Below are positions 1 to 64,000 of a stretch of DNA of 64,000 nucleotides, one piece after another (within the stretch, counting starts at the first letter, position 1; every line of letters begins with the position of its first letter). A program made the translations under genes and the position numbers. Source of the stretch: Methanocella sp. (lineage in GTDB: Archaea; Thermoproteota; Bathyarchaeia; Bathyarchaeales; Bathycorpusculaceae); contig JBLNCY010000057.1 of the NCBI GenBank assembly GCA_050261115.1, forward strand, positions 10,999 to 74,998. Direction: 5' to 3'. The notes under the pieces are model-generated. The model made no database searches, was not told where the DNA came from, and saw only the letters and a list, made by a program, of their open reading frames with translations.

Positions 1-564
1 TATTTCTTCCCAAAGGTACGCTCGACTCTGAGGGTCAAGACCCGTGGTCGGTTCATCAAGCAGCAGCAACTGCGGCCGATGAATCATGCCCAAAGCGATG
101 TCTAATCGCCGTTTTTGACCCCCTGAATAGGTACCTACAGGGCGGTCTATGAATGAGGTCATCTGGAACCTTTCGGCGAATTCCTTTGCAGCCGCTTTAG
201 CCTCCGAGGCGCTCATGCCAAAAAGTCGCGCCTGAAGAACCAAGTTAGCCAATCCCGACGCCGCTAAATCAGCTCCGCCTGCTTGACTAACAAACCCCAC
301 GTTCTTTCGGATTTGCACCTGCTCCTTGACTAGGTCGTAGCCAAGAACTTTTGCTTCTCCGCCGCTTGGCTGCATCAGGGTGGAGAGCATTTTTTGAGTG
401 GTTGATTTGCCAGCACCGTTTGGACCCAAAAACCCAAAGATTTCGCCTCGCTTAACCGCCAAGTTGATGCCTCTAACGGCTTGTACAGTCTTTTTGGTGC
501 CGCGCTCTTTGGATGTGAAGGTTTTCTGGAGCGCGTTTGTTTGGATCACGTATTCGCTGGGCAT
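1..564 (-). CDS. ABC transporter ATP-binding protein (DrrA-like), truncated by the window edge
   Basis: Hand translation from ATG at 564: Walker A GPNGAGKST, signature YSGGQKRR, Walker B LLLLDEPT; SD-like AGGTG upstream. Not in the ORF track. Confidence 0.92.
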   Translation of the reverse strand, partial: MPSEYVIQTNALQKTFTSKERGTKKTVQAVRGINLAVKRGEIFGFLGPNGAGKSTTQKMLSTLMQPSGGEAKVLGYDLVKEQVQIRKNVGFVSQAGGADLAASGLANLVLQARLFGMSASEAKAAAKEFAERFQMTSFIDRPVGTYSGGQKRRLDIALGMIHRPQLLLLDEPTTGLDPQSRAYLWEEI

Positions 565-653
565 GCCAGCACCTACACTAAAGCGGTATATAGGTCATTT
601 GGGAAAGGTGGCTGATTTGGAATCGTGAAAAAATAAATTATTTAGCGATACGT

Positions 654-887
654 TTAGTGTACCGCTTCGACTGTTTGGATTTCTGGAACCATTGACTTTA
701 CGTATGCTTCAATGCCGTTTTTGAGGGTCATCTGTGACATGGGGCAACCTGCACAGTGTCCCACTAGGCGTACTTTGACTGTTGAGCCTTCAACTGCTAC
801 GAGTTCTACGTCTCCGCCGTCCATCTGTATCTGGGGGCGTATGTCGTTGATTGCTGCTTGGACTCTTTTTTCTACTGATTCTGCCAT
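654..887 (-). CDS. NifU/Nfu-domain Fe-S cluster scaffold
   Basis: IRPQIQMDGGDVELV...GHCAGCPMSQMTLKNGIE is the NifU C-terminal CxxC domain; likely start MAESV at 887. Confidence 0.92.
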   Translation of the reverse strand: MAESVEKRVQAAINDIRPQIQMDGGDVELVAVEGSTVKVRLVGHCAGCPMSQMTLKNGIEAYVKSMVPEIQTVEAVH

Positions 888-1114
888 ACAATTCACTATC
901 AAATTTGAGCGTATGCTACCACTATAAAGATTCCTATGCACAGGAACCAAAATTGCATGTCTGGGTCTGAGTAAACGCTATATACGAGGGCTATGATTAG
1001 AGAACAATTTTTGGGTGGCTTGTTTGCTGCAGGGCAATCTGGATGTAATTTGGGTAATATTTTGCAATAAACTTAATATCTGTTGAGCAAAATTAGCGGT
1101 TGGGAGAGCACTAC

Positions 1115-1396
1115 ATGAAACAAAAAATAGTAAACCAAATAGTGGTATACAGAATGCACCTCTCTGAAATCAACAAAAACGGATCCCTACCCTGCCCCAA
1201 CTGCGGCGCCCACATCTCACCCGACGACCACACCGACAACATATACACCATCCTAGACGTAAACATGAACGGCGACGAACTAGACGAAATCCTAATCCGC
1301 TGCAACAAGTGCCAAAGCCAAATCCAAATAGGCGGCTTCTCAGGAGCAGAACAACTGCTTAACCAACGCCCAAAAAGGATAGCTTTACCACTGTAG
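1115..1396 (+). CDS. Small zinc-ribbon protein of unknown function
   Basis: CPNCG...CNKC Cys pairs; GGAGAG 6 nt before ATG 1115. Confidence 0.65.
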   Translation: MKQKIVNQIVVYRMHLSEINKNGSLPCPNCGAHISPDDHTDNIYTILDVNMNGDELDEILIRCNKCQSQIQIGGFSGAEQLLNQRPKRIALPL

Positions 1397-1774
1397 TTAA
1401 GCTTCGATGTTTCTATCTTTTAATTTACTATCAATCAAACTCAGAAGCTGAGATGGCTGCACCGGTTTACTTAATAGGGCATCTAAACCAGTAACCGTGT
1501 TTAATTCGTGTGCTCGGCCGGTCAGCATGATTTTTAGCGTTTTAGGCGACGCTTTGGTTATAGGCTCAAAGAGGTCGGTGCCTTCCATGTCTGGGAGGCA
1601 GTAGTCGATTAGGGCCACATCGAAGTGGCTGCTGCTTAGTTTTTCTATGGCTTCTGCGCCCTTGGCGGCTACTTCAACTTTGTAGTTGTTGCGTTCAAAG
1701 ATGCGGCTTAACGTGTGGAGTATGGCTTTGTCGTCGTCTATAATCAGAATAGATGGCTTGCTTAAAAAAATCAA
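1397..1774 (-). CDS. Stand-alone response regulator receiver domain
   Basis: ILIIDDD, phosphoacceptor LIDYCLPD, MLTG and KP motifs; no output domain. Confidence 0.92.
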   Translation of the reverse strand: MIFLSKPSILIIDDDKAILHTLSRIFERNNYKVEVAAKGAEAIEKLSSSHFDVALIDYCLPDMEGTDLFEPITKASPKTLKIMLTGRAHELNTVTGLDALLSKPVQPSQLLSLIDSKLKDRNIEA

Positions 1775-1904
1775 GTCGCCGCCAAAACTCCATGATACAC
1801 ATGGGTGCCTTTTGTTTATAAAATTTATGCAAAAAGCTGATATGGTTATTGAAAATTTTTAAGTAACCTCTGGGGCTTTTAGTTAAAAGAGAGAGGGCTA
1901 CCCC

Positions 1905-2954
1905 ATACAGAATAAAGAACAACAAACAAGCTCACGCTCATCCGTAATCAGCGACTACGTTGGGTGGGCGGCAATCCGAATCGGCGTCATAGTGATATCC
2001 TTTATCGTTTTAGAGGTATCCTACAAACTAGGCTTGTTTGGGGTCTTTGGAGATGAAGCCCTGCAGTTTAGTATCTACTCTGCGGTTCAAAAAATCCTCT
2101 TTTCCTTAGTTGTATGGTTCTTTTTAGCGACCTCACGAAAAATGATAATTCCCATCACAATACTCTCCGTGTCCCCTGCCTTGGGAAAAATTGTTCGTGA
2201 TCGATCATCCGTACAGAAAACAAACCTATCCCTAACCCGCTACTTAACTTATCTAGTCTACATCATAGGAGGCATCGCGCTTGTTTTGATCTGGGCTTAT
2301 GCCGCTATAGGCACCTGGGTTGCAGGCTTTCTGGGCAACAGCCTAGTAATCGGTTTAACCTTTATTCTGGGTCTTTTCTCTTCAAGCGTGCTTGGAAACG
2401 TCTTGGGCTATGCGATTCTGGGCGGCACAAATGAATTCAAAGTAGGTGACCGCGTCCAAATCGGTAGCAGCTATGGCGATGTTGTTGAGGTTGGCATTTT
2501 CTTTACCAGAATAAAAACGATCAAAGACGAGGTCATTAGCATCCCCAATTTGACGGTTATGAGTAAAGAGATACAGAATTTCAGCGCCGAAAAAGAAGTC
2601 CTCCTATACACCCAGGTAAACCTGGGCTATGATGTTAACAAGGAACAAGCCAAGCAGCTACTCATTGAAAGCGCACGAAGAACAAGAGGCATTTCAAAGG
2701 CAACTAAGCCGCCCTTTGTGCTGCTCAAAGAACTGGGCAGCTACAGCATAACTTATGAAATCAACGCTTACACCAACGAACCCAACCGTATGGTTGAAAT
2801 AAAAAGCGAACTCATCGACAACATCTTAACCGACTTCAAAAAAGCAGGCATCGATCTCCTCTCACCCACCTATCTTGTGCTCCGCAACCAAGAAAACACA
2901 GTCATGCCAGTAGCCCACTACATTGAGCGAATAAAACAAAAGCCCCAACCCTAA
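1905..2954 (+). CDS. MscS-family mechanosensitive channel
   Basis: FKVGDRVQIG...G.V.EVGIFFTRIKT...ISIPN core of MscS. Frame is open upstream of GTG 1992 through a TM helix; start proposed at ATA 1905. Confidence 0.88.
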   Translation: MQNKEQQTSSRSSVISDYVGWAAIRIGVIVISFIVLEVSYKLGLFGVFGDEALQFSIYSAVQKILFSLVVWFFLATSRKMIIPITILSVSPALGKIVRDRSSVQKTNLSLTRYLTYLVYIIGGIALVLIWAYAAIGTWVAGFLGNSLVIGLTFILGLFSSSVLGNVLGYAILGGTNEFKVGDRVQIGSSYGDVVEVGIFFTRIKTIKDEVISIPNLTVMSKEIQNFSAEKEVLLYTQVNLGYDVNKEQAKQLLIESARRTRGISKATKPPFVLLKELGSYSITYEINAYTNEPNRMVEIKSELIDNILTDFKKAGIDLLSPTYLVLRNQENTVMPVAHYIERIKQKPQP

Positions 2955-3190
2955 GATGGCGGCTGCTTAATCCACACTTTAGCGGTCTCCTGCACCCTAA
3001 TTCGGCCCTCAGTCTGCATCAACCGCACCTGCGTTTCGATGAATCGCTTGTCGCTGGTATGGAACTCTTTACGGATGGCGTTTTCGAGTTTGGGGATGTT
3101 GATGTGCTCGACTGCGCCTACGATATTCCAGAAGTGGGCTTGGATTTTTAAGCGCTTCTTTTTGGCTTCGGGCTCAACAGTTTTAGTCAT
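2951..3190 (-). CDS. Hypothetical small basic protein (possibly winged-helix-like)
   Basis: 79 aa ORF with ATG directly behind a small upstream ORF; no recognised family. Confidence 0.55.
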   Translation of the reverse strand: MTKTVEPEAKKKRLKIQAHFWNIVGAVEHINIPKLENAIRKEFHTSDKRFIETQVRLMQTEGRIRVQETAKVWIKQPPS

Positions 3191-3197
3191 AAGAGGT

Positions 3198-3317
3198 TTA
3201 CCTTGCGCAGTAGGGGCTTTCGTTTTTGACTTTGTGCGCTTGAACGCAGGCGGCGCAGTCGCTGTGATAGGGGCATTGTCGTTTTGGGCAGGGACAATTG
3301 GGTGCCTTACTTGACAT
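3198..3317 (-). CDS. 39-aa Cys/His-rich protein (DUF6485-like)
   Basis: Hand translation MSSKAPNCPCPKRQCPYHSDCAACVQAHKVKNESPYCAR; AAGGT before ATG; fills the gap between two co-oriented genes. Confidence 0.68.
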   Translation of the reverse strand: MSSKAPNCPCPKRQCPYHSDCAACVQAHKVKNESPYCAR

Positions 3318-3352
3318 AACCTTGAGTTCTCTATAACGAATATAATGATTGC

Positions 3353-3682
3353 TTAGTGGTTCTTTTTTCTTTCTTGCCCAAACCGATAAATGACATAGAT
3401 GCCCAAAGCATAGATGCCGACAGAGAAAATGCCGATAGAAAAGATACCGATCGAGAATATCCCAATCGAGAAAATGCCCGCGGCAAAAATGCCCACCGCA
3501 AAGGTTCCAGCCGCGAATACTCCTACGCTAAATTGCCCCGCCGCAAGATAACCCCCCGCAAAGTTATCGGCACTAAGGAGGGGTAAGCCGCCGATGGTCA
3601 TGTAACCTGCTAAGTACAGAATTAAGGCGATTAACAGCAGCGTGATGGGTATGGCTGCAGAAGCTATAGAAGTCATTCTCAA
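3353..3682 (-). CDS. Small membrane protein with tandem 5-residue (S/A)-x-G-x-F repeats
   Basis: N-terminal TM helix, then about 10 repeats (AAGQF SVGVF AAGTF AVGIF AAGIF SIGIF...), basic C-terminus. Confidence 0.72.
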   Translation of the reverse strand: MRMTSIASAAIPITLLLIALILYLAGYMTIGGLPLLSADNFAGGYLAAGQFSVGVFAAGTFAVGIFAAGIFSIGIFSIGIFSIGIFSVGIYALGIYVIYRFGQERKKNH

Positions 3683-3766
3683 AATGGGCGCCTGCTATGC
3701 ATTTAATGCAGTTATCGCTTTTCAATGTTTGTGACTAAAAAATGAAGCCACAAAAAAGAGGATTGG

Positions 3767-5740
3767 TTAGAGCCCAAATAGGGTGAGCAGCCTGAATGCT
3801 AAGCCGCCGACGAGGAGGGCTATGCCGATGTTGGCTGCCGTTATTGCTGCGGTGGCTTTCCATCCGAACTCTTTACCCAGCAGTGCCATGGTGGATACGC
3901 ATGGTATGTAGAGCATTGCCACGAGCGCCATCACGACCAGCTGCACAGGGGTAAAGCCCACGAGTAAATCGGCGGTTCCCAGTATCGCGGCTGCACCGAC
4001 CAAGACGAACTCTTTTCGGATTGTTCCCAAGAGGAGCAGCACTCCCGCCATGACTGGCAGTCCAAGCCACCAAACCGTCAGCGGCTCCATCACGTTGCTT
4101 ATGGGTTTAAGCACGTCATATGCGAACGCCAGCTGAATCAGCGCGCTGCCAACGATGTAGATTGGGAACACGATGTAGATGAGTGATTTAGTGCGTGCCC
4201 ATGTCTGCTTTAGCACTACTTTGAGTGAGGGCCGCTTGAAGCTGCTCATCTCCATGATTAGACCTGTGGATTTGCCAGGTACCACTTTCATCGCTACCCG
4301 TCCAGCTATGAAGATGATTATTATGTCCACGGCGTAGAGGAGTAGCGCCCATTCGATTCCTACGAAGAGGCCTACCATGCCAAAAAGCACGATTGTACGG
4401 GCTGAACAAGGCGCGAAAGTGATGGCAAATGCAGCAAGGAGGCGTTCGCGGCGGGTTTCCATGATTTTACAGCTGTGAATGGCAGGTACGCTGCAGCCAT
4501 ATCCTAGTATGATTGGGATGAGGGCTTTACCGTGGAGTCCCATCTTGTGCATAGCGCTATCCATCATAAAGGCTACGCGTGTCAGCAGACCTGAGTCTTC
4601 GATAGCGGCCAGTAGTAGGTAGAATGGGATGACGAACGGTATGATGAGTGTTAAGCCTGCGCTGATGCCGCCCCATATGCCATTGAAGATGATGTTTTGG
4701 ATTGGCTCGGTGTTGGTGAGTACTGGGTCGACTGAATAGATGCTGTTGAGTGCCTCTGTGATTAATTCGGAGAGTCCATTGCCGACGAAGAATGTCCAGA
4801 GCAGTAGGCCCAAGATGACTCCTGCAGATGTTAGGTAGCCAAGTACGTGGTGTGTAGTTAGCCATTCAAGTTTGTCTTGGAAGGTGTTCCAGATTTCACT
4901 TTGCTGCGTTGTTGATGCGGTGATGGAGCTGGCGAGTGCATAGCGTTCAGAGGCTATGATTGAGAAGCAGGGTTCTTGACAGCTTTTCTGTAGCTCTGCA
5001 CCGATTGCTTTTGCGTTGACAATTAATGGTTGGGATTTTGCAGCAACCATTTTACTGATTTCTGTATCGCCTTCCAGCAGCTTTATTGCTAACCAGCGAG
5101 CGGGGTATTGTAGCTCTAGGTTTTCTCTTTCGATTATATGCTGGAGTTGCTCTATTTTGTCTTCAAGTTCCTTACGATATTTGAGATGTTTAGGTTTTGG
5201 TTTGTGTGTAGCGACTTTTACTGCTTCTTTGACTGCTTCATACACACCTTCACCATGGATTGCGGTTGCAAGCACTACTGGAACGCCAAGTTTCTCTTGG
5301 AGTTTTTCTTTGTCGATTATGATGCCTTTACTTTTAGCTACGTCCCACTGATTCAGAACTAAAACCAGCGGAGCATTCATCTCTAACAGTTGAAGCGTAA
5401 AGAACAAGTTACGCTCCAAAACGGAGGCGTCAACAACATTTATGACGACATCAGGCTTTTCAAGTGCAATATAATCTCGTGAAACCAACTCCTCCATAGA
5501 GAAAGTGGAAAACGAGTATATGCCCGGCAGGTCAATAACGGTGATGTCGTATCCTTCAAAGCTAAGGCTGCCCTCGGCGCGTTCTACGGTTTTGCCCGGC
5601 CAGTTGCCTATGATCTGGTTTGAGCCCGTGAGGAGGTTAAAGATTACGCTTTTACCTACGTTTGCGTTTCCGGCTAGGGCGAATGTTAGCTGCTTTCTGT
5701 TTTGGTCAGGGGTTTTTTGGTTTTTTTGTCTTGAGAACAT
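3767..5740 (-). CDS. feoB: Ferrous iron transporter B
   Basis: G1 [24 protein letters not shown]; gate motifs with CSAR; AGGTGA SD. Confidence 0.97.
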
Positions 5741-5757
5741 GCCACTTCACCTACCTT

Positions 5758-6501
5758 TTAGGTTGCTGCTGGGTCCACGAAGACTTTAGTTGCGATACCG
5801 TGGCCGATGGCTAGTTTGGAGCCACGGACAGAGATTTCGATGGGACCCCCGAAGGGTGCCGCTTTGAGGAGGGTTACTTTTGTTCCGGGAGTTAAGCCCA
5901 TGTCTAGGAGGCGCTGGAGGACTGTGTGGCCTCCGCGGATGAACTGGATTTTGCCTGATTGTCCAGCTCGGAGTTCGTTTAGGGCCAGAAGGTTTTCTTT
6001 TCGTTTTCCGACTTCTTCTTGGCCTTTGTTGTGGAGGCTTATGCATTCTTCGCAGGTTGTGAAGGGGAGATCGCAGGCGGGGATTGTGTTGCCGTCGTCG
6101 CTGCAGGTGTCTGGATGTTTGAGTAGACGGCAGAGGGATTCTTCGGCTTCGTCGGAGAGGGTGTGTTCCATTTGGCAGGCTTGGGTGTGGACTTTGTCTT
6201 TGCCTATGTGTAGGATGTCGGTGAGGAAGGTTTCAAGTAAGCGGTGTTTGCGGAGAGTTTTTTGGGCTTCGGCGAGGCCTTTTTTGGTTAGTTTGCTGCC
6301 TTTGTAGGGTTCGTATTTTATATAGTCGTCTTCTGAGAGTTTTTTGAGCATTTCTGTGACGGATGCGGGGGCTATGTCTAGTTTTTTGCTGATTTCGGTG
6401 GTGCTGACTAGGTCTTTGTTTCGGCTGAGGGTGTAGATGGTTTTGAGGTAGTCTTGGGTTGATTTTTGTTCCGTGGTTTTTCTCCTCCTTTTTAGGTGCA
6501 C
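5758..6501 (-). CDS. DtxR/IdeR-family metal-dependent repressor fused to a C-terminal FeoA domain
   Basis: [32 protein letters not shown]; Feo[11 protein letters not shown]...APFGGPIEI. Probable true start is ACG at 6474. Confidence 0.93.
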
Positions 6502-6506
6502 CTAAA
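6491..6506. promoter_or_regulatory. DtxR/IdeR operator box 1
   Basis: Perfect palindrome TTTAGGTGCACCTAAA of the TTAGG-N-CCTAA DtxR type, over the predicted transcription start of the dtxR-feoB operon. Confidence 0.85.
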
Positions 6507-6528
6507 GGTTGTTGATGGGATATAAAGT

Positions 6529-6544
6529 TTTAGGTATGCCTAAA
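6529..6544. promoter_or_regulatory. DtxR/IdeR operator box 2
   Basis: Near-palindrome TTTAGGTATGCCTAAA just upstream of the minus-strand TATA box (TTTATAT, 6526-6520). Confidence 0.8.
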
Positions 6545-6736
6545 TATTTCCGGTCCATAAACATCCCAACCAACAAACACCCATTATCTATAAAGCAAAG
6601 ACAACCTGACAAATAGCCGCTGCCTCCACCTAAAACAAATGTGCAACCCACAATTAACCAACCCAACAGCCACCCAGCCCCCACTCATGAAAACCAGCAA
6701 ATACCCAAATACCTCCTGTACGGTGTGCGGTTGCTG

Positions 6737-6776
6737 AGTTATATATAAGGGAGGGGGGTCCCTGTGAGAGCAACAG
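6737..6776 (+). repeat. Dispersed intergenic element, copy A (short form)
   Basis: AGTTATATATAAGGGAGGGGGGTCCCTGTGAGAGCAACAG matches the core shared with five other copies. Confidence 0.85.
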
Positions 6777-6849
6777 GCTCCCCCGACTGCTTGCAAAACT
6801 AAAATGAACCAAATCGATAGACCTTCATGTTCAGCCCCCTCTCCACTGT

Positions 6850-6881
6850 CATCGAATGTTGTTTTGTCGATGCTTTAAATA
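6850..6881 (+). promoter_or_regulatory. Inverted repeat abutting the TATA box of the PolB2 cassette
   Basis: CATCGA-N11-TCGATG (6850-6872) followed by TTTAAATA (6874-6881). Confidence 0.5.
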
Positions 6882-6929
6882 ACAAAAATCAACGTAACCG
6901 TTGCCTCAACCACAAAAGAGAGGAAAACC

Positions 6930-7667
6930 GTGCAGAAACTCATTGTTAAACCATCAACCCCTCAGCTGACATCCCAACCGACGTTTTCACTAAACATGCC
7001 CCAAGCAGATGAACTCTTTCCCGGATTTCTACCCGGCGACTTCGCAGTCATACACGGCTCACCCGCCATAAACACCCTAACTTCACTGCTCTGTGTACGC
7101 GCTCAGCTACCTATGCAACTTGGCGGCTTAGCAAGTAATGTAGTCTTCATCGACGGCGGAATCACCTTTAGACTCTACCGCATCGCCAAATTAGCCCAGC
7201 TTCATGGACTCAACGCAGAAGAGGTACTGCAAAGAATCTTTATCTCTCGGGCATTCACCGCCTACCAGTTAACCTCGCTGGTAATGGAGAAACTAGAAGA
7301 AACCGTAAAAACCTGCCACGCTAAAGTCGCCATAATCTCAGACGTCGCTGGCTTCTTCTTAGACACCAATATAGCCGCAGAGGAAGCACAGAAAATCTAC
7401 AGCCAACTCATCTGCTACCTTGCAGACTTTGCTCGCAAACACCAAATCGTCGTAGTAGCCACCTATCTGCCCTACGAAAACAGCAAACGCAACATGACCC
7501 TCCAGCAGATAACCACCCAAAACGCGGGAATCGTCCTGTGCTTCACCAAAACCCCGAATGGCAAACAGCTATCCCTAGAAAAACACCCGACCTATACTCT
7601 GGGAACTACAAAATTACCTACAAGAACCATAACTTTAACTGACTTTTTAGGTGACAAATCTGGGTAA
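6930..7667 (+). CDS. Inactive RadA/RecA-like protein of the PolB2 cassette
   Basis: RecA-fold motifs VVFIDGG, I.ISRAFTAYQL and IISD retained; Walker A degenerate (HGSPAINTL, no GKT). Confidence 0.82.
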   Translation: MQKLIVKPSTPQLTSQPTFSLNMPQADELFPGFLPGDFAVIHGSPAINTLTSLLCVRAQLPMQLGGLASNVVFIDGGITFRLYRIAKLAQLHGLNAEEVLQRIFISRAFTAYQLTSLVMEKLEETVKTCHAKVAIISDVAGFFLDTNIAAEEAQKIYSQLICYLADFARKHQIVVVATYLPYENSKRNMTLQQITTQNAGIVLCFTKTPNGKQLSLEKHPTYTLGTTKLPTRTITLTDFLGDKSG

Positions 7668-7935
7668 AACAGTCGAATCCTACCGTATGGCAGTCGAAGA
7701 TGAAATTCGCCGCTGGAACGGTTTTGCTAAGGCTCTACGCAAAGAGGACCGGGAAGCCTTCGACGCATTGATGGATGCATGCCGCAGCTATGCGTCTGCC
7801 GCGAGCAACGCAACCAAACCCATACTCTTTGAGCCAATGGTTATGTCGATACTGCTTTCCCAGCAGATACGCATCCAACGATTAGCAAAGGAAGTCGAAG
7901 ACCTTAAAGCCAAACAGCCAGCCTCCACCCAGTAG
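7651..7935 (+). CDS. Small helical PolB2-associated protein (arCOG07300-like)
   Basis: GKTVESYR...W.GF..AL.KEDREAFD.L...R.YA pattern of the small protein usually encoded next to polB2; probable start CTG 7660. Confidence 0.75.
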   Translation: MTNLGKTVESYRMAVEDEIRRWNGFAKALRKEDREAFDALMDACRSYASAASNATKPILFEPMVMSILLSQQIRIQRLAKEVEDLKAKQPASTQ

Positions 7936-10225
7936 TACACGTGGCTGGATTCTGGACGCTTACCCCTCCGAATACGGTAAGGTCGCAGTGTGGGTTATAT
8001 CTGACTCAGGAAAACGCATAAAGTTCACTGACCGGTTTAACCCCTGCATCTATGTATCTGCAGCCAAACAAGACGACCTAGACCTACTACTGACCAAACT
8101 CTACAATAACCAAAAGATTGCTTCACTGCGGTTTACCGAAAAGTATGCTCAGCCAACGGACAGCCAAAAGTCAAGGGTGCTAGAGTTAACTGTTAAGGAT
8201 TGCCGGCATATTTCCTCCTTGGAGCTGGAGCTGCTCCGTTTGGGTGACTACCTTAGATACGAAGTCTATAACTGTGATGTGCAGAGTGATAGATCTTACT
8301 TTTACAGTCGTGACCTCTTCCCATTGGCGTACTTGGAGGTTAGGGTTAGCAAAGATGGCTTGGAATATACTTTGCTGGATGATGTAAGAAGCACCAGCTA
8401 TGCAATTCCAAAGTTGCGTGTGATGCACCTAGATGTGGATGTTGCCAAGAAAGATTTTATCCCCCGCTTTGAGGACCCCATCGATAGAATCCGTTTTCAA
8501 ATCGACGGTCAGGAAGTTGCGATAGACTATGGGGATGAAGCCACCAAACTTCTCCAACTTGCCTATGCAGTAAAAGAGTTAGACCCCGACGTAATCGTAA
8601 CCTCCGTAGGCGACTCATACCTCTTCCCATACCTAATACAGCGCGCCAACGCCAACGAAGTCCTCGACCAATTCATACTCAGCCGAGACCACAAACCCTT
8701 CAACCACAAAACCCCCACAGCGGCGGGTCATACATACTTCTCTTATGGCCACACATTTTACCGCGCCAGCCCGGTACGGTTGTATGGGCGAATACATATC
8801 GACAAAAGTAACACGTTCATTATGAAAGAGGCAGGGTTTGACGGCTTATTTGAAATTGCCCGCACTTGTCGGGTTCCACTTCATACGGCGGCTCGCTTCT
8901 CGATCGGCTCGAGTATGTCTTCTATTCAGTTCTATCAAGCTCTAAAAGATGATCGACTGCTGCCCCGTAACAAGAAAACTCCTGAGGTTTTCAAATCCGC
9001 ACTGGACCTCTTAGTCGGCGACCGAGGCGGTTTCATCTTTGAACCCAGAGTGGGCGTTCATGACGCAGTAGGTGAAGTAGACTTCTCCTCCATGTACCCT
9101 TCACTTATGAAGAAATATAACATTTCAGCAGAAACCATTCTCTGTAACTGCTGCCCCGATTCAGACATACACATCCCAGACTTAAACTATCACATATGCA
9201 GAAAGCATCAGGGCATGGTGCCTAAAACAGTAGAGTTAGCGTTAACTAAACGTTTAACCTACAAACGCCTAAGAGACCAAGCCACCGATGAACGGCAAAA
9301 ACAAATCTATGATCGGCGCCAGACGGCTCTAAAATGGATACTGGTTACCTGTTTTGGCTACTTGGGGTTTAGTAACTCCAAGTTTGGAACCGTTGACGGC
9401 CATATTGGTGTATGTGCGTTTGCTCGGGAGATCTTTCTAAAATCGACGCATCTTGCAGAAGAGCAGGGCTTTGAAGTGGTGCATGGCATTGTAGATTCGC
9501 TGTGGCTTAAAAAAGACGGCGCAACACATGAGGACTACCAGAAACTATGCCAGTTAATCTCTGATGAGACGGGTATACCAATTAATTTTGAGGGGCAATA
9601 TAAGTGGATAATGTTTCTGCCCTCGCGGCTCCACCCCAAGATTGGCGTGTTGAACCGTTACCTAGGCGTTATGGATAGCGGTAAAATTAAGGTTCGCGGT
9701 TTAGAAGTACGGAAACGGGATTCACCCCGCTTTGTGTACAACGCCCAAACTGACATGATAAATGTTCTAGCCAATGCTAACAACGCCAAGGAGCTTTATG
9801 GGCAGATTCCTGAGGCAATTAAGGTTCTTCGAGAGTACCGCCAGCGCCTGCTGAATGGCAAGGTGCCGCTCTCAGAATTAGTGGTTTCAAAGCACATGTC
9901 AAAAGAGCCTAAACGTTACCGCCAACAGGTAAGCCAAGTCATAGTTGCAAAGCAGCTAGCCCCCCATGGTTTCGAAGTGCAGGCGGGAACCAACACCGCG
10001 TTCCTCTACACCAGCCACAGGCATAAGCGTTACGAGCGCAGGGTTAAGGCGGCGCAGTTAATCGAGAAAAACACTAACCCAGATACAAGAAATTATTTGA
10101 TGTTGCTCTATGCGTCGGCTGCAAACCTGTTGAGTTTTGCTGGATATACAATAGAAAAAGTGTATGATTCAGTTAGAGGCCAACGGCAAGAATGCATCCT
10201 TCAAAAGTGGGAGAAAAGCGGGTAG
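7904..10225 (+). CDS. polB2: Family B DNA polymerase, PolB2 type
   Basis: Motif A DFSSMYPS, motif B KWILVTCFGYLG, motif C HGIVDS instead of YGDTDS, degenerate exonuclease motifs. Conserved GWILDAYP lies upstream of the first canonical start (7988); start position uncertain. Confidence 0.9.
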   Translation, partial: LKPNSQPPPSSTRGWILDAYPSEYGKVAVWVISDSGKRIKFTDRFNPCIYVSAAKQDDLDLLLTKLYNNQKIASLRFTEKYAQPTDSQKSRVLELTVKDCRHISSLELELLRLGDYLRYEVYNCDVQSDRSYFYSRDLFPLAYLEVRVSKDGLEYTLLDDVRSTSYAIPKLRVMHLDVDVAKKDFIPRFEDPIDRIRFQIDGQEVAIDYGDEATKLLQLAYAVKELDPDVIVTSVGDSYLFPYLIQRANANEVLDQFILSRDHKPFNHKTPTAAGHTYFSYGHTFYRASPVRLYGRIHIDKSNTFIMKEAGFDGLFEIARTCRVPLHTAARFSIGSSMSSIQFYQALKDDRLLPRNKKTPEVFKSALDLLVGDRGGFIFEPRVGVHDAVGEVDFSSMYPSLMKKYNISAETILCNCCPDSDIHIPDLNYHICRKHQGMVPKTVELALTKRLTYKRLRDQATDERQKQIYDRRQTALKWILVTCFGYLGFSNSKFGTVDGHIGVCAFAREIFLKSTHLAEEQGFEVVHGIVDSLWLKKDGATHEDYQKLCQLISDETGIPINFEGQYKWIMFLPSRLHPKIGVLNRYLGVMDSGKIKVRGLEVRKRDSPRFVYNAQTDMINVLANANNAKELYGQIPEAIKVLREYRQRLLNGKVPLSELVVSKHMSKEPKRYRQQVSQVIVAKQLAPHGFEVQAGTNTAFLYTSHRHKRYERRVKAAQLIEKNTNPDTRNYLMLLYASAANLLSFAGYTIEKVYDSVRGQRQECILQKWEKSG

Positions 10226-11449
10226 TTATTCTTTCCAGTGCTGTAGAGCCAGCCGGAGTTCTTTGTGGGTTTTTGCGTAGTCTTCAAGCGTGCTATTCTG
10301 AAGCACCGCATCGACGGCTTGCCGCATGGCTTTAGCGCCATTAACTGTGCCCTCAGGGTGCCCATGAATACCGCCGCCAGCCTGCAACACTACATCGTTA
10401 CCAAACGTCTCTATCAAGGCGGGAACAAGTTGGGGATGCAAGCCACCGGACGCCACAGGTAAAACGGGCGCTAAGTCCCCCATCTCCATTTTACAAGCAG
10501 CAATATTCTCAAGCACCTCATCTTTTGTTTCCGACATTTTCCCAACTACCGTACCCACATGTAGTTGGTCTACACCTATGACTCTGGCTACTTTCGCAAT
10601 GGGTTTCATCGCGATGCCATGCAGCGGGTTTTTGGTGAATGCGGCGTGCCCAGCGCGGTGAGCATGAATAACCAGACGTAGATTCTGGTTCCGAAGCGTT
10701 TGCAGCGCTGACCAGCCACAAGTCAGTATGTCAACCATTACGTATTCGCCGCCCTGATCCACCACCATCTGTGCCCGCTCAAGCATCACATCGGTCTCGG
10801 CAGTGATGTTAACCATGTAAACTTTGCGTTCGCCAGTCTCATCTTGGGCTTTGTCGAGGGCGTCTAGGGTGTGGATAAGTCGGTCTTCGAAGGGGTTGAA
10901 TTTTTGGCTGCTTAGGTTCTCGTCGTCTTTAACGATGTCGCAACCGCCTAGGCATGCTTCGTAGGCTACTTGGGCGTGGTCTTTGGTGTTTAAGCCAAGT
11001 TTAGGTTTTATGATGGTGCCTACAAGGGGGCGTTTTGGGACTTTTAGAAGTTTGCGGATGCCGTTGATGCCGTATTGGGGACCCTTAAAGCCACTGATTA
11101 GGGCTTTAGGGAACTCTACGTCTAGGAGCCGCAGGTTCTTTAGTGCTTTTAGTCCAAACACGTTTCCGGCGACGCTGGAGAGTATGTTTGGCATGCTGCC
11201 CTGCTCAAAAAGCTCAATGGGGTAGGCGATTTTAATTGTGTTGCCCTCTATGCTGTAGACGTGGGCAGCCAGCTTTTTCACGTAGGATTTCTCGGTGGTG
11301 AGTTCGGTCCAGGTGCCCACAGAGCTTTCTGCTGCTACGCCGCCGGCGGCCTCTTTTAGGCTGATGCCGTCGGGTTCCACGTAGAATGTGCAAAGCAGAT
11401 CGGTTTCTTTGGGTTTGTAGGATTGATTAACGAAATCAAGGTACTTCAA
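10226..11449 (-). CDS. rbcL: RuBisCO form III
   Basis: AAESSVGTW, GTIIKPKLG, KDDEN, HAHRAGH, SGG and GGG motifs; GGAGG SD before TTG. Confidence 0.96.
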   Translation of the reverse strand: MKYLDFVNQSYKPKETDLLCTFYVEPDGISLKEAAGGVAAESSVGTWTELTTEKSYVKKLAAHVYSIEGNTIKIAYPIELFEQGSMPNILSSVAGNVFGLKALKNLRLLDVEFPKALISGFKGPQYGINGIRKLLKVPKRPLVGTIIKPKLGLNTKDHAQVAYEACLGGCDIVKDDENLSSQKFNPFEDRLIHTLDALDKAQDETGERKVYMVNITAETDVMLERAQMVVDQGGEYVMVDILTCGWSALQTLRNQNLRLVIHAHRAGHAAFTKNPLHGIAMKPIAKVARVIGVDQLHVGTVVGKMSETKDEVLENIAACKMEMGDLAPVLPVASGGLHPQLVPALIETFGNDVVLQAGGGIHGHPEGTVNGAKAMRQAVDAVLQNSTLEDYAKTHKELRLALQHWKE

Positions 11450-11530
11450 AGCGCACCCTCCAAAGAATAATCGTGTCTGAAGCTATAAAACCTTTAACTA
11501 GCAAGTTCGCTTATTTTAGATTGATCGGGT

Positions 11531-13078
11531 ATGGAGCTTGTTGTAGAGTTACTAAACATTACCACGGGCGGAAACCGCATAGCCCTCATAAACCAACAAA
11601 CCGCAAACGAGCTGGGCGTCCACAGTTCTGACCGTATAAGAATCAGCTATGGCGGCAAAACCATGATAGCCATCGTCAACACCGCAGAGCATTTCCCCGC
11701 AGATCGCATTGGGCTCTTTGAAGAAACCGAAGCGGTGCTTAAAGGAGTAAAAGACGGCGACACAGTAGAGGTGATGTTGGCGTCTCTGCCTGAATCACTT
11801 TTTAACATTCGAGCAAAGCTGCGCGGCGAACGACTCAGAGATAGAGATATGGTTGCCATCGTGAAGGATGTTGTTGAGCACCATCTAAGTACGGTGGAGA
11901 TCGCGGGGTTTCTGACCGCTTTGAGTTTTTACGGTTTAAGCACAGCGGAAACGGAAGCGCTATCAAGAGCCATGATTACAACAGGTCAAACAATAGACTT
12001 TGGACCCGGCCCCATCCTTGACAAGCACAGCGTGGGAGGAATTCCCGGTGACAAAACAAGTATGATGGTGGTTCCCATCGTTGCCGCAGCAGGCTTCACC
12101 ATCCCAAAAACCTCCTCACGCGCCATAACCTCGCCTGCCGGAACAGCCGACCGAGTCGAGACACTTTGCCCAGTCAACCTGAGCATGGAAGAAATCAAAG
12201 CAGTAGTCAAGAAAACCGGGGGCTGCCTAGTCTGGGGCGGCGCCCTAGACCTTGCACCGGCAGATGATCTATTCATACAAGTTGAGTACCCCCTAGGAAT
12301 TGACCCCATGCTTTTACCCTCCATTTTGAGTAAAAAGAAAGCCATGGGCGCAACACATGTCGCCATCGATATACCAACGGGTATGGCAGCGAAGATTAAA
12401 ACAAGGCAAGAGGCCTACTCGCTTGCTTCGGATTTTGTGGATTTAGGTAAACGCTTAGGCATGAACATACAGTGCGCGTTAACCTTCGGTGACCAGCCGC
12501 TAGGCTGCAGCATGGGTCCAGCGTTAGAAGCAAAAGAAGCCCTAGAAACACTCATGGGCAAGGGTTCACCTGATTTACGTGAGAAAGCAGTTAGCCTTGC
12601 AGGTATGCTTTTTGAAATGGCCGGCGTGGAGAACCCGCGGGGTATGGCTGAGGAAATGGTGGATTCAGGTAAAGCCGTACAGAAACTACGTCAAATCATC
12701 GCTGAGCAAGGCGGCAACCCAGACGTTAAACCCGTAGATCTACCTGTCGGGCCTAAGCATGCCTCGGTTCGCTCTGACCGCGCCGGAAAAGTGCTCTGGT
12801 TAAGCACAGAAGACATTGTAAGAATCGCGCGGATGGCGGGTGCACCAAAAGATAAAGGTGCTGGAGTTGTGCTGCGTGCAAAGCTGGGAGAAGCCGTACG
12901 CAAGGACGGCGTACTGTTTGAGGTTTACGCTGAGCGTGCCAGCAAATTAGCCGCGGCACTAGAGTTAGCGAATTCTCTTAAGCCAATCGCGTTAAGCAGA
13001 AAGCCAGAAGAGAAGATGGTGATAGACACTATCCCCGAGAAGGTAACACATGAAAAAGAGTTCGTGATAGACCGATAA
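11531..13078 (+). CDS. deoA: AMP phosphorylase
   Basis: DKHSVGGIPGDK, KTSSRAITSPAGTAD, SILSKK, plus the N-terminal beta-barrel extension of archaeal AMPpase; divergent from rbcL. Confidence 0.95.
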   Translation: MELVVELLNITTGGNRIALINQQTANELGVHSSDRIRISYGGKTMIAIVNTAEHFPADRIGLFEETEAVLKGVKDGDTVEVMLASLPESLFNIRAKLRGERLRDRDMVAIVKDVVEHHLSTVEIAGFLTALSFYGLSTAETEALSRAMITTGQTIDFGPGPILDKHSVGGIPGDKTSMMVVPIVAAAGFTIPKTSSRAITSPAGTADRVETLCPVNLSMEEIKAVVKKTGGCLVWGGALDLAPADDLFIQVEYPLGIDPMLLPSILSKKKAMGATHVAIDIPTGMAAKIKTRQEAYSLASDFVDLGKRLGMNIQCALTFGDQPLGCSMGPALEAKEALETLMGKGSPDLREKAVSLAGMLFEMAGVENPRGMAEEMVDSGKAVQKLRQIIAEQGGNPDVKPVDLPVGPKHASVRSDRAGKVLWLSTEDIVRIARMAGAPKDKGAGVVLRAKLGEAVRKDGVLFEVYAERASKLAAALELANSLKPIALSRKPEEKMVIDTIPEKVTHEKEFVIDR

Positions 13079-13090
13079 GACACGCAAACG

Positions 13091-13456
13091 CTACCCGGTG
13101 ATGGCTCCCCCGATTAAGCCGCCGATAGCTGAAACAATACCTGCAAACAGCGCGAGCAAAATCGCCAGTAAACCAATCCCCAATCCCGCCAAGCCACCGA
13201 ATAAGGCGCCGCCTAAACCTGAAGTGACACCGCCCAAAATCGTCAAGCCGACAAACGCCAAAACAGCAACAATTAGACCTCCGAAAATGCCCGCCAAGAA
13301 ACCCGCAAGCAATCCTCTGCCGGTGCCCCGAGCGATTAAGCCAGCGATAATTCCTCCGATAAAGCCGCCTAGCAAATGACCAATCCCGGGGAAGAAGAAG
13401 GCAATTGCCACAGTAACCAAGAACCCAACGAATGCTCCAAGCCCAATACTAGCCAA
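13091..13456 (-). CDS. Gly-rich membrane protein (DUF5518-like)
   Basis: Four Gly-rich TM segments; GGTGA SD 6 nt before TTG. Confidence 0.75.
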   Translation of the reverse strand: MASIGLGAFVGFLVTVAIAFFFPGIGHLLGGFIGGIIAGLIARGTGRGLLAGFLAGIFGGLIVAVLAFVGLTILGGVTSGLGGALFGGLAGLGIGLLAILLALFAGIVSAIGGLIGGAITG

Positions 13457-13605
13457 AATTTTTCACCATTTATTTACCGAGTGGCTGGTTTGATATTGCT
13501 TTGTTGGTGTATGGCTACAGTAACTGTGCACCAGCTTCTGCGGTTACCGCTTTAAGAAGAAAAGAAACGGAACCTACTTGTTGCCTGTTCCCTTAGAGAT
13601 GGAGG

Positions 13606-13971
13606 TTAGTGGCTGATTAGTCCGCCGAAAAATCCTGCGACGGCTGAGGCAACTGTGGCGACGATGCTGACAAGTATGCTAAGAGCAGTGCCCATGATAC
13701 CCGCAAGGAAAGCCCCCAGCAGGCCGTAGCCTTCGCCGCCAGCCCATGCAAACCCCGTCAATGCGATGAGCCCTAAGAGCACGGCGCTTAAGATGCCAAC
13801 TACTAAGCCAGCGAAGGCCCCTTTGAGGGCGCCTCTGACTATGAGGCCCGATATTAATCCGCCGAGTAAGCCGCCGCCTATGTGCCCGATGCCGGGGTAC
13901 ATAAGGCTAATGACAACTGTTACAACAAACCCTATGAATATGCCAAGTCCAAAGCGACCCATAGCCATCAC
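13606..13971 (-). CDS. Gly-rich membrane protein (DUF5518-like), tandem paralog
   Basis: Aligns along its length with 13091-13456 (PGIGH.GG..GG...GL..RG). Confidence 0.75.
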   Translation of the reverse strand: MMAMGRFGLGIFIGFVVTVVISLMYPGIGHIGGGLLGGLISGLIVRGALKGAFAGLVVGILSAVLLGLIALTGFAWAGGEGYGLLGAFLAGIMGTALSILVSIVATVASAVAGFFGGLISH

Positions 13972-14016
13972 AACAGTTACTTTCCAAAGGAAAAATAGAG
14001 AATAAAAAGATTGTTC

Positions 14017-14715
14017 CTATCTTGACCGCTCAGAGCGAACTTTAGGCGCAAGCAGCACCCAGAGCCACTCAGTAAACTCCTGAATGTTCTTGGTCTGAAT
14101 ATGCACCTCGCCGGGGCCAGTGATTTGGGTAACTAAGCCCTCGCCGCTTAGCAGAGTTTCTTTCATTCCGCCGATTCGGGTAACCTTGTAGCTGCAGGAC
14201 TCGCTAAACCCAACAAGGTGAAAGTTATCCACAATCAACGTTTGGCCAGCTGCTAGACGGTGTGTATCGATGGCGCCGAACGTGTTGATGAACATTTGAC
14301 CACTGCCAGTGGCTCGAATCATAAAAAGCCCGTTACCAAAAAGGCCTTTAGTAAAGCCTTCCCACTTAACATCCAAGTCTATGCCCTGTGTTGAGGCAAT
14401 GTAGGCTGATTTCTGGATGATGTACCCGGCTCCCGGTGCGATGTCAAGTTGTTTGATGTCGCCGACAGGGGCAGCTACGAAACCTGCCTCGCCCGGTCCG
14501 TTTGCGGCGACAAAGTCGTTAACCCAAAAGGATTGACCGCCTATGAGGCTTAAGCCTAGGCTGCCCCAGAGACTTCTTTCTCGTTTGCGGGTGTGGACTT
14601 CTATGTTGGGGGTCATGTATGTCATGGCGCCAGATTCTGCGGTGATTTGTTCGCCTTGGTTTAGTTTGGCGACTAACATGGCGTATGAGGGTTGATATTT
14701 GATTTCAAAGTTCAT
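14017..14715 (-). CDS. AIM24/TIGR00266 family protein
   Basis: L..GE.ITAESGAM..M, GG.SF..N.F, G.GLF...A.G.G, VDNFHLV, GEGLV...GPG...IQT. Confidence 0.9.
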   Translation of the reverse strand: MNFEIKYQPSYAMLVAKLNQGEQITAESGAMTYMTPNIEVHTRKRERSLWGSLGLSLIGGQSFWVNDFVAANGPGEAGFVAAPVGDIKQLDIAPGAGYIIQKSAYIASTQGIDLDVKWEGFTKGLFGNGLFMIRATGSGQMFINTFGAIDTHRLAAGQTLIVDNFHLVGFSESCSYKVTRIGGMKETLLSGEGLVTQITGPGEVHIQTKNIQEFTEWLWVLLAPKVRSERSR

Positions 14716-14798
14716 GTTCTTTCCCAGACTTGTTATTTGCACTATGCGTTTAGTCGTATGCTTGCTTAAAAAATGTTACAACAAAAAAGAAGGGATAA

Positions 14799-15743
14799 TT
14801 AGGTTGGTGGAGGCGGGGGCGGAGGCAGACCTGTGCCAGATCTACGTTTGCGCATTATCACCACTAACACAACCACTACTATCACAACAACAGCGATCGA
14901 TACTGCTAGTAAGGTTAGATCACTAAAGGGTGATTGTGTCGTTGGGGCTATGGTTGGCGTTGAGGTGGGAGCGGGGGTTGCTGTAAGTGCAACTGTTGTT
15001 GGTTCAGGCGTTGCCGTGGCGTCTGTGCTAGGAGTTGGGGTCTCGGTTGGTGCGGGGGTAGGGGTTGGAAATGGGTCAAGCGTGTCGCTCATTGTTACGG
15101 TGTCAAGATAGACGTTACCTGTCGTGTATCCTAGATTTAATAAAGAGCCTAAGTTGATTGCTTTTGCAGCGTAAGGAAGCGCAAGATTAGAACCGGAGTA
15201 TACCAATTTGCTGTCAATCCAAAGCTGACAGGCTCCGTTAGTTGCTCCTGTTTGGATTGTTTCGGTGATACGGTACCATACACCCTGCGTTATCCCTTCG
15301 GGAATGAATACATCCATGGCTGAACCATAGCCCACTAATCGCCAGCCTAAATCGCCTGTGCCATTGCAAGATAGAAATAGACGGGTTATTGGGCTACTGG
15401 TTTGGTCATCGACAATTTCAGTAATTTTAATCATTGCTCCCGCCGTCGCGTTAACGGTATCTATTTGAAAAAAGAAGTCCAGAGTTACGGCACTTGAAGG
15501 TGCAAAGCCATATTGAATGTATGCGGAGTTGTCGATGGGTAGCTGCGCTATGTGGCTTCCGTTTACGCTTGGAGGTGTTGAAACGATAGTGGGGTCACCA
15601 CTGGTGAACCAGATTGAGAAGTCGGTTTCAAAGTCCTCCTGCAGTACAACACTGCCCTGTGCGTTAGATAATGTGCCTAATATGGCCGCTATGGCGAGCA
15701 ACATAACTGCGATAAATGTGTTTAATTTTAGTTTATTGTTGAC
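14799..15743 (-). CDS. Membrane-anchored surface protein: beta-sandwich (LamG/lyase-like) domain, Pro/Thr linker, TM anchor, poly-Pro tail
   Basis: Signal-like N-terminus, EDFE, W.R..., LWID.KLV, PTPTP linker, TM + RKRR, C-terminal PPPPPPPT; start possibly GTC 15743 (ORF track 15704). Confidence 0.75.
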   Translation of the reverse strand, partial: VNNKLKLNTFIAVMLLAIAAILGTLSNAQGSVVLQEDFETDFSIWFTSGDPTIVSTPPSVNGSHIAQLPIDNSAYIQYGFAPSSAVTLDFFFQIDTVNATAGAMIKITEIVDDQTSSPITRLFLSCNGTGDLGWRLVGYGSAMDVFIPEGITQGVWYRITETIQTGATNGACQLWIDSKLVYSGSNLALPYAAKAINLGSLLNLGYTTGNVYLDTVTMSDTLDPFPTPTPAPTETPTPSTDATATPEPTTVALTATPAPTSTPTIAPTTQSPFSDLTLLAVSIAVVVIVVVVLVVIMRKRRSGTGLPPPPPPPT

Positions 15744-15946
15744 ATAATTTTCACTTTAACTACCGGTAACACGCTATCAGGTATGTACTATAAATGTTTT
15801 TTATCCCCCATTGAACCATTGGTTACACCATCTTACCGATATACCGCCTGATTTACCCGTGGTTATTGCGGTAATTATAATAGACGCCGAATCAAACGAT
15901 GTAACGCAAAAAAGAGCAATGGCACAGTTAAGGGCACGGCATCCAC

Positions 15947-16651
15947 ATGGGTCAGGTTTGGGTAATACTAAAGAAAACATTTAGCATGGCACTAATCTTC
16001 AACGCCTTAATCTCTGTCACCGCCGTTGCGGGTATGCTCTATGGGTTCTACACCTCTGACCCGCCATGGCACCCTTTTGCACCTTTTCTGTTTGATGGCA
16101 ACCTATTCTGGTTGGCGCTTGCAGCAGGGGTTCTATGCATTTTTCCAGCCGCCGCAACAGGCAGATCACTCCATACCGGCAGATTCCTTTTCCATCACTA
16201 TGTGTATGGTTTTATTGTTGTTGTGATAACAGCAGTTCTTGTCACGGTATTCACGCCTTACTCAGCAATCAGCATGTTCTTTGTTGACTCCAACGATGTA
16301 GGCGTTAATGCAGCTCGAACCTTCTTTCTGGCTGGATTAGCCCTATTCTTGGACGATATGCCCGATGTTTCTTTACACACCGAGAGGGGCTTAAACTGGT
16401 TAAAAACCAAATGCTGCTACATCAAAAGAACCCTCCACTACGCCACATTGGTCACGGGCATATTTGCAATATACACAGCACTCGCAATGACAGCATACAC
16501 CATCACAGACAACTATTACAGGTGGCTACCTAACTCGTTTGGTATAGGCACCCTAATCATAACAGGCATAATGTGCATCGGGTTCTTTGTAAGAAAAGAT
16601 TGGCTTAAGATAACTCCGCCCGAGCCTAAACAGCCTAAGCTTTTTGCTTAG
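15947..16651 (+). CDS. Polytopic membrane protein of unknown function
   Basis: About 6 hydrophobic segments, HHY motif, coding-like composition. Confidence 0.7.
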   Translation: MGQVWVILKKTFSMALIFNALISVTAVAGMLYGFYTSDPPWHPFAPFLFDGNLFWLALAAGVLCIFPAAATGRSLHTGRFLFHHYVYGFIVVVITAVLVTVFTPYSAISMFFVDSNDVGVNAARTFFLAGLALFLDDMPDVSLHTERGLNWLKTKCCYIKRTLHYATLVTGIFAIYTALAMTAYTITDNYYRWLPNSFGIGTLIITGIMCIGFFVRKDWLKITPPEPKQPKLFA

Positions 16652-17390
16652 TTATCTCTTTACCGATTAACTCTAGCTGGTTTCGGGATAAGCGCTTTGC
16701 CCCTCGGGATTTGAGGTAGTTAGGTAACTGTGGGAGCGTAAGAACAGGCACAGTGGGGTTGTTTAGGTGCAAGATGGCATGCTTGTTGGTTATAACTACG
16801 ATGCCTTCAACCCAGACCCCCAGCGCGCGAAGGTTTGGCGAGTTATCGATTATGTTTCTGATTTTAGCTACGTTACGTTTGACTTGGCTGCTGGGGCTTG
16901 AGACCATAGTCTGGTTTCTGTCGCGCCGCCATTCATCGCCGTTGCATGTTATGTTGCCGCTCCAGTTCTTTGTCTCCAAGACAAATACGCCATTGGGCGC
17001 CAAGACGACATGGTCGATGTCTCCTCCACCGCCCTGTAGGTAGAGGTCATTTATGAGGTAGTAGTCGTCACTTAGGCTGCTTTGGAGTAGGTCAGCTACC
17101 TGTTTTTCACCCAGCCTGCCGCCGCTAAAAACACGGTACCTGCGCATGTAAATGTAAAAGCCTACCAACAGCCCTATCAACAGAATGAGGCCAGGGAGAA
17201 ATACGAGTAGACCCTCTGTTGAAAAGATAGAGATTGAAAGAAACAAAAGCCCATACAACAATGCGGCCCCAACCGCTCCACAAGCGATGAGGCATAGCGA
17301 TGCTTTGGCAAGGTTTTTCATTGTCTGGTTCTTGAGGTAACTGCTTGACGCTTTAATCCTACGCATACCAGAAGCATTAGCCGCCACCAT
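16635..17390 (-). CDS. NERD (nuclease-related) domain protein with N-terminal TM helices
   Basis: G..GEK.V...L, INDLYL...GDIDHVVL.PNGVFVLETKNWSG, SP..QV.RN. Confidence 0.88.
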   Translation of the reverse strand: MVAANASGMRRIKASSSYLKNQTMKNLAKASLCLIACGAVGAALLYGLLFLSISIFSTEGLLVFLPGLILLIGLLVGFYIYMRRYRVFSGGRLGEKQVADLLQSSLSDDYYLINDLYLQGGGGDIDHVVLAPNGVFVLETKNWSGNITCNGDEWRRDRNQTMVSSPSSQVKRNVAKIRNIIDNSPNLRALGVWVEGIVVITNKHAILHLNNPTVPVLTLPQLPNYLKSRGAKRLSRNQLELIGKEITKQKA

Positions 17391-17508
17391 ATATTACACT
17401 ATTCCAAACAAAGCCACATAGTTGGGTGTTCCTTTTGGGGAACGGGCTGTTCTTTGGGGAGAGCTATAAGCGCGTACCTGTCATCTTGTACACTCAGGTG
17501 ACAAACGA

Positions 17509-18438
17509 ATGGTCAACCAAAAATTCACAATAAAACTCGTAATTGTTTGTTTGCTGGCAGTAACCCTGCTAAGCCCATTTCTTCTCTCAACCGCTCAGGC
17601 CGAAAGCTCAGTAACTGTCGGCGAATGGAAACTAGACGAAACAAACATCAGCGGCACAACCGAAACCACGCCAGATCAAACTGGTGTTAATCATGGTATC
17701 CTTGCAGGCGCTGAGTATCCGGTGCTTGTCGAGGGTAAATATGGTAAAGCCATGAAATTCAGCGGAGAAAACGCCATCTATATCCCCGTTAAATTCATCG
17801 TCGGCTTCCCACCCATGGATGAACCCATGTACATCCCCATCAGCCCCAACCTAGACATCCAAGAATACTTCACCATATCCGCATGGATTAACGTCCCCAG
17901 CTACACAGACGCCACCTACAACAACATAGTCGTCAAATGCAATCACCCCGACCAAGCAGCCGCATGGCAAAACACCACCCGCGTTCTCGGCTTAGCTCTA
18001 AGAGCAGGTGCACCTGAGGGCGGCGAAGAATACGTTGAGGGAGCACTCAGCGGGTTTGTCTTGACCGAGACAGGCGGCTTAAACGAAATCGTAACCACCC
18101 AAGCTATTCCGCTAAACACTTGGATAGAAGTTCAATTCACCCGCGACGCAACCGGATTACACCTCTACATAGACAACCAAGAGCAACCCGTCAAAGTCCT
18201 CCACGGCACCCAGAATCCAACTGGAAAAATCCTAAACGGCACCGAATACTACCTTGGCCACGACAGCTACGCAACCATAGACAACGTGAAAATCGTTGAC
18301 TTAGACCCAAGCGCCGAGAACAGCTTTGACATCGGGCCTAACCTGATGATAGTCGTCATCGTGGTCTCGCTAATCTTTGCGGTCGCATGGCTATTACGAC
18401 GAGCAATCCAGCTCTGGATAATCAAACCAAAAATCTAA
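17509..18438 (+). CDS. Secreted, C-terminally anchored LamG-like protein
   Basis: Signal peptide, GEWKLDE, G..G.A..F.G, FTISAWI, LYID, IDNVKI, C-terminal TM; AGGTGA SD 7 nt before ATG. Confidence 0.8.
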   Translation: MVNQKFTIKLVIVCLLAVTLLSPFLLSTAQAESSVTVGEWKLDETNISGTTETTPDQTGVNHGILAGAEYPVLVEGKYGKAMKFSGENAIYIPVKFIVGFPPMDEPMYIPISPNLDIQEYFTISAWINVPSYTDATYNNIVVKCNHPDQAAAWQNTTRVLGLALRAGAPEGGEEYVEGALSGFVLTETGGLNEIVTTQAIPLNTWIEVQFTRDATGLHLYIDNQEQPVKVLHGTQNPTGKILNGTEYYLGHDSYATIDNVKIVDLDPSAENSFDIGPNLMIVVIVVSLIFAVAWLLRRAIQLWIIKPKI

Positions 18439-18451
18439 GGAGTGAAGCGGG

Positions 18452-19624
18452 ATGGGAACCACCTTTAAACTGCTCGAGTTGCTGCTAAGACAAAAACTGC
18501 TAGGGCAGGGACTAAAAGGTGACCCCTACACCCCCCTAATAGTCTCCTATGCAGTTACCCGAGCATGCAACCTCAGATGCCTACACTGCCACGTATCCGC
18601 AAGAGAAGCCCTGCCTGATGAACTAAACCTCAAAGAAGCCATCCACACCATAGACGAGATGCACAGTTTAGGAACACAGGCGGTGATTTTCAGCGGAGGT
18701 GAACCCCTACTACGCAAAAACTTCGTTCTACAACTCATTGAGCACTGCGATGATTTAGGTATCATACCCGCAATGCTCTCAAACGGACTACTTATGACGC
18801 CTCAGACGGTACTTGAGCTTCAGGAAGCGGGACTTAAAGCGGTAGGGTTACCAATCGATTCAGTGGTTCCAGAAAAGCATGACCACCTACGCAACGTCCC
18901 AGGAACCTTCAACAAAACCGTACAAGCAATCAAAACCTGCTTGGAACTCGACTTAGAAGTCGTCATCACCACTATGGCACTAAAAGACACATACACGGAG
19001 ATGCCAAAACGCATCGAATACCTAAACGGTTTAGGTGTAGACGAGGTTGCAGTTTATGATTTAGTTCCAGTGGGTCGAGGAAAAGACGTTATGGATAACG
19101 CTATGACCATGGACCAGCGTGTTAACTTGATAAAGTGGCTTCAACGCCAGCAGGAAGACACCGAAATGACATTCACCATGTCAGGCGGCACCCCACTCTA
19201 CCCCGAAATCGCCTGTGAAATGCACCACAACCACGGCACCAAAGCAAAAGACCTACTCATAAAAGAGTTCTGGATCCATAACGGCATCGGCTGCCATGCA
19301 GGCAACATGTACTTCAGCCTAAGACCCAACGGCGACATCTACCCCTGCACCTTTCTACCAATCAAAGTTGGAAACATCCGCAACCAGAGCTTACGAGAAA
19401 TTTGGCAAAAAGCCCCTCTCCTAAACGCTTTACGTCAGAGACAGAATTTGAAGGGAAAATGCGGCAGCTGTGAATACCGAGAAGGCTGCGGCGGCTGCAG
19501 GGGACGTGCTTATGCTTGTACAGGCGATTATTTGGAGACAGATCCTGTCTGCCTGAGAGATTTGTTGATAGAGGAAAAAATTTCGCCAGCGGATATTAAG
19601 CGGTTCGGCTGGTGCGTTGGCTAA
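18452..19624 (+). CDS. Radical SAM/SPASM protein (NirJ/Ahb/PqqE-like)
   Basis: CNLRCLHC, FSGGEPL, SPASM C.AG...GDIYPC...KCG.CEYREGCGGCR...C. Confidence 0.92.
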   Translation: MGTTFKLLELLLRQKLLGQGLKGDPYTPLIVSYAVTRACNLRCLHCHVSAREALPDELNLKEAIHTIDEMHSLGTQAVIFSGGEPLLRKNFVLQLIEHCDDLGIIPAMLSNGLLMTPQTVLELQEAGLKAVGLPIDSVVPEKHDHLRNVPGTFNKTVQAIKTCLELDLEVVITTMALKDTYTEMPKRIEYLNGLGVDEVAVYDLVPVGRGKDVMDNAMTMDQRVNLIKWLQRQQEDTEMTFTMSGGTPLYPEIACEMHHNHGTKAKDLLIKEFWIHNGIGCHAGNMYFSLRPNGDIYPCTFLPIKVGNIRNQSLREIWQKAPLLNALRQRQNLKGKCGSCEYREGCGGCRGRAYACTGDYLETDPVCLRDLLIEEKISPADIKRFGWCVG

Positions 19625-19694
19625 ATGCTTGGTTGACACGTTTTCTGTTTAATTTTAAATATAACTTCTGATAGAAAATGACTGGGGAACTGTC

Positions 19695-20906
19695 ATTAGC
19701 AGCCTTGGGCCAGCACGTACTCGGCTTCTTCTTTTAGCTTTAGCTTTATCTTCCCTATCTACCTGTCTAGTAACCGTTGCCTTTCAGGTTCTCATGGTCG
19801 ATGTAGCGGCAAGCTTTCAAGTTCAGGTGGGCACAGCAAGCATGGTCGCCTCAGTTGGCTCCATTTCAGGCATAACCTTTGGCTTGCTTATGGCCATCGT
19901 GAGCATACGCTACAACCACAAAAAACTACTTCTAGCCGGAATAGCATGCAACATCCTAGCCGCTTTAGGCTACTATTTGGCACCTACATTTCCATGGCTG
20001 CTAGCAGCTAACATCGCTGTCGGCGCTGGGCTCTCAATAGTTATCTCCATGGCATACTCGATAATCGGAAACGTTATCCCCCTTAAGAGTAGGGGAAGAG
20101 CAATCGGCATAATGGTTGCATCTACAACAATTGCTTTCGTCACAGGCGCCCTATTCGTAGGCGTGTTATCTTCATATTTTAATTGGCGCATGGTTACCAT
20201 CATTTTATCGCTACCCGTAGCCCTTACCAGTCTAGTCCTGTCAGCAGTTTTTGTACCAAAAAATACCAACACAAACAACATAACCAAGGAGGAATCGTTC
20301 ATGGTTGGCTGCAAACAAGCTTTCTCCCGCGTCTCCGGGATAGCAGCGTTGACAGTGACAACATTTATGTTCTGTGAAGGCGCCATCGGATACTACTCAG
20401 TTTCTTTCCTAAGAGAACATTTTTCGGTATCGATAGCTTTGGGCTCAACCTACTTCTTGGTGGCTAACATAGTGGCTGCGGTAGGCGGGGCGGTCTCGGG
20501 TTTGATGGTGAACAAGGTTGGACGCAAAAAACTGGGAACAATCGCGCTAATTGTAGCTTGCATATTAACATTGGGATTCACGTTGATGCCTACCGTTGAG
20601 CTCTCAATCGCGGTCAGTATTCTGCGTTATTGGTTTGGCGCGATGGCGGCAACCGCAGGTGGCAGCTTAATAATCGAGCAGCTACCCCGATTCCGAAGCA
20701 CCATGAGCTCGCTAAATGCTGCTTTCATGAATGTCGGCATGCTTTTAGCTTCGATTATTGGCGGCTTAACGCTTAACAACTTTGGGTATCAAGCGTTAGG
20801 TTTGGTTTTAGGCGGTTTAGGCGTGCTGGGTGCGGTTGTATGGGTTGCCTTAGTTAAGGAACCCTGCCCAACAACTCTACCCTCTGACGTTCTCTCTGAA
20901 TCATAA
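19695..20906 (+). CDS. MFS transporter
   Basis: MFS TM pattern, RGRAIG, NKVGRKK; first TM helix lies upstream of ATG 19794 with no canonical start; ATT 19695 proposed. Confidence 0.85.
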   Translation: MSSLGPARTRLLLLALALSSLSTCLVTVAFQVLMVDVAASFQVQVGTASMVASVGSISGITFGLLMAIVSIRYNHKKLLLAGIACNILAALGYYLAPTFPWLLAANIAVGAGLSIVISMAYSIIGNVIPLKSRGRAIGIMVASTTIAFVTGALFVGVLSSYFNWRMVTIILSLPVALTSLVLSAVFVPKNTNTNNITKEESFMVGCKQAFSRVSGIAALTVTTFMFCEGAIGYYSVSFLREHFSVSIALGSTYFLVANIVAAVGGAVSGLMVNKVGRKKLGTIALIVACILTLGFTLMPTVELSIAVSILRYWFGAMAATAGGSLIIEQLPRFRSTMSSLNAAFMNVGMLLASIIGGLTLNNFGYQALGLVLGGLGVLGAVVWVALVKEPCPTTLPSDVLSES

Positions 20907-21008
20907 CGATAAAAACTACAAAAAGTCCAAGTGGGGAAATGCGTTGTTTATGTGTGAAGTATTTTTAAGCCACCCACTCCATACCCCAAAGCGAAGAGGG
21001 CGAATGGT

Positions 21009-21392
21009 TTGGAACGCAGAGACTTTGACCGCGCAAACGTCATAAAAGAGGAAATTCGGCAGCAGGAGCACCGTTTCCTAGCTGTATATGTGGAGGCAAG
21101 AAACAGCATCATGATTATGCTTAGTGAAAGGGAAGATCGGCTTGGCACTATGGCTATTGCGGTTCCTAAACCCCGAGACATGGTGGGCGCCGTTACCTCT
21201 TCGGTGCTTGTTGGCGATAAACATGTTATCTCTGCGCGCATGTTCGCCGAGTACGTTGCTTCAAAGAAAGGCAAAATCGCCATGGTTTCAGTTTACCTTG
21301 ACAAAGTCAGCGAGATACAGGCGCAGGAATTCTTTATGCACCTAATTGACAAAGTAATGAAAACAGACAGTAAAGAACCCACCACAGCATAA
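21009..21392 (+). CDS. Conserved hypothetical protein (possibly PAC4-like proteasome chaperone fold)
   Basis: RLGTMAIAVP...SS.L.G...AR.FA...A...MVSV pattern; GAGGG SD before TTG. Fold assignment tentative. Confidence 0.55.
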   Translation: MERRDFDRANVIKEEIRQQEHRFLAVYVEARNSIMIMLSEREDRLGTMAIAVPKPRDMVGAVTSSVLVGDKHVISARMFAEYVASKKGKIAMVSVYLDKVSEIQAQEFFMHLIDKVMKTDSKEPTTA

Positions 21393-21406
21393 CCGACTGG
21401 ACCATT

Positions 21407-21901
21407 ATGCACATCCAGAAATTATCTGATGCCGACTTAGAAGCCATTTACTCAATAATTAACGAAGCAGCAGAAGCCTACAAGGGCAAAATCCCCCCTG
21501 ACTGCTACCATGAACCTTACATGTCCCAAATGGAACTCCAAAATGAAATATCTGCAGGCGTACAATTTTACGGCATTACTCACGAAGGGAAATTAGCTGC
21601 TGTTATGGGAATCCAACCCGTCGGCGACGTCACCCTAATCCGCCATGCCTACACCCTGCCTAAGTATCAGTCCCATGGGCTAGGAAGCCAACTCCTGCGT
21701 TACCTGCTTAGTTTAGCAAAAACAAGGTGCATTCTTGTCGGCACATGGCAAGTCGCATCCTGGGCAATTCGCTTCTACCAAAAACACGGGTTTATCCTGC
21801 TGTCTAGAGAAGAGACAAATAGGCTTCTTGGCAAATACTGGAACATCCCAAAGAGGCAAATCGAAACCTCCACGGTACTTGAACAGTGGCACAATCCATG
21901 A
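21407..21901 (+). CDS. GNAT N-acetyltransferase
   Basis: IRHAYTLPKYQSHGLGSQLL and AIRFYQKHGF motifs. Confidence 0.9.
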   Translation: MHIQKLSDADLEAIYSIINEAAEAYKGKIPPDCYHEPYMSQMELQNEISAGVQFYGITHEGKLAAVMGIQPVGDVTLIRHAYTLPKYQSHGLGSQLLRYLLSLAKTRCILVGTWQVASWAIRFYQKHGFILLSREETNRLLGKYWNIPKRQIETSTVLEQWHNP

Positions 21902-22953
21902 AAACCCTAATCCTCAAAGTAGACCCAAACAACCCCGACAAGACGCAAATCCAAATCGCAGCAGACATCATCCAAAGAGGCGGTTTAGTGGCTTTCCCAA
22001 CCGAGACCGTGTATGGGTTAGGCGCAAATGCGCTGGATGGCGATGCAGTGCGGCGGCTCTTTGAAGCAAAAAAGCGCCCACTCGATAACCCACCCATAGT
22101 TCATGTCACTGAGGCCTCGGAAGTTTATTCACTTGTAGCAGAAGTCCCGCCGAAAGCTGAATTGCTCATGAAACAATTCTGGCCAGGTCCCCTTACGCTG
22201 GTTTTCAAGCGCTCAAATAATGTGCCCAAAGAGTCAACGGCGGGATTAGATACCATTGCCATCCGAATCCCAAAACACCCCATAGCACAAGCGCTCATCC
22301 GACAAAGCAAACGCCCAATCGCGGCGCCCAGCGCAAACCTCTCAGGCAGACCCAGCCCCACCACAGCCCAACACGTCTACAGCGACCTAAACGGACGCAT
22401 AGACGCCATCATCGACGGTGGCGCCGCCAACATAGGCGTCGAATCCACCGTAGTCGATTTAAGCTGTGACCCACCAGTGCTGCTTCGGCCTGGCGGAACA
22501 CCCTTTGAGGCACTTAAAGCTGTGTTGGGCGATTTGCGGCTGCATCCTTTTGTTGAATCCGAAATGGAAGTGCCGCTAGACCAAGCGCGCTCGCCAGGTA
22601 TGAAGCATAAACATTACGCGCCAAACGCCCAAGTTATCCTAGTAGAAGGCAACGTGGAGGCAGTTATGTCCAAGATTAGGGAGCTTACGGTTGATTATAA
22701 AGCAAAAAAAGCCCAGGTCGGGGTCCTAGCTACAGACGAAACCATAGCAGCCTACACTGCTGATGTGGTTAAATCAATGGGCAGCCGCCAAAACCTGTCT
22801 ACCGTCGCCGCGAGCCTTTTTGGACTGCTACGGGAAGTGGATGCTTTAGGCGTTGACGTAATCATCGCCGAAGGTGTCCCCTTGGAGGGGTTAGGCTTAG
22901 CTGTAATGAACCGCCTACGCAAAGCCTCCAACTACCACATCATAAAAGCATAG
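21898..22953 (+). CDS. sua5: Threonylcarbamoyl-AMP synthase Sua5
   Basis: FPTETVYGLGA, AKKRPLDNP, WPGPLT, AAPSAN.SGRPSPT, PGMKHKHYAP; ATGA overlap with the GNAT gene. Confidence 0.96.
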   Translation: MKTLILKVDPNNPDKTQIQIAADIIQRGGLVAFPTETVYGLGANALDGDAVRRLFEAKKRPLDNPPIVHVTEASEVYSLVAEVPPKAELLMKQFWPGPLTLVFKRSNNVPKESTAGLDTIAIRIPKHPIAQALIRQSKRPIAAPSANLSGRPSPTTAQHVYSDLNGRIDAIIDGGAANIGVESTVVDLSCDPPVLLRPGGTPFEALKAVLGDLRLHPFVESEMEVPLDQARSPGMKHKHYAPNAQVILVEGNVEAVMSKIRELTVDYKAKKAQVGVLATDETIAAYTADVVKSMGSRQNLSTVAASLFGLLREVDALGVDVIIAEGVPLEGLGLAVMNRLRKASNYHIIKA

Positions 22954-23853
22954 CTATTTGCGTAGGGAAGCCAGCAAGTCCTCGAGGTTGATTTTAGCTA
23001 CTCCGACCACGCTGTCAGCGGCGCCGTAGTAAACAAATAAATCATCGCCGATGACGACGTTACCACAGCTAAACACTACGTTAGGTACCTTACCGAAGCG
23101 TTCATAGTCCCGTTTCGGCGCCAAAATTGCTTTCCTGGACCGATAAAGCACCCGCTCTGGGTGGTCTTCGTCAAGCAATATAATCCCCAGACTGTACAGT
23201 CGTTCTGTGCTTACGCCATGGTAAACAAGCAGCCAGTAATTGTCGATTTTAATGGGGGTGCCGCCTGCGCCGAGTTTCCAGTTATCCCAGCCCCGTGCAC
23301 GTGGCAGCATCATGGATTTCAAATCACACCAATGCTCTAGATCCTCTGAGTAGGCGATGCAGATGTCGGGTTCGATGCGGTGTATCATCGCGTAGCGCCC
23401 GTCGAATTTCTGGGGAAAAATCACTGCGTCTTTATTTCGTATTCCTGGGAACGGGAGCTTGCGGGGCGTCCAGTTCCATCTTTTTGCCAGGAAATCGGCT
23501 TTTTTTATCGTTGTTAGTGCAATTTGGAAGACCATCAAGTGGCTGTATTCTCTTAGCGCCGTGTAGGTCATGACTAAGCGATCGTCGATTTCTGTTATGC
23601 GGGGGTCTTCTACGCCATCTTTTTCGCAGGCCGCTTTGGGCTCAAACACGGGCTCGGGTAACCGTTCGTCTATGTGGACGCCGTCTTTGGAAGTGGCATA
23701 GCCGATTCTTGAGATGTCATCGTTTCCTATAGCTCGATAGAGTAGGTGTACTTTGTTGTCTAGGTAGACGGCGGCGGGGTTGAATACTTCTCTGGATTCC
23801 CATGGGTGAGCTTCTATGGGTCGAAGGATTGGGTTACCGACGTAGCGCTGCAT
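22954..23853 (-). CDS. GH130-like glycosidase/phosphorylase (DUF377)
   Basis: FNPAA, EDPRIT, NKDAV, HRI, KLGAG, YHGV, VPNVVFSCG. Confidence 0.9.
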   Translation of the reverse strand: MQRYVGNPILRPIEAHPWESREVFNPAAVYLDNKVHLLYRAIGNDDISRIGYATSKDGVHIDERLPEPVFEPKAACEKDGVEDPRITEIDDRLVMTYTALREYSHLMVFQIALTTIKKADFLAKRWNWTPRKLPFPGIRNKDAVIFPQKFDGRYAMIHRIEPDICIAYSEDLEHWCDLKSMMLPRARGWDNWKLGAGGTPIKIDNYWLLVYHGVSTERLYSLGIILLDEDHPERVLYRSRKAILAPKRDYERFGKVPNVVFSCGNVVIGDDLFVYYGAADSVVGVAKINLEDLLASLRK

Positions 23854-23862
23854 GGTTAATCC

Positions 23863-24276
23863 CTATAACGCAGTCGCTAAAGGTGTCTTGATTCCCAAGA
23901 TCTCGTCGAAGAAGCCCCGTAGCGAGAATAATCCGATTAGTTTTCCTGTGGCGTCGGTCACTGGGAGGTGCCGTATGTCATGTGAAAGCATCAAGCGTTT
24001 GGCTTCGTCAAAGGAGGCGTCGTGAGAAATCGTCACAACGTGCCTGCTCATGACTTCACTAAGCGGGCGATCTACGGGGTGCTTGTTAGCCATCAATCGA
24101 ATAGCGTCTCGCTCGGTAAATATGCCGATGCATTTCTGCTCGTCATCCACAACTACCACTGACCCCACATGGCGTTCGTATAGTAACGACAATGCTGCCT
24201 GTATAGAAACATCCTCTTTAGCGGTGACGATTTTTTTACACATCAAATCTTTGACTTTAAGCATGGGTTCACACAT
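23863..24276 (-). CDS. CBS-domain pair protein
   Basis: Two CBS repeats (VKDLM...GIFTERD; VM...IRHLPV...GLFS). Confidence 0.9.
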   Translation of the reverse strand: MCEPMLKVKDLMCKKIVTAKEDVSIQAALSLLYERHVGSVVVVDDEQKCIGIFTERDAIRLMANKHPVDRPLSEVMSRHVVTISHDASFDEAKRLMLSHDIRHLPVTDATGKLIGLFSLRGFFDEILGIKTPLATAL

Positions 24277-24328
24277 AATTAACCCTCACAAAAGCAGACT
24301 CTAACCAATATAACTCAGTGGCTACAGC

Positions 24329-25369
24329 TTAAATTCTCTTTTGGTTACGAATTTCCTCAAGCTTTAGCCGTGCCAGCAGATAAGAAATTGAGGATTCCGC
24401 TCCCTGATTTCTGTTAACCGCCTCCGCCCCTAATCCATCATAGCAGCCGCCAGTCTGCACGTTATACATGACAATTTTACGGCTGTTTTGACCCAAAAAC
24501 CACCCAAACACCCTATCGGCCAATGTGAGATACTGTGTTTTGTTGGTGGCATAGTAAGCGTCGACTGTGGCGTCCACCATCGCTGCCGCCTCTAGGGGCT
24601 GTTGATCATATAGGGGTCGATTCCCGCCTCGTTTGAACCAGCCGTCGTTCCCGATTGGCACAAAATAACCGTCGATCATCTGGGTCTTAGTCAAGAAATC
24701 CATAGCGTCCTCTGCTACTTCTAGATATTCGGGTTTTTTAACTATCAAATAAGCCAAAAACAACGCTTGGGCTAGGCGAGCGTTGTCATATGTCAGGTGA
24801 GGTTCAAACCAGTGCCAGTCATCTTTGGTTTGGTCGCGGAAGTTCTGGACCATTAGATCTGCGAGTTTTTCAGCGGACTCTATGATTTCCTTATTTGGGG
24901 CAGCTTGATTGTACTCATATAAGCCTGATATAGTTGAGGAGTAGAAGCGCATGGAAATCGACTTGAAAACCCAAGGAAGTGCGCGGTCAAAGATGTCTTT
25001 TGCGACTAAACGCATGTCTTGGGGGAGTCTGCTGTTTATGGCGCATCCGCATGCCCAAAGAGTCCGTCCGGCTGAGTCTTCGGAGCCGTCTACGTCAAGG
25101 AAAGTGCGTTCGTAGCTTAGGTAGTTGTGGAAGTTGCCGTCTGGCTTCTGCATATGATTTAGAAACGACAAGTAGACTTTTGCCAGCCGCTCCATACTGG
25201 GGTCTGAGTAAAGTTTGTGGTATTTTACGGCTGCAATCAGGGCGCGGGCGTTGTCGTCGGTGGTGTAGCCTTCGCCTCTTTTGGGGATGCAGAATTTCGC
25301 ATGCTGAAAGACCCCCGTATCGTCGGTGAAGTCTCTGAGGTAATCGATTTTTAAGTATGGTAAGCGGAT
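24329..25369 (-). CDS. (alpha/alpha)6-barrel glycosidase-like protein, usually the C-terminal partner of this GT4
   Basis: TDDTGVFQHA...GYTTDDNARAL lies upstream of ATG 25195 in the same open frame; LTYDNARL, YDQQPLE, GCYDGL, NQGAES. Start proposed at ATC 25369. Confidence 0.8.
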   Translation of the reverse strand: MRLPYLKIDYLRDFTDDTGVFQHAKFCIPKRGEGYTTDDNARALIAAVKYHKLYSDPSMERLAKVYLSFLNHMQKPDGNFHNYLSYERTFLDVDGSEDSAGRTLWACGCAINSRLPQDMRLVAKDIFDRALPWVFKSISMRFYSSTISGLYEYNQAAPNKEIIESAEKLADLMVQNFRDQTKDDWHWFEPHLTYDNARLAQALFLAYLIVKKPEYLEVAEDAMDFLTKTQMIDGYFVPIGNDGWFKRGGNRPLYDQQPLEAAAMVDATVDAYYATNKTQYLTLADRVFGWFLGQNSRKIVMYNVQTGGCYDGLGAEAVNRNQGAESSISYLLARLKLEEIRNQKRI

Positions 25370-26577
25370 TGTACCTTCATCTCCGATTGCGCTGTTAATT
25401 GATCGAAAAGTGTTAGGTACTTTTTTGCAACTATAGGCCAGGTGAAGTTTCGACTGTAGAAATAGGCCTTTTGCTCTAGGGATCGGCGGAGTTTTTGGTC
25501 TTCGATGATTTCTGTAACTTTTTCAGCGATGGATTGTGGGTCGTTGAATTTGCAGAATACTCCACGGCCTTCTCCAAGCGCTTCTTTTGCATGCAGATAG
25601 GGTGTGGATACTACCGCTTTTCCTGCGGCTAGTGCGTAGGATAAGGTGCCGCTGCTCACCTGATTAGGTGAAAGGTAAGGCGTAATATACACGTCAGTTG
25701 CTAGCAGGTAATTGTATATTTCCTGTTTTGAGAGGAAACGGTTTAGGAACCTAACATGGTTACGTAACCCGAGGTCTTTAGCCATCTTTAAGAGCGAGTT
25801 TCGGTAAGCTTCGCCCTCATGCTTCTTTACCTGTGGATGTGTTACGCCGAGCACATAATAGATAAGGTTAGGCTCTTTTTTTATTATCTCCGGGAGCGCT
25901 TGGATGACGTTTTCGATGCCTTTGCCTTTGCTTAGCAACCCAAACGTTGAGAGCACCACCTTGTTTTGTAAGCCTAAAGTGGGTTTTGCCTTGTAACTGG
26001 GCATAAAGGGCAAGTCTGGGCAACCATGCGGAATTATTGTAACTTTTTTTGACGGAACCCCATATTGTTTAACCAGATCACGCGTCGTCTGATTCAAAAC
26101 AACGATTGCCGTGCTTTTTTCAACTACTTCATGAAACACCTCTTTTGCCCGATCCTCAAAATTCGGGAGCACGGTATGAAGTGTAGTGGCTACTGGCCTG
26201 TTTAGTTTATCAAGGAAACCGCAAATGTACTCTCCAGCTTCCCCTCCGAATATGCCGAATTCATGCTGGATATTAACCACATCTACGGAGGATTGATTAA
26301 GGAAATCTGCCATCAGCAGGTAATCTTCCAAGAAGTCGCGCCCGATTTTGTGTTCAAAGCCTTCAAATGTTGGTTTAAACAGGCGGCGACCATCGATGGA
26401 TATCACTCTCTGATCGCGTAACTGGTTTAATTGGTTTATCGCATTTACTAAGTCGGCAGTAAACGTGGCTATCCCGCATTTTCGGGGCGGGAAAGTGCTT
26501 ACATAAGCAACTTCCTTAACGCTAGCCAGCTTGGGGCTGCCTAGAACATACTTTGCCAATAACAAATCACGAACCAA
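25351..26577 (-). CDS. GT4 glycosyltransferase
   Basis: STFPPRKCGIATF, QHEFGIFGG, FGLLSKGKGIE, G.THP, SGTLSYA...GKAVVSTPY. Confidence 0.92.
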   Translation of the reverse strand: MVRDLLLAKYVLGSPKLASVKEVAYVSTFPPRKCGIATFTADLVNAINQLNQLRDQRVISIDGRRLFKPTFEGFEHKIGRDFLEDYLLMADFLNQSSVDVVNIQHEFGIFGGEAGEYICGFLDKLNRPVATTLHTVLPNFEDRAKEVFHEVVEKSTAIVVLNQTTRDLVKQYGVPSKKVTIIPHGCPDLPFMPSYKAKPTLGLQNKVVLSTFGLLSKGKGIENVIQALPEIIKKEPNLIYYVLGVTHPQVKKHEGEAYRNSLLKMAKDLGLRNHVRFLNRFLSKQEIYNYLLATDVYITPYLSPNQVSSGTLSYALAAGKAVVSTPYLHAKEALGEGRGVFCKFNDPQSIAEKVTEIIEDQKLRRSLEQKAYFYSRNFTWPIVAKKYLTLFDQLTAQSEMKVQSAYHT

Positions 26578-26711
26578 TTAGGAGGATTTATTGCGTTTAA
26601 GGACATGTGATTGTCATTTGACAGTCACAACAGGCGAAATTAGATCTATCCTCGCTAGAGGTTTATATTTTACCTGCACACAGTGGTGTTTCAAGAAGGG
26701 AGAGGGGTTTA

Positions 26712-27605
26712 ATGAAACGTTTTGCACATAATCCCATATTAGAACCAATCAAGTCTAACCCTTGGGAAAACCGATGCGTGTTTAACGCTGCAGCAATTTA
26801 CCATGACGGCTTAGTAAACATCGTTTACCGAGCACAAGGAACCGACATGGTCTCAAGACTAGGCTTAGCAACATCAAACGACGGTTTCACCATAAACGAA
26901 CGCTTAGACACGCCAATCTTTACGCCGATACACCACGCTGAACGCGACGGCTGCGAAGATCCACGCTTAACCGTAATCGGCGACGAATGCATCATGGCCT
27001 ACACAGCATACCGCAACCACGATTTCCCAGTCATTTTCCAAATCGCATTAACATCCATAAATCTCAAAGACTTTGCCAATCGCAACTGGAACTGGAAAGA
27101 ACGCAGTCTTCCATTCCCAAACGTCCGCAACAAAGACGCAGTCATCCTACCTAACAAGGTAGACGGCAAATACATGATGTTCCACAGAATCGAACCCAGC
27201 ATCTGCGTATCCTACTCAGAAGACCTCAAACGTTGGCACGATTTCAAATCCATCATGGAGCCACGCGACGGCATGTGGGACAGCAAAAAAATCGGTGCGG
27301 CAGGAACACCAATCGAACTCAACGAAGGCTACTTATTCATCTATCACGGCGTAGACGAACAGAAACGCTACTCACTTGGCGCAGCTCTGCTAGACAAGAG
27401 TAACCCGGAGAAGGTTCTTTTCCGCTCAGACGAACCCATCTTAACGCCATGCGAACAGTACGAATGCGTCGGTGACGTCCCAAACGTAGTGTTTAGCTGT
27501 GGTAACGTGCAACTTGATGATCAAGTTATCGTCTACTATGGCGGAGCAGACACGGTTCTCTGTGGCGCAAGCTACGAGTTAAACGAGTTGCTCCCCAAAA
27601 AATAG
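26712..27605 (+). CDS. GH130-like glycosidase/phosphorylase, second paralog
   Basis: Same motifs as 22954-23853 (FNAAA, EDPRLT, NKDAV, KIGAAG, YHGV, VPNVVFSCG). Confidence 0.9.
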   Translation: MKRFAHNPILEPIKSNPWENRCVFNAAAIYHDGLVNIVYRAQGTDMVSRLGLATSNDGFTINERLDTPIFTPIHHAERDGCEDPRLTVIGDECIMAYTAYRNHDFPVIFQIALTSINLKDFANRNWNWKERSLPFPNVRNKDAVILPNKVDGKYMMFHRIEPSICVSYSEDLKRWHDFKSIMEPRDGMWDSKKIGAAGTPIELNEGYLFIYHGVDEQKRYSLGAALLDKSNPEKVLFRSDEPILTPCEQYECVGDVPNVVFSCGNVQLDDQVIVYYGGADTVLCGASYELNELLPKK

Positions 27606-27616
27606 GCAACGTCTCT

Positions 27617-27660
27617 GCTTAAGGTATGGTTCCCTTAAGCAACCACCTTTTTGTTTTGTT
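27617..27660 (+). terminator. Hairpin plus T-tract after the GH130 gene
   Basis: GCTTAAGG-N8-CCTTAAGC followed by TTTTTGTTTTGTT. Confidence 0.5.
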
Positions 27661-27834
27661 CTATCTTTAGCGTATTCTGTTGGCATGGAATTGTAGCCAC
27701 AAATTGTTAAATCAAGCCAGCAAATCCAGTTATAATGTAACCTATCATAAGTCACGACTAAACAAGCGCAGCTTTGAGTACTACGCCTACGGTTTTTGGT
27801 CATTCAATGGTGATTGATAGGGAGGTGAACCGAG

Positions 27835-28395
27835 ATGTCAAAAGCTTACAAGTATGAAACAAGTGACGAAGGCACAACAGACTTCATTAAAGACTTGACG
27901 GCTAAAGCAAGCGTTAATGAAAAAGAATACCAGGAGAGAGTCTTGGAGGATGAAGCAATCATGGATTCAGATGAGCCCGATTGGTCGTCACAAAATCAAT
28001 CGCCATTGACTGGCCATATGGCAGGCTCCATGGAGGAGCTTGAACGTATCCAGAGCTCCGAAAACATGGCTGCCGCTGAGGTTCACCAATGCCTTAAAGA
28101 TTCTCTTGATTGCTACCAGACCTGTACAGAAACAATAATCCGATGCATCTCAATGGGCGGCAAACATGCTAAAGCTGAAAACATTAATTTGCTGATGGAT
28201 TGCGCTAGAATCTGTAACACTAACGCCGACTTTATCATGAGGAATTCAACGTATTATCCTCAGATTTGCGGCATATGCGCTGATATCTGCGATGAATGCG
28301 GAGACGAATGTGACAAGTTCGATGACGACTTTATGAAGGAATGTGCAAGCGCATGCAGACGCTGCGCTGAGTCATGCCGTGAAATGGCAAGATAA
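27835..28395 (+). CDS. Four-helix-bundle Cys-rich copper storage protein (DUF326/Csp3-like) with acidic N-terminal extension
   Basis: 15 Cys in CxxxC/CxxC helical repeats (CADICDECGDEC, CASACRRCAESC); GGAGGTGA SD. Confidence 0.88.
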   Translation: MSKAYKYETSDEGTTDFIKDLTAKASVNEKEYQERVLEDEAIMDSDEPDWSSQNQSPLTGHMAGSMEELERIQSSENMAAAEVHQCLKDSLDCYQTCTETIIRCISMGGKHAKAENINLLMDCARICNTNADFIMRNSTYYPQICGICADICDECGDECDKFDDDFMKECASACRRCAESCREMAR

Positions 28396-28438
28396 CCCAG
28401 TTATTGCTATTTTTGGTTGGTGGGAGGTGAAATATTTT

Positions 28439-28915
28439 ATGCAAGAAGAGATTCGTAGAGAACAGGAAAAGTTGAGAGACAATGCAACAATCTATGACTT
28501 ACTAAAACTTGAGCATAAAGACGTAAAGAGGCTTTTCAAACAGATTGTTGACGAGGAACGGTTCCAGGAAAACATTTACAGCCAAATCAAGACGGCGCTA
28601 AAGTTGCACATGTCTGGTGAGGAAAAGCTACTCTATCCAAAGCTCGAAAACAATGCAGAGACACGCACATTGACTTTGGAATCCTATGAGGAGCATGATG
28701 TCGGTAAAAAAGTCATGAATGACATTGATAGCTCAACAGATATGGAGGACAAGTTTGCCAAGTTGAAGGTTCTCAGTGAAGCCATCGATATGCATGTTGA
28801 GGAGGAGGAAGGTGAGCTTTTCAAGAAGGCAAAGCGGGTTCTTTCAATGGAAGAAGAGCGTGAGATTGCTCGTCAATTCATGGATATGAAGCTGGCGAAT
28901 ATGAATAACCGATGA
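28439..28915 (+). CDS. Hemerythrin-like cation-binding protein
   Basis: LKLEHKDV, H...EEKLLYP, EEHD, H.EEEE..LF; GGAGGTGA SD 8 nt before ATG 28439. Confidence 0.88.
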   Translation: MQEEIRREQEKLRDNATIYDLLKLEHKDVKRLFKQIVDEERFQENIYSQIKTALKLHMSGEEKLLYPKLENNAETRTLTLESYEEHDVGKKVMNDIDSSTDMEDKFAKLKVLSEAIDMHVEEEEGELFKKAKRVLSMEEEREIARQFMDMKLANMNNR

Positions 28916-29130
28916 TGCAGGTAGACAGCTTCCCTAATTTTTTCTAAAGTCGCCCATATATTAATATTTTCATGACAGCCCAACCCTTTAGTGAAACCTA
29001 CGCCAAAGCGTATCACTCAATAAAGAAAAAAACTTGCCACTAATCAACTGTGCAATCCTGCGTAAATCCCATATAAACATTGCATCATCCCGACGCTAAG
29101 CAGAACAGACCGCAGATATTGCTTCTGGCA

Positions 29131-29171
29131 AGTTATATATAAAGGGAGGGGGGTCCTTGGCAAAGCAAGAG
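29131..29171 (+). repeat. Dispersed intergenic element, copy B (short form)
   Basis: AGTTATATATAAAGGGAGGGGGGTCCTTGGCAAAGCAAGAG, ending 16 nt from the aRF1 stop codon. Confidence 0.85.
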
Positions 29172-29187
29172 CGTCCAGTGAATCTTT

Positions 29188-30456
29188 TTACTGTATCTTA
29201 AAGCGGAGGAAAGCAGCGATACCGCCAAACGCGTTAAGCAGCATCTGTCCCTCCTCTGTCTCAGTTGATATGACTTCCACCTCAGCGTTAGTCAGCTGCG
29301 ACAAATCCGCGATGTCATCCACAATCTCTTTTTTGTCAACGATTGTATATGAGGGCGCTTTACATCCACCGCAGGGTTTTGTGCTAAGTCCCTGTTCGAA
29401 AGCCTGCATGTCTTTGCCCTTAACTGTGTGCTGCTCCTCAAAGTTGCACGCGCCACATCTGATGGTGACCCGATACAAGTCAAGCTCTTCAGAGAGCAAC
29501 ACGGTGCGTACGGCGCCGCTGTTCATGTATCGGCGTACCTCATTTTCGCCATAAGTTATGAAGCCGCTGTCATGGCCGACTTCATAGAGGAATTTCTGCA
29601 TAAGCTGCTTCTCCTCTATATAGCGGACTTTTTTCATGATTTCAGGCGCTTTGTCAACAACCTCTTTAACGCCCTGCTCTTCCACATAGGCAGTGTCCAC
29701 TACATCAAGGATCTTGTTTTGCAGTTGATAATTTAGAAATGCGCCCTTCTGGAAATCATACTTTGTCGGGCCCGGACCACCCAGAATGATGCCCTTTAGG
29801 TTCTCCATAGGCAAAAAGACGTCGTTAGCGTGACCCGCTACACGGGTAAAATACTCGGTAAGCTGCATTTCACGTAAACGCTCATAACGCCTCGCTGACT
29901 GACCACCCGCCCGTGTTTTGCCACCTACACCGCTATGCATCTGCATAACAATGTTTAGATGCTTACCCTGCAACGTAGCAATAGTGGCGTTGCTTGCATC
30001 CACAAGTAATATACCGTAGGCTTCTTTCTCGCGAAGCATCTCTTGCAGGTGCTCAGTATGGAAGCGGCTGTCACATCGATAAAGAAAAATCCTGATAGGC
30101 TCAGGCGGAATAATAACATAGGATTCCATACGTTCCGTTCCGGGTCCACCGCCGGGCTGCGGCAGGGCGCCAGTGAAGATTACGATGCCGTGTTCACCGG
30201 GGTCTTTGAAGAGTTTGAGTTTCTGTTGCGCCTTAACGATGGCGTCAAGAACGTTTTTGCGGGTGACGTTGGATTTAATGTTGCTTGCAGTACCATACTC
30301 GTTTCGAAGAAGGTTAAGGGCGTCGCTGATCTGCTTGTCAGGTGGCACATAGATGGTGATGAGTTCAGTATGGCTGCCTTCTTTGGCGGCTAATGCGTTG
30401 ATGGTTTTTCTTAACCTGAATAGCTCAAGTGAGCTTCTTTTCTCTGTGGTACTCAA
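29188..30456 (-). CDS. prf1: Peptide chain release factor aRF1
   Basis: TASNIKS, LYRCDSRF, GGQSARR, GPGPTK, YGENEV and the zinc-ribbon insert. Confidence 0.97.
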   Translation of the reverse strand: MSTTEKRSSLELFRLRKTINALAAKEGSHTELITIYVPPDKQISDALNLLRNEYGTASNIKSNVTRKNVLDAIVKAQQKLKLFKDPGEHGIVIFTGALPQPGGGPGTERMESYVIIPPEPIRIFLYRCDSRFHTEHLQEMLREKEAYGILLVDASNATIATLQGKHLNIVMQMHSGVGGKTRAGGQSARRYERLREMQLTEYFTRVAGHANDVFLPMENLKGIILGGPGPTKYDFQKGAFLNYQLQNKILDVVDTAYVEEQGVKEVVDKAPEIMKKVRYIEEKQLMQKFLYEVGHDSGFITYGENEVRRYMNSGAVRTVLLSEELDLYRVTIRCGACNFEEQHTVKGKDMQAFEQGLSTKPCGGCKAPSYTIVDKKEIVDDIADLSQLTNAEVEVISTETEEGQMLLNAFGGIAAFLRFKIQ

Positions 30457-30542
30457 AGCGTCTTCACTGAAAGATGTTATAATTCAATACTCTACGTTAA
30501 GATGAGGAAAATAAAAGTTCCTACTCCAAGAAAGGAGGCGGG

Positions 30543-31562
30543 TTATGCTTTTGGTGCTTTAGCTGGCTTGTCAGCTTTGGGTGCAGGAGGGTCGGGTGGT
30601 AATCCGAGTGCTTCTTTGAGGTAGGCCTTGAATGGGCCGAGCTTGCCGCCATAGTTGCCTGCCGATATCTTGAGGATACCAGGACACATAAGTGATGCTT
30701 GGACGCCGACCGCCATAGCTTTCTTGACTGCGTCAAGGGTTAAGCCGTTAATGACGATTTCAAGCACACTTGTACAGCCCTCGGGGACAATGCTGTCAGG
30801 TACAATGGTTCGTAGGGTTGGGCAGTAAGTGTGGTTGGTGGAGGCTTTAAGCTTGTATTTCATGGAGCCAGCCTTGCTACCTGATCGGCACACGCCGCCT
30901 GGAAACGGCAAGATAACATCTGGAACTTGCGCGTGAATTGCATCTACTGCGGCTTCAGCTGCTGCAAGACACTCCTGGGGGGTCTTTGCAAATATCATAT
31001 AGTTGCCGCCTGCTACTGCTTCGGTGGCGCCAAAGCCGTCTTCAACAAAAAAGTTGCCTTCCATCACGGGTATCTTCCAGACTTTACGTCCCCCAATCAT
31101 GGCTTTACCTTGGAAGCCGTCGCCGAAGTAGCGGAGGCTGCTGCCGATAAGTAGCACACGTTTGCCTAAAAGTCCGTTGAAGGCTGCTGTGGTTGGGCAA
31201 GTCATGGTGCATTGACCGATGCGGCCCATTAGTGAGTGTTTGAGTTCAAAGCGGTCCTTGTTGTAAATTTGAATTAGGATGCCGGGTCGTTTGTCTGGGG
31301 TTTCACTGGCTGGAACGGTGCGTTCGATGGCTGCTTCAGCGGAAGCGGCGATGACGCTTGTGGCGTAGCCTGTTGTTATGGATGCAGCAGTCTGTGCCCA
31401 TTTCTCGTTAGCTGCAGTGATGAGTACACGAGCTGCCCACAGCGGAAACATCTCTGCAAAGGTATCCTCAACCTTCACAACGCCATGAGGAGTATTCACT
31501 AGGTACATCTTTTCTTTTTCGTCATAACCTTGAATTTCCAGCTTGCTACTGTTCGATGACAT
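30543..31562 (-). CDS. ftr: Formylmethanofuran-tetrahydromethanopterin formyltransferase
   Basis: VEDTFAEMF, RVLITA, TPD.RPG, RIGQC.MTCPTTA, GDGFQ, PGGVCRSGSK, SAGNYGGKLG. Confidence 0.93.
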   Translation of the reverse strand: MSSNSSKLEIQGYDEKEKMYLVNTPHGVVKVEDTFAEMFPLWAARVLITAANEKWAQTAASITTGYATSVIAASAEAAIERTVPASETPDKRPGILIQIYNKDRFELKHSLMGRIGQCTMTCPTTAAFNGLLGKRVLLIGSSLRYFGDGFQGKAMIGGRKVWKIPVMEGNFFVEDGFGATEAVAGGNYMIFAKTPQECLAAAEAAVDAIHAQVPDVILPFPGGVCRSGSKAGSMKYKLKASTNHTYCPTLRTIVPDSIVPEGCTSVLEIVINGLTLDAVKKAMAVGVQASLMCPGILKISAGNYGGKLGPFKAYLKEALGLPPDPPAPKADKPAKAPKA

Positions 31563-31742
31563 GAACGAGACCTTGCCTCTTGAGTGGGCTTTTGTATAAT
31601 TTAAGAGTTTTCATGTTTTTTCTGGTTTCAAGCTGTGTATTTTTATGGTATTAAACGTTGGTTTTCTTGGCATATTTAGAGTTTAGCAGGGAACGCCGAG
31701 TGCTTGCTGTTAGATTAGGGGTGTTGGATGTTGGATAGTGGT

Positions 31743-31799
31743 CTGTTGCTTTGCCGACCTACCCCCTCCCTTATATATAGAACCAACCACGGGTTCAAC
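31743..31799 (-). repeat. Dispersed intergenic element, copy C (full form)
   Basis: Minus strand GTTGAACCCGTGGTTGGTTCTATATATAAGGGAGGGGGTAGGTCGGCAAAGCAACAG. Confidence 0.9.
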
Positions 31800-31971
31800 T
31801 TAGCCTTGAATGCGCATGTGATTTTGCGGCTATGGGTTGGCTTCTCATTTTTTATGTCCTTCTGTAGTCACTATCCTCTACATAGCAGACTCTAGGCAAA
31901 CACCGCAAAGGGCTATGAAGCGCTTAATTTTTTAAGTCAGACAACCATATCAGAACCGCGAAGAGAGAGAT

Positions 31972-32379
31972 ATGCCGATTAAGTATTTTCCCGCCCCCGA
32001 AATCAAAAAACAAGTTGACCAGTTAGTGCAGGAATGCGAATTCCATCATGTGGTGCCACAGTTCGTTTTCTGTGTTCGAAGCAAAGGCAGCAAAGCAAAA
32101 CGCACCATAGCCCGCATTCATGGACTGGGCAAAATCTGGCAGGGCGTACTTAACCTCCCACCCAGCTACACCATCGAGGTTATTAGCGAAATCTATGACA
32201 GGATGTCTCCCGAGGATAAGGAGCGCACGTTGATTCATGAGTTGATGCATATCCCTGGCGGCTTTAGCGGCGGCTTTAGGCCTCACAAGGGCTATGTTGA
32301 GAGGAAGAATGTTGAGGCAGTGTATAAGAAACTGCAGAGTGACCGCGCTGCGAGGCGGCAGAAGCGACTTTTTTCCTGA
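31972..32379 (+). CDS. Putative zincin metallopeptidase (COG4900/phage-metallopeptidase-like)
   Basis: RSKGS..R.IARI.G, Y.IEVISE.YD, LIHELMHIP...G..RPH. Confidence 0.85.
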   Translation: MPIKYFPAPEIKKQVDQLVQECEFHHVVPQFVFCVRSKGSKAKRTIARIHGLGKIWQGVLNLPPSYTIEVISEIYDRMSPEDKERTLIHELMHIPGGFSGGFRPHKGYVERKNVEAVYKKLQSDRAARRQKRLFS

Positions 32380-32468
32380 ATAAAACGTGGCGGCATCGGT
32401 TAAAGTTTTTAAGCTTCTTTGCCGCGGTTGTGTTTATTGCAGCTTTAACAAAAGCCATATAAGCCTTA

Positions 32469-34181
32469 ATGGGCAAAGTCACAAGAAAACTTTGCCGTAG
32501 AACGGGGTTAAACAGTTCAATGAAGCATGTTATGAAAAGTCTAAAGCACAACGGCGTATACGTTCCACCCTATGACCTAAAGGGGTTTAGTGTTAAAATC
32601 GCTGGACAACCAGTTAAATTAACACCTAAAAGCGAGCCTATGGCAGTAGCCTGGGTACGCCGAGTCCTTTCTACCACTATACCCCCACCCGATAACGTCT
32701 TCACCAAGAACTTTATGCAGGAATTTTTGCAACAACTACAAAAAGAAAACCCCAAAGCCACATTCCTCCAAGAGTTTACCCTCAAATACTTATCAAACAT
32801 AGATAACCCAACCCTCAACAACGGCGGCGTCCAAGCCCTCGACATCGACTTCACCGACATAAAAGCATACATTCTTAACGAAAAGGCCAAAAAAGAAGCC
32901 ATGACCAAAGAGGAGAAAAAGAAACTGGCTGAGGAACGCAAAGTCATACGCCAGGAGTTCCGCGACAAATACGGCTATGCCGAAGTGGACGGTCAACGCC
33001 TCGAAATCGCCAACTGGACCGCTGAACCCAGCTGCCTCTTTGCGGGACGCGGTGACCACCCCCAGCGCGGCAGATGGAAAGAAGGCCCAAGTGAAGAAGA
33101 CATCACCCTCAACCTCTCCCCCGATGCCCCCAAACCCGAAGGCTGGAAGGGCAAAATCATCTGGGAACCCGAAAAGATGTATGTTGCCAAATGGGTTGAC
33201 AAACTAACTGGCAAAGTCAAGTACGTCTGGTTCAGTGACACTGCGTTTCTTAAGCAGAACCGAGAGAAGGAAAAATTCAAAAAAGCTGAGGACCTGGGCA
33301 AACACATAGACGCCGTAGAGAAACATATTCTCAAAAACCTCTCCGCAAAAGACATCATGCGTCGGAAAACAGCAACTGTTGCCTGGTTGATTCTTGCAGT
33401 GAACATGAGGGTTGGCGATGAGAAGGACCCAGATGAAGCTGATACGGTGGGCGCCATTACCCTGCGTGATGAGCACATCAGCATTCAAGGTGACCAGGTT
33501 ACCTTTGACTTCTTGGGTAAGGACAGCGTTAGATGGGTAAAAACCGTTCAAGCCCCGCCTCAAGTCATCAAGAACCTCACTGAGTTCAAGCAGGATAAAA
33601 AAGTCCAGTACCTCTTTGAGGGCATCGACAGCAAAACTGTCAGCCGATTCTTATCTGAAAAAGTACCCAAACTCACCGCAAAAGTGTTCCGTACCTGGAA
33701 ATGCACTAAAACAGTCAAAGAAGAACTCGAAAAGAGCGGCGTAACCAAAAACGATCCCGACTACAAAAAGAACTTTGCAGCCAAAATGGCTAACCTCAAA
33801 GTAGCAGAAGTCGCTAACCACAAACGCAAAATCCCACCCACCTATGACCAGCGCATAGCGGAGAAGGAGCGGAAACTAAAGGAACTGGAAGAACAGCTCA
33901 AAGTTAAGAAAAAAGAGGGCAAAAAAATTGAGTCGCTGGAAGGCCGCATTGAGAAAGCCAAACTTGATTTGGAATTGGCTAAGCTTACCCGCGAATACAA
34001 CTTGGGCACCTCGCTTAAGAGCTACATTGACCCACGGGCATACGTTAAGTGGGCTAAGAAAGTCAAGTTTGACGTTGAAAAGTTCTATCCCAAGACCCTG
34101 CGCAGCAAATTCAGTTGGGCGCTACAGGCAGGCAGCAAGAAGAGCACGGATGCCTGCGACTCCGAGTGTATAACTCCATGA
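32469..34181 (+). CDS. top1: DNA topoisomerase IB (eukaryote-like)
   Basis: LKHNG, EP..LFAGRG.HP.RG, catalytic R (MRVGDEKD), K (FLGKDS), R (AKVFRT), H (NHKR), Y (SYIDPR); likely start 32520 or 32532. Confidence 0.96.
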   Translation: MGKVTRKLCRRTGLNSSMKHVMKSLKHNGVYVPPYDLKGFSVKIAGQPVKLTPKSEPMAVAWVRRVLSTTIPPPDNVFTKNFMQEFLQQLQKENPKATFLQEFTLKYLSNIDNPTLNNGGVQALDIDFTDIKAYILNEKAKKEAMTKEEKKKLAEERKVIRQEFRDKYGYAEVDGQRLEIANWTAEPSCLFAGRGDHPQRGRWKEGPSEEDITLNLSPDAPKPEGWKGKIIWEPEKMYVAKWVDKLTGKVKYVWFSDTAFLKQNREKEKFKKAEDLGKHIDAVEKHILKNLSAKDIMRRKTATVAWLILAVNMRVGDEKDPDEADTVGAITLRDEHISIQGDQVTFDFLGKDSVRWVKTVQAPPQVIKNLTEFKQDKKVQYLFEGIDSKTVSRFLSEKVPKLTAKVFRTWKCTKTVKEELEKSGVTKNDPDYKKNFAAKMANLKVAEVANHKRKIPPTYDQRIAEKERKLKELEEQLKVKKKEGKKIESLEGRIEKAKLDLELAKLTREYNLGTSLKSYIDPRAYVKWAKKVKFDVEKFYPKTLRSKFSWALQAGSKKSTDACDSECITP

Positions 34182-34459
34182 GCGTCGTCGAAACCAAAGA
34201 CGGCGCCAACCTCACAGTTTTTGTAAAACCCAACTCCCCAAAGTTCAAGATAGAATTTGACGGCACTGAAGTCATTGTTTACTCCACGGAGGAACCCGTC
34301 AAGGGCAAGGTGAATAAGGAGATTATGAAGGAGATGGGGAAGCTTTTGGGGTTGCGTGTGGAGATTGTTTCTGGGTTGACTTCTAAGCAGAAAGTGCTGC
34401 TCTTTAGGGGCATAAGCAAAGCTGAGGTTGAAGCACTGTTAGGTAGCTTACAGGGTTGA
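34178..34459 (+). CDS. DUF167/YggU family protein
   Basis: VFVKPNS, PVKGKVNKE, IVSGLTS..K; ATGA overlap with the top1 stop. Confidence 0.88.
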   Translation: MSVVETKDGANLTVFVKPNSPKFKIEFDGTEVIVYSTEEPVKGKVNKEIMKEMGKLLGLRVEIVSGLTSKQKVLLFRGISKAEVEALLGSLQG

Positions 34460-34525
34460 AGTGGTTGGTGGATTTGGAAAAACCATAAATTCTAAGACAC
34501 CCTAACGCTTCCTTGGTGGGTACAG

Positions 34526-34960
34526 ATGAAAGCAGACCAAGCAACCCAAAAGGGAGTTATACAGGCTTTTAAAGAAATGTTTGAGGCGTACAAAAAGAAA
34601 GACACCCAAGGCGTCCTTAACTGCTGGGCAAGCGACCCCGATATAGTAATGATTGGGTCAGGTAAGGATGAGAAAAGTGTTGGTGTAGAAAAATTTGTTG
34701 AGAGTCTAACAAGGGATTGGGAGCAAGCCAACATCACCGCCATCGACGTGAAGGATTTCAGCGTCTCAGTCTCGGGGAATGTCGCTTGGCTTAGTTCAGA
34801 TTTAACCTTTAACTATACAGTAAAGGAAAAAGCCCTGCAGTTGGCTGGGCGCTTAACGGGAGTTATGGAGAAACGCAACGGAAAATGGCTCTGGATGCAG
34901 ATGCATTACTCTGTTCCTAACGTTAATCAGAAACGCGGCCAATCGTGGCCCAAAAAGTAA
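34526..34960 (+). CDS. SnoaL/NTF2-like protein
   Basis: D..MIG.G, VS.SG.VAW, R.T.V.EKR.GKW...Q.H.S. Confidence 0.85.
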   Translation: MKADQATQKGVIQAFKEMFEAYKKKDTQGVLNCWASDPDIVMIGSGKDEKSVGVEKFVESLTRDWEQANITAIDVKDFSVSVSGNVAWLSSDLTFNYTVKEKALQLAGRLTGVMEKRNGKWLWMQMHYSVPNVNQKRGQSWPKK

Positions 34961-35127
34961 GCTGCAAAAACTGTGGACATAACTGGGCTAGTTCAATGGA
35001 GAAGTACTAGCGCCTTTTCACCATTTCTCGACGGTTATTCTATCATTATTCTTTTGTGCTTTGCATGGTTTGATTTTAGAATTAAAATAAAGCGTTTATA
35101 TCCCCCAAGGCTAAGCGTAACTTTGAG

Positions 35128-36726
35128 ATGAAGGTTATGAGCAGCAGCGAAGAAAACCGAATCATTCCAAGAACCATGTCTACCCAGCATCCAGACAACG
35201 CAGTTACACCAGACTGGAGCCGAGACGAAGTAATCGGGGGCAACGCAGAGGTCTTGGAAGCCTTCTATGCATACAGCAGTCTAGGCTGCCAGGAAGTCAT
35301 GTGGGACTCTGAAGGCAAAGACGCTGACACCCGCGTGGTTCGAAAGCTGCTCCAGAAGTACTGGGATTACTTTGCAAGCCACACAATCGGCGAAGATCTC
35401 TTCCTAACATATCGTGTTCCCAACCCAAAGATTGAAGGTGCCGAGAAGAAGATCATTGTTGAGACTCTACAGAATATCCCCGTGGCCTATGATGTGGCGA
35501 CGTTGGTTTACAAGCGGGAGGTTTCGCCCCTCTTTGAAGTCATCTTGCCCATGACTACCGACGCTAAAGAAATCATCATGCTATACAACTATTACAAAAA
35601 AGCCATAGTTGAAGCAGAAGACGCCAAACTCTACGAGCAAACCACCGTCAAAGACTGGATGGGTCACTTTATGCCCAAAGCCATCAAAGTAATCCCGCTT
35701 GTGGAAGACTTTGACAGCATCCTAAACGTAGACCAAATCATTGCGCCATACATCAAGGCAGTGAAGCCCAAACAGCAACGCATCTTCGTCGCCCGCTCAG
35801 ACCCCGCCCTAAACTACGGTCATATCTGCGCGGTGCTGCTCTCAAAAATCGCATTAAGCAAACTCAAAAAACTCGAAAAACAGACTGAACACACAGCGAT
35901 ACATCCAATCCTTGGGGTGGGCTCAAAACCCTTCCGAGGCCACCTCTCGCCAGATAACATCGACAACTTCTTACAAGAATACCAGGGCCTATCCACAGTC
36001 ACCATCCAATCCGCCTTCAGATACGATTACCCCGCAGACCAAGTCAAAGAAGGCATCCAAACCCTCAACCAACGCCTACCCAACGGGGTCCCCGAATTCA
36101 TCGACCCCGAAGAAGAATCCGTTCTCCGCGGCATTCTCTCAAAGTGCAGAAAAGAATACGAACACCAAATCGAAATCATGGCCCCCTTCATCAACGCAGT
36201 CGCAGCCTACGTTCCAGCAAGACGCACAAGAAAACTCCACATCGGACTCTTCGGCTACAGCCGATGCGTCGCAGGGGTATGCCTGCCAAGGGCCATCAGC
36301 TTTGCCAGCGCACTCTACAGCGTCGGTATCCCACCCGAATTCATCGGCCTTAAAGCACTAAACCAGCTAAGCGAACAGGAATGGCAAACCCTCACCAAGA
36401 ACTACATAAAAATGCAGCATGACTTCAAAGTAGTCGGCGAATATGTCTCCTTAAACAACATAAACATGCTCACCGAGTTGAGTCAAATCACAGCTAAACG
36501 GTCAGGCATGAGTGAAGACCAACTAAAAGACGCCCTTGCAAGCTTAATCGAGGACCTAAACGCCGCCGAGCAGAAGCTAAACATCAAGCTGGGCCCCCGA
36601 GGATTCTCCCAGAGACGACACGAGAACTTTTCAAACAACTTTTTGCTCTCATTCCTGCAGAAGCAAGATGCAGAGGCAAAGGCGGCGCTGGTGGAATCAG
36701 CCAAGCTTAGAAGATGCCTAGGCTAA
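35128..36726 (+). CDS. ppcA: Archaeal-type phosphoenolpyruvate carboxylase
   Basis: IPRTMSTQHPDN, MWD.EGK, IPLVED, ARSDPALNYG, G.GS.PFRG, GLFGYSR, PRAI.F. Confidence 0.96.
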   Translation: MKVMSSSEENRIIPRTMSTQHPDNAVTPDWSRDEVIGGNAEVLEAFYAYSSLGCQEVMWDSEGKDADTRVVRKLLQKYWDYFASHTIGEDLFLTYRVPNPKIEGAEKKIIVETLQNIPVAYDVATLVYKREVSPLFEVILPMTTDAKEIIMLYNYYKKAIVEAEDAKLYEQTTVKDWMGHFMPKAIKVIPLVEDFDSILNVDQIIAPYIKAVKPKQQRIFVARSDPALNYGHICAVLLSKIALSKLKKLEKQTEHTAIHPILGVGSKPFRGHLSPDNIDNFLQEYQGLSTVTIQSAFRYDYPADQVKEGIQTLNQRLPNGVPEFIDPEEESVLRGILSKCRKEYEHQIEIMAPFINAVAAYVPARRTRKLHIGLFGYSRCVAGVCLPRAISFASALYSVGIPPEFIGLKALNQLSEQEWQTLTKNYIKMQHDFKVVGEYVSLNNINMLTELSQITAKRSGMSEDQLKDALASLIEDLNAAEQKLNIKLGPRGFSQRRHENFSNNFLLSFLQKQDAEAKAALVESAKLRRCLG

Positions 36727-36776
36727 CCCGCCAACCCACTTCTTGTTTCCAAACTCGTCTGCGGGTTTTGTGCGCT

Positions 36777-37859
36777 TTAGCCGAGTAGTTTTGCAAGGCT
36801 CGGAACTTTCTTTAACACAAACACAATCCCCGCAGATAGGGTAAACACGATTACCGCAAAAATGGGCACATCAATCAGGACTATGTCGGTTATCGAGTTC
36901 ACCCAGAAACCAAACACTCCATTGGAAACCAACGTGACTAGTATTATCATGTGTATTAGGTAGATGGGGAGCGTGTTTTGGCTTACCCACTGTATGATTC
37001 CACCGAGGATTTTGCGGTTGCCCAGGCTGTTGAAGTCTAGCGAGATTAACGCAAAAAACAGAGCGGCGCTTGCCAGTATGATGGTGGGGCTGACGTAGCT
37101 ATGGAAGAACCCCGTGTACTGCTCACCCAAGATACTCGTAAGCAGCCAGCTACTTGCGACGGTTCCCAGCAAGCCGCCTAGCATTAGAAGGAGCGCTCTG
37201 AGTTTTGGCATGCTGGTTTGCAGCAGATATAGGCCTAAGAGATAGTAACCGACCCAGTCTATGAGAATAAATGGGTAGGGATAATAGTTGAGTTGGGGCA
37301 AAAACACATGGATGGCAGGCGTTAGGGTGGTGCCGGCGAACCATATAATCAGCAGGTACAGGTAGAGTTTGCGGTCTAAATGCCTAACCAGCACACGGAG
37401 CACAGGAGTTAAAGCATACAGCCCCATGAGCAGGTAGAGGTACCAGAGGTGAGTGTATGCACCGCTTGCAAGTCCCTGCACCATACTCATGAGCGTGAGG
37501 GGCTGTCCCAGCACCCCAAAAGTCCATGCAAAGTAGATTACTGTCCAAAAGATGAAGGGCAACCCAATACGGTCTAGCCGCTTCTTGTAGAATACCTTAA
37601 GCGGCTCCTCTTCTCGATTGGGGTCAAGCAGCAGCACACCGGTTAACATGACAAATAGGGGGACCCCTAAAAGCCCTGCAGCGGCATAGGTGGTGGTTGA
37701 TAGCCAATTAACAACATCCATACCTGTAACTGCGGGGTTCAAGAAGCGGTAAGGAAACCCAGAGCTATGAAGCAGGATAACCATGAAAATAGCGATGAAG
37801 CGGATTACATCAATGGTATAGTTAGCGGCAACTGGTTTCTCCCCCAGACTTCCCACCAC
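36777..37859 (-). CDS. Acyltransferase family 3 membrane protein
   Basis: D..RFIAIFMVILLH, VPLF.M..G.LLL, HLWYLY..GLY, TL.IYL.H. Confidence 0.9.
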   Translation of the reverse strand: MVGSLGEKPVAANYTIDVIRFIAIFMVILLHSSGFPYRFLNPAVTGMDVVNWLSTTTYAAAGLLGVPLFVMLTGVLLLDPNREEEPLKVFYKKRLDRIGLPFIFWTVIYFAWTFGVLGQPLTLMSMVQGLASGAYTHLWYLYLLMGLYALTPVLRVLVRHLDRKLYLYLLIIWFAGTTLTPAIHVFLPQLNYYPYPFILIDWVGYYLLGLYLLQTSMPKLRALLLMLGGLLGTVASSWLLTSILGEQYTGFFHSYVSPTIILASAALFFALISLDFNSLGNRKILGGIIQWVSQNTLPIYLIHMIILVTLVSNGVFGFWVNSITDIVLIDVPIFAVIVFTLSAGIVFVLKKVPSLAKLLG

Positions 37860-37924
37860 AGCACCCCTGCCATGCTAACCCATCTATGAATAAGCTGCTA
37901 AATAAAATTAATCAAAAGGGTAAC

Positions 37925-40198
37925 CTAGACTTTACCTGATAGTACCTTCTTTAGTTCAATCCAAAATGTCGCCAAAAACGACACCCCAACCACCAGCACC
38001 CAATCCGAAGCACCCAAACTCGTGATTTGGAGGGCAGCCTGAGTAGCGGACAGAGAGGTACCAACAGCTAACAAGAAAACCGCCAGCAAACCCCATAGCA
38101 GCATAATCCTGTTTGTTAGGATGCCATGTTTGAACAGCGGAGTGTTTCCGGTTCGGAGGTTTAGCGCCAAAAAGACCTGGCTAAACAGCAAAGTGGCGAA
38201 AGCGACGGTTCGGGCATGGGTTATTTCGGCAGTTGAGTAGTAGGTGAATAGGTAGGTGGCGGTGACGGCTAGAGTTAGGCTTAATGCGCCTATCAAGAGC
38301 GACCGAAGCATGCGTTCATCCATGAAGGTTGCGTAAGGCGCCTGCGGCTTGTTCATTGCGCCTCTCTCCTGAGGTTCCCCAACAAAGAGTACAGATGCAA
38401 CTAAATCCACAAACAACACAAGCACCAAGACCTGGATGGGCGCAAACGGCAAAGGAACACCCAACAAGACCGGAACCATAAAAGTCAGTGCCAAAGCGGC
38501 TTTACTGGCAAGGTAAAACCGGATGCCCTTACGAATGTTACCGTTGAACCTTCGGCACTCACTTATTGCGTTTTCGATGGCGGCCAAATTATCATCCACT
38601 AAAACTATGTCTGCAGCTTCCCTAACATCAGCCCCATTGGTGCCCATAGCGATGCCAATGTGCGCTTTTTTAAGTGCGGGTACGTCGTCTATGTCGGTGC
38701 CGGTTACTGCAACGGTCTCGCCCGTTGCTCTTAGAAGCTGAATTATGCGCAGCTTATCCCCCGGAGCAATGTTAGCGAAAACAGGGGTAATCTTGAGGGC
38801 TTCTTTTAGGACTTCATCGGGCATGGTTGCCATTTCCTCGGCACTCAAGACATGGGTATTAGGGATTCCGATTTGACCTGCAAGGGTTTTGGCGGTTTGG
38901 GGGTGCTCGCCGGTAATCAATAGGATGCGTATGCCCGCTTTTTGGCAGTTGCGGATGGCGCTTGGTACCCCTAGGCGGGGAGGGTCTATGAAGCCGATGA
39001 TGCCGACAAACACAATCTCCCTTTCAGCCTCATCGACCGACTCGTCTGGGTGTAGTCGGCGGTAGCCGAATGCTAAAAGACGCTCGCCCGCATGTGCCAT
39101 CCGTGCCGCCGCCCTAGAGGCTTCCGCCCGTAGCTCGTCGGTTAGGGGTGTTTCTTGGCCTTCTAGGAGTATGCGGTTTGATGTTGCCAGTAGCTTTTCG
39201 GGTTCGCCGCTCGTTAAGGCAACAGTTGAGTTGCCGTACTGGTAAATGTATGTGACTAGTTTTTGTTTATTGTCTAAGCGTAGTTCGTCTTTGAGAATCC
39301 AGTTGCTTGTTACTGCAGTCTTGTCTATGCCCACCTGTTTGAGCCGCTCCAAAATGGCCTTAGCCATCGAGTTAGAGAGTTGGTTGTCGGGGGTGTCACT
39401 TGCTAAAAACCCTGTGCGTAGGGCGGATTTCTCGTTCTCCCCAAACTCCCTCGAAGCATGTATGGTACCGTCAAAGTAGAGGTGCTCAACACGCAGCTTG
39501 TCCTCTGTTAAAATGCCTGCTATGTCGGTGGCGATGATGCTTACATTGCCCAAGTTTTCTGCTGCATTCATCCGCTTTACGATGGCGCCTTTGCATGACA
39601 ATGCCAAGCTACCTATCCCAAGAGCCGTAGCGATGATTAGCGGTAGCTCTCTAGGAACAAAGGCAAACGCTAAAGCAAGACCATAAAGCACTGCACCGGC
39701 GGGGTAATCTTGAAGTCCCGGTAAGCCTCGAATGTAACCTAGCAGGGGAATCAGTATAGCAAGGAATACTGCCATCCAAACCAGGGTTCTTGGCAGATGC
39801 TTCATAGCGATAGGTTCTCGGAGCTGCTCGCTCCTTAGAATTGTTGACGTTTGTGGTACCAGCCGATGCAGAGCCGAGATGGCCCGGTTAGTGCGGTACT
39901 CATTCCAGACGTTAACCAGCACCAAAAGAACAAACACCATTGCGACTGTAGCTATGGCAGTTAATCCGTCACCAGTAACTATGCCCAAAGCACTGTAGAG
40001 CACGCCTATAAAGAGCAGCAGAAGAGTCATGGGCTCAGTGGTTTTCTTCTTAAGAATGTCTAAGAGGCGGATTTTGGGTTCCTGAACCACCGTGTTCTTG
40101 CCATACTTACATGCCTCTTGCTCTGTACCCCTTTGGGTGTCTGAGCCTAAAGCTGCAGCACCATCTTCGGAGTGTTGGGTGTATGGCGGAGGATTCAT
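37925..40198 (-). CDS. Degenerate P2-type P-type ATPase (actuator domain missing, catalytic motifs substituted)
   Basis: P-type TM, N and P domain architecture, but DIAGILT for DKTGTLT, no TGES region, GTDIDD for GDGxND. Confidence 0.85.
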   Translation of the reverse strand: MNPPPYTQHSEDGAAALGSDTQRGTEQEACKYGKNTVVQEPKIRLLDILKKKTTEPMTLLLLFIGVLYSALGIVTGDGLTAIATVAMVFVLLVLVNVWNEYRTNRAISALHRLVPQTSTILRSEQLREPIAMKHLPRTLVWMAVFLAILIPLLGYIRGLPGLQDYPAGAVLYGLALAFAFVPRELPLIIATALGIGSLALSCKGAIVKRMNAAENLGNVSIIATDIAGILTEDKLRVEHLYFDGTIHASREFGENEKSALRTGFLASDTPDNQLSNSMAKAILERLKQVGIDKTAVTSNWILKDELRLDNKQKLVTYIYQYGNSTVALTSGEPEKLLATSNRILLEGQETPLTDELRAEASRAAARMAHAGERLLAFGYRRLHPDESVDEAEREIVFVGIIGFIDPPRLGVPSAIRNCQKAGIRILLITGEHPQTAKTLAGQIGIPNTHVLSAEEMATMPDEVLKEALKITPVFANIAPGDKLRIIQLLRATGETVAVTGTDIDDVPALKKAHIGIAMGTNGADVREAADIVLVDDNLAAIENAISECRRFNGNIRKGIRFYLASKAALALTFMVPVLLGVPLPFAPIQVLVLVLFVDLVASVLFVGEPQERGAMNKPQAPYATFMDERMLRSLLIGALSLTLAVTATYLFTYYSTAEITHARTVAFATLLFSQVFLALNLRTGNTPLFKHGILTNRIMLLWGLLAVFLLAVGTSLSATQAALQITSLGASDWVLVVGVSFLATFWIELKKVLSGKV

Positions 40199-40448
40199 CA
40201 GGCAGTCCCTAAATTAGTATAAGTCGTGTGCTAGTTGCGGGCTAAACACGCCCTAAAAGGTTTGCAACAGTAATCAATAGAATCCTGCTGGCAGCTGTTT
40301 TTAGTTTTTATCCGTTCATGTTTATTTGCCTGCTTTTCTTTTGACAGAAAGGTGCTAAATGAACCGCTACCACAGTTTTAGTATAAGAACAGCAACGATA
40401 CATCTGGTAGTGTTTAGGTAGGTTCTGCAGGGTGGTTTCCAAACCAGA

Positions 40449-40505
40449 GTTCAACCTGTGGTTGGTTCTATATATAAGGGAGGGGGTCCCTCGGCAAAGC
40501 AACAG
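40449..40505 (+). repeat. Dispersed intergenic element, copy D (full form)
   Basis: GTTCAACCTGTGGTTGGTTCTATATATAAGGGAGGGGGTCCCTCGGCAAAGCAACAG. Confidence 0.9.
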
Positions 40506-40685
40506 CAAAAATGCATAAGAACATAGACAGCATCTGGCGAGTGCCCGATAGAGGAGCGGCATAGTAGGGAGAACTGCTGCTACACCCTATACGTTTATGG
40601 GGATGTATATGCCTGAAAGGTGTTGTATTATGCGCATAAGCCTTATATTTTCAAAATCAACCTTCTCTGACTGAAGGACAAACGT

Positions 40686-41762
40686 ATGCATAAAAAACTC
40701 TTGATTCCCGGTCCAACAGAAGTAAGTAAAGAAGTACTCAGTGAACAAAACCAATATTTAATCGGGCACAGAGAAAAAGAGTTCTCAACATTATACGGCG
40801 GAATCACCGATAAAATCGCCAAATTCTTCCAGTTACCCGCCGATTACAAACCCACCGTTACCACAGGCTCCGGAACGCTATGGTTTGACATAATCGGCCG
40901 AAGCATAGTAAAAGAAAAAGCACTCGCATGCGTCAACGGCGCCTTTAGCCAACGCTGCGCACAAACCCTCATCTCATGCGGCAAACAAACCGACATACTA
41001 GAAGTAGAAATGGGCAAAGCAATCAAACCCGAGATGGTCGCCGAGAAACTCGCCACCGGCAAATACGACACCTTAACTGTTTGCCACAACGAAACCAGCA
41101 CGGGTGTAAGAAGTCCAATCGCCGAAATCGGCAAAATGGTCAAAAAAGAATATCCCGGCATAATCTTTGCCGTGGACGCGGTCTCGTCTATGGCAGGCGA
41201 CAAAACGCTGCCCAATGAACTCAACTGCGACATCGTGTTTGGCAGCACACAGAAATGCTTCGCACTACCCCCCGGCTTAGCAGTAGCGCTAGTCTCTGAT
41301 CGCGCAATCGAACGCGCTAAAACCGTTCCTAACCGAGGCGCCTACACCGATCTAGTTGACATGTTCGAGTTCGAAAAGAAACATCAAACACCCTTCACGC
41401 CAAACGTTAGCTTACTCTATGCACTCAACAAACGCATGGACCTTCTACTGGAGGAAACCTACGATAAAGTCTACCAGCGCCACCTCGACATGGCGCAGTA
41501 TACTCAGGCGTGGGCAAAGAAGCACTTCAGCATGTTCCCCGAGGCAGGATATGAATCCATCACTGTTAGCTGCATAAACAGCAACGGCAAAGACGTTAAC
41601 GCAATGAGCAAAAGGCTTGCTGAGGAAAAGGGCTACTTGATTTCTGCGGGTTACGGTAAACTTAAGGATAAAACCTTCCGCATCGGCCACATGGGCGAAT
41701 GGAACCTAGACGGCATCAAAGACGTACTTGCTAGTATAGATGAGATTTGGGGATTGAAGTGA
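40686..41762 (+). CDS. Class V PLP aminotransferase (SerC/serine-pyruvate type)
   Basis: LIPGPT, HNETSTGV, VDAVSS, STQKCFALPPG, FRIGHMG. Confidence 0.92.
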   Translation: MHKKLLIPGPTEVSKEVLSEQNQYLIGHREKEFSTLYGGITDKIAKFFQLPADYKPTVTTGSGTLWFDIIGRSIVKEKALACVNGAFSQRCAQTLISCGKQTDILEVEMGKAIKPEMVAEKLATGKYDTLTVCHNETSTGVRSPIAEIGKMVKKEYPGIIFAVDAVSSMAGDKTLPNELNCDIVFGSTQKCFALPPGLAVALVSDRAIERAKTVPNRGAYTDLVDMFEFEKKHQTPFTPNVSLLYALNKRMDLLLEETYDKVYQRHLDMAQYTQAWAKKHFSMFPEAGYESITVSCINSNGKDVNAMSKRLAEEKGYLISAGYGKLKDKTFRIGHMGEWNLDGIKDVLASIDEIWGLK

Positions 41763-42661
41763 CCGTAAAAATCCTTGTTAGCGACAGAATCGCTGACGAA
41801 GGCATAAAGATTCTTAGAGAACAAGGCTATGAGGTCACGGAGGGTTGGGATATTCCTAAACCTGACCTTCCCAAAATCATCGGAGAATACGACGTTTTAA
41901 TTGTCCGCAGCGCAACCAAAGTTAGAGGCGAGCTTTTAGAGAACGCAAAAAAGCTCCGAGTTATCGGCCGAGCAGGCGAAGGCTTAGACAACATCGACTA
42001 TGAGCGAGCCAAACAGTTAGGCATCACAATAGTCAATACTCCGCATATTTCATACATTAGCGTCTCAGAACTAACCATCGGTCACATGATTGCACTTGCA
42101 CGCAACATCGTTCAGGGCACAACCTCTCTACGGGAGGGCAAATGGGAAAAAGAAAAACTCATGGGTACCGAACTCAACGGCAAGATGCTGGGTGTCATCG
42201 GCTGCGGCTACATCGGCAAAGACGTCGAACGCTTGGCGCTGGCGTTAGGCATGAAGGTTATTGCAGTTGAGGAATGTGTCTATGATCGGTTTGTGCCCCT
42301 TGCAGACATGTTGCCGCAGGCAGACTTCATAACCATCCATGTCCCCTTAACGCCCAAAACGCGTCATCTGCTTTCCGCCAAGGAATTCCAGTTGATGAAG
42401 CAGGGAGTACGCATAATCGACTGTAGCCGCGGAGGCGTCATTGATCAAGATGCGCTCTATGAAGCGTTGGTTAGCGGCAAAGTTGCAGGTGCAGCGCTTG
42501 ATGTCTTTGAGGAGGAGCCGCCTAAGAATAACAAGCTGCTCACGCTCCCAAACGTGATTGCTACGCCGCATATGGGTGCTCAAACTCATGAGGCGCAACA
42601 TCGGGCAAGCATACAAATAGCCAATAACGTTATAGATGCGCTTGAAAAACTGAAGCTGTGA
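41759..42661 (+). CDS. serA: D-3-phosphoglycerate dehydrogenase
   Basis: VRSATKV, RAGEGLDNID, G.IG.G.IG, H.PLT..T, RGG.ID, LDVFE.EP, TPH.GA.T.EAQ. Confidence 0.9.
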   Translation: MTVKILVSDRIADEGIKILREQGYEVTEGWDIPKPDLPKIIGEYDVLIVRSATKVRGELLENAKKLRVIGRAGEGLDNIDYERAKQLGITIVNTPHISYISVSELTIGHMIALARNIVQGTTSLREGKWEKEKLMGTELNGKMLGVIGCGYIGKDVERLALALGMKVIAVEECVYDRFVPLADMLPQADFITIHVPLTPKTRHLLSAKEFQLMKQGVRIIDCSRGGVIDQDALYEALVSGKVAGAALDVFEEEPPKNNKLLTLPNVIATPHMGAQTHEAQHRASIQIANNVIDALEKLKL

Positions 42662-42673
42662 GTTGACATCTGA

Positions 42674-43951
42674 TTGGTTGATATTCGCCCTTTCAAAGCC
42701 ATAACTTACACACCAAAAGCTGGCCCCGCCGAGGACCTCATAACCCAACCCTACGACAAAATAGATGCCGAAATGCAGAAACAGTACTATGAGCGCTCGC
42801 CCTACAATTTTTGTCGCTTGATTTTGCCAGTGGAGCAAGATAAGTACAACGTGGCTAACCAGAGGATAAACCTGTGGCTAAAGGAGGGCGTTATGGCCAA
42901 AGAAGCCCAGCCCGCGTTCTTCATTTCCCGCCAAGAATTCACCCTAAACGGTAAACGCATAGCTCGAACCGGCATCATAGCCGCCGTTAAACTTCACCCT
43001 TACAGTGAGAATGTGGTTTTTCCGCATGAAGCGACCTTTAAGGCGCCCAAAGCAGACCGCTTAAATATGCTTCGGACGGTGCAAAAAGACCTTGAGCCTG
43101 TCTTTTTGATGTATCAGGATCCAGAGGAGAAAACTATCACTTACATGGCGGAGGTCGCAAAGTCTGCGCCTGTGATTGAAGCCACGGACTCGTTAGGCGT
43201 TAAGCACACGGTTTGGAAGATATCCGATCCTGCAAAGGTTGAAGAACTGCGGGCACTGCTTGCACCCAAGGTTGTGGTCATAAATGATGGTCACCACCGC
43301 TATGAAAGCGCGATTCTATACCGTGATGAGATGCGGGCTAGGGGCAACTGGAGTGAGGATCAAGCTTTCAATTATTATATGTGCTATTTGGTTCCAGTTC
43401 AAGAGAAGGGGCTGGTGGTGCTTCCGACTCATCGGTTACTTAAGCAGCATAAGCTTACCCCCGACGTAATGGATGGGCTGAAATGCTTCTTTGACGTGGT
43501 GTCGCTTGAGCCAAGCATCGGTGCTTTGGAGGCTTTTTTGGCCAGCCATGTTGGGGAACATGCCTTTTGCGTCTATGACGGCAAGAAAGCTTGCGGTTTA
43601 ATCCTCAAACATGACGATGCAGTCTACGAGTACGTGGAAAAAACGGTGTCTAAGGAGACCAAAGTTTTCGACGTGGTTATCCTTCGCGACATCGTGTTTA
43701 AGCAGGTGCTAAAAACCGGTCAATTAACCATAGATGACACCATACTGTATGAGCGCTTGACTAAAGACGCAATTACTAAAGTGGATCGCGGTGAAGCCAG
43801 TATCGCTTTTTTGGTGAACCCGATTAAGGCAGAGACGGTTGCTGAAGTTGCGGTGCAGCATGAGGTTTTGCCTGAGAAGAGCACCGACTTTTATCCTAAA
43901 CTGGTTTCGGGTTTAGTGCTGATGGATATTTCTCCTTCAGAAAAACTCTAA
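42674..43951 (+). CDS. DUF1015 family protein
   Basis: IRPFKA..Y, QPYD.I, PHE.T...K.DR, I.DGHHRYE, PEKSTDFYPKL..GL. Confidence 0.93.
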   Translation: MVDIRPFKAITYTPKAGPAEDLITQPYDKIDAEMQKQYYERSPYNFCRLILPVEQDKYNVANQRINLWLKEGVMAKEAQPAFFISRQEFTLNGKRIARTGIIAAVKLHPYSENVVFPHEATFKAPKADRLNMLRTVQKDLEPVFLMYQDPEEKTITYMAEVAKSAPVIEATDSLGVKHTVWKISDPAKVEELRALLAPKVVVINDGHHRYESAILYRDEMRARGNWSEDQAFNYYMCYLVPVQEKGLVVLPTHRLLKQHKLTPDVMDGLKCFFDVVSLEPSIGALEAFLASHVGEHAFCVYDGKKACGLILKHDDAVYEYVEKTVSKETKVFDVVILRDIVFKQVLKTGQLTIDDTILYERLTKDAITKVDRGEASIAFLVNPIKAETVAEVAVQHEVLPEKSTDFYPKLVSGLVLMDISPSEKL

Positions 43952-44045
43952 CTCCCCTTTTGGGGGTTTGTTGGGCGGCGAGTTAGCTAAGGCTGGTTGG
44001 AGAGTCTAAGCAACAGGTAGCCCTTCCTCGTTTGGTTGAGGATGG

Positions 44046-44192
44046 TTACTTTATGAATTTGGTGGGTTGACGCTTAAACCGTTTCTTGCAGACTAAGCTG
44101 CAGAAATGGTAGGTGTCTCCTTCGTAGGAAATTTTAAACTTGGCAGTGTTCTCGTCGAGCACTGCGCCACAGACTGGGTCTCTCATTGACAT
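44046..44192 (-). CDS. 48-aa YHS/TRASH-domain protein
   Basis: Hand translation MSMRDPVCGAVLDENTAKFKISYEGDTYHFCSLVCKKRFKRQPTKFIK; DPVCG...Y.FCS..C...F...P. Confidence 0.9.
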   Translation of the reverse strand: MSMRDPVCGAVLDENTAKFKISYEGDTYHFCSLVCKKRFKRQPTKFIK

Positions 44193-44450
44193 TTGGGGTA
44201 CTAAAGCCTCACTGAATCATTTATGTCCATGCTTTTATGGTTAGTGGTGGCTTTAACTGGAATCTTCAATTTTATGGTTGCCTTTTTTGGGAAAAGCGCT
44301 GAAATTTGAGGCGATTTAACTGTTTTCAGCGTTTGCTTATTGCTTCTGTACAAGTGGTCGTGATTTGTTTATTTGCCCTTCAAAGAAGATGGGTCTTTCC
44401 AAGCCCAATTTCTAACTAAAAATAAGGAAGGGAGCTGATTTGGCGTAGGT

Positions 44451-44783
44451 TTATCTGAATTTACCTTCAATAAGTACTTTAAAGAGGTAAATGGCAGCTG
44501 GCAGGTTAATCGCGACCCGAATGGCGTTTAGCCAAACCTGATAGTAAATGATTATGCCTACGCTGGTGCTTAGCGTATAAACTAGGGTGAAAATGACAAA
44601 CGCTATGCCCCATTTTTTGCCTGAAAGCACAGCTGGAACCGTGAGTGTCCAAAGCGCGATTTCTATGTAGTTATTTAGGTCCTCCACATCGCCGCTTAAT
44701 AGTATCATGGCCATCAGTAGGATGTTGATTACTGCCCATGCAGCTAATGCATACTTTGTGATTGAGTGGCTTGATGCTTCCAT
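44451..44783 (-). CDS. Small membrane protein
   Basis: 110 aa, four hydrophobic segments. Confidence 0.65.
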   Translation of the reverse strand: MEASSHSITKYALAAWAVINILLMAMILLSGDVEDLNNYIEIALWTLTVPAVLSGKKWGIAFVIFTLVYTLSTSVGIIIYYQVWLNAIRVAINLPAAIYLFKVLIEGKFR

Positions 44784-44883
44784 ATTACTTAGCCTCAGCT
44801 AACCATAGTTACAACTGTTTAATTACTTTTACAGTTAGTAAATTAATACTTACACCGTAAAAGTCACAGGGAAGAAAGCAAAG

Positions 44884-46230
44884 GTGAACCCCAAAACCAT
44901 ACAGCAACTAATAACCCAACATTACCCCCTGATCGCAATACTGATTGCTAGCTTCCTTGTCGCCGTCTCCATGGCAACCTACACTAACTGGGACGCCCAA
45001 CTAGAATACGAAGCAGCCACAAACATCACCAGTAGCGGCTACCCCATTATCTGGACAGGGCACCTGATTAACCAGCCGCCCCTTGGCTTCTACACCTCCG
45101 CTGGCTTCTTCCAGGTCTTCGGCCAATCCTACAGCAATGCGGTCTTGTTTACGACCCTCTGGGGTGTTGCCGACGTTGGGTTAGTCTATGTTCTGGGGGT
45201 TTTGCTTTATGGTAAACGGACAGGGTTGGTTGCGTCTGCGCTTTTTGGGTTAATTCCTTGGCATGTCTATATGTCTAGGATTTTTCTGATTGATAATCAG
45301 TCGATTTTTTGGAGTTTACTCTTTTTAGTCGTCGGGGTTTTGGCGGTTAGGCGCAATTCAGATAGACTTATGGGCGTTGCGGGTGGTGTGTTTGCTTTGG
45401 CGATGTTAACCAAGCTTTACTGTGTGTTTGCCCTGCCTCCGCTGCTACTCATTCAGTGGGTAGAAAAGAAACGCGGCGTCTTTATGCCTTCAAACAGAAA
45501 GCTCCTCGCATTCGCCCTACCCATAATAGTTACACAGGTCATCTGGTATGGGCACTCCGCGTTGACTCATCAGAACTTTTTAGGCGTATACTTCAACACA
45601 GACTTCGTATCCCCACCAATCACAGACCCCAACGTGTTTTTCCTTCCGATTGTTCTCTCCAAAACCGCAGGCTACTTCCTTTATGGCGCCGTCGCGGTTT
45701 CTGTCGCCTTCGCGTTTGTTTATCGCAGGCGGTTAGCGGATTTTCTGCGCATGGACCTTATTTGCCTTGCCGCCATTGGGGTTATTGCGTCATTGAGTTC
45801 GGTTATGGTGTTGGGTTTGCATTTGACGGTTCCTTATGTGAGCGTTTTTAAGTATACCTACATGGCGTTGCCGTTTTTCTGTTTGCTTGCCGCTTCACTT
45901 GCAGATAAAGGCGCGGCTGTTCTTGGCGGTGCAGAGTGGAAGTGGAGGGCGCATTGGAAAAAGGTTGCTTTAGTTGCGGTTGGTTTTGCACTAATAGTGG
46001 GTTCATTGGTTGAGAGTGTGGTGTTTCTAAACGGTTGGGTTACTTATGCTTCGTTTGGCATTGACTCGGTTGTGTATTACCCGCTTAACCTCTATATGGA
46101 TACTGCTTACCCGGGGCTGGTGACACAGATGCACTATGCAGCTTTAGGGTTGGTGTTGGCGACTTTTGGTTTAGTGTTCCTCTTAGATACAAGAAGGAAA
46201 AAGAGGCTGCCGCAGCTTAAGATGCCATAA
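44884..46230 (+). CDS. GT-C (GT39/ArnT/PMT-like) membrane glycosyltransferase
   Basis: WDAQLE, NQPPLGFY, G..A..LF...PWH..SR...D, A.LTK; polytopic. Confidence 0.85.
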   Translation: MNPKTIQQLITQHYPLIAILIASFLVAVSMATYTNWDAQLEYEAATNITSSGYPIIWTGHLINQPPLGFYTSAGFFQVFGQSYSNAVLFTTLWGVADVGLVYVLGVLLYGKRTGLVASALFGLIPWHVYMSRIFLIDNQSIFWSLLFLVVGVLAVRRNSDRLMGVAGGVFALAMLTKLYCVFALPPLLLIQWVEKKRGVFMPSNRKLLAFALPIIVTQVIWYGHSALTHQNFLGVYFNTDFVSPPITDPNVFFLPIVLSKTAGYFLYGAVAVSVAFAFVYRRRLADFLRMDLICLAAIGVIASLSSVMVLGLHLTVPYVSVFKYTYMALPFFCLLAASLADKGAAVLGGAEWKWRAHWKKVALVAVGFALIVGSLVESVVFLNGWVTYASFGIDSVVYYPLNLYMDTAYPGLVTQMHYAALGLVLATFGLVFLLDTRRKKRLPQLKMP

Positions 46231-46323
46231 TTGACCTTTGTTTGATGAAAGGTTGCGTCTTTATTAGGCTTGTTTTGTATTCCTCTATCTGTTCAGGCGA
46301 TAGTTTTGAGCAAGAACCAAAAA

Positions 46324-46995
46324 ATGAACCGCAGCGAATACATTAAGTCAATAGCTGCAGTTGCAGTAATCGTTGTTGTGGTTCTTGGCTTCTTTTTTGG
46401 TTTAAGCTTCGCGTTGAACGCTGAAGTTCCAATCCGCGTGGTCGAGTCGGGAAGCATGTGTGTTCCCTATGGCGGTGCATGTGATGGGTTGAGTGACATC
46501 TTTGAGCAAACCCTGCATGTTGGTGACATCATAATCATCCAAGGTATAGACGCAGAAGCAATAAATGCGGATTATCCTAACAGCGACATAATTGTTTACC
46601 TTAACCCCACTAATCCCGCCGCCACCCCCATCGTCCATCGCGTAGTCTCCAAATATCAGGAGAACGGTGTGTGGTATTTCCAAACAAAGGGCGACGGCAA
46701 TGGACATCCTTGGCCCGCTCCGGTTTCGTCTGGGGAGTATGATTCTAACTCGATTTGGCATACCGGGCAAGGTGTCCCCGAAGACCTAGTTCTGGGGAAG
46801 GTGGTGTTGCGTGTCCCTCTGTTTGGGCACATTACATTGTTTCTGCGCAGCAACAGTTGGGGGCTACCGCTGATAGTTGCGATAATACTTATCCTGTTAA
46901 TTGTAGAGTTCGTTATTCCGATGCTTAGAACGAAAAAGAAGAATGTAGCCGCTGGAAGCGGCGGTGCTGAAGGGGTTACGCTGTTAAGCGGTTAA
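46324..46995 (+). CDS. Signal peptidase I (Sec11/S26B type)
   Basis: VVESGSM, L..GD, IVHRV, TKGDGN; likely start ATG 46324. Confidence 0.9.
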   Translation: MNRSEYIKSIAAVAVIVVVVLGFFFGLSFALNAEVPIRVVESGSMCVPYGGACDGLSDIFEQTLHVGDIIIIQGIDAEAINADYPNSDIIVYLNPTNPAATPIVHRVVSKYQENGVWYFQTKGDGNGHPWPAPVSSGEYDSNSIWHTGQGVPEDLVLGKVVLRVPLFGHITLFLRSNSWGLPLIVAIILILLIVEFVIPMLRTKKKNVAAGSGGAEGVTLLSG

Positions 46996-47539
46996 TGAAG
47001 TCTTGGCATTGTGCGTCAACATCGCCGTCTGAAGCTACTTTTACAACTGCATTAACTGTCAAGCTGTTGTCTTCTGAAAGGTTGGCTACTTGTTTTAACA
47101 CGGCAGAGTAATCCGAGTTGTCAACGCTTATCGTGCCGTATCCAAAGACGCCGATTTTCTGGTTTCCTGTCGGTGACAGGTTGGCAAGGTAATCCTGTAC
47201 TGTTTTAGCCGGCGTGTCTGCATAGATTGGGCCCCCCACAATGATTAAGTCGTATCCGGAGATGTCGGCTGCAGCGGAGCTTTTGATGCCTGCTAACACT
47301 ACGTTATAGCCCTTGTCCTGTAGGTTGTAGCCGATTTTTGTCGCCACATCCTTTGCTCCGCCCGATAAAGCGGGGCTGTATATAATGAGTGCTTGTCCGA
47401 TGGGTTAGCCGTGGGGTAATGGCTGGGTGTCGGTTGCAAGGGTGCCTGCTAAGTCGAGGGCTATTGTTGCTGTGAATGCAATGAAAACCGCTAATATGAT
47501 TACGAATATGCTGAGGATTATTTTGAAGAGTTTTCTCAT
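46976..47539 (-). pseudogene. Membrane-anchored flavodoxin-like protein interrupted by an in-frame TAA
   Basis: ATG 47539 MRKLFKIILSIF...PHG*PIGQALIIYSP.LSG...A..I...YDLIIVGGPIYA; stop at 47407-47405, frame unchanged. Confidence 0.78.
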
Positions 47540-47716
47540 AGGTCTCTCTCAGTAGCTTAGTTTGCGTTTGTTAATAATAAGCACTATCTATGGAAGGCAT
47601 GCTCTAAACCGAAAAAGTGGCTGGCCATCGGGCTTAGAGATTGCTTAGCTGTTGATAGTCGATGCATTTCTGGTGTGGGAAGCTAACAATACATGCGTTC
47701 TTTTACGACCGCGACT

Positions 47717-50485
47717 TTATCCGCCTAGGAAACTCGCAAGCCGCGTCATACCAATAATCTCATCAAAATTCAAACCCAACGCATCCAAGACCTGCTCAAA
47801 GGTTGCCTGCAAATACGCGATGTACTTATCAACGTCTATCTCGTTGCGTGAAGCTAACTCGACTGGTTTAACGCCCGAGTAGTCTTCAGCTGAACCTCCC
47901 CGCGACGAGGACTTGATGACTTTTACAAAGCTAATTTGGTCGCCTGCGCGGATTTCTTTGCCATTGTTCTGTAGAATTCGGGCTGCTTTAACGTGTTGTG
48001 GCGTTGTTTTAGTATAGCTTGCAAGCTCATCGCCTAAAACCATGTGAAATGCCAAATCGGTGTTGTCTGCCCATTCTCTGCGTTTGAGGGTGTTATAGCG
48101 TTCGCGGACGATGGCGGCGATTTCTTTTTTGGCTTTCTCGAAGTCTTGTGGGTTCTTTACTTGTCCAAGTTTGGCTTTCATCTGGTTGAAGGCGTCTTTT
48201 ATGAAGACGGGTATGTGCTTCTTTTTGCCTGTTAAGCCTTTAACGTCTACGGCGCCGTCTTCGAGTACGCCGAGGTAGTTCTTTTTGCGGCTGCTAAAAA
48301 CGGCATAGCGGTAGGTTTTGTCTACGTCGATGCCCATGCCTAATTCGTGCTCTGTATAGTGGACCACGTCTTCGATTTGCTCTTTAGTTGGGTTTTTGAG
48401 GAATAAGCTGTCGGTGTCGCCGTAGAGCACCTGGATGCCTACGGTGTTACAGTGGTTTAAGATTTGGGTGATGCTGTAGCGTCCGATGGCTGCGGTGGCT
48501 TCTGCGACTGGCGGGCAGTAGAGGTCAAAGCTGTCGGCTCCAAACACGCCATAGCTTGCGTTTAAAATTACTTTAAGCGCGCCTTGGGTGATGCTATACC
48601 AGCTGCGCAGTTCGGGGGGTAGCGTTTTGTCTTTGGCTTTGTTCTTGTACCATCTGACACGGAGGTCTCGAAGTGAGCCTATGAGTAGGCTTTCGAGGGC
48701 GCGGTGCTCGGTGCAGACCCAGTGCTGGGTGTCAGGAATCGGTTTTTTATTTTTGCAGCCGGGGTGGTTGCAGCAAATCGACTGGTAGCCAAGGTTCCAG
48801 ACTTTGATGATGGAGGGGTATAGGCTGGGGAAGTCCATGACGGAGACATTAAAGTGTACGCCGGGAACAGGCTCAACAACTATTGCGCCTTTGTATTTTT
48901 TGCCCTTGATGACGGCGGTGGTGCTGGTTTTGCCTTTTTTGGTTAGGATGTCTTCGGAGTTGGGGATTAGCATGCCGCGGTTGCGGTGTTCGCGTTGCAT
49001 AAAGTTGCGTATCCAGCGGCTCACTCCCTGGCGGCTAACGTCCTCCATGGGCATGGAGGCGATTCTGGTGAGAACTAGCAGCAGCTTCATTGCTGCGTCA
49101 TTGTCGTGGCTGGTCAGTTTGTAGGTGATCTCTGAGTCGCGCAGACAATAGGCGGATAGTTCGCTGTAATCTAATTCGCCAAACGCCTTCTCAAGATGAA
49201 GTTTCGGTGTACCAATAAGGGCGCAGCCGACGTCATCTAAGCTAACATCCTTGTACTTGCCGCCATAAGCGTAGACCTGCACGGAGCGGTTGAAAAAGAA
49301 CTTGTATAGGTCGATATGTAGCCCGTAGTGGAGTGTGCAGACCCGTTTGCCGATATCAATGGGTATCTCGCTTCTTCGTAGCCCTAAGTTGTAGGCGCGG
49401 TGGGCGAGGTATCGTAGGTCAAAGTCGTCGCCGTTAAAGGTTAAGATAAAGGGGAAATCGTTTAGAATCCCGAAAACTTTGCGGATTAGTTCTTCTTCGG
49501 TTTCACAGAACTCAATCTCTAATCCGCTGATTAGGTTTGGGTCGCCGCTTTTTACGCCTTCCCGTTTTAGCACCAGGACTTTTTTGTCGCCATCGCTGCT
49601 ATAAATTGAGCAGGCGATAACTGGGCAAGCGCCTTCTCGGGCGTCTGGAACGCGATTAGCAAGGGGGGAATAGACCTCTATGTCTATGGCTGCTCGTCTA
49701 AACTGAGGTGCAGGGTACTCGAGGAGCTTTGCCCACATTTCGGCGTAGCTGCGTTCCTCTTCACTGCATTCTTTGAAGGTGTCTCGGATTTTGGCCAGAT
49801 TCTCTGACGCCGTGATATCGACGGCCTCGACGAGGTTGCCGTCTTTAACTTCATAAATCATGCCCGGCTGGAGCTTGCGGTCGAAAATGTATGACTGGTA
49901 ATATTTGATTCTGGCTTCCCAAATCTTTGCCCCTGCATCTTGCATGCTTACCCCAAATATGCCTTTGTAATCCTCGGGGATTATGTCTCGAATTGAGCTT
50001 CCGGGGCGTCCGCCGACTGCCTGGGGGTCTTTGCAGACGATTTTGGTGACTTCTATTTCTTTGTCGTTTAAGGGGTCAAAGCGTTTGACCGTCTCAAAAT
50101 GGTCAAAGCCCTCGTGATTTTTCACCCGCTCAAAAAGCTCCATCTCCTCTTTAGCGATGCTTGTTAAACAGTAGGGGAGATGCCCTGTGTTGTCATACCA
50201 GAAGTACATTTCTCCTGCTTGGGGCTCATAGAGCTTGATTACCGCCTTCCTCAGTTTGCCATCGTAGCCTGCGGATACAAAGTAGGACGGCGGCAGGTTA
50301 GGTGGTGCAACGGGGGGGTTTGCGTGTGGTTTGCGTTCACGCTTCTTTAGGGGTGCAGGTTCCGCAGTTACGGTTGGGGGCTGCGGTTGTTTTTCTTCCT
50401 CTTTGGGCTGCGCTGGTGCCGGTGGAGGTGCCTTCTGTGGTTTAGATGTTCCCCAGAAACTATCTAAACTCTGCTGTTTTGGCAT
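47717..50485 (-). CDS. polB1: Family B DNA polymerase, PolB1 type
   Basis: YDG...A..KLY..TGH.PY N-terminal region, ExoI DIEVY, ExoII FNGDDFD, DFPSLYPS, YGDTDS; N-terminal PIP-like QQSLDSFW. Confidence 0.95.
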   Translation of the reverse strand: MPKQQSLDSFWGTSKPQKAPPPAPAQPKEEEKQPQPPTVTAEPAPLKKRERKPHANPPVAPPNLPPSYFVSAGYDGKLRKAVIKLYEPQAGEMYFWYDNTGHLPYCLTSIAKEEMELFERVKNHEGFDHFETVKRFDPLNDKEIEVTKIVCKDPQAVGGRPGSSIRDIIPEDYKGIFGVSMQDAGAKIWEARIKYYQSYIFDRKLQPGMIYEVKDGNLVEAVDITASENLAKIRDTFKECSEEERSYAEMWAKLLEYPAPQFRRAAIDIEVYSPLANRVPDAREGACPVIACSIYSSDGDKKVLVLKREGVKSGDPNLISGLEIEFCETEEELIRKVFGILNDFPFILTFNGDDFDLRYLAHRAYNLGLRRSEIPIDIGKRVCTLHYGLHIDLYKFFFNRSVQVYAYGGKYKDVSLDDVGCALIGTPKLHLEKAFGELDYSELSAYCLRDSEITYKLTSHDNDAAMKLLLVLTRIASMPMEDVSRQGVSRWIRNFMQREHRNRGMLIPNSEDILTKKGKTSTTAVIKGKKYKGAIVVEPVPGVHFNVSVMDFPSLYPSIIKVWNLGYQSICCNHPGCKNKKPIPDTQHWVCTEHRALESLLIGSLRDLRVRWYKNKAKDKTLPPELRSWYSITQGALKVILNASYGVFGADSFDLYCPPVAEATAAIGRYSITQILNHCNTVGIQVLYGDTDSLFLKNPTKEQIEDVVHYTEHELGMGIDVDKTYRYAVFSSRKKNYLGVLEDGAVDVKGLTGKKKHIPVFIKDAFNQMKAKLGQVKNPQDFEKAKKEIAAIVRERYNTLKRREWADNTDLAFHMVLGDELASYTKTTPQHVKAARILQNNGKEIRAGDQISFVKVIKSSSRGGSAEDYSGVKPVELASRNEIDVDKYIAYLQATFEQVLDALGLNFDEIIGMTRLASFLGG

Positions 50486-50588
50486 CCTCTCTCTGAACCC
50501 TTTTTATCCACTATGAGTATGAGGCACTATAAACGTTTGCTGCATAACCTGCTTAAACCGCTGAGACGAAAACAAAACAATAAAGGGG

Positions 50589-51167
50589 TTAATTTAGGAG
50601 TTCAAGAAGCCTGTTCCATGACTCTTTAGCATCTTTAGCGTTTTGGTTGCGAGGAAAAAAGCTGCAGATAACACCTAAATCCCTACAGCTATCCAAGTTC
50701 CGCTTCAAATCATCCACAAACAACACCTGACCACCCGCGATCTGCGAAATCACGTATTGGACTTGTGCTCGTTTGCTTGGGAACCGTTCGCGACCCACAA
50801 CCTCCTTGATGAAGCCGGCTAAGCCATGCTCTTCAAGATAGCCTTGGATTACCCGCTTAGTTTGCATGGAGACGATATAGATAGGGATTTTTTTCTGTCT
50901 AACTGCCTTGAGGAATCCTGCGATATAGGGTACCTGTGGGCTCCTCTTTAGCGCTTCAATCTCCATTTTCTCAATTTCTGCGCTGGCTTGTGCAAAAACT
51001 GGTGTGCCAAAGTATTGCTCATAAAACGTGAGGAGACTCTTAACCTCTTGTCCAGTGCATGTTGATGCTAACTTTAGTGCTTCTTTCCAGTTCACCTCAA
51101 CGTTGACTACTATGCCGTCGAAGTCAAGCGCAACCGCCGCAACTTTTGGGTTTATGCTACTTGCCAT
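50589..51167 (-). CDS. HAD-superfamily hydrolase
   Basis: LDFDG, IVS, K, FVDD...D motifs. Confidence 0.85.
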   Translation of the reverse strand: MASSINPKVAAVALDFDGIVVNVEVNWKEALKLASTCTGQEVKSLLTFYEQYFGTPVFAQASAEIEKMEIEALKRSPQVPYIAGFLKAVRQKKIPIYIVSMQTKRVIQGYLEEHGLAGFIKEVVGRERFPSKRAQVQYVISQIAGGQVLFVDDLKRNLDSCRDLGVICSFFPRNQNAKDAKESWNRLLELLN

Positions 51168-52234
51168 GTTTTATCTTCATGCTCCAGAATTACTCCGGCG
51201 TCTAGTTGTCGTACCAGCAGATAATTGGCTGGGAATAGGTCGTAGGTGGGTAGTTTGCCGTCTGTTTCGCCTAAGAGCGCCAGTTTAAGGTATTGGTAGG
51301 CTAGGTTGAGTTCGGGTTTGTTAAATACCTTGGCAAACGCGTAGCCCCATAGTGGTGCGGTGGTGTGCCATTTGCCATCCACTTCGGTTACTACGGGGTT
51401 GCCGTCTGCGTCTTCTTTGATGTCGGTAGAGTAGAATCCATGTGGCTGCAGGTCAAGTGCTTTAACGGATTCTATTCCGATGCGGCTAATTTTCTGGTCC
51501 ACTATGGTGCGGGCGATGGTTGGCGTTCCCGTTACCCCCGAGAGCGAGATATGCTTGAGGAAGTACTCTAAGCGTTCACGACAGTAAGACGTCACCAGTT
51601 TACCTTTATACCAAAGCGAGTCACATGCCAAGTCGCGGCCAGGCAGAAACTCTTGGATTACAAAATCGCTGACTCTACTTCTTCCCTGCGAAACGTTAAG
51701 TTCAACCCAAAGCCGCGCTTGCTGAGCGTCGGAGACTTTTAGGCCTAGTCTGCCGCCTGCGCCACGGCGCGCCCGTATCCAAAGCGGCGCCCCAATCCGG
51801 CTGAATGCTTGTTCTATATCTTGGAAGCTGCTTACTTCGATGGTTTTGGGGACGCGGACTCCTTTGGCCAGTAGGGCGTTGTGGATGAATAGTTTGTCTG
51901 GCATGATGGCGTTGGGTTGAGGTAGGTAGGTTTTTACGTTGTTGAATTGGGTCAGGTTTTGTGAGACGACTTGGGCTTCGCTTGAGGGGTGAGGGTGGAG
52001 GAAGTCGATTTTGTGGGTTTGGATGATTTTTTGTAGGAGTGGGATGAAGGTGGGGTCGTCGTGTCGGGGTGAGTGGTATCTTGTGTCGGTGTCTGGGAAC
52101 CGTAGGAGGTGGGGGTTGTGGTCGGTGCAGGCGATGTAGATGGGGATGTTTTTCTGTTGCTGTGCGAGTCTGAGGGCTCGGATGAAGCTAATGCCGCCGG
52201 AGCCGCCAGAGCCTGTTACAAGTATGTTTGTCAT
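51152..52234 (-). CDS. ATP-grasp protein
   Basis: ILVTG.GG.GG, DK, P.T, IQEFLPG, D...D.DG...VTEVD. Confidence 0.85.
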   Translation of the reverse strand: MTNILVTGSGGSGGISFIRALRLAQQQKNIPIYIACTDHNPHLLRFPDTDTRYHSPRHDDPTFIPLLQKIIQTHKIDFLHPHPSSEAQVVSQNLTQFNNVKTYLPQPNAIMPDKLFIHNALLAKGVRVPKTIEVSSFQDIEQAFSRIGAPLWIRARRGAGGRLGLKVSDAQQARLWVELNVSQGRSRVSDFVIQEFLPGRDLACDSLWYKGKLVTSYCRERLEYFLKHISLSGVTGTPTIARTIVDQKISRIGIESVKALDLQPHGFYSTDIKEDADGNPVVTEVDGKWHTTAPLWGYAFAKVFNKPELNLAYQYLKLALLGETDGKLPTYDLFPANYLLVRQLDAGVILEHEDKTWQVA

Positions 52235-53040
52235 TGCGTCTCACGTTTCTGTTCTTGTACTATCTGGTAAGCTTGGCTTCCAGTTAAAAACGTTATATCC
52301 AAAGCGGCGAGTTCCTCGACGAGTTTCGGGTAGACTCTGCCTCCCTTCATCATCACCGCATTGTCATGCCAAAGCAAAGTAAGCAACTCCGCGCCGCCCT
52401 CGTAGAGTTCTTTGGCGGTTTTTACGATGTAGGGCACGATGGATTCCTCGGTGTGCTTCATGTAGGTGAAGAGGTAGGCGTCCATGTAGGTGATGGGAAA
52501 CACAGTAACGCCGTCCCGCTCAAAACAACCAGTGTTTCTAGGAGTTATGGTGTGTTTGTCGTATGAGATGGATGAGTCGTATTTGATGCTTGCTGCCTTA
52601 AAGTTGGGGTAGGTGTTTTCTTGGATTTTGAGACAGTGGATTCGGCAGCCCACGATGGGTGCACCTAAGGCTTGCTCAATTAGGCTTTTCTCTTTGTCTA
52701 CGTCTTGTTGGTTGGCAGTATTGTTTGCGTGTAACCCAACCTCCCAGCCATGTGCCCTAAGATCACGGAGAGTTTCTGAGTACTCCATTACGGGGCTTCC
52801 ATCATCATATATAGGGCGGAAGAAGAATGTTGAGCGAATCCCGTGTTTCCCTTCGATTTCACATATTCTTGGTACCCCAAAGTAGGGGTTAAAATTGCCC
52901 TCTTGCATTTTTTGGATGATGTCTGGGGTAAATCTGTCTTGCCTTGCCAGAACGTGCGCCTTGCCCGGACCGTTTAAGGGCCAGTCAACGTCGTGGGTTA
53001 AAACGAGTTTACGCTGACTTTTGGGCGTCGGTGACTTCAA
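52231..53040 (-). CDS. Polysaccharide deacetylase-like protein
   Basis: LTHDVD, STFFF, EVGLH, G.R.H.L, YDSS, LLWH. Confidence 0.85.
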   Translation of the reverse strand: MKSPTPKSQRKLVLTHDVDWPLNGPGKAHVLARQDRFTPDIIQKMQEGNFNPYFGVPRICEIEGKHGIRSTFFFRPIYDDGSPVMEYSETLRDLRAHGWEVGLHANNTANQQDVDKEKSLIEQALGAPIVGCRIHCLKIQENTYPNFKAASIKYDSSISYDKHTITPRNTGCFERDGVTVFPITYMDAYLFTYMKHTEESIVPYIVKTAKELYEGGAELLTLLWHDNAVMMKGGRVYPKLVEELAALDITFLTGSQAYQIVQEQKRETQ

Positions 53041-53132
53041 GGCGGGTCTCCGCTTCTCTATTAGGCTTTGGGATATAAAGATTTACAGTAACCACTAACC
53101 CAGTTGCCGATTGTAGAGCTACCGAATGGGGT

Positions 53133-53309
53133 TTATTCGGCGATGTAGCCTTCTAAGCCGTTTAGAAGCGACTTCATGCGGGGTTTATGCTTCTTGTGGA
53201 TGTGAACGTCCACTTCGTTTTTGGTATCGAAGATTCTTCCGCATTCAGCGCACATGTACTGTCCGGCTCTGGTTGTGGGGGTGCTTCTTCGCTTAACTAC
53301 CTGACTCAT
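53133..53309 (-). CDS. 58-aa protein with one C2H2 zinc finger
   Basis: Hand translation includes YMCAECGRIFDTKNEVDVHIHKKH (C-x2-C-x12-H-x4-H); GAGG directly before ATG and AGGAG further upstream. Confidence 0.8.
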   Translation of the reverse strand: MSQVVKRRSTPTTRAGQYMCAECGRIFDTKNEVDVHIHKKHKPRMKSLLNGLEGYIAE

Positions 53310-53382
53310 CCTCTAACTCCTACTGGTTATTATAAAAATGGAAAATGGCTTAACTTGCTGTGTGCAGGCAAACAGTTACACA

Positions 53383-53505
53383 CTATTCTTGCTCGTGTTC
53401 TTTTCCTTCCTCTATGAGTTCACGGACCCGTGGCCCACCTTTTGCGCCGCCTTTTCTACCGGCTTCCTCAACTGTCATTTTCCCTTTTCTTGCGCTTGTT
53501 TCCAT
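53383..53505 (-). CDS. 40-aa KGG/Em-like general stress protein
   Basis: METSARKGKMTVEEAGRKGGAKGGPRVRELIEEGKEHEQE; GAGG before ATG 53505. Confidence 0.82.
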   Translation of the reverse strand: METSARKGKMTVEEAGRKGGAKGGPRVRELIEEGKEHEQE

Positions 53506-53683
53506 GTCCTCTTCTCTTCGCCTTCTTGACAAACATGTCACCTCCATTGTCGGAGCTTGCCAATGAAACTCTAGCAGATTTGAATTCGACATAAAGCTAT
53601 GTGGCTGTTATTACGCAGTAACATTCCATTTTGGGTTGTATTGCTTATTAGGGGCACCGCGTTGTTAGAACTGTGAACCGAAA

Positions 53684-55030
53684 TTGTTGCGGGAAGCTTG
53701 GACAATCGCCATAGAAACCCTGAGTTGGATGGAGATTCGCAGACTAAACGAGCGCAGCGCCCTGCTACGCACTACTAAGCAGCTAAACATCAACAACCCC
53801 GGGGTCATGCGCTTAGCTTATGGCTTGGTTGTGGAGACAACCCGCCGCAAAAACCTCATCGACAAACTCATAAATGACGTAGTCTCGCCCAAAACTCTAA
53901 AGGAGTTCGATCAAGGCTTACAGGCGTTCCTGCGCCTCTACGTTTACCAGACCCGAGTTACCAAGAACTGGGGTAAATATAACCTCAAAGAAGCTAGCAA
54001 CATTGCCAGCCTTGGACGCAGCATCCTGGGTTGGGAATCCATGCTGGAAATCGAGCCCTACCTCGGCTTCCTTTTAACCCGAAAAATTAGCCCCATAATC
54101 GAGGCGGCGCCGGTAGCAGAGAAAATCGCCCTTCAAACCTTCAACCCAACCTGGTTTGTGGAGTACTGCTTTAGCCACTTTGGCAAAGAAGAAGCCGTCG
54201 CGTTCCTTCAGGGCAGCCTCAATCCGCCTCCGACGTACATTCGTATAAACACGCTGGCCGGCTCAGAAGAAGAAATCCTCCCTAAGCTATCCGCGGAAGG
54301 AATTAGGCTCGAAAAGGCTGAACCCCTAAAGTATACCTACAAAGTCCTCGAAACCAAACAGCCATTGAACAATTCGCAGGCTCTTAGGGCAGGCCTCTTC
54401 TATGTGCAAGACAAAGCTAGTTGCTTTGCAACTCAAGCCGCAAACCCAAAGCCCGGCAGCGTGGTCTTTGATGTCTGCGCCGCACCGGGAGCCAAAACCA
54501 CCTTCCTTGCCCAGCTTATGCAAAATCAAGGCAGAATAACCTCCGTCGACTTCTCTGCCAAACGCATGAAGACCTGGCAAAAGGAAACCCATCGCATGCA
54601 AGTCACAAATGCGGAGTCACTGGTTGCAGACGCAAGAGTCTCCATCCCCTTAGTTGGGCAAGCTGACCTTTTGGTTCTTGATCCGCCTTGCACAAGCAGC
54701 GGCGTCTTTGCTAAGCAGCCCTCGGCCAAATGGCGTCTTAGCCCAAAATCCATCCAGAACATGAGTGCGATTCAGCTGAAAATGATTAACAACTGCGCTG
54801 ACAAAGTCAAAGCTGGCGGCACCTTAGTTTACTCTACTTGTAGCATTACGGTGGAGGAGAATGAGGGGGTCATAGAAGCTTTCCTGCAAGCCCACCCAGA
54901 GTTCAGTCTTGTAGAGATTGAGCCAAAAGCTGGGCTACCAGGACTTAAAGGCTTAACTCAGTGCCAACGCCTCTACCCGCACCTGCACCACTGCAATGGC
55001 TTCTTCATAGCCAAACTACAGAAGCAGTAA
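53684..55030 (+). CDS. RsmB/NOP2/Sun RNA m5C methyltransferase
   Basis: QDKAS, D.CAAPGAKT, DPPCT.SG, LVYSTCS..EENE, GFFIA. Confidence 0.93.
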   Translation: MLREAWTIAIETLSWMEIRRLNERSALLRTTKQLNINNPGVMRLAYGLVVETTRRKNLIDKLINDVVSPKTLKEFDQGLQAFLRLYVYQTRVTKNWGKYNLKEASNIASLGRSILGWESMLEIEPYLGFLLTRKISPIIEAAPVAEKIALQTFNPTWFVEYCFSHFGKEEAVAFLQGSLNPPPTYIRINTLAGSEEEILPKLSAEGIRLEKAEPLKYTYKVLETKQPLNNSQALRAGLFYVQDKASCFATQAANPKPGSVVFDVCAAPGAKTTFLAQLMQNQGRITSVDFSAKRMKTWQKETHRMQVTNAESLVADARVSIPLVGQADLLVLDPPCTSSGVFAKQPSAKWRLSPKSIQNMSAIQLKMINNCADKVKAGGTLVYSTCSITVEENEGVIEAFLQAHPEFSLVEIEPKAGLPGLKGLTQCQRLYPHLHHCNGFFIAKLQKQ

Positions 55031-55627
55031 TCAACCGCTACCAAAATCGCCCAGCGTCCTCTGCGGCGACTCCTTACTATAGAGCGGGTATGTCACTTTT
55101 GTGCCCTCTACATGTGCCAACTCGTTGAGCTCATGCCGCACCGTACCATCCTTGCTGATTATATGCAGCACTTGGATATGCCTGGCGACCAATGCGTCGC
55201 TAATCAGGTTGCGGTGGCACTTCCAGGGCAACGCCTCAGCACACATCAACGCCACCCGATTCTCCCTTGCCAAAGCAACAATTTTCAGAAGTGCTTCGGT
55301 GAATTCTTTGCTTTGCATATAGTCGGCGTATCCCCGGAAACTTGGATTTTTCAAGCCGAGGTTGATGCTGTTGGCTTTGGGGTGACGTAGGCCGCCGATT
55401 TCGGGCAGATGCACATATTTTATGTTATAGCGTTTGAGGGTGTTGGGTAGTGCTTCTTTGTTGAATTGGGGGTTGTGGCGGCTGTGCGGCGCTGTGCGGA
55501 CGTCGATAACTAGGGTGACGGAATAGGTTTGCAGGAGTTCTAAGAATTCTTCTATGGTGCGTGTACTGTGCCCTATGGTGAGCACGGTCAAGTCTGGTTC
55601 TTTACTCAACTCAGATAATGCCCTCAT
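55031..55627 (-). CDS. DUF488 family protein
   Basis: TIGHSTR, IDVR..P.SR..P.F, LGG-like IGGLR, GYADYM, LMCAE..WKCHR..I.D.L. Confidence 0.92.
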   Translation of the reverse strand: MRALSELSKEPDLTVLTIGHSTRTIEEFLELLQTYSVTLVIDVRTAPHSRHNPQFNKEALPNTLKRYNIKYVHLPEIGGLRHPKANSINLGLKNPSFRGYADYMQSKEFTEALLKIVALARENRVALMCAEALPWKCHRNLISDALVARHIQVLHIISKDGTVRHELNELAHVEGTKVTYPLYSKESPQRTLGDFGSG

Positions 55628-55973
55628 CTGCTGATATGGGCGGTTTGGATATAAGAATTAACCCTCAAACTGCCCTAGCACAGATACCTTGACAAAAGTT
55701 AGGAGAGAGATGCAAAAAAATTCATTGAGTAAACAAATAATCCCTCCCTTTTGCTTCGAACGGTATGGGTAGATTCAGCAAAACTTAGGTGCTTTAGCGG
55801 CTGTTATCCCATCCTCTATGGCTCTACAGCAAGAGACTTAAAACCGTTAACTTGCCTCTGCCTTGAGAATTAACACTCTAAGGCTCGAAACACATCACTA
55901 AAGATGAAAGATAGGCCTCATTCATTTTTATGTGGCGTTCAGGTTTAGTTAGGTCTTGCACTTACAAGCCATT

Positions 55974-56027
55974 GTTGAACCCTTGGTTGATTCTATATAT
56001 AAGGGGGGGTCTATGGCAGAGCAATAG
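55974..56027 (+). repeat. Dispersed intergenic element, copy E (full form)
   Basis: GTTGAACCCTTGGTTGATTCTATATATAAGGGGGGGTCTATGGCAGAGCAATAG. Confidence 0.88.
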
Positions 56028-56277
56028 ACGCTGTTTATTTGTTGGGTGCCGGACTAATTGCAGAACCAAAAACAACAAACCGATTAATTCCCAGCTTTCA
56101 CACTGGGTCCCTAGCAGGCGTTGGGTTGCTATCAAACCTGCCATTTTGTACCTAAAAATGTGCTAAACCGCCATTCCAGCGGCAGCTTTTGGGTTTTCCT
56201 TTTATAGGAAGGTTTTTAGTATAGTTATTGTATGAGTCTGTGAAAAAGTACAGAGTCTATAATGAGGTTAACATATT

Positions 56278-57006
56278 ATGTCCGTATTTGCAGCACCTGG
56301 AGCATATGACCGTGCAATAACTGTATTCTCGCCTGATGGCCGACTATTTCAAGTCGAATACGCGATGGAGCTCGTAAATCGCGGGGCCACCATACTTGGC
56401 ATCCAAACCTCAGAAGGATTAGTTCTAGGATCAGAAGAAAACATTGAAGTCCTCGAAGAAGCAGGCTACAGCTGGAAAATCTTCCGCGTCGACGATCACA
56501 TCGGCGCAGCCATCGTCGGCTTATCAAGCGACGCCAGAATACTAATCGATCAAGCACGCATCTATGCTCAAAGTAATAAACTAACATACGACGAACCCAT
56601 CGACGTAGAAGTCGTAACCAAACGCATCTGCGACATCCAACAAATGTACACCCAACACGCAGGTGTCCGACCCTTCGGCGTATCCATAATCTTCGGCGGA
56701 GTCGACAAAACCGGTCCACGCGTCTTCGGAACCCACCCAAGCGGCACATACCGCGGCTACAAAGCCACCGCCTTGGGAGCAGGACGCGAAACCGTACTAA
56801 ACATCCTAAAAGAAGAATACAAAGACGACATGACCATTGACAACACCATAAAATTAGCGGTAAAATGCCTAGTCAAAGCACTCGAAGCACGCCAGCTACC
56901 ACCCAGAATCAAAATCGCAATCATCCCAGCAGCAACAAAGAAAATGGAAATGCTAAACGACAACACAGTCGAAGGATACATCAAAGAGCTGGGCCAAAGC
57001 AAGTGA
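56278..57006 (+). CDS. psmA: Proteasome alpha subunit
   Basis: YDRAITVFSPDGRLFQVEYA, RPFGVS. Confidence 0.97.
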   Translation: MSVFAAPGAYDRAITVFSPDGRLFQVEYAMELVNRGATILGIQTSEGLVLGSEENIEVLEEAGYSWKIFRVDDHIGAAIVGLSSDARILIDQARIYAQSNKLTYDEPIDVEVVTKRICDIQQMYTQHAGVRPFGVSIIFGGVDKTGPRVFGTHPSGTYRGYKATALGAGRETVLNILKEEYKDDMTIDNTIKLAVKCLVKALEARQLPPRIKIAIIPAATKKMEMLNDNTVEGYIKELGQSK

Positions 57007-57013
57007 CAAACTG

Positions 57014-57700
57014 ATGAGCGAAAAGTTCACAGTCGCACGCTTAACCAGAGAAAACGAACACTTTGAAATCCTCGTAAAACCAGCAAAAGCGCTCTACTAC
57101 CGCAACGGCAAAATCGCAGGGATAACTGAGGTTTTAGCCGCCGACATCATTTTTTCTGACGCTAACAAGGGCACCCGAGTCTCAGAGGAGGCTATGAAAA
57201 AAGCCTTCAAAACCACAGACACCCTAAAAATCGCAGATGAAATCCTCAAAAAAGGCACCCTTCAACTCACAACTGAACAACGCAGAAAAATGGTCGAGGA
57301 CAAAAAACGGCAAGTGATTGACTTTATCGCTCGACAGGCAGTTGACCCCAAAACCAACCTGCCTCATCCGCCCATGCGCATCGAAAACGCCATGGAGCAA
57401 ATCCGTTACTCCATAGACCCATACAAGTCCGTGGAGGAGCAAGCAAAAGACATCGTTAAACTCTTACGACCTATCCTGCCGCTTAAAGTCGAGCAGGTCA
57501 AGGTTGCAGTAAAAATCCCCGCACAATACGCCTCCAGAGCCTACGGCACCGTTAAAACGTTGGGCACCATAAAACGTGAAGAATGGCGCGGCGACGGCTC
57601 TTGGTACGGCGAACTTGAATTACCCGCAGGCGCCTATGCTTCGCTTCTAAACAAGCTTGGCGACGCCACAAAGGGAAGCGGAGAAGCAAAAATAATCTAA
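57014..57700 (+). CDS. sdo1: Ribosome maturation protein Sdo1/SBDS
   Basis: FEILV.P, IFSDANKG, G..QLTTEQRR, DPKTNLPHPP.RIE.A. Confidence 0.95.
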   Translation: MSEKFTVARLTRENEHFEILVKPAKALYYRNGKIAGITEVLAADIIFSDANKGTRVSEEAMKKAFKTTDTLKIADEILKKGTLQLTTEQRRKMVEDKKRQVIDFIARQAVDPKTNLPHPPMRIENAMEQIRYSIDPYKSVEEQAKDIVKLLRPILPLKVEQVKVAVKIPAQYASRAYGTVKTLGTIKREEWRGDGSWYGELELPAGAYASLLNKLGDATKGSGEAKII

Positions 57701-57723
57701 GTAATATGAAAAATGGTGATTTT

Positions 57724-58437
57724 ATGCCAACATTCTTTGAAAAAAAACAACTCGTAACGCCCGGAGAATTACTCGCAGAAGGCGACTACTTACCTGGCGA
57801 AAACACGTATATTGAAAACGGCAAGATATTCGCCGAAAGAATTGGACTCGTAGACAGCGATAACAAAAAAGTTAACGTGGTGGCACTTAGAGCATTTTAC
57901 GTGCCAAAAGTCGGTGACATAGTAATCGGAACAGTTACTGAAGTAGGCTTCAACGGCTGGACCGTCGACATCAAATCCCCCTACACCGCCATGCTACGCG
58001 CATCCGATGTGCTTAGCAGGCCCTTTAAGCCCCAAAACGACGAGTTATCAGCAGTCCTAAACACAGGCGACCTCATCGTAGCCAAAATCGCCTCATACGA
58101 CCGCGCACACGACCCACAATTAACCGTGGGCGAGCCAGGATTGGGAAAAATTACTCGCGGCCAACTCCTCAGAGTAACCCCAACAAAGATTCCTCGTATC
58201 ATCGGACGCAAGGGCTCGATGATATCTATGATTAAGCAGGAAACCAACTGTCAAATCATCCTTGGACTCAACGGCGTCGTTCTAGTCACAGGCAAGACCC
58301 CTGAAGAGGAAGCAATAGCCATCGGCGCAATCCGCAAAATTGAAGAAGAATCCCACACAAGCGGCTTAACCGATCGCATCACACAGTTATTGAAAGAAAA
58401 GAAAACACCAGCCCAACTGGAGGAAATACAACAATGA
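57724..58437 (+). CDS. rrp4: Exosome RNA-binding subunit Rrp4
   Basis: [18 protein letters not shown] domain [16 protein letters not shown]. Confidence 0.95.
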
Positions 58438-59180
58438 ACGAAAAAACTGAAAAACTAATCGACAAGAAAGGCATCCGCGGCGACGGAAGAAAAGCGGATG
58501 AACTTCGCCCCCTAAAACTACAGGTCGGCGTACTTCCAAACGCTGATGGATCAGCATACATTGAACACGGCAAAAACAAAATCTTAGCCGCAGCATACGG
58601 CCCAAGAGAAATGCACCCCAAGCACCTCGCACAAGCAGATCGCATGGTGCTCAGATGCAGATATCACATGGCGCCCTTTAGCGTGCAAGAACGCAAATCT
58701 CCCGCACCCTCACGCAGAGAAGTTGAATTAAGCAAAGTAATCAAAGAATCCCTTGAACCAGCCCTATTCCTTGAACTCTACCCCCGCACAGGCGTCGACG
58801 TCTTTGTGGAGGTTTTACAGGCAGACGGCGGAACCCGCTGCGCAAGCATTACCGCTGCAGCTCTAGCTATTGCTGATGCGGGTGTTCCGATGCGTGATTT
58901 AGTTGTGGCATGCGCCGCAGGCAAAGTTGAGGACCAAGTCGTCTTAGACCTCTACGACGCCGAGGACAAATTAGGCTCTGCCGATGTCCCCGTTGCTTAC
59001 ATGCCTAATCTAAACGCAATCACGTTACTGCAGATGGATGGTGTTCTTTCTCCAGCTGAATTCGAGAAAGCAGTCACTATGGCTATGGATGGCTGCAAAA
59101 AGATCTACCAAATGCAGAAAGAAGCACTTAAGACCAAATATATGGCTATTAAAGAAACTGAGAAGGAGACTGAAGAGTAA
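58434..59180 (+). CDS. rrp41: Exosome subunit Rrp41
   Basis: R.DGR..DELRP, YHMAPFS..ERK, RRE.E.S, QADGGTR.A. Confidence 0.96.
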
Positions 59181-59971
59181 TGTCATCACTTGTAACTAAA
59201 GTCAAAGTAAAGCAAATCGAAGCCCTACTAGAGAAAGGCACACGTATGGATGGTAGAGGCTTACTTGATACCCGCGAAATCAAAATCGAACAAGGCCTCA
59301 TAGAGAAAGCCGAGGGCTCAGCTCGTGTGCTTTTGGGCAAAACCGAGGTGCTTGTCGGGGTTAAAGTCGAAACAGGCGAACCCTTCCCAGACACACCAAA
59401 AGAGGGCGTCATGACTGTTAACGCGGAACTTGTACCGCTTGCGTCGCCCCACTTTGAGCCAGGTCCACCTGACGAAAACAGTATTGAACTTGCTCGTGTT
59501 GTTGACCGAGGCATTAGAGAATCGCATGCTGTTGATACAGAGAAGCTGTGCATCGAGGAAGGCAAAAAAGTCTTTGTTGTGTTTGTCGATGTCTATGTCC
59601 TTAACCATGACGGCAACCTAATTGACGCTTCTGCAATCGCGGCTATGGCGGCGCTCATGAACACCAAAATGCCTAACTATGAAATCAAAGACGGCGAACT
59701 AAAGATCAAGCAAGGCTACACACCGCTACCCATGAAGAGCCACCCCGTTACAGTCACCATCGGCAAAATCAATGGTAAACTCGTTGTTGACCCTGCATTG
59801 GAAGAGGAATCCGTTATGGATTCGCGCATAACCTTTGCATCTAATGAGGACGGAAACATCTGTGCTATCCAGAAGGGTCTGTCAGGCTTTTTCTCACCGC
59901 AACAGATTTTAGATGCCTCAAAGATTGCTCTGGACAAAGCAGTCGAATTAAGAAAGAAACTAAACTGGTGA
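59180..59971 (+). CDS. rrp42: Exosome subunit Rrp42
   Basis: R.DGR, AEGSA.V.LG.T, PF.DTP, ELARVVDRGIRES, DGNL.DA. Confidence 0.96.
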   Translation: MSSLVTKVKVKQIEALLEKGTRMDGRGLLDTREIKIEQGLIEKAEGSARVLLGKTEVLVGVKVETGEPFPDTPKEGVMTVNAELVPLASPHFEPGPPDENSIELARVVDRGIRESHAVDTEKLCIEEGKKVFVVFVDVYVLNHDGNLIDASAIAAMAALMNTKMPNYEIKDGELKIKQGYTPLPMKSHPVTVTIGKINGKLVVDPALEEESVMDSRITFASNEDGNICAIQKGLSGFFSPQQILDASKIALDKAVELRKKLNW

Positions 59972-59977
59972 AAATAG

Positions 59978-60325
59978 TTGCCCAAGACAAAAAAAGTTGG
60001 TCCAACTCGAGGGTTCGGTCCTCGATACGGTTCCACTGTAAGAAAACGCTACGTCAAAGTCATAACTGAACTCAAAAAGCCACACAGATGCCCCCAATGC
60101 GGGTTTGTCCGTGTTAAACGCGAAAGCGTTGGCATCTGGGTATGCGGCAAATGCGCCTACACCTTCTCTGGCGGAGCGTACACTCCACACACGAAACTCG
60201 GCGCCGTTGCAAAACGTGCAGCTAAAGGCGGTCTAGAAGTTGAAGCGGCCCAAGCGCAGGTACCAGTAGTGGAAGCCGAAGAAGTTGAAGCCGCTGAAGA
60301 GGCAACTGAAGAAACCACCGAGTAA
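59978..60325 (+). CDS. rpl37ae: 50S ribosomal protein L37Ae with acidic C-terminal tail
   Basis: G...FGPRYG...RK, CPQC, GIW.C.KC...GGAY; Glu-rich extension. Confidence 0.95.
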   Translation: MPKTKKVGPTRGFGPRYGSTVRKRYVKVITELKKPHRCPQCGFVRVKRESVGIWVCGKCAYTFSGGAYTPHTKLGAVAKRAAKGGLEVEAAQAQVPVVEAEEVEAAEEATEETTE

Positions 60326-60379
60326 ACCTCTCTTCTTTTAACCTATTTTTATTAACTCATTCTATACTTAGGGTACGTT

Positions 60380-60637
60380 ATGTCAATTAGAACCTCAACC
60401 GCTGTCAATTTGCAGTTCACCGACGCAAAACAAATCGATATACTCCTATCCGCGTTATCTCCCGAAGCAATGGCGCCGGCGACTCGACGATCATGTGTCA
60501 CCTTGAATAGGGATGGTGTGTGTTTGAGGTTAACTGTTGAAGCCGAAGACACTGTTGCGTTAAGGGCTACTCTAAACACTTATCTGCGCTGGATAAACTC
60601 CGCCCTAAACGTCCTTGAAGCGATTAAGAAAGCTTAA
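60380..60637 (+). CDS. pcc1: KEOPS subunit Pcc1
   Basis: L.PE, L...AED..ALRA.LNTYLRWI; usual position in the exosome operon. Confidence 0.9.
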   Translation: MSIRTSTAVNLQFTDAKQIDILLSALSPEAMAPATRRSCVTLNRDGVCLRLTVEAEDTVALRATLNTYLRWINSALNVLEAIKKA

Positions 60638-60654
60638 CTGTAATGGCGAGGGTT

Positions 60655-60709
60655 CTGTTGCTCTTGCGACCTACCCTCTCCCTTATATATAACCAACCAT
60701 GGGTTTAAC
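60655..60709 (-). repeat. Dispersed intergenic element, copy F (full form)
   Basis: Minus strand GTTAAACCCATGGTTGGTTATATATAAGGGAGAGGGTAGGTCGCAAGAGCAACAG, 17 nt from the pcc1 stop. Confidence 0.9.
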
Positions 60710-60772
60710 CTATGATTCGGGTATTTTGGCAAAATTTTAATATGTACTAAGCTAACGGCTGGCGGTAGCTAA

Positions 60773-61204
60773 TCACAGGTTACCCCGTTTCCACACCTTT
60801 ACTGTCTCATAGGCGAGAAACACAACAATGACCGACGTAGCAACCAAAGAAAAAACATATGCCTGATACAACACTGACGGCCGAAGAACCGTTAATTCAA
60901 TCAATAAAACTGCGACTGCAAACATTGTATAAAAGAAGTATCTTGGAACTAAGAATCGGCTAATCTTTACACTGTTCTCCAGTAGGTATTTATTGACTGT
61001 GAATCCGCCTGTTTCCCTTTTGAGTAACCCTGCATCCTCCAGCTTGGAAAGATGGTAGGTGGCAACTGAAGAACTGCTGAAATTCATCGCCCTCTGTAAC
61101 TCGCGGGTACCGACGGGTTTGCGACTTTTAAGGAGAAACCGATACACTTCAAGAGTCGTACCCTTTAGCACTTCTTTTGATTCATCGGTAACCTCAGAGT
61201 TCAT
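60773..61204 (-). CDS. Winged-helix regulator with two C-terminal TM helices
   Basis: LKG.T..VY..LL..G.RELQR....S.S.A.YHL.KL...GL followed by hydrophobic helices. Confidence 0.82.
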   Translation of the reverse strand: MNSEVTDESKEVLKGTTLEVYRFLLKSRKPVGTRELQRAMNFSSSSVATYHLSKLEDAGLLKRETGGFTVNKYLLENSVKISRFLVPRYFFYTMFAVAVLLIELTVLRPSVLYQAYVFSLVATSVIVVFLAYETVKVWKRGNL

Positions 61205-61345
61205 AATGCCAACAATACACTTTAAAAGATTTAAGACCTATCCCTTTCACTCCTCAGGGCTTGATGTTCGAGAATTAGAACACTTTTTCTAAAAAATACG
61301 ATTAAATAAACGTCTGCGCCTTCAATATGGTAAGGTTCAGATAGA

Positions 61346-61606
61346 TTGAACTATAAGACTCTGCTAGCTCCATTGTTCGGGGTTGTTTTGGCTTTGTTGA
61401 TAGCAATGGCTGTGATTCCGTATTGGCCTCAAGACCAACCCCAAGTTGCGCCGAGCCCAACTCCGCTACCTATCACGGGAACCCCTCCTCCGATCCAAGT
61501 TCCTTCTGCGGCAAACCTCTACTATTTTCCACCAATGATGCTCCTGCTAATTGCGGTAATCGTCGTCGCCTTGATTATTCTTCTATATTTCCGAAAAGAA
61601 CCATAG
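61346..61606 (+). CDS. Small two-TM protein with Pro-rich loop
   Basis: Two hydrophobic segments flanking PSPTPLP...PPP. Confidence 0.55.
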   Translation: MNYKTLLAPLFGVVLALLIAMAVIPYWPQDQPQVAPSPTPLPITGTPPPIQVPSAANLYYFPPMMLLLIAVIVVALIILLYFRKEP

Positions 61607-61702
61607 TGGCAGCTCTTTCTTGCTGTGCTAAAAAGAGAACACTCTGCACTAAAGCATTGCATTAAGTACTGCACTTTCCCTAGAAGTAATAGAAGTGGCA
61701 AA

Positions 61703-62317
61703 ATGTCAACCGCTGCCTCGTACCCCATAATTCAACTCTACATCATGCTGTTGAGCATCTGTGTAATTGTCGCGATAGCAGTGTTTTGGAAATACCCTTC
61801 ATTGAGGGTTTACCGCCGAAAACGCAATGTAGCAATTTACACTATTGTCCTTCTTGTATTCGGCCTAATAGCATATCAAGCCTACAATGCATCTCTGGGG
61901 CCAAATTTTATCTCGTTTAGTATACAAAAAACCCAAAACATCATCTACGTTGGAGAACAAAACCATTTCTTTGTAACCTGCCGTAGTGAAGGTGCCAGAG
62001 AAGTCCACTTTTATATGACCATCAATGCGAAAAATGCAACGCTCCAAACAAATGGGCATGAGGGCTATATACAGCTAAACGAAACAGCGATAAAAATTCC
62101 ATTCACTTTTCACGGAAACGGAGAACAAGCGCAGCCTGTATTCTTCACTGTTAACCCAAACGTTAGTAGTATCTCATTCTATCCTCGCATTGAACGCCTA
62201 GACGGTGCTAAGATAGCTGTCATGACATATCTAAGCGAAATCCAATGCACCTTTGACCCCTCATCAAATAGTTATGTGATGGCTGCTTCAGTTTCTCAGC
62301 CGACTGCTGTTCCCTAA
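61703..62317 (+). CDS. Membrane-anchored protein of unknown function
   Basis: Two N-terminal TM helices, then a beta-rich domain; likely ATG 61703. Confidence 0.6.
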   Translation: MSTAASYPIIQLYIMLLSICVIVAIAVFWKYPSLRVYRRKRNVAIYTIVLLVFGLIAYQAYNASLGPNFISFSIQKTQNIIYVGEQNHFFVTCRSEGAREVHFYMTINAKNATLQTNGHEGYIQLNETAIKIPFTFHGNGEQAQPVFFTVNPNVSSISFYPRIERLDGAKIAVMTYLSEIQCTFDPSSNSYVMAASVSQPTAVP

Positions 62318-62332
62318 TGGAGTAAGAATGGC

Positions 62333-62674
62333 ATGGCTGTTTGGGTTGTTTCTATGTTGATTGCCGCAATACCTTTTGTGATACTTAGACTATCTTGTTC
62401 GTTAACCACCGACGGATTACAAAGGAATTTAGGGCTATCCCGAGTTTTTGGAACGTTTGTTCTGGGTGGGCCTTATTGTCATGTTTGCTTCTGTCTCATT
62501 TGTTGGCTGGCTGGGCGGGGGTATTCTTAGTTATCATCTGCTTCCCCACTCTCTCCCTTTGAGCTGTTGTATATCCCCGTTCAGCTTCTTGGGCTATGTA
62601 TAGGCTCGCTTAGCATCGCCATACTATTGACTGTTATAGGTGCCAGAAACAAAAAGAAAAAACAAGGCCATTAA
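62333..62674 (+). pseudogene. Probable fragmented membrane-protein gene
   Basis: TM-like segments split across frames (AVWVVSMLIA...; FWVGLIVMFASVSFVGWLGG...; ELLYIPVQLLGLCIGSLSIAILLTVIG-RNKKKK) separated by stops. Confidence 0.42.
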
Positions 62675-62683
62675 TTCACCAAG

Positions 62684-63862
62684 TTACAGCTTCCCAATTA
62701 CTGTCCCGTTCCAGTAAATCAACCGATCATAGCGCGACTTTTGCATCCGTGCGGGGTCATCATAAACTATGTCAAAATCAGCGCCGTACTGCATAGTCAG
62801 ATTCTGGACGTCACCATATATGCCTGCGGATAGGCTGTCGGAGCCCCAGAGTCCCCAGATGGTGTCAGTTGCGCTTCCAAACTTGTAACCATAGTTGGCG
62901 GGCAAAACATAGGCTGTCTTGACGTTTTCATGGTTCCTGTTGGCTGGGGGGTGGGTTTGTATGTGATTCCAGAATGTTTTCAGCGTGTCTAGGTGTTCGG
63001 TGGTTAGGATGCCATATTGGGCTGAGGGTATCTCTGGATAGTTAAAGACGATGGCAAACTTGGCGCCGTTGTTGTAGGCAAGTAGTAGGTCATTGTACAT
63101 TGAGGCGCCGTCTTGTAGGTAGGGTGAACCGCTATGGTTGGTGTAGGTCCAGGTTATAATGGCGCCCCAATCCCTCTCAAACGCCCGTGCCGCACCCCTA
63201 ACAAACGCGATCTGCTGTTGTCGGCTATTGTTCCATCCAAATTCAGCTAAGACGGCATCGTAGCCTGCTTGGTAATCAAACCAGTACAAGCCATAATCAG
63301 CCGTTAAAACACGCTGCCCCGCATCCTGATAGTACCTTATCTCGGGGCTCAGAACGCTAACGTACTTTTCTGCGGCTTCTTTGTGGCTTTCTGCACTGGT
63401 GACCTCTTGATAGCGGCTACGGTCTAGCTGATCTCCGCCCGGTTCGTCCCACCGATAAACAGCTACAAACTTGTCGCCATACCTTGCCTTTGCGTCTGAG
63501 ACCCACTGTGCTGGCGTATAGTCCTCCCAACCACTGTACTGGGTGAGGTTAGTGAATAGCACTACAAAGTTTAGACCCGCTTCGATTATGTAGTTGCAGC
63601 TTAAATCAAGCAGAGTTCGGTTTATAGAAACCTCCGGCAACCCCAGAACAACTATGTTAGTGTAGCCTTTGACTTCGTTGACAACGGCTTCTAGGTCTTC
63701 AAAGTTTCCGTATGCAACCTCAACGCCCACAAAAAACTCAGACAACCCACCCCCTGCATCAAACCGCAAAGAAAAAAACATCGCCAAAAAGACTGTAAAT
63801 ATAAGTATTCCTGACAAGGCGATTTTTTGTTTTCCCAAGAACTCTCTTGATTTAGCTCGCAT
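62684..63862 (-). CDS. Secreted/anchored protein of unknown function, possibly a TIM-barrel glycoside hydrolase
   Basis: N-terminal TM/signal, FFVGVE, YRWDEPGG, GYDAVLAEFGWN, WGAIITW, aromatic-rich. Confidence 0.75.
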   Translation of the reverse strand: MRAKSREFLGKQKIALSGILIFTVFLAMFFSLRFDAGGGLSEFFVGVEVAYGNFEDLEAVVNEVKGYTNIVVLGLPEVSINRTLLDLSCNYIIEAGLNFVVLFTNLTQYSGWEDYTPAQWVSDAKARYGDKFVAVYRWDEPGGDQLDRSRYQEVTSAESHKEAAEKYVSVLSPEIRYYQDAGQRVLTADYGLYWFDYQAGYDAVLAEFGWNNSRQQQIAFVRGAARAFERDWGAIITWTYTNHSGSPYLQDGASMYNDLLLAYNNGAKFAIVFNYPEIPSAQYGILTTEHLDTLKTFWNHIQTHPPANRNHENVKTAYVLPANYGYKFGSATDTIWGLWGSDSLSAGIYGDVQNLTMQYGADFDIVYDDPARMQKSRYDRLIYWNGTVIGKL

Positions 63863-64000
63863 GCAAAGAAATATGCGCTAGATTCAAGAAAAGCTTTGTC
63901 GAAAACCGCTTGTAGCAGCTTATTCGAGGGGGGGCTATGGAAACTTTGCGCATTGAAAAGCGGTGCTGTTGATGGATTGCTTATCGGCTGATTGTTTATC

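Follow-up and report, generated by a model that had tools for sequence, protein, structure and literature searches.

Do genes in this archaeal genome start at codons other than ATG, GTG, and TTG? Inspection of the window (the whole 64,000-nt stretch of DNA analysed here) had led to the proposal that six genes initiate at near-cognate codons behind Shine-Dalgarno (SD)-like motifs, namely, mscS, dtxR, the partner gene of PolB2, a surface-protein gene, an MFS gene, and the partner gene of GT4. All six codons and motifs were found in place, and the canonical starts cited for comparison have GGTGA-type SDs 5–8 nt upstream. Alignment with orthologues upheld the proposed codons of mscS, dtxR, the PolB2 partner, and the GT4 partner, but not those of the surface protein and the MFS gene (Table 1). 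Based on comparative sequence evidence, SD-directed near-cognate initiation probably operates in this Bathyarchaeia (Bathy-6-like) genome and its family.

Table 1. Start regions and associated features of the six genes in the window.
Feature	Position	Strand	Details
mscS start region	1891–1907	+	GAGAGGG 1891–1897, N7, ATA 1905–1907
mscS ORF		+	ORF end 2954; first canonical codon GTG 1992
dtxR start region	6472–6489	−	AGGAGGAG 6489–6482, N7, ACG 6474–6472; ORF to 5758
dtxR promoter	6491–6544	−	operator-like palindromes TTTAGGCATACCTAAA 6544–6529 and TTTAGGTGCACCTAAA 6506–6491
dtxR TATA box	6526–6520	−	TTTATAT, between the two palindromes
PolB2 partner (Pfam DUF8156) start region	7649–7662	+	AGGTGA 7649–7654, N5, CTG 7660–7662
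PolB2-partner ORF		+	ORF to 7935; alternative GTG 7651 within SD
Stop of gene upstream of PolB2 partner	7665–7667	+	TAA
Surface-protein start region	15735–15745	−	ATG 15745–15743 behind GTGA-N5
MFS 5′ region	19650–19796	+	TATA box ~19650–19662, out-of-frame ATG 19678, proposed ATT 19695, first in-frame ATG 19794
GT4-partner (GH127-like) start region	25367–25384	−	GGAGATGA 25384–25377, N7, ATC 25369–25367
Stop of upstream GT4 gene	25353–25351	−	TAA, overlaps GT4-partner ORF start
GT4-partner ORF		−	ORF to 24329; first canonical ATG 25195, 58 codons downstream

In the four upheld genes, ATA1905, ACG6474, CTG7660, and ATC25369 each lie in the alignment column that holds ATG, GTG, or TTG in orthologues. 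For mscS, this column is ATG (G014 and G007b) or TTG (G007a, G001, and G046) followed by CAG in five of the nine orthologous loci, with GGAG 8–10 nt upstream, and the other four have a nearby ATG at a shifted position. For dtxR, 10 orthologues have ATG and one (G005) has GTG. The column of the PolB2 partner was GTG (eight), ATG (five), or TTG (one) in 14 loci, while G024 has ACG without a canonical alternative. The GT4 partner has ATG in five Bathyarchaeia and ATC or ATT in about 10 other species; in its stop-to-stop frame, the Pfam GH127 catalytic domain spans residues 93–271. Further public assemblies, built from different samples and in part distinguished by neighbouring SNPs, have these start regions in identical form (six assemblies for mscS; six for dtxR, with SNPs nearby; eight for the PolB2 partner; and three for the GT4 partner).

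The near-cognate codons found here and elsewhere in the genome have an SD of AGGAGGAG, AGGTGA, GGAGATGA, GAGAGGG, AGGAG, or GAGG at canonical spacing. In a codon-phase test, the excess of third-position variability sets in directly after the start column; 5′ of this column, the variability profile is either flat and gapped or in phase with the preceding gene. An in-frame canonical start upstream is lacking in mscS, the GT4 partner, and three genes outside the window (those for DnaG, SufS, and a PurF-like amidotransferase). The GTG alternatives that the original prediction had allowed for dtxR and the PolB2 partner were located at 6501 and 7651, respectively, in each gene a few codons upstream of the near-cognate codon, and could serve as starts in its place. 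In dtxR, GTG 6501 is inside the second palindrome, and a leaderless (5′-terminal) GUG start is possible since the distance between the TATA box and this codon is about 24 nt. All 16 orthologous loci have kept the TATA box along with both palindromes. Given near-cognate codons in the column of orthologous ATG behind normal ribosome-binding sites, these are very probably weak starts of proteins that gene finders cut. The expected shortening by gene callers was indeed observed in a public collection, in which the entries for the GT4 partner (288 aa), mscS (320 or 270 aa), the PolB2 partner (82 aa, called from ATG 7687), and MFS (370 aa) are all cut.

Outside the window, the start column of DnaG holds ACG in all 20 genus genomes, where AGGAG precedes it by about 10 nt, and also in five of five family genomes from four genera (24 family genomes overall). 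Other sampled Bathyarchaeia families have a canonical ATG or TTG, in the same column where it can be aligned. The first 170 residues are 90–98% identical among the genus genomes, and the first canonical codon is 135 codons downstream of ACG. In the gene for the PurF-like amidotransferase, the catalytic Cys lies upstream of every canonical codon, and nothing but AAC-ACG-GGC stands between it and an in-frame TAA; the column is ACG in the present genome (G000), ATG in G013, and ATA in seven other family genomes. For SufS, GTG was found in 13 species, ATA in five, and ATT in one; the Aminotran_5 domain extends from residue 27, no canonical codon occurs before codon 198, and the ATA overlaps the stop of the upstream gene as ATAA. 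Near-cognate starts elsewhere in this genome likely include ATA in SufS, an Lrp regulator, and a P-type ATPase and ATC in MetX, along with those of NMNAT and other genes. Judging from the family-wide ACG of DnaG, near-cognate start use is lineage-wide and old, extending beyond the present genome alone.

The near-cognate states of mscS, dtxR, and the PolB2 partner are private to the present species and, for this reason, could be recent damage. Under such an explanation, the genes would be young pseudogenes or would give altered or truncated proteins from GTG 6501, GTG 7651, GTG 1992, or ATG 25195, and the near-cognate codons would be unused. The MFS gene fits this description. The proposed ATT19695 is unsupported there, since the gene, although identical in its start region in five other assemblies, is split in three of them (72+285 or 97+264 aa); the SD (GGGGA, N6) is weak, and orthologues have ATG or GTG upstream of TM1. 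MFS is probably a decaying gene. Also in line with damage are an IS element at the 5′ end of mscS in two strains, the adjoining PolB2 gene that is variably broken in several assemblies, and the in-frame GTG codons of dtxR and DUF8156. As a general account, however, damage is unlikely. It conflicts with the retention of the DnaG ACG and its conserved N-terminus across 24 genomes and four genera, and leaves unexplained the PurF-like Cys, SufS, and the ATC or ATT of the GT4 partner in about 10 species. Starting at the first canonical codon would delete the cores of Pfam domains. Furthermore, the SDs are still kept, and that of dtxR in the present genome is the strongest among its orthologues.

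A recoding mechanism, either a −1 frameshift that fuses GT4 with its partner (and the small gene with PolB2) or codon-independent re-initiation after termination, is suggested by several gene junctions. Relative to GT4, the partner is read in the −1 frame, which continues past the GT4 stop with 170 nt of open sequence across it, and in the Nanopore-derived MAG L049, a 1-nt insertion brings the two frames into register. SufS has the ATAA overlap, and CTG 7660 is 5 nt ahead of the upstream stop. Nevertheless, in the five GT4-partner orthologues with ATG, this codon shares both its column and its SD with ATC25369, and no conserved slippery heptamer (X XXY YYZ) was seen by eye in the GT4/partner alignments. 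Coupling cannot apply to mscS, dtxR, and DnaG because each of these is preceded by non-coding DNA or by a promoter of its own. We consider recoding very unlikely.

RNA editing that restores AUG (C-to-U at ACG and A-to-I at AUA) would match the two commonest near-cognate states, and plant organelles are known to edit ACG to AUG. However, editing leaves ATC, ATT, and CTG unexplained, whereas ACG and ATA are simply transition products of ATG. To our knowledge, no mRNA editing system is known in archaea, and this explanation is highly improbable.

The surface protein was the one gene in which the proposed start proved to be an artifact of the present MAG. Five other assemblies have ATGTCAACAAATAAA where the window has ATGTCAAC-AATAAA, and one A is missing from the A-run at 15737–15736, which puts the ATG out of frame. 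The extra A in the other assemblies places ATG15745 in frame, indicating a 1-nt deletion in the present MAG, and the protein there begins M-S-T-N-K-L-K-L-N-T-F-I-A-V-M-L-L. GTC15743 (GTGA-N7-GTC) was rejected as a near-cognate start, as the frame break occurs in the present MAG only. Although sequencing or assembly error thus accounts for this gene and would suit TrpE (C16), in which an SD-led out-of-frame ATG is followed by A-rich runs, it is scarcely credible as the general cause, given that ATA, ACG, CTG, and ATC are the same in three to eight other assemblies, that the MFS start region too is identical across assemblies, that the same near-cognate states recur in other species, and that neither gene length nor coding density is unusual (2023 genes, 85% of the 2.1-Mb genome).

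The proportion of genes involved is lower than the tenth originally suggested. The firm count of genes whose coding sequence reaches upstream of any canonical start is ~1.5–2% (about 30–40 genes), and a rough correction for sensitivity gives 3–6%. Coding-like extensions 5′ of the first canonical codon were found in 54 non-edge genes compared with 12 in the matched null, and in 35 compared with five at a stricter cut-off. In at least nine further genes, a Pfam domain begins upstream of the first canonical codon. Part of this genome-wide count consists of indels or pseudogenes, as indicated by the out-of-frame ATG near TrpE and MFS and by the deletion in the surface protein. Pooled over seven near-cognate codons, SD enrichment is weak (34 observed, 30 expected); the most enriched codons behind SDs in the 5′ extensions are ACG (9 observed, 2.7 expected) and CTG (7 and 2.7). 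Strong SDs are followed by a canonical start in 141 cases versus ~7–11 credible cases with a near-cognate codon. The genome-wide survey gave no credible case of AAG or AGG as a start; these two are the least effective near-cognate codons in eukaryotes.

The 16S rRNA 3′ end, the initiator tRNA, and aIF1 of this genome appear ordinary. The 3′ end of 16S rRNA is ...GGAUCACCUCCU / ...GGATCACCTCCT, to which the SD sites of the near-cognate cases are complementary, and the aligned SD spacing at canonical starts peaks at 7–10 nt. In the initiator tRNA, the usual A1:U72 pair is present, the anticodon stem contains three G:C pairs, and the anticodon is CAU. SUI1 (aIF1) was found in 30 of the 31 genus genomes, and the present copy scores 82.8 bits against Pfam SUI1. 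The suggestion of a divergent aIF1 was not borne out, as this copy is 90–96% identical to those of relatives and has only T5I, S53T, and Y61F as private changes.

We propose that an ordinary SD duplex would position the small ribosomal subunit on the mRNA and that the subunit would initiate on codons one base from AUG or GUG (ACG, AUA, AUC, AUU, and CUG) with initiator Met-tRNA, presumably less efficiently than on canonical codons. Near-cognate starts may originate as point mutations of ATG, GTG, or TTG starts; a single transition in ATG gives ACG, ATA, or GTG. Such mutations would be tolerated and then, on some genes, held for very long by selection. Among the genes in the window, this model would cover mscS (ATA), dtxR (ACG), DUF8156 (CTG), and the GH127-like GT4 partner (ATC). 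Translation likely starts at these codons, with Met inserted and with low output, and the near-cognate state may represent either dosage tuning or tolerated drift. A broader reading, to which we give an even chance, is that ACG, AUA, AUC, AUU, and CUG (possibly also GUU/GUA, in two PolB paralogues) work as SD-led starts throughout this Bathyarchaeia family in several per cent of genes, including those of replication and core metabolism, and that weak starts such as the ACG of DnaG were selected as a fixed dosage throughout the family history. If true, start-codon stringency would be closer to the eukaryotic near-cognate hierarchy than to the bacterial one, despite an ordinary aIF1.

Among known systems, bacteria have conserved non-canonical starts behind strong or extended SD sites, such as the AUU of infC in E. 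coli. In Staphylococcus aureus, such starts occur in infC (AUA), cvfC1 (AUU), ccpN (AUA), and citZ (AUA), and such starts yielded about 10–30% of AUG output in reporters (PMC13009471). The bacterial cases and those described here are alike in having a near-cognate codon at the start position and a strong SD at fixed spacing, in being conserved among relatives, and in having been missed by annotation. Lower output is likewise expected for the present cases. However, the present organism is an archaeon with eukaryotic-type aIF1, aIF1A, and aIF2 and without IF3. ACG, the commonest codon here, is absent from the S. aureus paper (PMC13009471), and dozens of genes in a 2.1-Mb genome compare with four in S. 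aureus.

Eukaryotic near-cognate initiation involves CUG, GUG, UUG, ACG, AUA, and AUU (PMC3105428). The accepted codons form the same set here (ACG, AUA, AUC/AUU, and CUG), AAG and AGG having no credible case, and the codon-checking factors are homologous (eIF1/aIF1 and eIF2/aIF2). In contrast, eukaryotic ribosomes scan for a codon in Kozak context, and most such sites yield uORFs or N-terminally extended proteins in addition to initiation at an AUG, whereas in the present archaeon, the SD would place the ribosome and the near-cognate codon would be the sole start of a core gene. In the archaeon Haloferax volcanii, ribosome profiling classified ~30% of putative alternative initiation sites as near-cognate; these are alternative or extra sites that the authors set aside to limit false positives, and they are not established as conserved main starts (PMC7261190). 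The evidence there is from footprints, while that presented here is comparative. The systems used to demonstrate discrimination against non-AUG codons have the same machinery as is encoded here (aIF1), yet the present lineage appears to tolerate non-AUG starts with an aIF1 that is ordinary and highly conserved.

The original prediction proposed six near-cognate starts in the window, and we found all six codons with their Shine-Dalgarno (SD)-like motifs. Based on the mapping of orthologous starts, the observation holds for four of the six, namely mscS (ATA1905), dtxR (ACG6474), the PolB2 partner (a Pfam DUF8156 gene; CTG7660), and the GT4 partner (a GH127-like gene beside a GT4 glycosyltransferase; ATC25369), and its interpretation is backed in part. 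GTC15743 in a surface-protein gene and ATT19695 in an MFS gene were not supported. G000, the MAG in which the window spans positions 10999-74998 of contig C57, is archaeal (2.15 Mb, 66 contigs, completeness 94.9%), and its public close relatives are labeled Bathyarchaeia or Bathyarchaeota, some of them Ca. Bathycorpusculum. Because its 16S rRNA ends in ...GGATCACCTCCT, the expected SD is GGAGGTGA. Among 2015 ORF-genes of G000, a match of at least five bases to AGGAGGTGATC was found at ~17% of the leftmost canonical starts (ATG, GTG, or TTG), and its aligned spacing is most often 7-10 nt. A TATA box ~25-35 nt upstream takes the place of an SD in many other genes. The canonical starts cited for comparison in the prediction have GGTGA-type SDs 5-8 nt upstream.

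In mscS, ATA1905-CAG aligns with ATG-CAG in two relatives (G014 and G007b) and TTG-CAG in three (G007a, G001, and G046), with GGAG 8-10 nt 5' of the start codon in each of these loci; the remaining four aligned loci have a nearby ATG at a shifted position. No canonical codon occurs from the in-frame stop at 1884 to GTG1992. For the GT4 partner, 24 Bathyarchaeia loci were compared, and all have a GGAGG-like SD. The column of ATC25369 holds ATG in five, approximately nine have ATG, TTG, or GTG two codons upstream (ATG-GCC-ATC), and approximately ten, including the window, have ATC or ATT only. The first canonical codon in the window lies 58 codons downstream, within the conserved domain. The column of CTG7660 in DUF8156 contains GTG (8), ATG (5), and TTG (1); one further relative (G024) has ACG there, lacks any canonical alternative, and has TGA in frame six codons upstream. 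At ACG6474, ten dtxR orthologues have ATG and one has GTG, and three others have TTG one codon later. Two conserved palindromes, probably DtxR/MntR autoregulatory operators, stand on either side of a conserved TATA box, and the alternative dtxR start, GTG6501, falls within one of them; the equivalent of this GTG in the relative G008 is out of frame. Since GTG6501 is ~24 nt from the TATA box, dtxR may be translated from a leaderless GUG6501.

These four codons recur in other assemblies, which come from different samples (Logan, JGI, and NCBI records) and were found by look-ups of neighboring proteins; some of them may have fed the MAG itself. ATC25369 is the same in three other assemblies, ACG6474 in six, CTG7660 in eight, and ATA1905 in six. 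At least some of the assemblies with ACG6474 are different strains, as SNPs occur in the TATA box of two and in an operator of one. We infer that none of the four is an assembly error. Two assemblies (JGI 3300023203 and 3300045909) carry a Transposase_mut IS element in place of the sequence that starts just past the mscS TATA box.

The two remaining proposals have other explanations. Only one weak homologue was found for the surface protein, so its start is not mappable through orthologues. Five same-species assemblies have ATGTCAACAAATAAA vs. ATGTCAAC-AATAAA in the window; the extra A puts ATG15745, behind GTGA-N5, in frame with a normal signal peptide, and GTC15743 is therefore not a start, the MAG having a 1-nt deletion here. 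This homopolymer indel (AA vs. AAA) is either an error or a strain variant, and the presence of at least one such indel calls for caution with any frameshift finding in G000. In MFS orthologues, an ATG or GTG precedes TM1; the window gene has neither in frame. Its out-of-frame ATGACTG at 19678 is similar to the start of the orthologues (ATGACTG). Five other assemblies share this start region unchanged, and the ORF is split into 72 + 285 aa in two of these and 97 + 264 aa in a third. ATT19695 lacks support because the gene looks like a decaying one.

To place these cases in a genome-wide context, 2023 ORF-genes of G000 were chosen by codon log-odds, and the extension (the in-frame stretch from the upstream stop to the first canonical codon) was scored for coding potential. 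Scores of at least 8 were found in 54 non-edge genes vs. 12 in a matched null, scores of at least 10 in 35 vs. 5, and scores of at least 15 in 16 vs. 0. Many high-scoring extensions are the N-termini of familiar proteins, cut at the first canonical codon, and in nine genes a Pfam domain begins upstream of this codon (see table). Among codons behind SDs in extensions, only ACG (9 observed, 2.7 expected) and CTG (7 observed, 2.7 expected) stand out; the seven near-cognates pooled are nearly flat (34 observed, 30 expected). Where an SD closely follows an in-frame canonical codon (class B2), near-cognates are as frequent as chance predicts. A census of 6-mer SDs found 141 ahead of a canonical start and ~7-11 where a near-cognate with a long coding frame credibly follows. 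Neither AAG nor AGG has a credible case in G000. In a rough comparison, an SD of at least five bases precedes 7 of 13 cases found without an SD criterion vs. 17% of canonical starts.

Initiation does not account for all of this genome-wide count: the surface protein reflects an indel, and in TrpE the ATG behind the SD is shifted by one frame. In TrpE, 153 codons that include the Anth_synt_I_N domain lack a canonical start, and an ATG lies 11 nt after GGAG in the +1 frame, directly before A-rich runs (CAAAAACAAACCAAAAAACC), such that an indel or frameshift is likelier than a near-cognate start. The share of genes with demonstrable near-cognate starts in G000 would be about 1.5-2%, perhaps 3-6% after a rough correction, rather than the tenth originally proposed. 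The correction is upward because the method misses short extensions and genes with chance in-frame upstream canonical codons (such as dtxR and DUF8156). These counts are from G000 alone, and calling the rate unusual relies on published counts and general knowledge.

Coordinates and properties of the features discussed
Feature	Coordinates	Strand	Observation
mscS IS insertion point	window ~1866	+	
dtxR palindromes	window 6491-6544	-	two, 16 nt (TTTAGGYRYRCCTAAA); kept in all 16 orthologous loci
RadA/Rad51-like, DUF8156, and PolB2 cassette	window 6930-10225	+	
PolB2	window 7883-7990	+	no canonical start ahead of conserved N-terminus G-W-I-L-D-A-Y-P
Surface-protein homopolymer	window 15736-15737	-	
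Second PolB paralogue	G000:C65:14683	+	GGAGGT-N8-GTT-AGA-GGC-TGG
L049 insertion	CAWALK010000012.1, ~1490-1530		1 nt, in GT4/partner overlap
SufS			Aminotran_5 from residue 27; first canonical codon at 198
TrpE	G000:C16:10445	-	Pfam domain begins before first canonical codon
PurF-like amidotransferase			Pfam domain begins before first canonical codon
Methyltransferase			Pfam domain begins before first canonical codon
Acyltransferase			Pfam domain begins before first canonical codon
Lrp regulator			HTH residues 7-48; first canonical codon at 57
PAS kinase			Pfam domain begins before first canonical codon
Ferredoxin-domain protein			Pfam domain begins before first canonical codon
NMNAT			HxGH motif upstream of first canonical codon; preceded by CCC-ATT-ACG-ATA
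GT4 partner, as called	from ATG25195		288 aa
mscS, as called			320 or 270 aa
DUF8156, as called	from ATG7687		82 aa
MFS, as called			370 aa
dtxR, as called	from GTG6501		247 aa

Comparisons across Bathyarchaeia suggest that the use of near-cognate starts is old and lineage-wide. In DnaG, ACG is found 10 nt after AGGAG in 20 of the 20 genomes compared within the genus, and ACG is also present in all five sampled family genomes (four genera); in the other families sampled the start is ATG or TTG, at the ACG column where alignable. Within the genus, the N-terminal 170 residues of DnaG are 90-98% identical, and the upstream DNA is AT-rich with indels. In the PurF-like gene, AAC-ACG-GGC are all the codons from the in-frame TAA to the catalytic Cys; the start column is occupied by ACG in G000, by ATG in G013, and by ATA in a further seven genomes of the family, and other families have ATG and an 8-residue propeptide. 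The SufS start column has GTG in 13 species, ATA in five (including G000), and ATT in one. In all of these alignments, third-position variability rises directly past the start column; upstream of it the pattern is flat with gaps, or in the frame of the upstream gene. Three age layers can be distinguished, namely species-private (mscS and dtxR), clade-level (SufS and the GT4 partner), and family-level (DnaG and PurF-like), which therefore form a time series of start-codon loss, tolerance, and fixation.

The data are most simply read as initiation on near-cognate codons anchored by the SD, which would set the position of the P site; one mismatch to the CAU anticodon would then be tolerated with a loss of efficiency. 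The codons seen are those that mutation would be expected to yield, as transitions of ATG produce ACG and ATA, the third product being GTG. One transition would be enough to turn the DnaG ACG back into ATG, so its invariance is informative and suggests retention of the weak codon as such, in parallel with bacterial infC, which in E. coli has a conserved non-canonical AUU start behind a strong SD. The original suggestion of a divergent aIF1 fails, since G000 has aIF1 and its sequence is almost the same throughout the genus. The initiator tRNA of G000 is ordinary, with nothing unusual seen. ARAGORN found two tRNAs with CAU anticodons in G000, the initiator on contig C31 and an elongator Met on C51, and no AUA-reading tRNA-Ile2, which probably lies in the missing part of the sequence or escaped detection by the program.

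Non-AUG initiation has been described in several systems. Staphylococcus aureus has four conserved non-canonical starts behind strong SDs with ~10-30% of AUG output (PMC13009471), and eukaryotes initiate on codons such as CUG, ACG, and AUA (PMC3105428). Ribosome profiling of Haloferax gave putative alternative sites of which ~30% were near-cognate, and the authors put these aside (PMC7261190). Our literature search found no paper on non-AUG starts in Bathyarchaeia. With strong comparative support from the aligned genomes, the starts reported here would represent an archaeal form of the known SD-led non-AUG initiation. Archaea use eukaryote-type initiation factors on bacteria-like SD mRNAs, and a lineage with ACG or AUA as the sole start of essential genes would offer a natural setting in which to study the way aIF1, aIF1A, and aIF2 assess the pairing of codon and anticodon at a position already set by the SD.

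Because standard gene finders accept ATG, GTG, and TTG only, public databases hold N-terminally truncated versions of DnaG, PurF-like, SufS, mscS, the GH127-like protein, and others for this lineage. The truncation by gene callers that had been predicted is evident in the lengths called for the window genes in public assemblies; a look-up with the 270-aa mscS protein found none on record. The missing parts include catalytic residues, helices that bind DNA or sit in the membrane, and signal peptides, and their absence distorts homology searches, the prediction of structures, and metabolic reconstruction for a group that is very abundant in sediment and soil.

A 1-nt insertion in one long-read MAG (L049) brings an SD-internal ATG and the GT4 frame into register with the partner gene, and is either a fusion or a homopolymer error. 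At PolB2, the codon two positions ahead of the conserved Gly is GTT (10), ATT (2), ATC (1), or GTA (1) in relatives and ACA in the window, and the second PolB paralogue of G000 has an in-frame TAG two codons upstream. GTT or GTA would amount to a GUG-type start mismatched at the third base. Several other assemblies have a split PolB2, and DUF8156 paralogues occur in many copies per genome in the genus, with up to 10 in one genome (G045). The RadA/Rad51-like, DUF8156, and PolB2 cassette may be part of a mobile or repeated element.

Follow-up and report, generated by a model that had tools for sequence, protein, structure and literature searches.

Promoter-like cassettes that face inward at the edges of gene clusters in a Bathyarchaeia genome

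What kind of signal recurs, without any annotation, in six intergenic spacers of one stretch of archaeal chromosome? The window, by which we mean the whole 64,000-nucleotide stretch analysed, comes from the 2.15-Mb genome of an uncultured member of the Bathyarchaeia, and the original prediction had placed in it six copies of a short intergenic element. That count and those positions are confirmed. With up to three mismatches allowed, the 18-mer TATATATAAGGGAGGGGG is found six times (Table 1) against 0.04 matches expected by chance, no shuffle gave six, and a sequence-only model run over the window with its filters off returned exactly the same six, the next best match scoring 5.6 bits. Our alignment agrees with the consensus first drawn and with the presence of indels, which are 1-3 nt long and break reading frames, so that the element is non-coding as proposed. 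A genome-wide motif scan had also been called for; run as a profile search (nhmmer), it finds about 120 copies, in two subfamilies, scattered over at least 40 contigs and on average about 18 kb apart. The six window copies are true members of this family of promoter-like DNA cassettes.

Table 1. Cassette copies in the window and the two gene clusters that they bracket.
Feature	Coordinates	Strand	18-mer match	Support or content
Type B copy; in order, ~70 nt of the long upstream module, GGTTGCTGAGT, TATATATA, AGGGAGGGGGG, GTGAGAGCAACAG	6669..6782	+	6740+	nhmmer (C57:17667-17780), 18-mer match, model scan
Degenerate core-only copy (TATATATAAAGGGAGGGGGGTCCTTGGCAAAGCAAGAG)	29134..29171	+	29134+	18-mer match, model scan
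Type A copy, top score in the genome	31733..31824	-	31779-	18-mer match, profile search, model scan
Type A copy	40428..40513	+	40469+	18-mer match, profile search, model scan
Type A copy, shortened G-run	55965..56032	+	55994+	18-mer match, profile search, model scan
Type A copy	60645..60759	-	60691-	18-mer match, profile search, model scan
Bracketed unit 1	29134..31794			eRF1 and formylmethanofuran-H4MPT formyltransferase (FTR) between inward-facing copies
Bracketed unit 2	55979..60704			Proteasome alpha, SBDS, Rrp4, Rrp41, Rrp42, L37ae and Pcc1 between inward-facing copies

All types of the cassette share a core of a perfect TATA box, a G-run and GGCARAGCAACAG, and they differ on the TATA-upstream side, where alternative modules of about 30 nt (type A, containing the 9-bp palindrome GGTTSAACC) or about 165 nt (type B) are found. 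The TATA octamer TATATATA is near-invariant and of the TTTAWATA type, and between species it changes only to the TATA-competent variants TTTATATA, TATAAATA and TTTAAATA, with the G-run kept. The TATA box is symmetric, with the G-rich block directly downstream, and in one back-to-back dimer of the host genome (C22:33664-33691) two cassettes have a single TATA box in common. Conservation stops sharply at ..GCAACAGA, and the next ~20-40 nt are C+A-rich; the last conserved CA, within GCAACAG, lies about 24-30 nt past the TATA box, a distance that would suit a transcription start 22-27 nt downstream of it, and bears out the earlier observation that the conserved part ends at a CA some 30 nt downstream. 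The region from -12 to -1 is GC-rich and thus unfavourable for melting. Invariant positions adjoin free ones in the alignment, and this position-specific conservation is a poor fit to a uniformly decaying repeat.

How the copies lie relative to genes is less regular than the window suggests. Within the window they occupy only divergent (four) or convergent (two) spacers, as had been claimed, but genome-wide half of them are in tandem spacers. The 16-17 nt originally given between element and stop codon likewise holds for the two window cases when measured from the GCAACAG end (16 nt for eRF1, 17 nt for Pcc1) but is no fixed rule in the genome: of 57 copies directed at the 3' end of a gene, 26 come within 38 nt of its stop codon, at distances of 2 to 38 nt, which rules out a fixed spacing. 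Relative to the next gene, 45 genome copies are sense and 60 antisense.

The cassettes do sit at the edges of ordinary gene clusters, pointing inward and often as facing pairs. It is the GCAACAG end that faces the bordered cluster, and partners are often 1-10 kb apart. Among pairs closer than 10 kb, 28 are facing and three are back-to-back, a result reached in none of 20,000 orientation shuffles. Facing pairs have a median spacing of 5.4 kb, back-to-back pairs one of 18.7 kb. Congener G064 shows the same trend (six facing, one back-to-back). The bracketed clusters, which include eRF1 with FTR, the proteasome/exosome operon and Rad50-Mre11, have genes on a single strand in 10 of 28 units and on both strands in the other 18, so the bracket is not an operon feature. 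There is no partner inside 10 kb for 64 of the 120 copies, and partners resemble each other no more than randomly chosen copies do (p = 0.16). The inward-facing pairing is new here and is the chief point that the earlier reading missed, along with the two subfamilies, the scale of the family and its patchy spread through the genus with some common positions. We know of no described repeat family with this layout.

Both bracketed units of the window follow the rule. The degenerate copy forms the left border of unit 1 and faces the 3' end of eRF1, while the top-scoring copy forms its right border, facing FTR from ~180 nt upstream, past FTR's own conserved promoter; the TATA starts of the two are 2,645 nt apart. 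Unit 2 spans 4,697 nt, from a left border 284 nt upstream of proteasome-alpha, facing the operon, to a right border after the Pcc1 stop, facing back into it. The remaining copies stand singly: the type B copy faces a RadA-like/PolB2 cluster (start 6930) and has no partner in the window, and the unpaired type A copy at 40428..40513 lies at a synteny breakpoint and faces the aminotransferase cluster from ~150 nt upstream of the conserved promoter that the aminotransferase gene itself has.

The original prediction took the element for a lineage-specific signal, but related copies also occur in several other Bathyarchaeia, and the element is therefore not limited to one lineage. Among 61 congeners, seven genomes carry 7, 11, 28, 33, 45, 55 and at least 91 copies and the rest have 0-2. 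Some positions are common between species and most differ; about one fifth of the G064 copies are at positions common with the host genome. Weakly similar copies follow the eRF1 stop in the same place and orientation in four congeners, and further common sites are found after Pcc1, where G005 has a degenerate copy in the same place as the window's, upstream of FTR and near TFB. Some copies keep both site and orientation between species whose neutral spacers no longer align. Copies also stay attached to their cluster when neighbours or gene order change between species. The left border copy moves with the PadR-arcadin block to another location in G050, and the PadR-arcadin unit is placed between blocks that are adjacent to each other in four congeners; when a 14-kb stretch is compared with G050, all three of its copies fall at three of the four breakpoints. 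Tandem copies are present in other species, and one 5.3-kb contig (G064:C23) ends in 153-nt inverted arms that are 99% identical and contain the element. No pair of copies exceeds 95% identity over a stretch longer than 60 nt, so the family has had no recent burst. Copy 31779 is also where many short contigs end, probably because those assemblies break at shared repeat words.

The build of the cassette invites comparison with promoters, and an original suggestion was a dedicated, possibly antisense, promoter class. This remains the best single reading. The cassette is, however, BRE-less, and its neighbours keep promoters of their own. It lacks the purine-rich BRE of host promoters (AA three to four nt upstream), as first noted, and against a promoter matrix learned from 591 upstream regions of the host genome its median score is 0.9 bits forward and 0.3 reverse, below shuffled sequence (3.7) and real promoters (6.0). 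The neighbouring genes' own conserved canonical promoters stand between cassette and start codon; those of the aminotransferase and FTR genes are separate from it and are conserved in relatives where no element is seen at that place, and we reject the cassette as the promoter of adjacent genes. Nor is it the promoter of stable RNAs, as the element is absent at promoter distance from all 41 tRNA genes. TFB genes number 2-6 per genome without tracking element load, so that an extra, dedicated TFB paralogue reading the G-run is not indicated.

The reading that we tentatively favour, at somewhat below even likelihood, is a cassette of promoter type, bound by TBP/TFB, that fires or stalls in the direction of the bordered cluster. 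The element would be a polar, protein-binding cis-module of promoter type in which the G-rich block directly after the TATA box lies where TFB and RNA polymerase would contact DNA. TBP and TFB would assemble on the cassette, and transcription would start or stall toward the cluster. At a 5' border the product would be a distal sense transcript crossing the promoter of the gene itself, and at a 3' border an antisense transcript; with sense output at one end and antisense at the other, the cassette would act as a cluster-border promoter rather than as that of a single gene. On this reading individual copies are old and maintained by selection on the core, and the family has probably spread and been renewed by duplication or recombination, not by a transposase. 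Promoter action alone does not explain the pairwise facing.

Three described promoter systems come close to such a cassette. Halovirus HF2 carries 58-bp intergenic repeats, its class I repeats, whose promoter activity is proven by experiment and whose conserved blocks extend from BRE to initiator, some of them active both ways (Russ, Pfeiffer and Dyall-Smith 2021; PMC8707807). Both families consist of repeated intergenic archaeal cassettes of ~58 bp, with blocks from the TATA-upstream side to the start site and positions conserved among relatives. The HF2 repeats, however, number seven in a single virus, and every one precedes a gene that it drives, with a recognisable BRE and proven activity, whereas the present cassette has about 120 copies on a chromosome, is BRE-less, takes either gene orientation, forms facing pairs and has a putative activity. 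Archaeal TATA boxes can fire in both directions, and the bidirectional BRE-TATA-BRE promoters of Pyrococcus furiosus (PMC6640164) resemble the cassette in their symmetric TATA box and conserved flanks on both sides, but they are ordinary gene promoters with purine-rich BREs on each side, where the TATA box of the cassette is flanked by a G-run and, on the opposite side, by either a palindrome or a long module. Putative mobile promoters (PMC3575422) are likewise closely similar promoter-like sequences beside unrelated genes, within and between genomes; they are defined upstream of genes presumed to be driven by them, whereas more than half of the cassettes face 3' ends, and their neighbours keep their own promoters and the copies obey a pairing rule.

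Mobile-element explanations were weighed on the structure of the ends and on the surrounding genes. As originally stated, terminal inverted repeats are absent (the ends, TTCAAG.. and ..GCAACAGA, are unrelated), and so are target-site duplications: there is no direct repeat in the flanks of 42 type A copies, and the flanks of whole units match no better than shuffled sequence and show no duplications either. The claim that no transposase lies nearby stands within the scope examined, namely TnpB-like proteins, the only transposase family searched, of which none passed the cut-off in the 95%-complete draft genome, and the annotated bracketed units, which contain no transposase. An IS200/IS605-type element is rejected on the lack of TnpB, and a cargo transposon with inverted ends on the lack of target duplications, the unlike partners and the housekeeping cargo. 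As an integrase landing pad or att site the element fares no better: the five tyrosine recombinase genes are not at copies, the bracketing copies are inverted rather than direct, and the bracketed genes are housekeeping genes. The cassette has a dyad and a G-string, as ORB elements do, with a spacing that differs from theirs, and its copies are dispersed rather than forming clustered inverted copies with an AT-rich unwinding region and orc1/cdc6. In type B, where a coding sequence or small peptide was considered, 1-2 nt indels between copies break every frame and exclude coding, and the genes upstream of type B copies are mutually unrelated.

Among broader alternatives, a selfish, non-autonomous mosaic repeat of the MITE, REP/BIME or BOX kind is unlikely in our estimate. 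An enzyme acting in trans would mobilise it, or recombination would copy it; cluster borders would be the only places where it is tolerated, and the TATA and G-run core would be the mobilising enzyme's recognition site. Such a repeat would account for a large number of intergenic copies in either orientation to genes, for a mosaic of one common core with alternative A and B modules, for the patchy load among the congeners with a minority of positions shared with G064, and for tandem copies in other species. But neither element nor unit has the termini or duplications expected of it, there is no TnpB and no transposase in the annotated units, there has been no recent burst, conservation is position-specific rather than uniform, copies are kept in place and orientation beyond the point where neutral spacers align, and random insertion would not give the inward-facing rule. 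REP/BIME, pneumococcal BOX and Neisseria Correia elements have hairpin palindromes or terminal inverted repeats and often a known partner (RAYT, IHF, gyrase). Compared by these features, the cassette is similarly short, non-coding, multi-copy and modular, sits at gene ends and is tied to rearrangement points, but it has no inverted termini and no stable palindromic hairpin, and an archaeal TATA box stands at its centre. An RNA-level role is less probable still, and very much so. The C-rich strand would put an anti-Shine-Dalgarno-like ACCCCCUCCCUU into the preceding gene's 3' untranslated region, or, in a variant, the cassette would encode a small RNA, with the type B sequence as its transcript. 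The 26 copies close behind stop codons fit this, and downstream of eRF1 and Pcc1 the first oligo-T runs come only past the element, which probably makes it part of those two mRNAs. A role as a substitute terminator gains no support: oligo-T runs are fewer at genes trailed by a copy (23% against 48%), but the element itself takes up most of the stretch that was scanned. The REP-like 3' RNA element of the original prediction is nevertheless not supported, because neither strand shows a fold or covariation: RNAalifold gives neither base pairs nor a consensus structure for the cores of types A and B or for the 140-nt type B arm, both strands fold with the same energy as shuffled sequence (z from -0.9 to +0.1), and nothing in the whole window reaches the Rfam 15 gathering score. 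The distance to stop codons is variable, and almost half of the copies are upstream of genes, where the C-rich strand would be outside the mRNA.

The protein-binding chromosomal signal also proposed originally stays a live rival. Here a dedicated DNA-binding protein would read the core of a polar architectural or recombination site, and two sites would cooperate only when facing; the pair would delimit a chromosomal domain, as loop anchor, insulator or supercoiling barrier, or crossover at the copies would invert the bracketed cluster or move it elsewhere. We regard this as possible, and the strongest of the alternatives, without thinking it likely. It would fit the pairing rule at the 1-10 kb scale and its echo in G064, the both-strand gene content of most units, the coincidence of copies with the G050 breakpoints, the placement of the PadR-arcadin unit and the inverted arms of G064:C23. 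That coincidence with breakpoints may, however, only reflect tolerance of both at cluster borders; partners are not especially alike, the tyrosine recombinase genes are unlinked to copies, no candidate binding protein is named, and more than half of the copies stand without a near partner. Actively flipping units are rejected, since both units of the window have a single orientation throughout 23 strain contigs. Polar, convergently oriented boundary sites are known from the CTCF sites of loop anchors and the Ter sites of replication fork traps, and by analogy the cassettes might similarly bracket a chromosome stretch with an effect that depends on facing; they would do so at 1-10 kb and in another domain of life, and loops, barriers or a binding protein here would be conjecture. 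That facing pairs are polar boundary elements delimiting small domains around gene clusters, as loop anchors, as supercoiling or transcription barriers or as sites of a dedicated recombination system by which whole housekeeping clusters are inverted or moved, is improbable in our estimate.

Bathyarchaeia are, to our knowledge, abundant and largely uncultured, with enrichment cultures only, and we know of no experimental result on the signals that govern their transcription or on how their chromosomes are organised. The host species occurs in many public sequencing runs. A cassette with a perfect TATA box and no BRE, in about 120 copies, offers a testable handle on how the basal machinery chooses its sites and direction. 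Inward pairing around housekeeping clusters is a rule of the kind that marks functional boundaries or recombination substrates in other systems. Should the pairing be functional, archaea would have in it their first domain border defined by sequence, and should the facing-pair boundary reading be true, it would reveal a layer of chromosome organisation that is encoded in sequence, depends on orientation and is not known from archaea. Even if the copies are only tolerated selfish promoters, they would caution annotators against taking these TATA boxes for gene promoters and would still explain why gene order in the genus breaks where it does.

The repeated promoter-like element points inward in pairs, a new finding that brackets gene clusters between facing copies. 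The orientation of neighbouring copies alternates along contigs, and among pairs within 10 kb in the window's own genome, 28 are facing, 3 back-to-back and 9 same-strand, an excess of facing pairs that was reached in 0 of 20,000 orientation shuffles; with the draft of this genome 95% complete, partners of some copies may be missing. Facing pairs lie a median of 5.4 kb apart, the 28 ranging from 1.0 to 9.6 kb, and back-to-back neighbours a median of 18.7 kb, with a minimum of 8.7 kb bar one dimer with a single common TATA box. A like bias is seen in the congener G064 (6 facing vs 1 back-to-back). Partner copies are no more similar to each other than random copies are. Because only 10 of the 28 bracketed units have single-strand gene content, the bracket is not simply the promoter and terminator of one operon. 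Beyond the two units in the window, the cargo consists of ordinary chromosomal genes: Rad50-Mre11; EF-1beta with Cdc48; aquaporin; M42 peptidase, archease and adenylate kinase; PadR, arcadin and DNA glycosylase; and tRNA-splicing endonuclease with GlyRS.

Coordinates of element copies, bracketed units and associated features (own genome unless stated)
Feature	Location	Details
Copy	window 6740(+)	
Copy	window 29134(+)	
Copy	window 31779(-)	
Copy	window 40469(+)	
Copy	window 55994(+)	
Copy	window 60691(-)	
Unit	window, between 29134(+) and 31779(-)	eRF1 and FTR (formylmethanofuran-H4MPT formyltransferase)
Unit	window, between 55994(+) and 60691(-)	proteasome alpha, exosome genes, Pcc1 operon
FTR canonical promoter	window 31600-31640	GAAAACTC TTAAATTATA; conserved across species
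Aminotransferase canonical promoter	window 40640-40680	CATAAGCC TTATATTTT; conserved across species
Segment inverted in congener G050	window 31919-36726	one breakpoint at copy 31779; other (36726-36945) without a copy
Back-to-back dimer, outside the window	G000:C22:33664-33691	one TATA box in common (CCCCCTCCCTTATATATAAGGGAGGGGG); junction of two adjoining bracketed units
PadR / arcadin-1 / methyladenine-glycosylase unit	C22:33674-37389 (stretch L160, 7175-10890)	
Contig with inverted arms, congener G064	G064:C23 (stretch L164, 1-5340)	5.3 kb

In the window, the core TATATATAAGGGAGGGGG has six matches against 0.04 expected by chance, a number reached by no shuffle, and a covariance model (sequence only, filters off) returns the six copies and no other match above 6 bits. 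These are the six copies of the original prediction, and their alignment reproduces its consensus and shows small indels between copies. All six lie in spacers, as had been claimed, and the copies facing a gene's 3' end are indeed 16 nt from the eRF1 stop codon and 17 nt from that of Pcc1. The source of the sequence is archaeal. The window also encodes proteasome alpha, two family-B polymerases, a eukaryote-type topoisomerase IB and FTR; gene calls are longest-ORF calls, which makes distances to start codons approximate. With no more than 2 mismatches allowed, the own genome (2.15 Mb, 66 contigs) has 70 copies, 35 per strand, and 0 matches to a reversed control sequence; nhmmer finds about 120. 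With the forward strand defined as TATA, G-run, GCAACAG, the core common to all copies reads GGTTG..TC, TATATATA, AGGGAGGGGGT, a variable 3-5 nt and T(C/G)(G/T)GCA(A/G)AGCAACAGA. Upstream of the TATA box, type A (42 copies, ~70 nt in all) has CAAG, the palindrome GGTTSAACC and an edge that is often rich in T, and type B (~27 copies) has a module of ~165 nt in which conserved blocks alternate with free stretches. Conservation is position-specific, zero-information columns adjoining near-invariant ones, and breaks off sharply after GCAACAGA, at the CA dinucleotide originally described; the next ~20-40 nt are C+A-rich. No two copies in the own genome are >95% identical over >60 nt, which indicates that the family there is old, and the core looks to be kept by selection rather than by recent copying.

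Several identities can be set aside. The element is not coding sequence, as every frame is broken by indels and type B copies have unrelated genes as neighbours. Neither is it a classical MITE: its ends are unrelated and there are no target duplications at element or unit level, in line with the earlier claims on terminal inverted repeats and target sites. The claim that no transposase is nearby holds for the annotated bracketed units, those outside the window included, and no TnpB-like gene was found. Where tested, the element fails the defining features of MITEs, REPs, ORBs and att sites, and a match to a described MITE/REP/ORB family, which had been named as a refutation, was not seen. It is not the promoter of adjacent genes, as the aminotransferase and FTR each have a canonical promoter of their own between element and start codon, conserved in congeners that showed no element there. 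No tRNA gene of the own genome has the element ahead of it at promoter distance, and 45 copies are sense and 60 antisense to the next gene. The genome-wide promoter motif is AA, three free bases and TTWWA, mostly 35-50 nt before ATG; against a matrix from 591 upstream regions the element does worse than shuffled sequence in either direction, as it lacks the BRE, an absence that the original prediction had reported.

Copies keep company with the cluster they face, and outer neighbours vary between species. The PadR-arcadin unit lies between M42/archease/Adk and DUF1643 blocks that are directly adjacent in four congeners (G014, G010, G075 and G050), and so this unit has been relocated; in G050 the PadR-arcadin block sits elsewhere, accompanied by its left copy. 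The G064 contig (Orc1/Cdc6, pyruvoyl arginine decarboxylase, NucS, methyltransferase, two HTH proteins) ends in 153-nt inverted arms, which are 99% identical to each other and contain the element; the contig may be an invertible or multi-context segment. Among 23 strain-level contigs for each window unit, none was found to carry the unit in flipped form. The segment inverted relative to FTR in G050 runs from a metallopeptidase and topoisomerase IB to PEP carboxylase. Logan contigs bearing eRF1 (L165-L174), which come from ~20 independent public runs, begin within copy 31779, ~228 nt upstream of FTR, and none exceeds 10 kb; rather than a structural variant, this most likely reflects assemblies breaking at shared repeat words. 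The association of copies with breakpoints may arise partly because both are tolerated only between clusters.

The best-supported mechanism, which we hold tentatively, is a promoter-type cassette that initiates transcription, or keeps a pre-initiation complex waiting, in the direction of the adjoining cluster. The element has a perfect TATA box, whose function is kept by its cross-species variants, the space from this box to the expected start site is filled exactly by the conserved block, and the CA end is followed by an unstructured stretch. Copies at 5' borders would fire in sense, from far upstream, and those at 3' borders antisense. The G-run on one side would be the obvious candidate for a direction signal, with the downstream TFIIB recognition element of eukaryotes as an analogue. 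With a symmetric TATA box, it is the flanks that must set the direction (PMC6640164). This reading is in line with the dedicated (antisense) promoter class originally proposed. Promoter action alone does not account for the lack of a BRE or for a melting region rich in GC, and least of all for the pairing rule, hence our caution.

A dedicated polar binding site that works through facing pairs, serving domain borders or recombination, is a rather unlikely alternative, and we consider it improbable that the element is a selfish mosaic repeat tolerated at cluster borders only. An RNA-level element is very improbable. The element is not a structured RNA: neither strand has a consensus fold or covariation, which counts against the REP-like 3' RNA element initially suggested, shuffled sequence has the same folding energy, and Rfam gives no match. 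The literature searched has no description of such an element in Bathyarchaeia; among the nearest described things are bacterial mosaic repeats, 'putative mobile promoters' (PMC3575422) and the repeated 58-bp promoter cassettes of halovirus HF2, an experimentally proven archaeal precedent for the promoter-type cassette (PMC8707807).

Public records with the window's 18-mer core are nearly all Bathyarchaeia MAGs. By the core model, load is patchy across 61 genomes of the genus, with at least 91 copies in the own genome, 55, 45, 33, 28, 11 and 7 in others, and none in most congeners, the closest relative by DNA identity included. TFB genes number three in the own genome (C43, C47, C51) and two to six in congeners; the C43 gene and its G064 and G075 counterparts have a copy 1-1.5 kb away. 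Kept across species are a TATA-competent octamer, the G-run and, ~10 nt further on, ..AGAGCA..; the upstream flank differs by species, and two species have tandem units ~55 nt apart. In G005, between Pcc1 and an HTH gene (G005:C39, L045), a 1.2-kb gene-bearing insert directly follows a degenerate copy, this genome being otherwise 'element-free'. After the eRF1 stop, weakly similar copies in the same orientation occur in four congeners whose neutral spacer no longer aligns, a possible relic lies upstream of FTR in G075, and about one fifth of G064 copies are matched in place by an own-genome copy. Positions are partly common across species, so that copies at some sites have been retained for long, and those at most sites turn over.

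Follow-up and report, generated by a model that had tools for sequence, protein, structure and literature searches.

As shown in Table 1, the minus strand of the analysed window (the whole stretch of 64,000 nucleotides) carries an open reading frame of 757 codons, at exactly the position given for it in the initial annotation. The encoded protein, P0001, is a type-II P-type ATPase homologue from a member of the Bathyarchaeia. The start of the ORF was well defined, because the frame was open for just 5 codons more upstream of the ATG. The gene order at the syntenic locus was ATPase, Acyl_transf_3, PEPcase_2, SnoaL, PF1765-like and topoisomerase IB.

Table 1. Features of the pseudo-pump gene and its flanks in the window.
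Feature	Coordinates	Strand	Remarks
Whole ORF, P0001	37925..40198	(-)	Type-II P-type ATPase derivative, named 'type A pseudo-pump'
About 200 nt non-coding DNA upstream of the ATG	40199..40420	(-)	Two CTTATACT (TATA-like) words
N-terminal A-domain remnant, residues 1-55	40034..40198	(-)	Weak Pfam Cation_ATPase_N match; pLDDT 32-40 (residues 1-40); dN/dS 0.63
TM1-TM2 hairpin, residues 56-102	39893..40033	(-)	Retained; model helices 56-75 and 78-113; dN/dS 0.28
Stalk/linker with deletion junction, residues 103-136	39791..39892	(-)	pLDDT <50 (113-134); dN/dS 1.17
TM3-TM4, residues 137-198	39605..39790	(-)	P-R-E-L-P at 39641-39655; helix breaks at 181-183
D225-I-A-G-I-L-T, former DKTGT phosphorylation motif	39506..39526	(-)	Asp retained
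N domain, residues 236-404	38987..39493	(-)	pLDDT 85-92; dN/dS 0.21, 2dlnL 78.9
T429-G-E, former TGD motif	38906..38914	(-)	D431 is E/E/G/G in the short forms
G500-T-D-I-D-D, former GDGIND Mg2+ site	38684..38701	(-)	Nearby residues 519-533 with pLDDT <50
TM5-TM10, residues 556-757	37928..38533	(-)	Cation_ATPase_C 1-175/175; dN/dS 0.50
Acyl_transf_3 membrane acyltransferase, 360 aa	36777..37859	(-)	Co-oriented, 65 nt downstream

Homology and fold both place P0001 in the P-type (E1-E2) ATPase superfamily. The Pfam models Cation_ATPase_C (full length, 112.5 bits) and Hydrolase (39.3 bits) both scored above cutoff, and the generic family model TIGR01494 was passed with 141.6 bits (cutoff 62.3). 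The E1-E2_ATPase model matched the TM3-TM4 tail only (profile positions 116-178 of 181), with 15.9 bits against a cutoff of 28.1. The best NCBIfam model was of the PMR1 type, residues 134-752 aligning to profile positions 239-848, and since this match begins at position 239 the actuator part of the profile was skipped. None of the three features of a functional P-type pump (DKTGT, an actuator with TGES, and TGD with GDGxND) was found in P0001. The protein also fell outside the P2A-type Ca2+-ATPases as judged by acidic TM4/TM6 ion ligands and by the equivalog scores, which were 322 against a cutoff of 798 for TIGR01522 (PMR1) and 228 against 703 for TIGR01116.

Alignment to intact orthologues showed that 108 residues are gone from P0001, namely the TM2-TM3 actuator loop including TGES. 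The sequence reads ...ILRSEQLRE128 and continues directly with P129IAMKHL..., the E128-P129 junction lying at codons 39817-39812. Three species-level orthologues at the same syntenic locus shared this deletion and the rewritten motifs, with identical boundaries in P0001, P0003 (759 aa) and P0004/P0130 (732-739 aa as called). The other two species-level lineages were 69-70% identical to P0001. A 21-residue N-terminal deletion in P0004 was a gene-calling artefact, because L004 has an ATG further upstream in the same frame that gives the start MNPPPY... also found in the window. In the tree, the short forms made up a single clade (100/100) within the intact orthologues, with the intact P0005 group alongside. 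This clade was small, with three 90% clusters among 5.8 billion proteins, and no further members were detected when the 5.8-billion-protein set (by whole protein and by junction), metagenome contigs and GTDB genomes were searched. The intact Bathyarchaeia orthologues (such as P0005, P0006 and P0019; 866-878 aa) are the direct parent family of the short form, to which they were 60-63% identical outside the deletion. They retain TGES, DKTGT, TGD, GDGIND, PEELP and ELFMDLAAS, whereas the short form does not. They are annotated as 'cation-translocating P-type ATPase' and scored below every NCBIfam subfamily cutoff (587-599 against 798 bits).

The genome is a 66-contig metagenome-assembled draft, and a collapsed or chimeric contig could in principle have dropped the actuator from a normal pump gene. 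However, the exact 757-aa protein recurred on 28 contigs that had been assembled independently (sources NCBI, JGI and Logan), the same junction occurred in the two other lineages, and the motif rewrites were scattered along the entire gene. An assembly or binning artefact was ruled out by the 28 contigs and the two additional lineages, and we regard it as extremely improbable. A split gene with the actuator encoded elsewhere was also rejected, because a genome-wide tblastn search with the deleted loop revealed no stand-alone A-domain gene and matched only inside six other full-length P-type ATPase paralogues, at up to 48% identity. There was no close intact paralogue in the same genome, the next best genes being 33-37% identical with canonical TGES, DKTGT and GDGxND, so redundancy through such a gene was discarded. 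The family was absent from about 9 of the 24 genomes of the genus, and genome G002 carried a copy with a stop. The gene can thus be lost, which makes the persistence of the short form informative.

The catalytic motifs were rewritten, and several positions differed among the four short forms. K226I and T227A were common to all four, and T229 was I/I/V/I. The Mg-site motif showed D501 as T/E/D/D, G502 as D/G/S/S, and N504 changed to Asp throughout; the orthologue motifs read TGE/TGE/TSG and GTDIDD/GEGIDD/GDSVDD. In TM4, where the intact orthologues have P-E-E-L-P, E183 was R/K/K/K. TM6 (VLVLFVDLVAS at 38393-38425) had E594V and retained D598, and Lys566 of TM5 was also retained. The HAD core residues D225, T429, K482 and D505 were invariant in the short clade, and P0001 retained the N-domain residues K313 and R373, which we take to correspond to SERCA K492 and R560. 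Of the retained columns, 383 showed 95% conservation or more across 80 intact homologues; all four short forms departed from 51 of these and some of the forms from 127, and 46% of the once near-invariant positions were altered in at least one short form. The initial annotation had described the loss of the TGES-bearing A domain, DIAGILT with its Asp at 39526-39524, and the TGE, GTDIDD and VPREL (V-P182-R-E-L-P) motifs, all of which were borne out. Its change of KGAPE to SGEPE held for the Ala, which is newly Glu/Asp, but the intact parent family already has SGAPE and not KGAPE. Likewise, the acidic TM6 position reported as hydrophobic was so at residue 594, but the second TM6 acid, D598, was kept in all orthologues.

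The AlphaFold2 model of P0001 displayed 10 TM helices, and its N and P domains were predicted with confidence, in line with the full set of TM segments and N/P domains read from the sequence in the initial annotation. Foldseek matched the model to SPCA1a, Na,K-ATPase and SERCA (E1 states) with a probability of 1.00 and a TM-score of about 0.8. The closest PDB and family matches were Ca2+-ATPases, with a phmmer E-value of 1e-74 to LMCA1 over residues 168-756. P0001 resembles Listeria LMCA1 (6ZHF, 6ZHG, 6ZHH, 9EUQ, 9EVC) and SPCA/PMR1 (7YAI, 8IWP) in its 10 TM helices and its N and P domains. Unlike these pumps, it has no actuator loop and no TGES, carries altered versions of DKTGT, TGD and GDGxND, and has Arg/Lys in place of the TM4 Glu and Val in place of the TM6 Glu.

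By alignment to SERCA and LMCA1 positions, on which the charge tally rests, the pocket residues of type A are R/K, E, K, V and D, giving a net charge of 0 against -3 in the intact pump. Arg/Lys for the first Glu of the TM4 PEEL and Val for the TM6 Glu would make the ion pocket electrically self-sufficient, so that cation binding would probably be neither needed nor likely. A built-in charge at the cation site is known from Lys791 of the gastric H,K-ATPase, Arg655 of plant AHA2 and the Artemia Na,K-ATPase alpha2KK, and the structure of the last (PDB 8K1L) was among the PDB matches of P0001. As in those proteins, a Lys/Arg fills part of the cation pocket and offsets buried carboxylates. However, H,K-ATPase, AHA2 and alpha2KK are active pumps with full catalytic machinery, whereas in P0001 the tethered charge accompanies its loss.

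Purifying selection acts on the remaining protein. The short form had an ML dN/dS of 0.41, and the neutral evolution that would have spoken against a retained function (dN/dS = 1) was rejected with a 2dlnL of 115.5. The NG86 estimates were 0.25-0.34, with bootstrap 95% limits of 0.20-0.42. When neutral evolution was simulated at the observed synonymous distance, each lineage acquired 10-14 stops and 0 of 1000 ORFs stayed open; the short-form lineages contained no stop codons, and their approximately nine lineage-specific indels were all in frame. Loss of catalytic residues combined with purifying selection across species, the mark of a pseudoenzyme, was thus found in P0001. The N domain was the most constrained part of the short form. 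The actuator remnants evolve neutrally: the dN/dS of the N-terminal remnant was indistinguishable from 1, and the linker, at 1.17, was neutral compared with 0.02-0.07 in the intact orthologues. Over the whole protein the intact orthologues had a dN/dS of 0.06-0.12, so that constraint on the short form was 3-7 times weaker than on the intact pump. Neighbouring genes at the same dS of 0.4-0.7 had values of 0.05 (PEPcase) and 0.08-0.15 (acyltransferase). Weaker constraint is also what would be expected early on of a slowly decaying gene.

A second pseudo-pump lineage (type B) was found at the same ancestral locus, represented by P0203 (NCBI NLD66219.1, 713 aa), P0366 and P0367 (713-720 aa) on more than 100 contigs. 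In contrast to type A, the type B deletion takes TM1-TM2 and, from the N-terminal side, two thirds of the actuator loop with TGES, while the C-terminal part of the loop is retained. The type B motifs were rewritten to DK[I/V]G[V/I]LT, PEK[L/F], DRD and GYDVKD, and TM6 lost an Asp (to Phe/Tyr), where type A lost a Glu. At the nucleotide site, K492 was changed to Glu and R560 to Ser/His (SERCA numbering). Type B had a dN/dS of 0.27 (2dlnL 181), with the N domain most constrained at 0.12, and has persisted through a dS of about 1, with 43% divergence at the amino-acid level. Types A and B are alike in their dead catalytic motifs, net-neutral pocket, neighbours and most constrained domain; on alignment, the buried ion-site charges appear to sum to zero in both lineages. 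The two types arose independently: both their positions in the tree and the AU test (p = 0.015) speak against a single origin. As in type A, no close intact paralogue was present in the type B genome. Other motif-dead relatives encountered were P0201, P0215 and, in Actinomycetota, P0242.

The Acyl_transf_3 gene adjoins both pseudo-pump lineages and several intact orthologues, and at all pseudo-pump loci it follows the pseudo-pump on the same strand after 49-139 nt. The order ATPase-acyltransferase is therefore ancestral, occurring with intact orthologues too, and is not obligatory. Judging from gene order alone, the acyltransferase is possibly a partner of the pseudo-pump. The same arrangement would suit a functionless relic, whose frame is kept open by indirect selection against the polar effects that premature stops would have on the acyltransferase and against toxicity from truncated or misfolded membrane fragments. 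The higher dN/dS than in the intact orthologues, the free drift of the catalytic residues, the dispensability of the family within the genus and the stop in G002 agree with such decay, and the order of constraint, N domain above P domain and TM segments, would also result from selection for folding alone. However, polarity accounts for the missing stops but not for the amino-acid constraint (N domain 0.21, TM segments 0.28-0.50, all significantly below 1), and deletion of the whole gene would end any toxicity and does occur in the genus. The short form has also lasted through a dS of about 0.5 in three lineages, next to the longer persistence of the independent type B, and the TM4 position has stayed basic in all four short forms. 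We consider the relic explanation unlikely.

The DNA upstream of the ATG also counts against a relic. The approximately 200 nt were 80-81% identical to L001 and L004, compared with 55-72% at fourfold sites, and are thus conserved above the neutral level. A riboswitch or other structured RNA was rejected for this region, as there was no Rfam match even at E <= 1, the folding z-score was -0.42 and no covariation was seen among the three sequences available.

P0001 descends from a pump family, shares its deletion across species and has lost catalytic residues. P-type ATPases are generally considered unable to work without their actuator domain, which is responsible for dephosphorylation and for driving the gates in the membrane. 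We propose that the TM2-TM3 actuator loop with TGES was lost through one in-frame deletion that predates the split of at least three species-level lineages, after which the phosphorylation pocket (DKTGT to DIAG[I/V]LT, TGD and GDGIND) and the ion site would have lost their constraint. The protein would still fold into a 10-helix membrane domain with N and P domains, the E1-E2 phosphoenzyme cycle would be impossible for it, and the remaining constraint would fall mainly on correct folding, of the N domain above all. Loss of pumping is supported because the TGES loop is absent and the phosphorylation-, Mg- and ion-site residues vary among orthologues. Together with a dN/dS below 1, this lends support to the retained, non-pumping function suggested in the initial annotation.

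Some residual phosphate chemistry might still occur, because P0001 keeps the nucleophilic Asp as well as the Thr of motif II, the Lys of motif III and the final Asp of motif IV. P0001 could be an active transporter or enzyme with an altered mechanism. One example would be a leak, constitutive or gated by nucleotide, that opened up when the actuator controlling the gates was lost; another would be a phospho-switch or a slow phosphatase of the HAD type working through Asp225, Thr429, Lys482 and Asp505. The invariance of these four residues in the short clade, the retention of K313 and R373 in a strongly constrained N domain and the presence of all ten TM helices fit this possibility. P-type pumps can become channels when their gating is uncoupled, for example by palytoxin on Na,K-ATPase, and a palytoxin-bound Na,K-ATPase channel structure 9vj0 was among the fold matches. 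However, the Lys, Thr and Thr of DKTGT have become Ile, Ala and Ile/Val, and an active site would not be expected to vary as D501 (T/E/D) and the TGD Asp (E/E/G) do. Cation permeation is made less likely by the Lys/Arg and the Val of the ion pocket, and the basic residue argues against a cation channel, as far as the alignment indicates. Moreover, type B has also lost K492, R560, the TM6 Asp and TM1-TM2, so any activity common to the two types cannot need ATP binding or the canonical ion path. An altered activity of this kind appears very unlikely to us.

P0001, which descends from an uncharacterised type-II (PMR1/LMCA1-like) P-type ATPase of Bathyarchaeia, is probably catalytically dead and kept by selection. 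Its role would be a non-catalytic one in the membrane, as scaffold, partner or regulator, a membrane partner or scaffold being our best guess. A broader proposal, which we advance tentatively and with considerable doubt, is that Bathyarchaeia converted the same P2-type pump gene at least twice into a domain-deleted, dead, charge-neutralised and selected scaffold. Such 'pseudo-pumps' would form a new functional class, in which the membrane and N domains partner or regulate another membrane protein, most plausibly Acyl_transf_3. If this holds, pseudo-P-type ATPases would be, together with P0201, P0215 and P0242, a recurrent and so far undescribed outcome of prokaryotic pump evolution. Full-text literature searches yielded no published account of actuator-less or motif-dead P2-type ATPases.

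An actuator-less protein that has also lost its phosphorylation and ion-binding residues but was kept for long in several species, and an independent sister lineage in a similar state, suggest a second, cycle-free use of the pump scaffold, and types A and B would represent convergent neutralisation of a buried ion site. The short form could serve as a natural 'frozen' P2-ATPase for structural work. Caution is also needed in annotation: NCBI-style pipelines call such proteins "HAD-IC family P-type ATPase" or "Ca2+-transporting ATPase", and with dead proteins annotated as pumps the ion-transport capacity of these archaea is overstated.

The 757-codon frame described in the initial annotation was recovered in the ORF listing and the translation, and the observation made on it was confirmed. 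Upstream of the start of its product, P0001, the frame was open for only five further codons. Pfam recognized a full Cation_ATPase_C, a HAD Hydrolase and a weak Cation_ATPase_N domain in P0001, and E1-E2_ATPase was matched only over its last third (TM3–TM4), with a score under threshold. The best NCBIfam model was the PMR1-type Ca2+-ATPase (322 bits vs. a cutoff of 798), of which profile positions ~100–238 were skipped, and TIGR01494 (generic P-type) was the only model whose cutoff was passed. Among PDB sequences, Listeria LMCA1 was the top phmmer match (1e-74). The nearest full-length proteins were "cation-translocating P-type ATPases" of 866–878 aa from Candidatus Bathyarchaeia, with 57–63% identity to P0001. 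Intact Bathyarchaeia relatives retained TGES, DKTGT, TGD, GDGIND, IPEELP and LELFMDLAAS. Intact parent-family proteins also scored under every NCBIfam subfamily cutoff, which makes the parent a P2-type pump not yet characterised. In the alignment with intact relatives, 108 residues, the globular TM2–TM3 actuator loop with TGES, were absent between E128 and P129 of P0001, which bears out the A-domain deletion proposed after TM2. The motif changes reported initially were all found at their codons. However, SGEPE did not derive from KGAPE, as the parent family already carries SGAPE, and the loss of acidity in TM6 held for E594V but not for the second acidic residue, D598, which was retained.

Coordinates of the features described in the text
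Feature	Location	Strand	Remarks
P-type ATPase-derived ORF (P0001)	window 37925..40198	minus	757 codons
Acyl_transf_3 gene	window 36777..37859	minus
Conserved non-coding upstream stretch	window 40199-40420	minus	about 200 nt, directly before ATG
Class-V aminotransferase gene	window 40686-41762	plus	overlaps next gene by 16 nt
D-2-hydroxyacid/phosphoglycerate-dehydrogenase-type gene	window 41747-42661	plus
Metallopeptidase-to-PEP carboxylase block	window about 31900-36726; L004:11403-16147; L043:9335-14163
Type B genes	L040:4480-6621; L041:748-2892; L043:6001-8163		713-720 aa; incl. NCBI NLD66219.1
In-frame extension upstream of called P0004	L004:7935-8000		66 nt
Stop-containing orthologue	G002:C9:10315-12539
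In-frame variant of intact family	L031:156-2144		662 aa

A search for an intact paralogue in the 2.15-Mb draft genome that contains the window found no intact copy of the P0001 subfamily; the five other type-II ATPases of this genome had canonical motifs and were only 33–37% identical to P0001. Among 24 other same-genus species, an intact orthologue was found in 13–14, none in about nine and a stop-containing copy in one (G002), so the gene can be lost outright. The G002 orthologue matched as separate pieces, one with an in-frame TAG, and this copy may be genuinely broken, whereas P0001 and its short relatives described below keep the frame intact. A variant of the intact family on a 2.6-kb metagenome contig kept TGES, TGD and GDGIND, but TM3–TM4, DKTGT and a portion of the N domain were missing; with only a single contig carrying it, either a recent deletion or a chimeric assembly could account for it.

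The same deletion was present in two more 90% clusters of the same length without Pfam E1-E2_ATPase, P0003 (759 aa) and P0004/P0130 (732–739 aa as called). These had the junction at the same place as P0001 and also had in common with it the TM6 Val, P(K)ELP and DIAG(I/V)LT; together with P0001, they are here called type A. The N-terminal truncation of P0004 (732 aa) was rejected as a gene-calling artefact: its called start is probably too far downstream, as the upstream in-frame ATG encodes MNPPPYPQ..., like the window N-terminus. Gene order on type A contigs matched that of the window, with the ATPase and Acyl_transf_3 followed on the opposite strand by PEPcase_2, SnoaL-like, PF1765-like and topoisomerase IB genes. 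In the tree, the four short forms formed one clade (100/100) on a long stem (0.28–0.38), nested beside the intact P0005 group. The exact P0001 sequence was present on 28 independently assembled contigs. An assembly artefact, including the collapsed assembly considered initially, is therefore excluded, and we give an artefactual origin practically no credence.

Conservation was scored over 436 columns at least 95% conserved among 80 intact homologues, 53 of which fell in the deleted segment; of the remaining 383, 205 were retained by all four short forms, 51 were altered in every one of them and 127 in some. Among the four forms, the TGD Asp was E/E/G/G, the first Asp of GDGIND was T/E/D/D and the last Thr of DKTGT was I/I/V/I. 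Such variation at former catalytic positions fits a disused site better than a remodelled one. In SERCA mutagenesis, Lys352, Thr353, Asp627, Asp703 and Asn706 were each required for phosphorylation or turnover, and E2P hydrolysis requires TGES. D225, T429, K482 and D505 were retained in the short forms, and given these residues residual phosphate binding is possible. That the protein is an altered transporter or enzyme, still active, is quite improbable.

Judging from the alignment, the ion pocket of the intact family (TM4 E, E; TM5 K; TM6 E, D) has a net charge of -3 and that of type A (TM4 R/K, E; TM5 K; TM6 V, D) a net charge of 0, with R/K/K/K as the TM4 basic residue in the four short forms. 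In H,K-ATPase (Lys791), AHA2 (Arg655) and alpha2KK Na,K-ATPase, the cation site is known to hold a tethered positive charge. Type A resembles these proteins in this respect; however, they are active pumps, whereas in type A the charge coincides with the loss of the entire catalytic apparatus. The TM4 charge speaks against a cation channel, and would lend stability to a membrane domain no longer binding a cation.

Among three type A lineages, dS was 0.4–0.7, unsaturated and in line with that of the flanking genes, so the type A gene is as old as its neighbourhood. Amino acid identity and dN/dS were 92–95% and 0.05 for the flanking PEP carboxylase, 84–87% and 0.08–0.15 for the acyltransferase, and 69–71% and 0.25–0.34 (NG86; bootstrap 95% limits 0.20–0.42) or 0.41 (ML) for the short ATPase; dN/dS of intact orthologues was 0.06–0.14. 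Neutral evolution of the short ATPase was rejected (dN/dS = 1, 2dlnL 115.5). Random substitution of the CDS at 0.2–0.3 changes per site produced 10–14 stop codons and left the frame open in 0 of 1000 trials, and all of the about nine lineage-specific indels in type A were multiples of three. That the gene is a relic, its frame kept open through indirect selection, is unlikely. Within the short clade, dN/dS (intact values in parentheses) was 1.17 in the junction linker (103–136) (0.02–0.07) and 0.63 in the N-terminal A-domain remnant (0.12–0.23), neither different from 1, followed by 0.42 in the P domain (0.05–0.06), 0.28–0.50 in the TM segments (0.055–0.12) and 0.21 in the N domain (2dlnL 78.9) (0.055–0.15). 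The linker and remnant were also disordered in the AlphaFold2 model (pLDDT <50 at residues 1–40 and 113–134), so the actuator leftovers drift. Constraint on the rest of the protein is real but relaxed, and the domains ranked in the reverse order to that in a working pump. The retained non-pumping protein proposed initially was supported by motif loss, the common deletion and dN/dS well under 1, and P0001 is probably a selectively retained non-pump. Most likely, the protein would serve a non-catalytic membrane role as a pump scaffold that folds but is catalytically silent and whose ion pocket is self-neutralised. No published description was found in the literature.

An all-against-all search of 50% cluster representatives yielded P0203 (713 aa), whose 90% cluster (31 members, >100 contigs) is annotated "HAD-IC family P-type ATPase". 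Its relatives were P0366, at 88% identity, and P0367, at 57%. In these proteins, type B, TM1, TM2 and the TGES part of the actuator loop were missing; the C-terminal portion of that loop was kept, as were the ~30 residues with which the family begins. Their motifs were likewise dead and read DK(I/V)G(V/I)LT, PEK(L/F), DRD/DSD/SSD and GYDVKD/GCNVTD, the TM6 Asp was replaced by Phe/Tyr, and the aligned pocket (E, K, K, E, F/Y) was net-neutral, as in type A. No intact orthologue was found in the type B genome either. The dN/dS of type B was 0.27 (2dlnL 181), lowest in the N domain (0.12), with 0.27 in P and 0.37 in TM5–10. Type B is a second lineage, independent of type A: its intact partners in the trees differed from those of type A, and forcing A and B together cost 13.9 lnL units (AU p = 0.015). 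Type B has lost the N-domain residues that we take to be equivalent to the SERCA nucleotide-site residues K492 and R560, which makes ATP binding an unlikely common feature of types A and B.

More motif-dead full-length relatives were found among the representatives, namely P0201, P0215, P0242 (HEY1330896.1) and P0228. In this set, TGES appeared as NDKL (P0201), AGGS or AGGA, DKTGT as DETRT or NEIAG (the latter in P0215 and P0242, Actinomycetota), and TM4/TM6 acidic residues were replaced by Ala or Gly. Their position on separate tree branches points to repeated emergence of motif-dead P2-type ATPases.

The co-oriented Acyl_transf_3 gene lay downstream of the ATPase by 65 nt in the window, 49–139 nt at other type A loci and 76–228 nt in type B, and was also downstream of several intact orthologues (G005, G007, G014). 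The two genes thus form an ancestral pair that is common without being obligatory, and the Acyl_transf_3 gene is the only lead to a candidate partner. Type B occupied the same ancestral locus (ATPase, Acyl_transf_3, metallopeptidase, topoisomerase IB, PF1765-like, SnoaL, PEPcase), and its Acyl_transf_3 was 54% identical to that of the window. The conserved block of metallopeptidase, topoisomerase IB, PF1765-like, SnoaL-like and archaeal PEP carboxylase genes adjoining the ATPase–acyltransferase pair was inverted as one unit between type A and type B genomes.

The 200 nt before the ATG were 80–81% identical across three type A loci, vs. 55–72% at fourfold sites, and the genes next upstream differed among these loci. 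This stretch contained the TATA-like word CTTATACT twice, with one copy about 25 nt and the other about 190 nt ahead of the ATG; it matched no Rfam family, and its folding energy showed no excess. We read it as putative conserved promoter or operator DNA, which would fit a gene still regulated. Farther upstream in the window, the overlapping aminotransferase and dehydrogenase-type genes formed a serC-like/serA-like pair.
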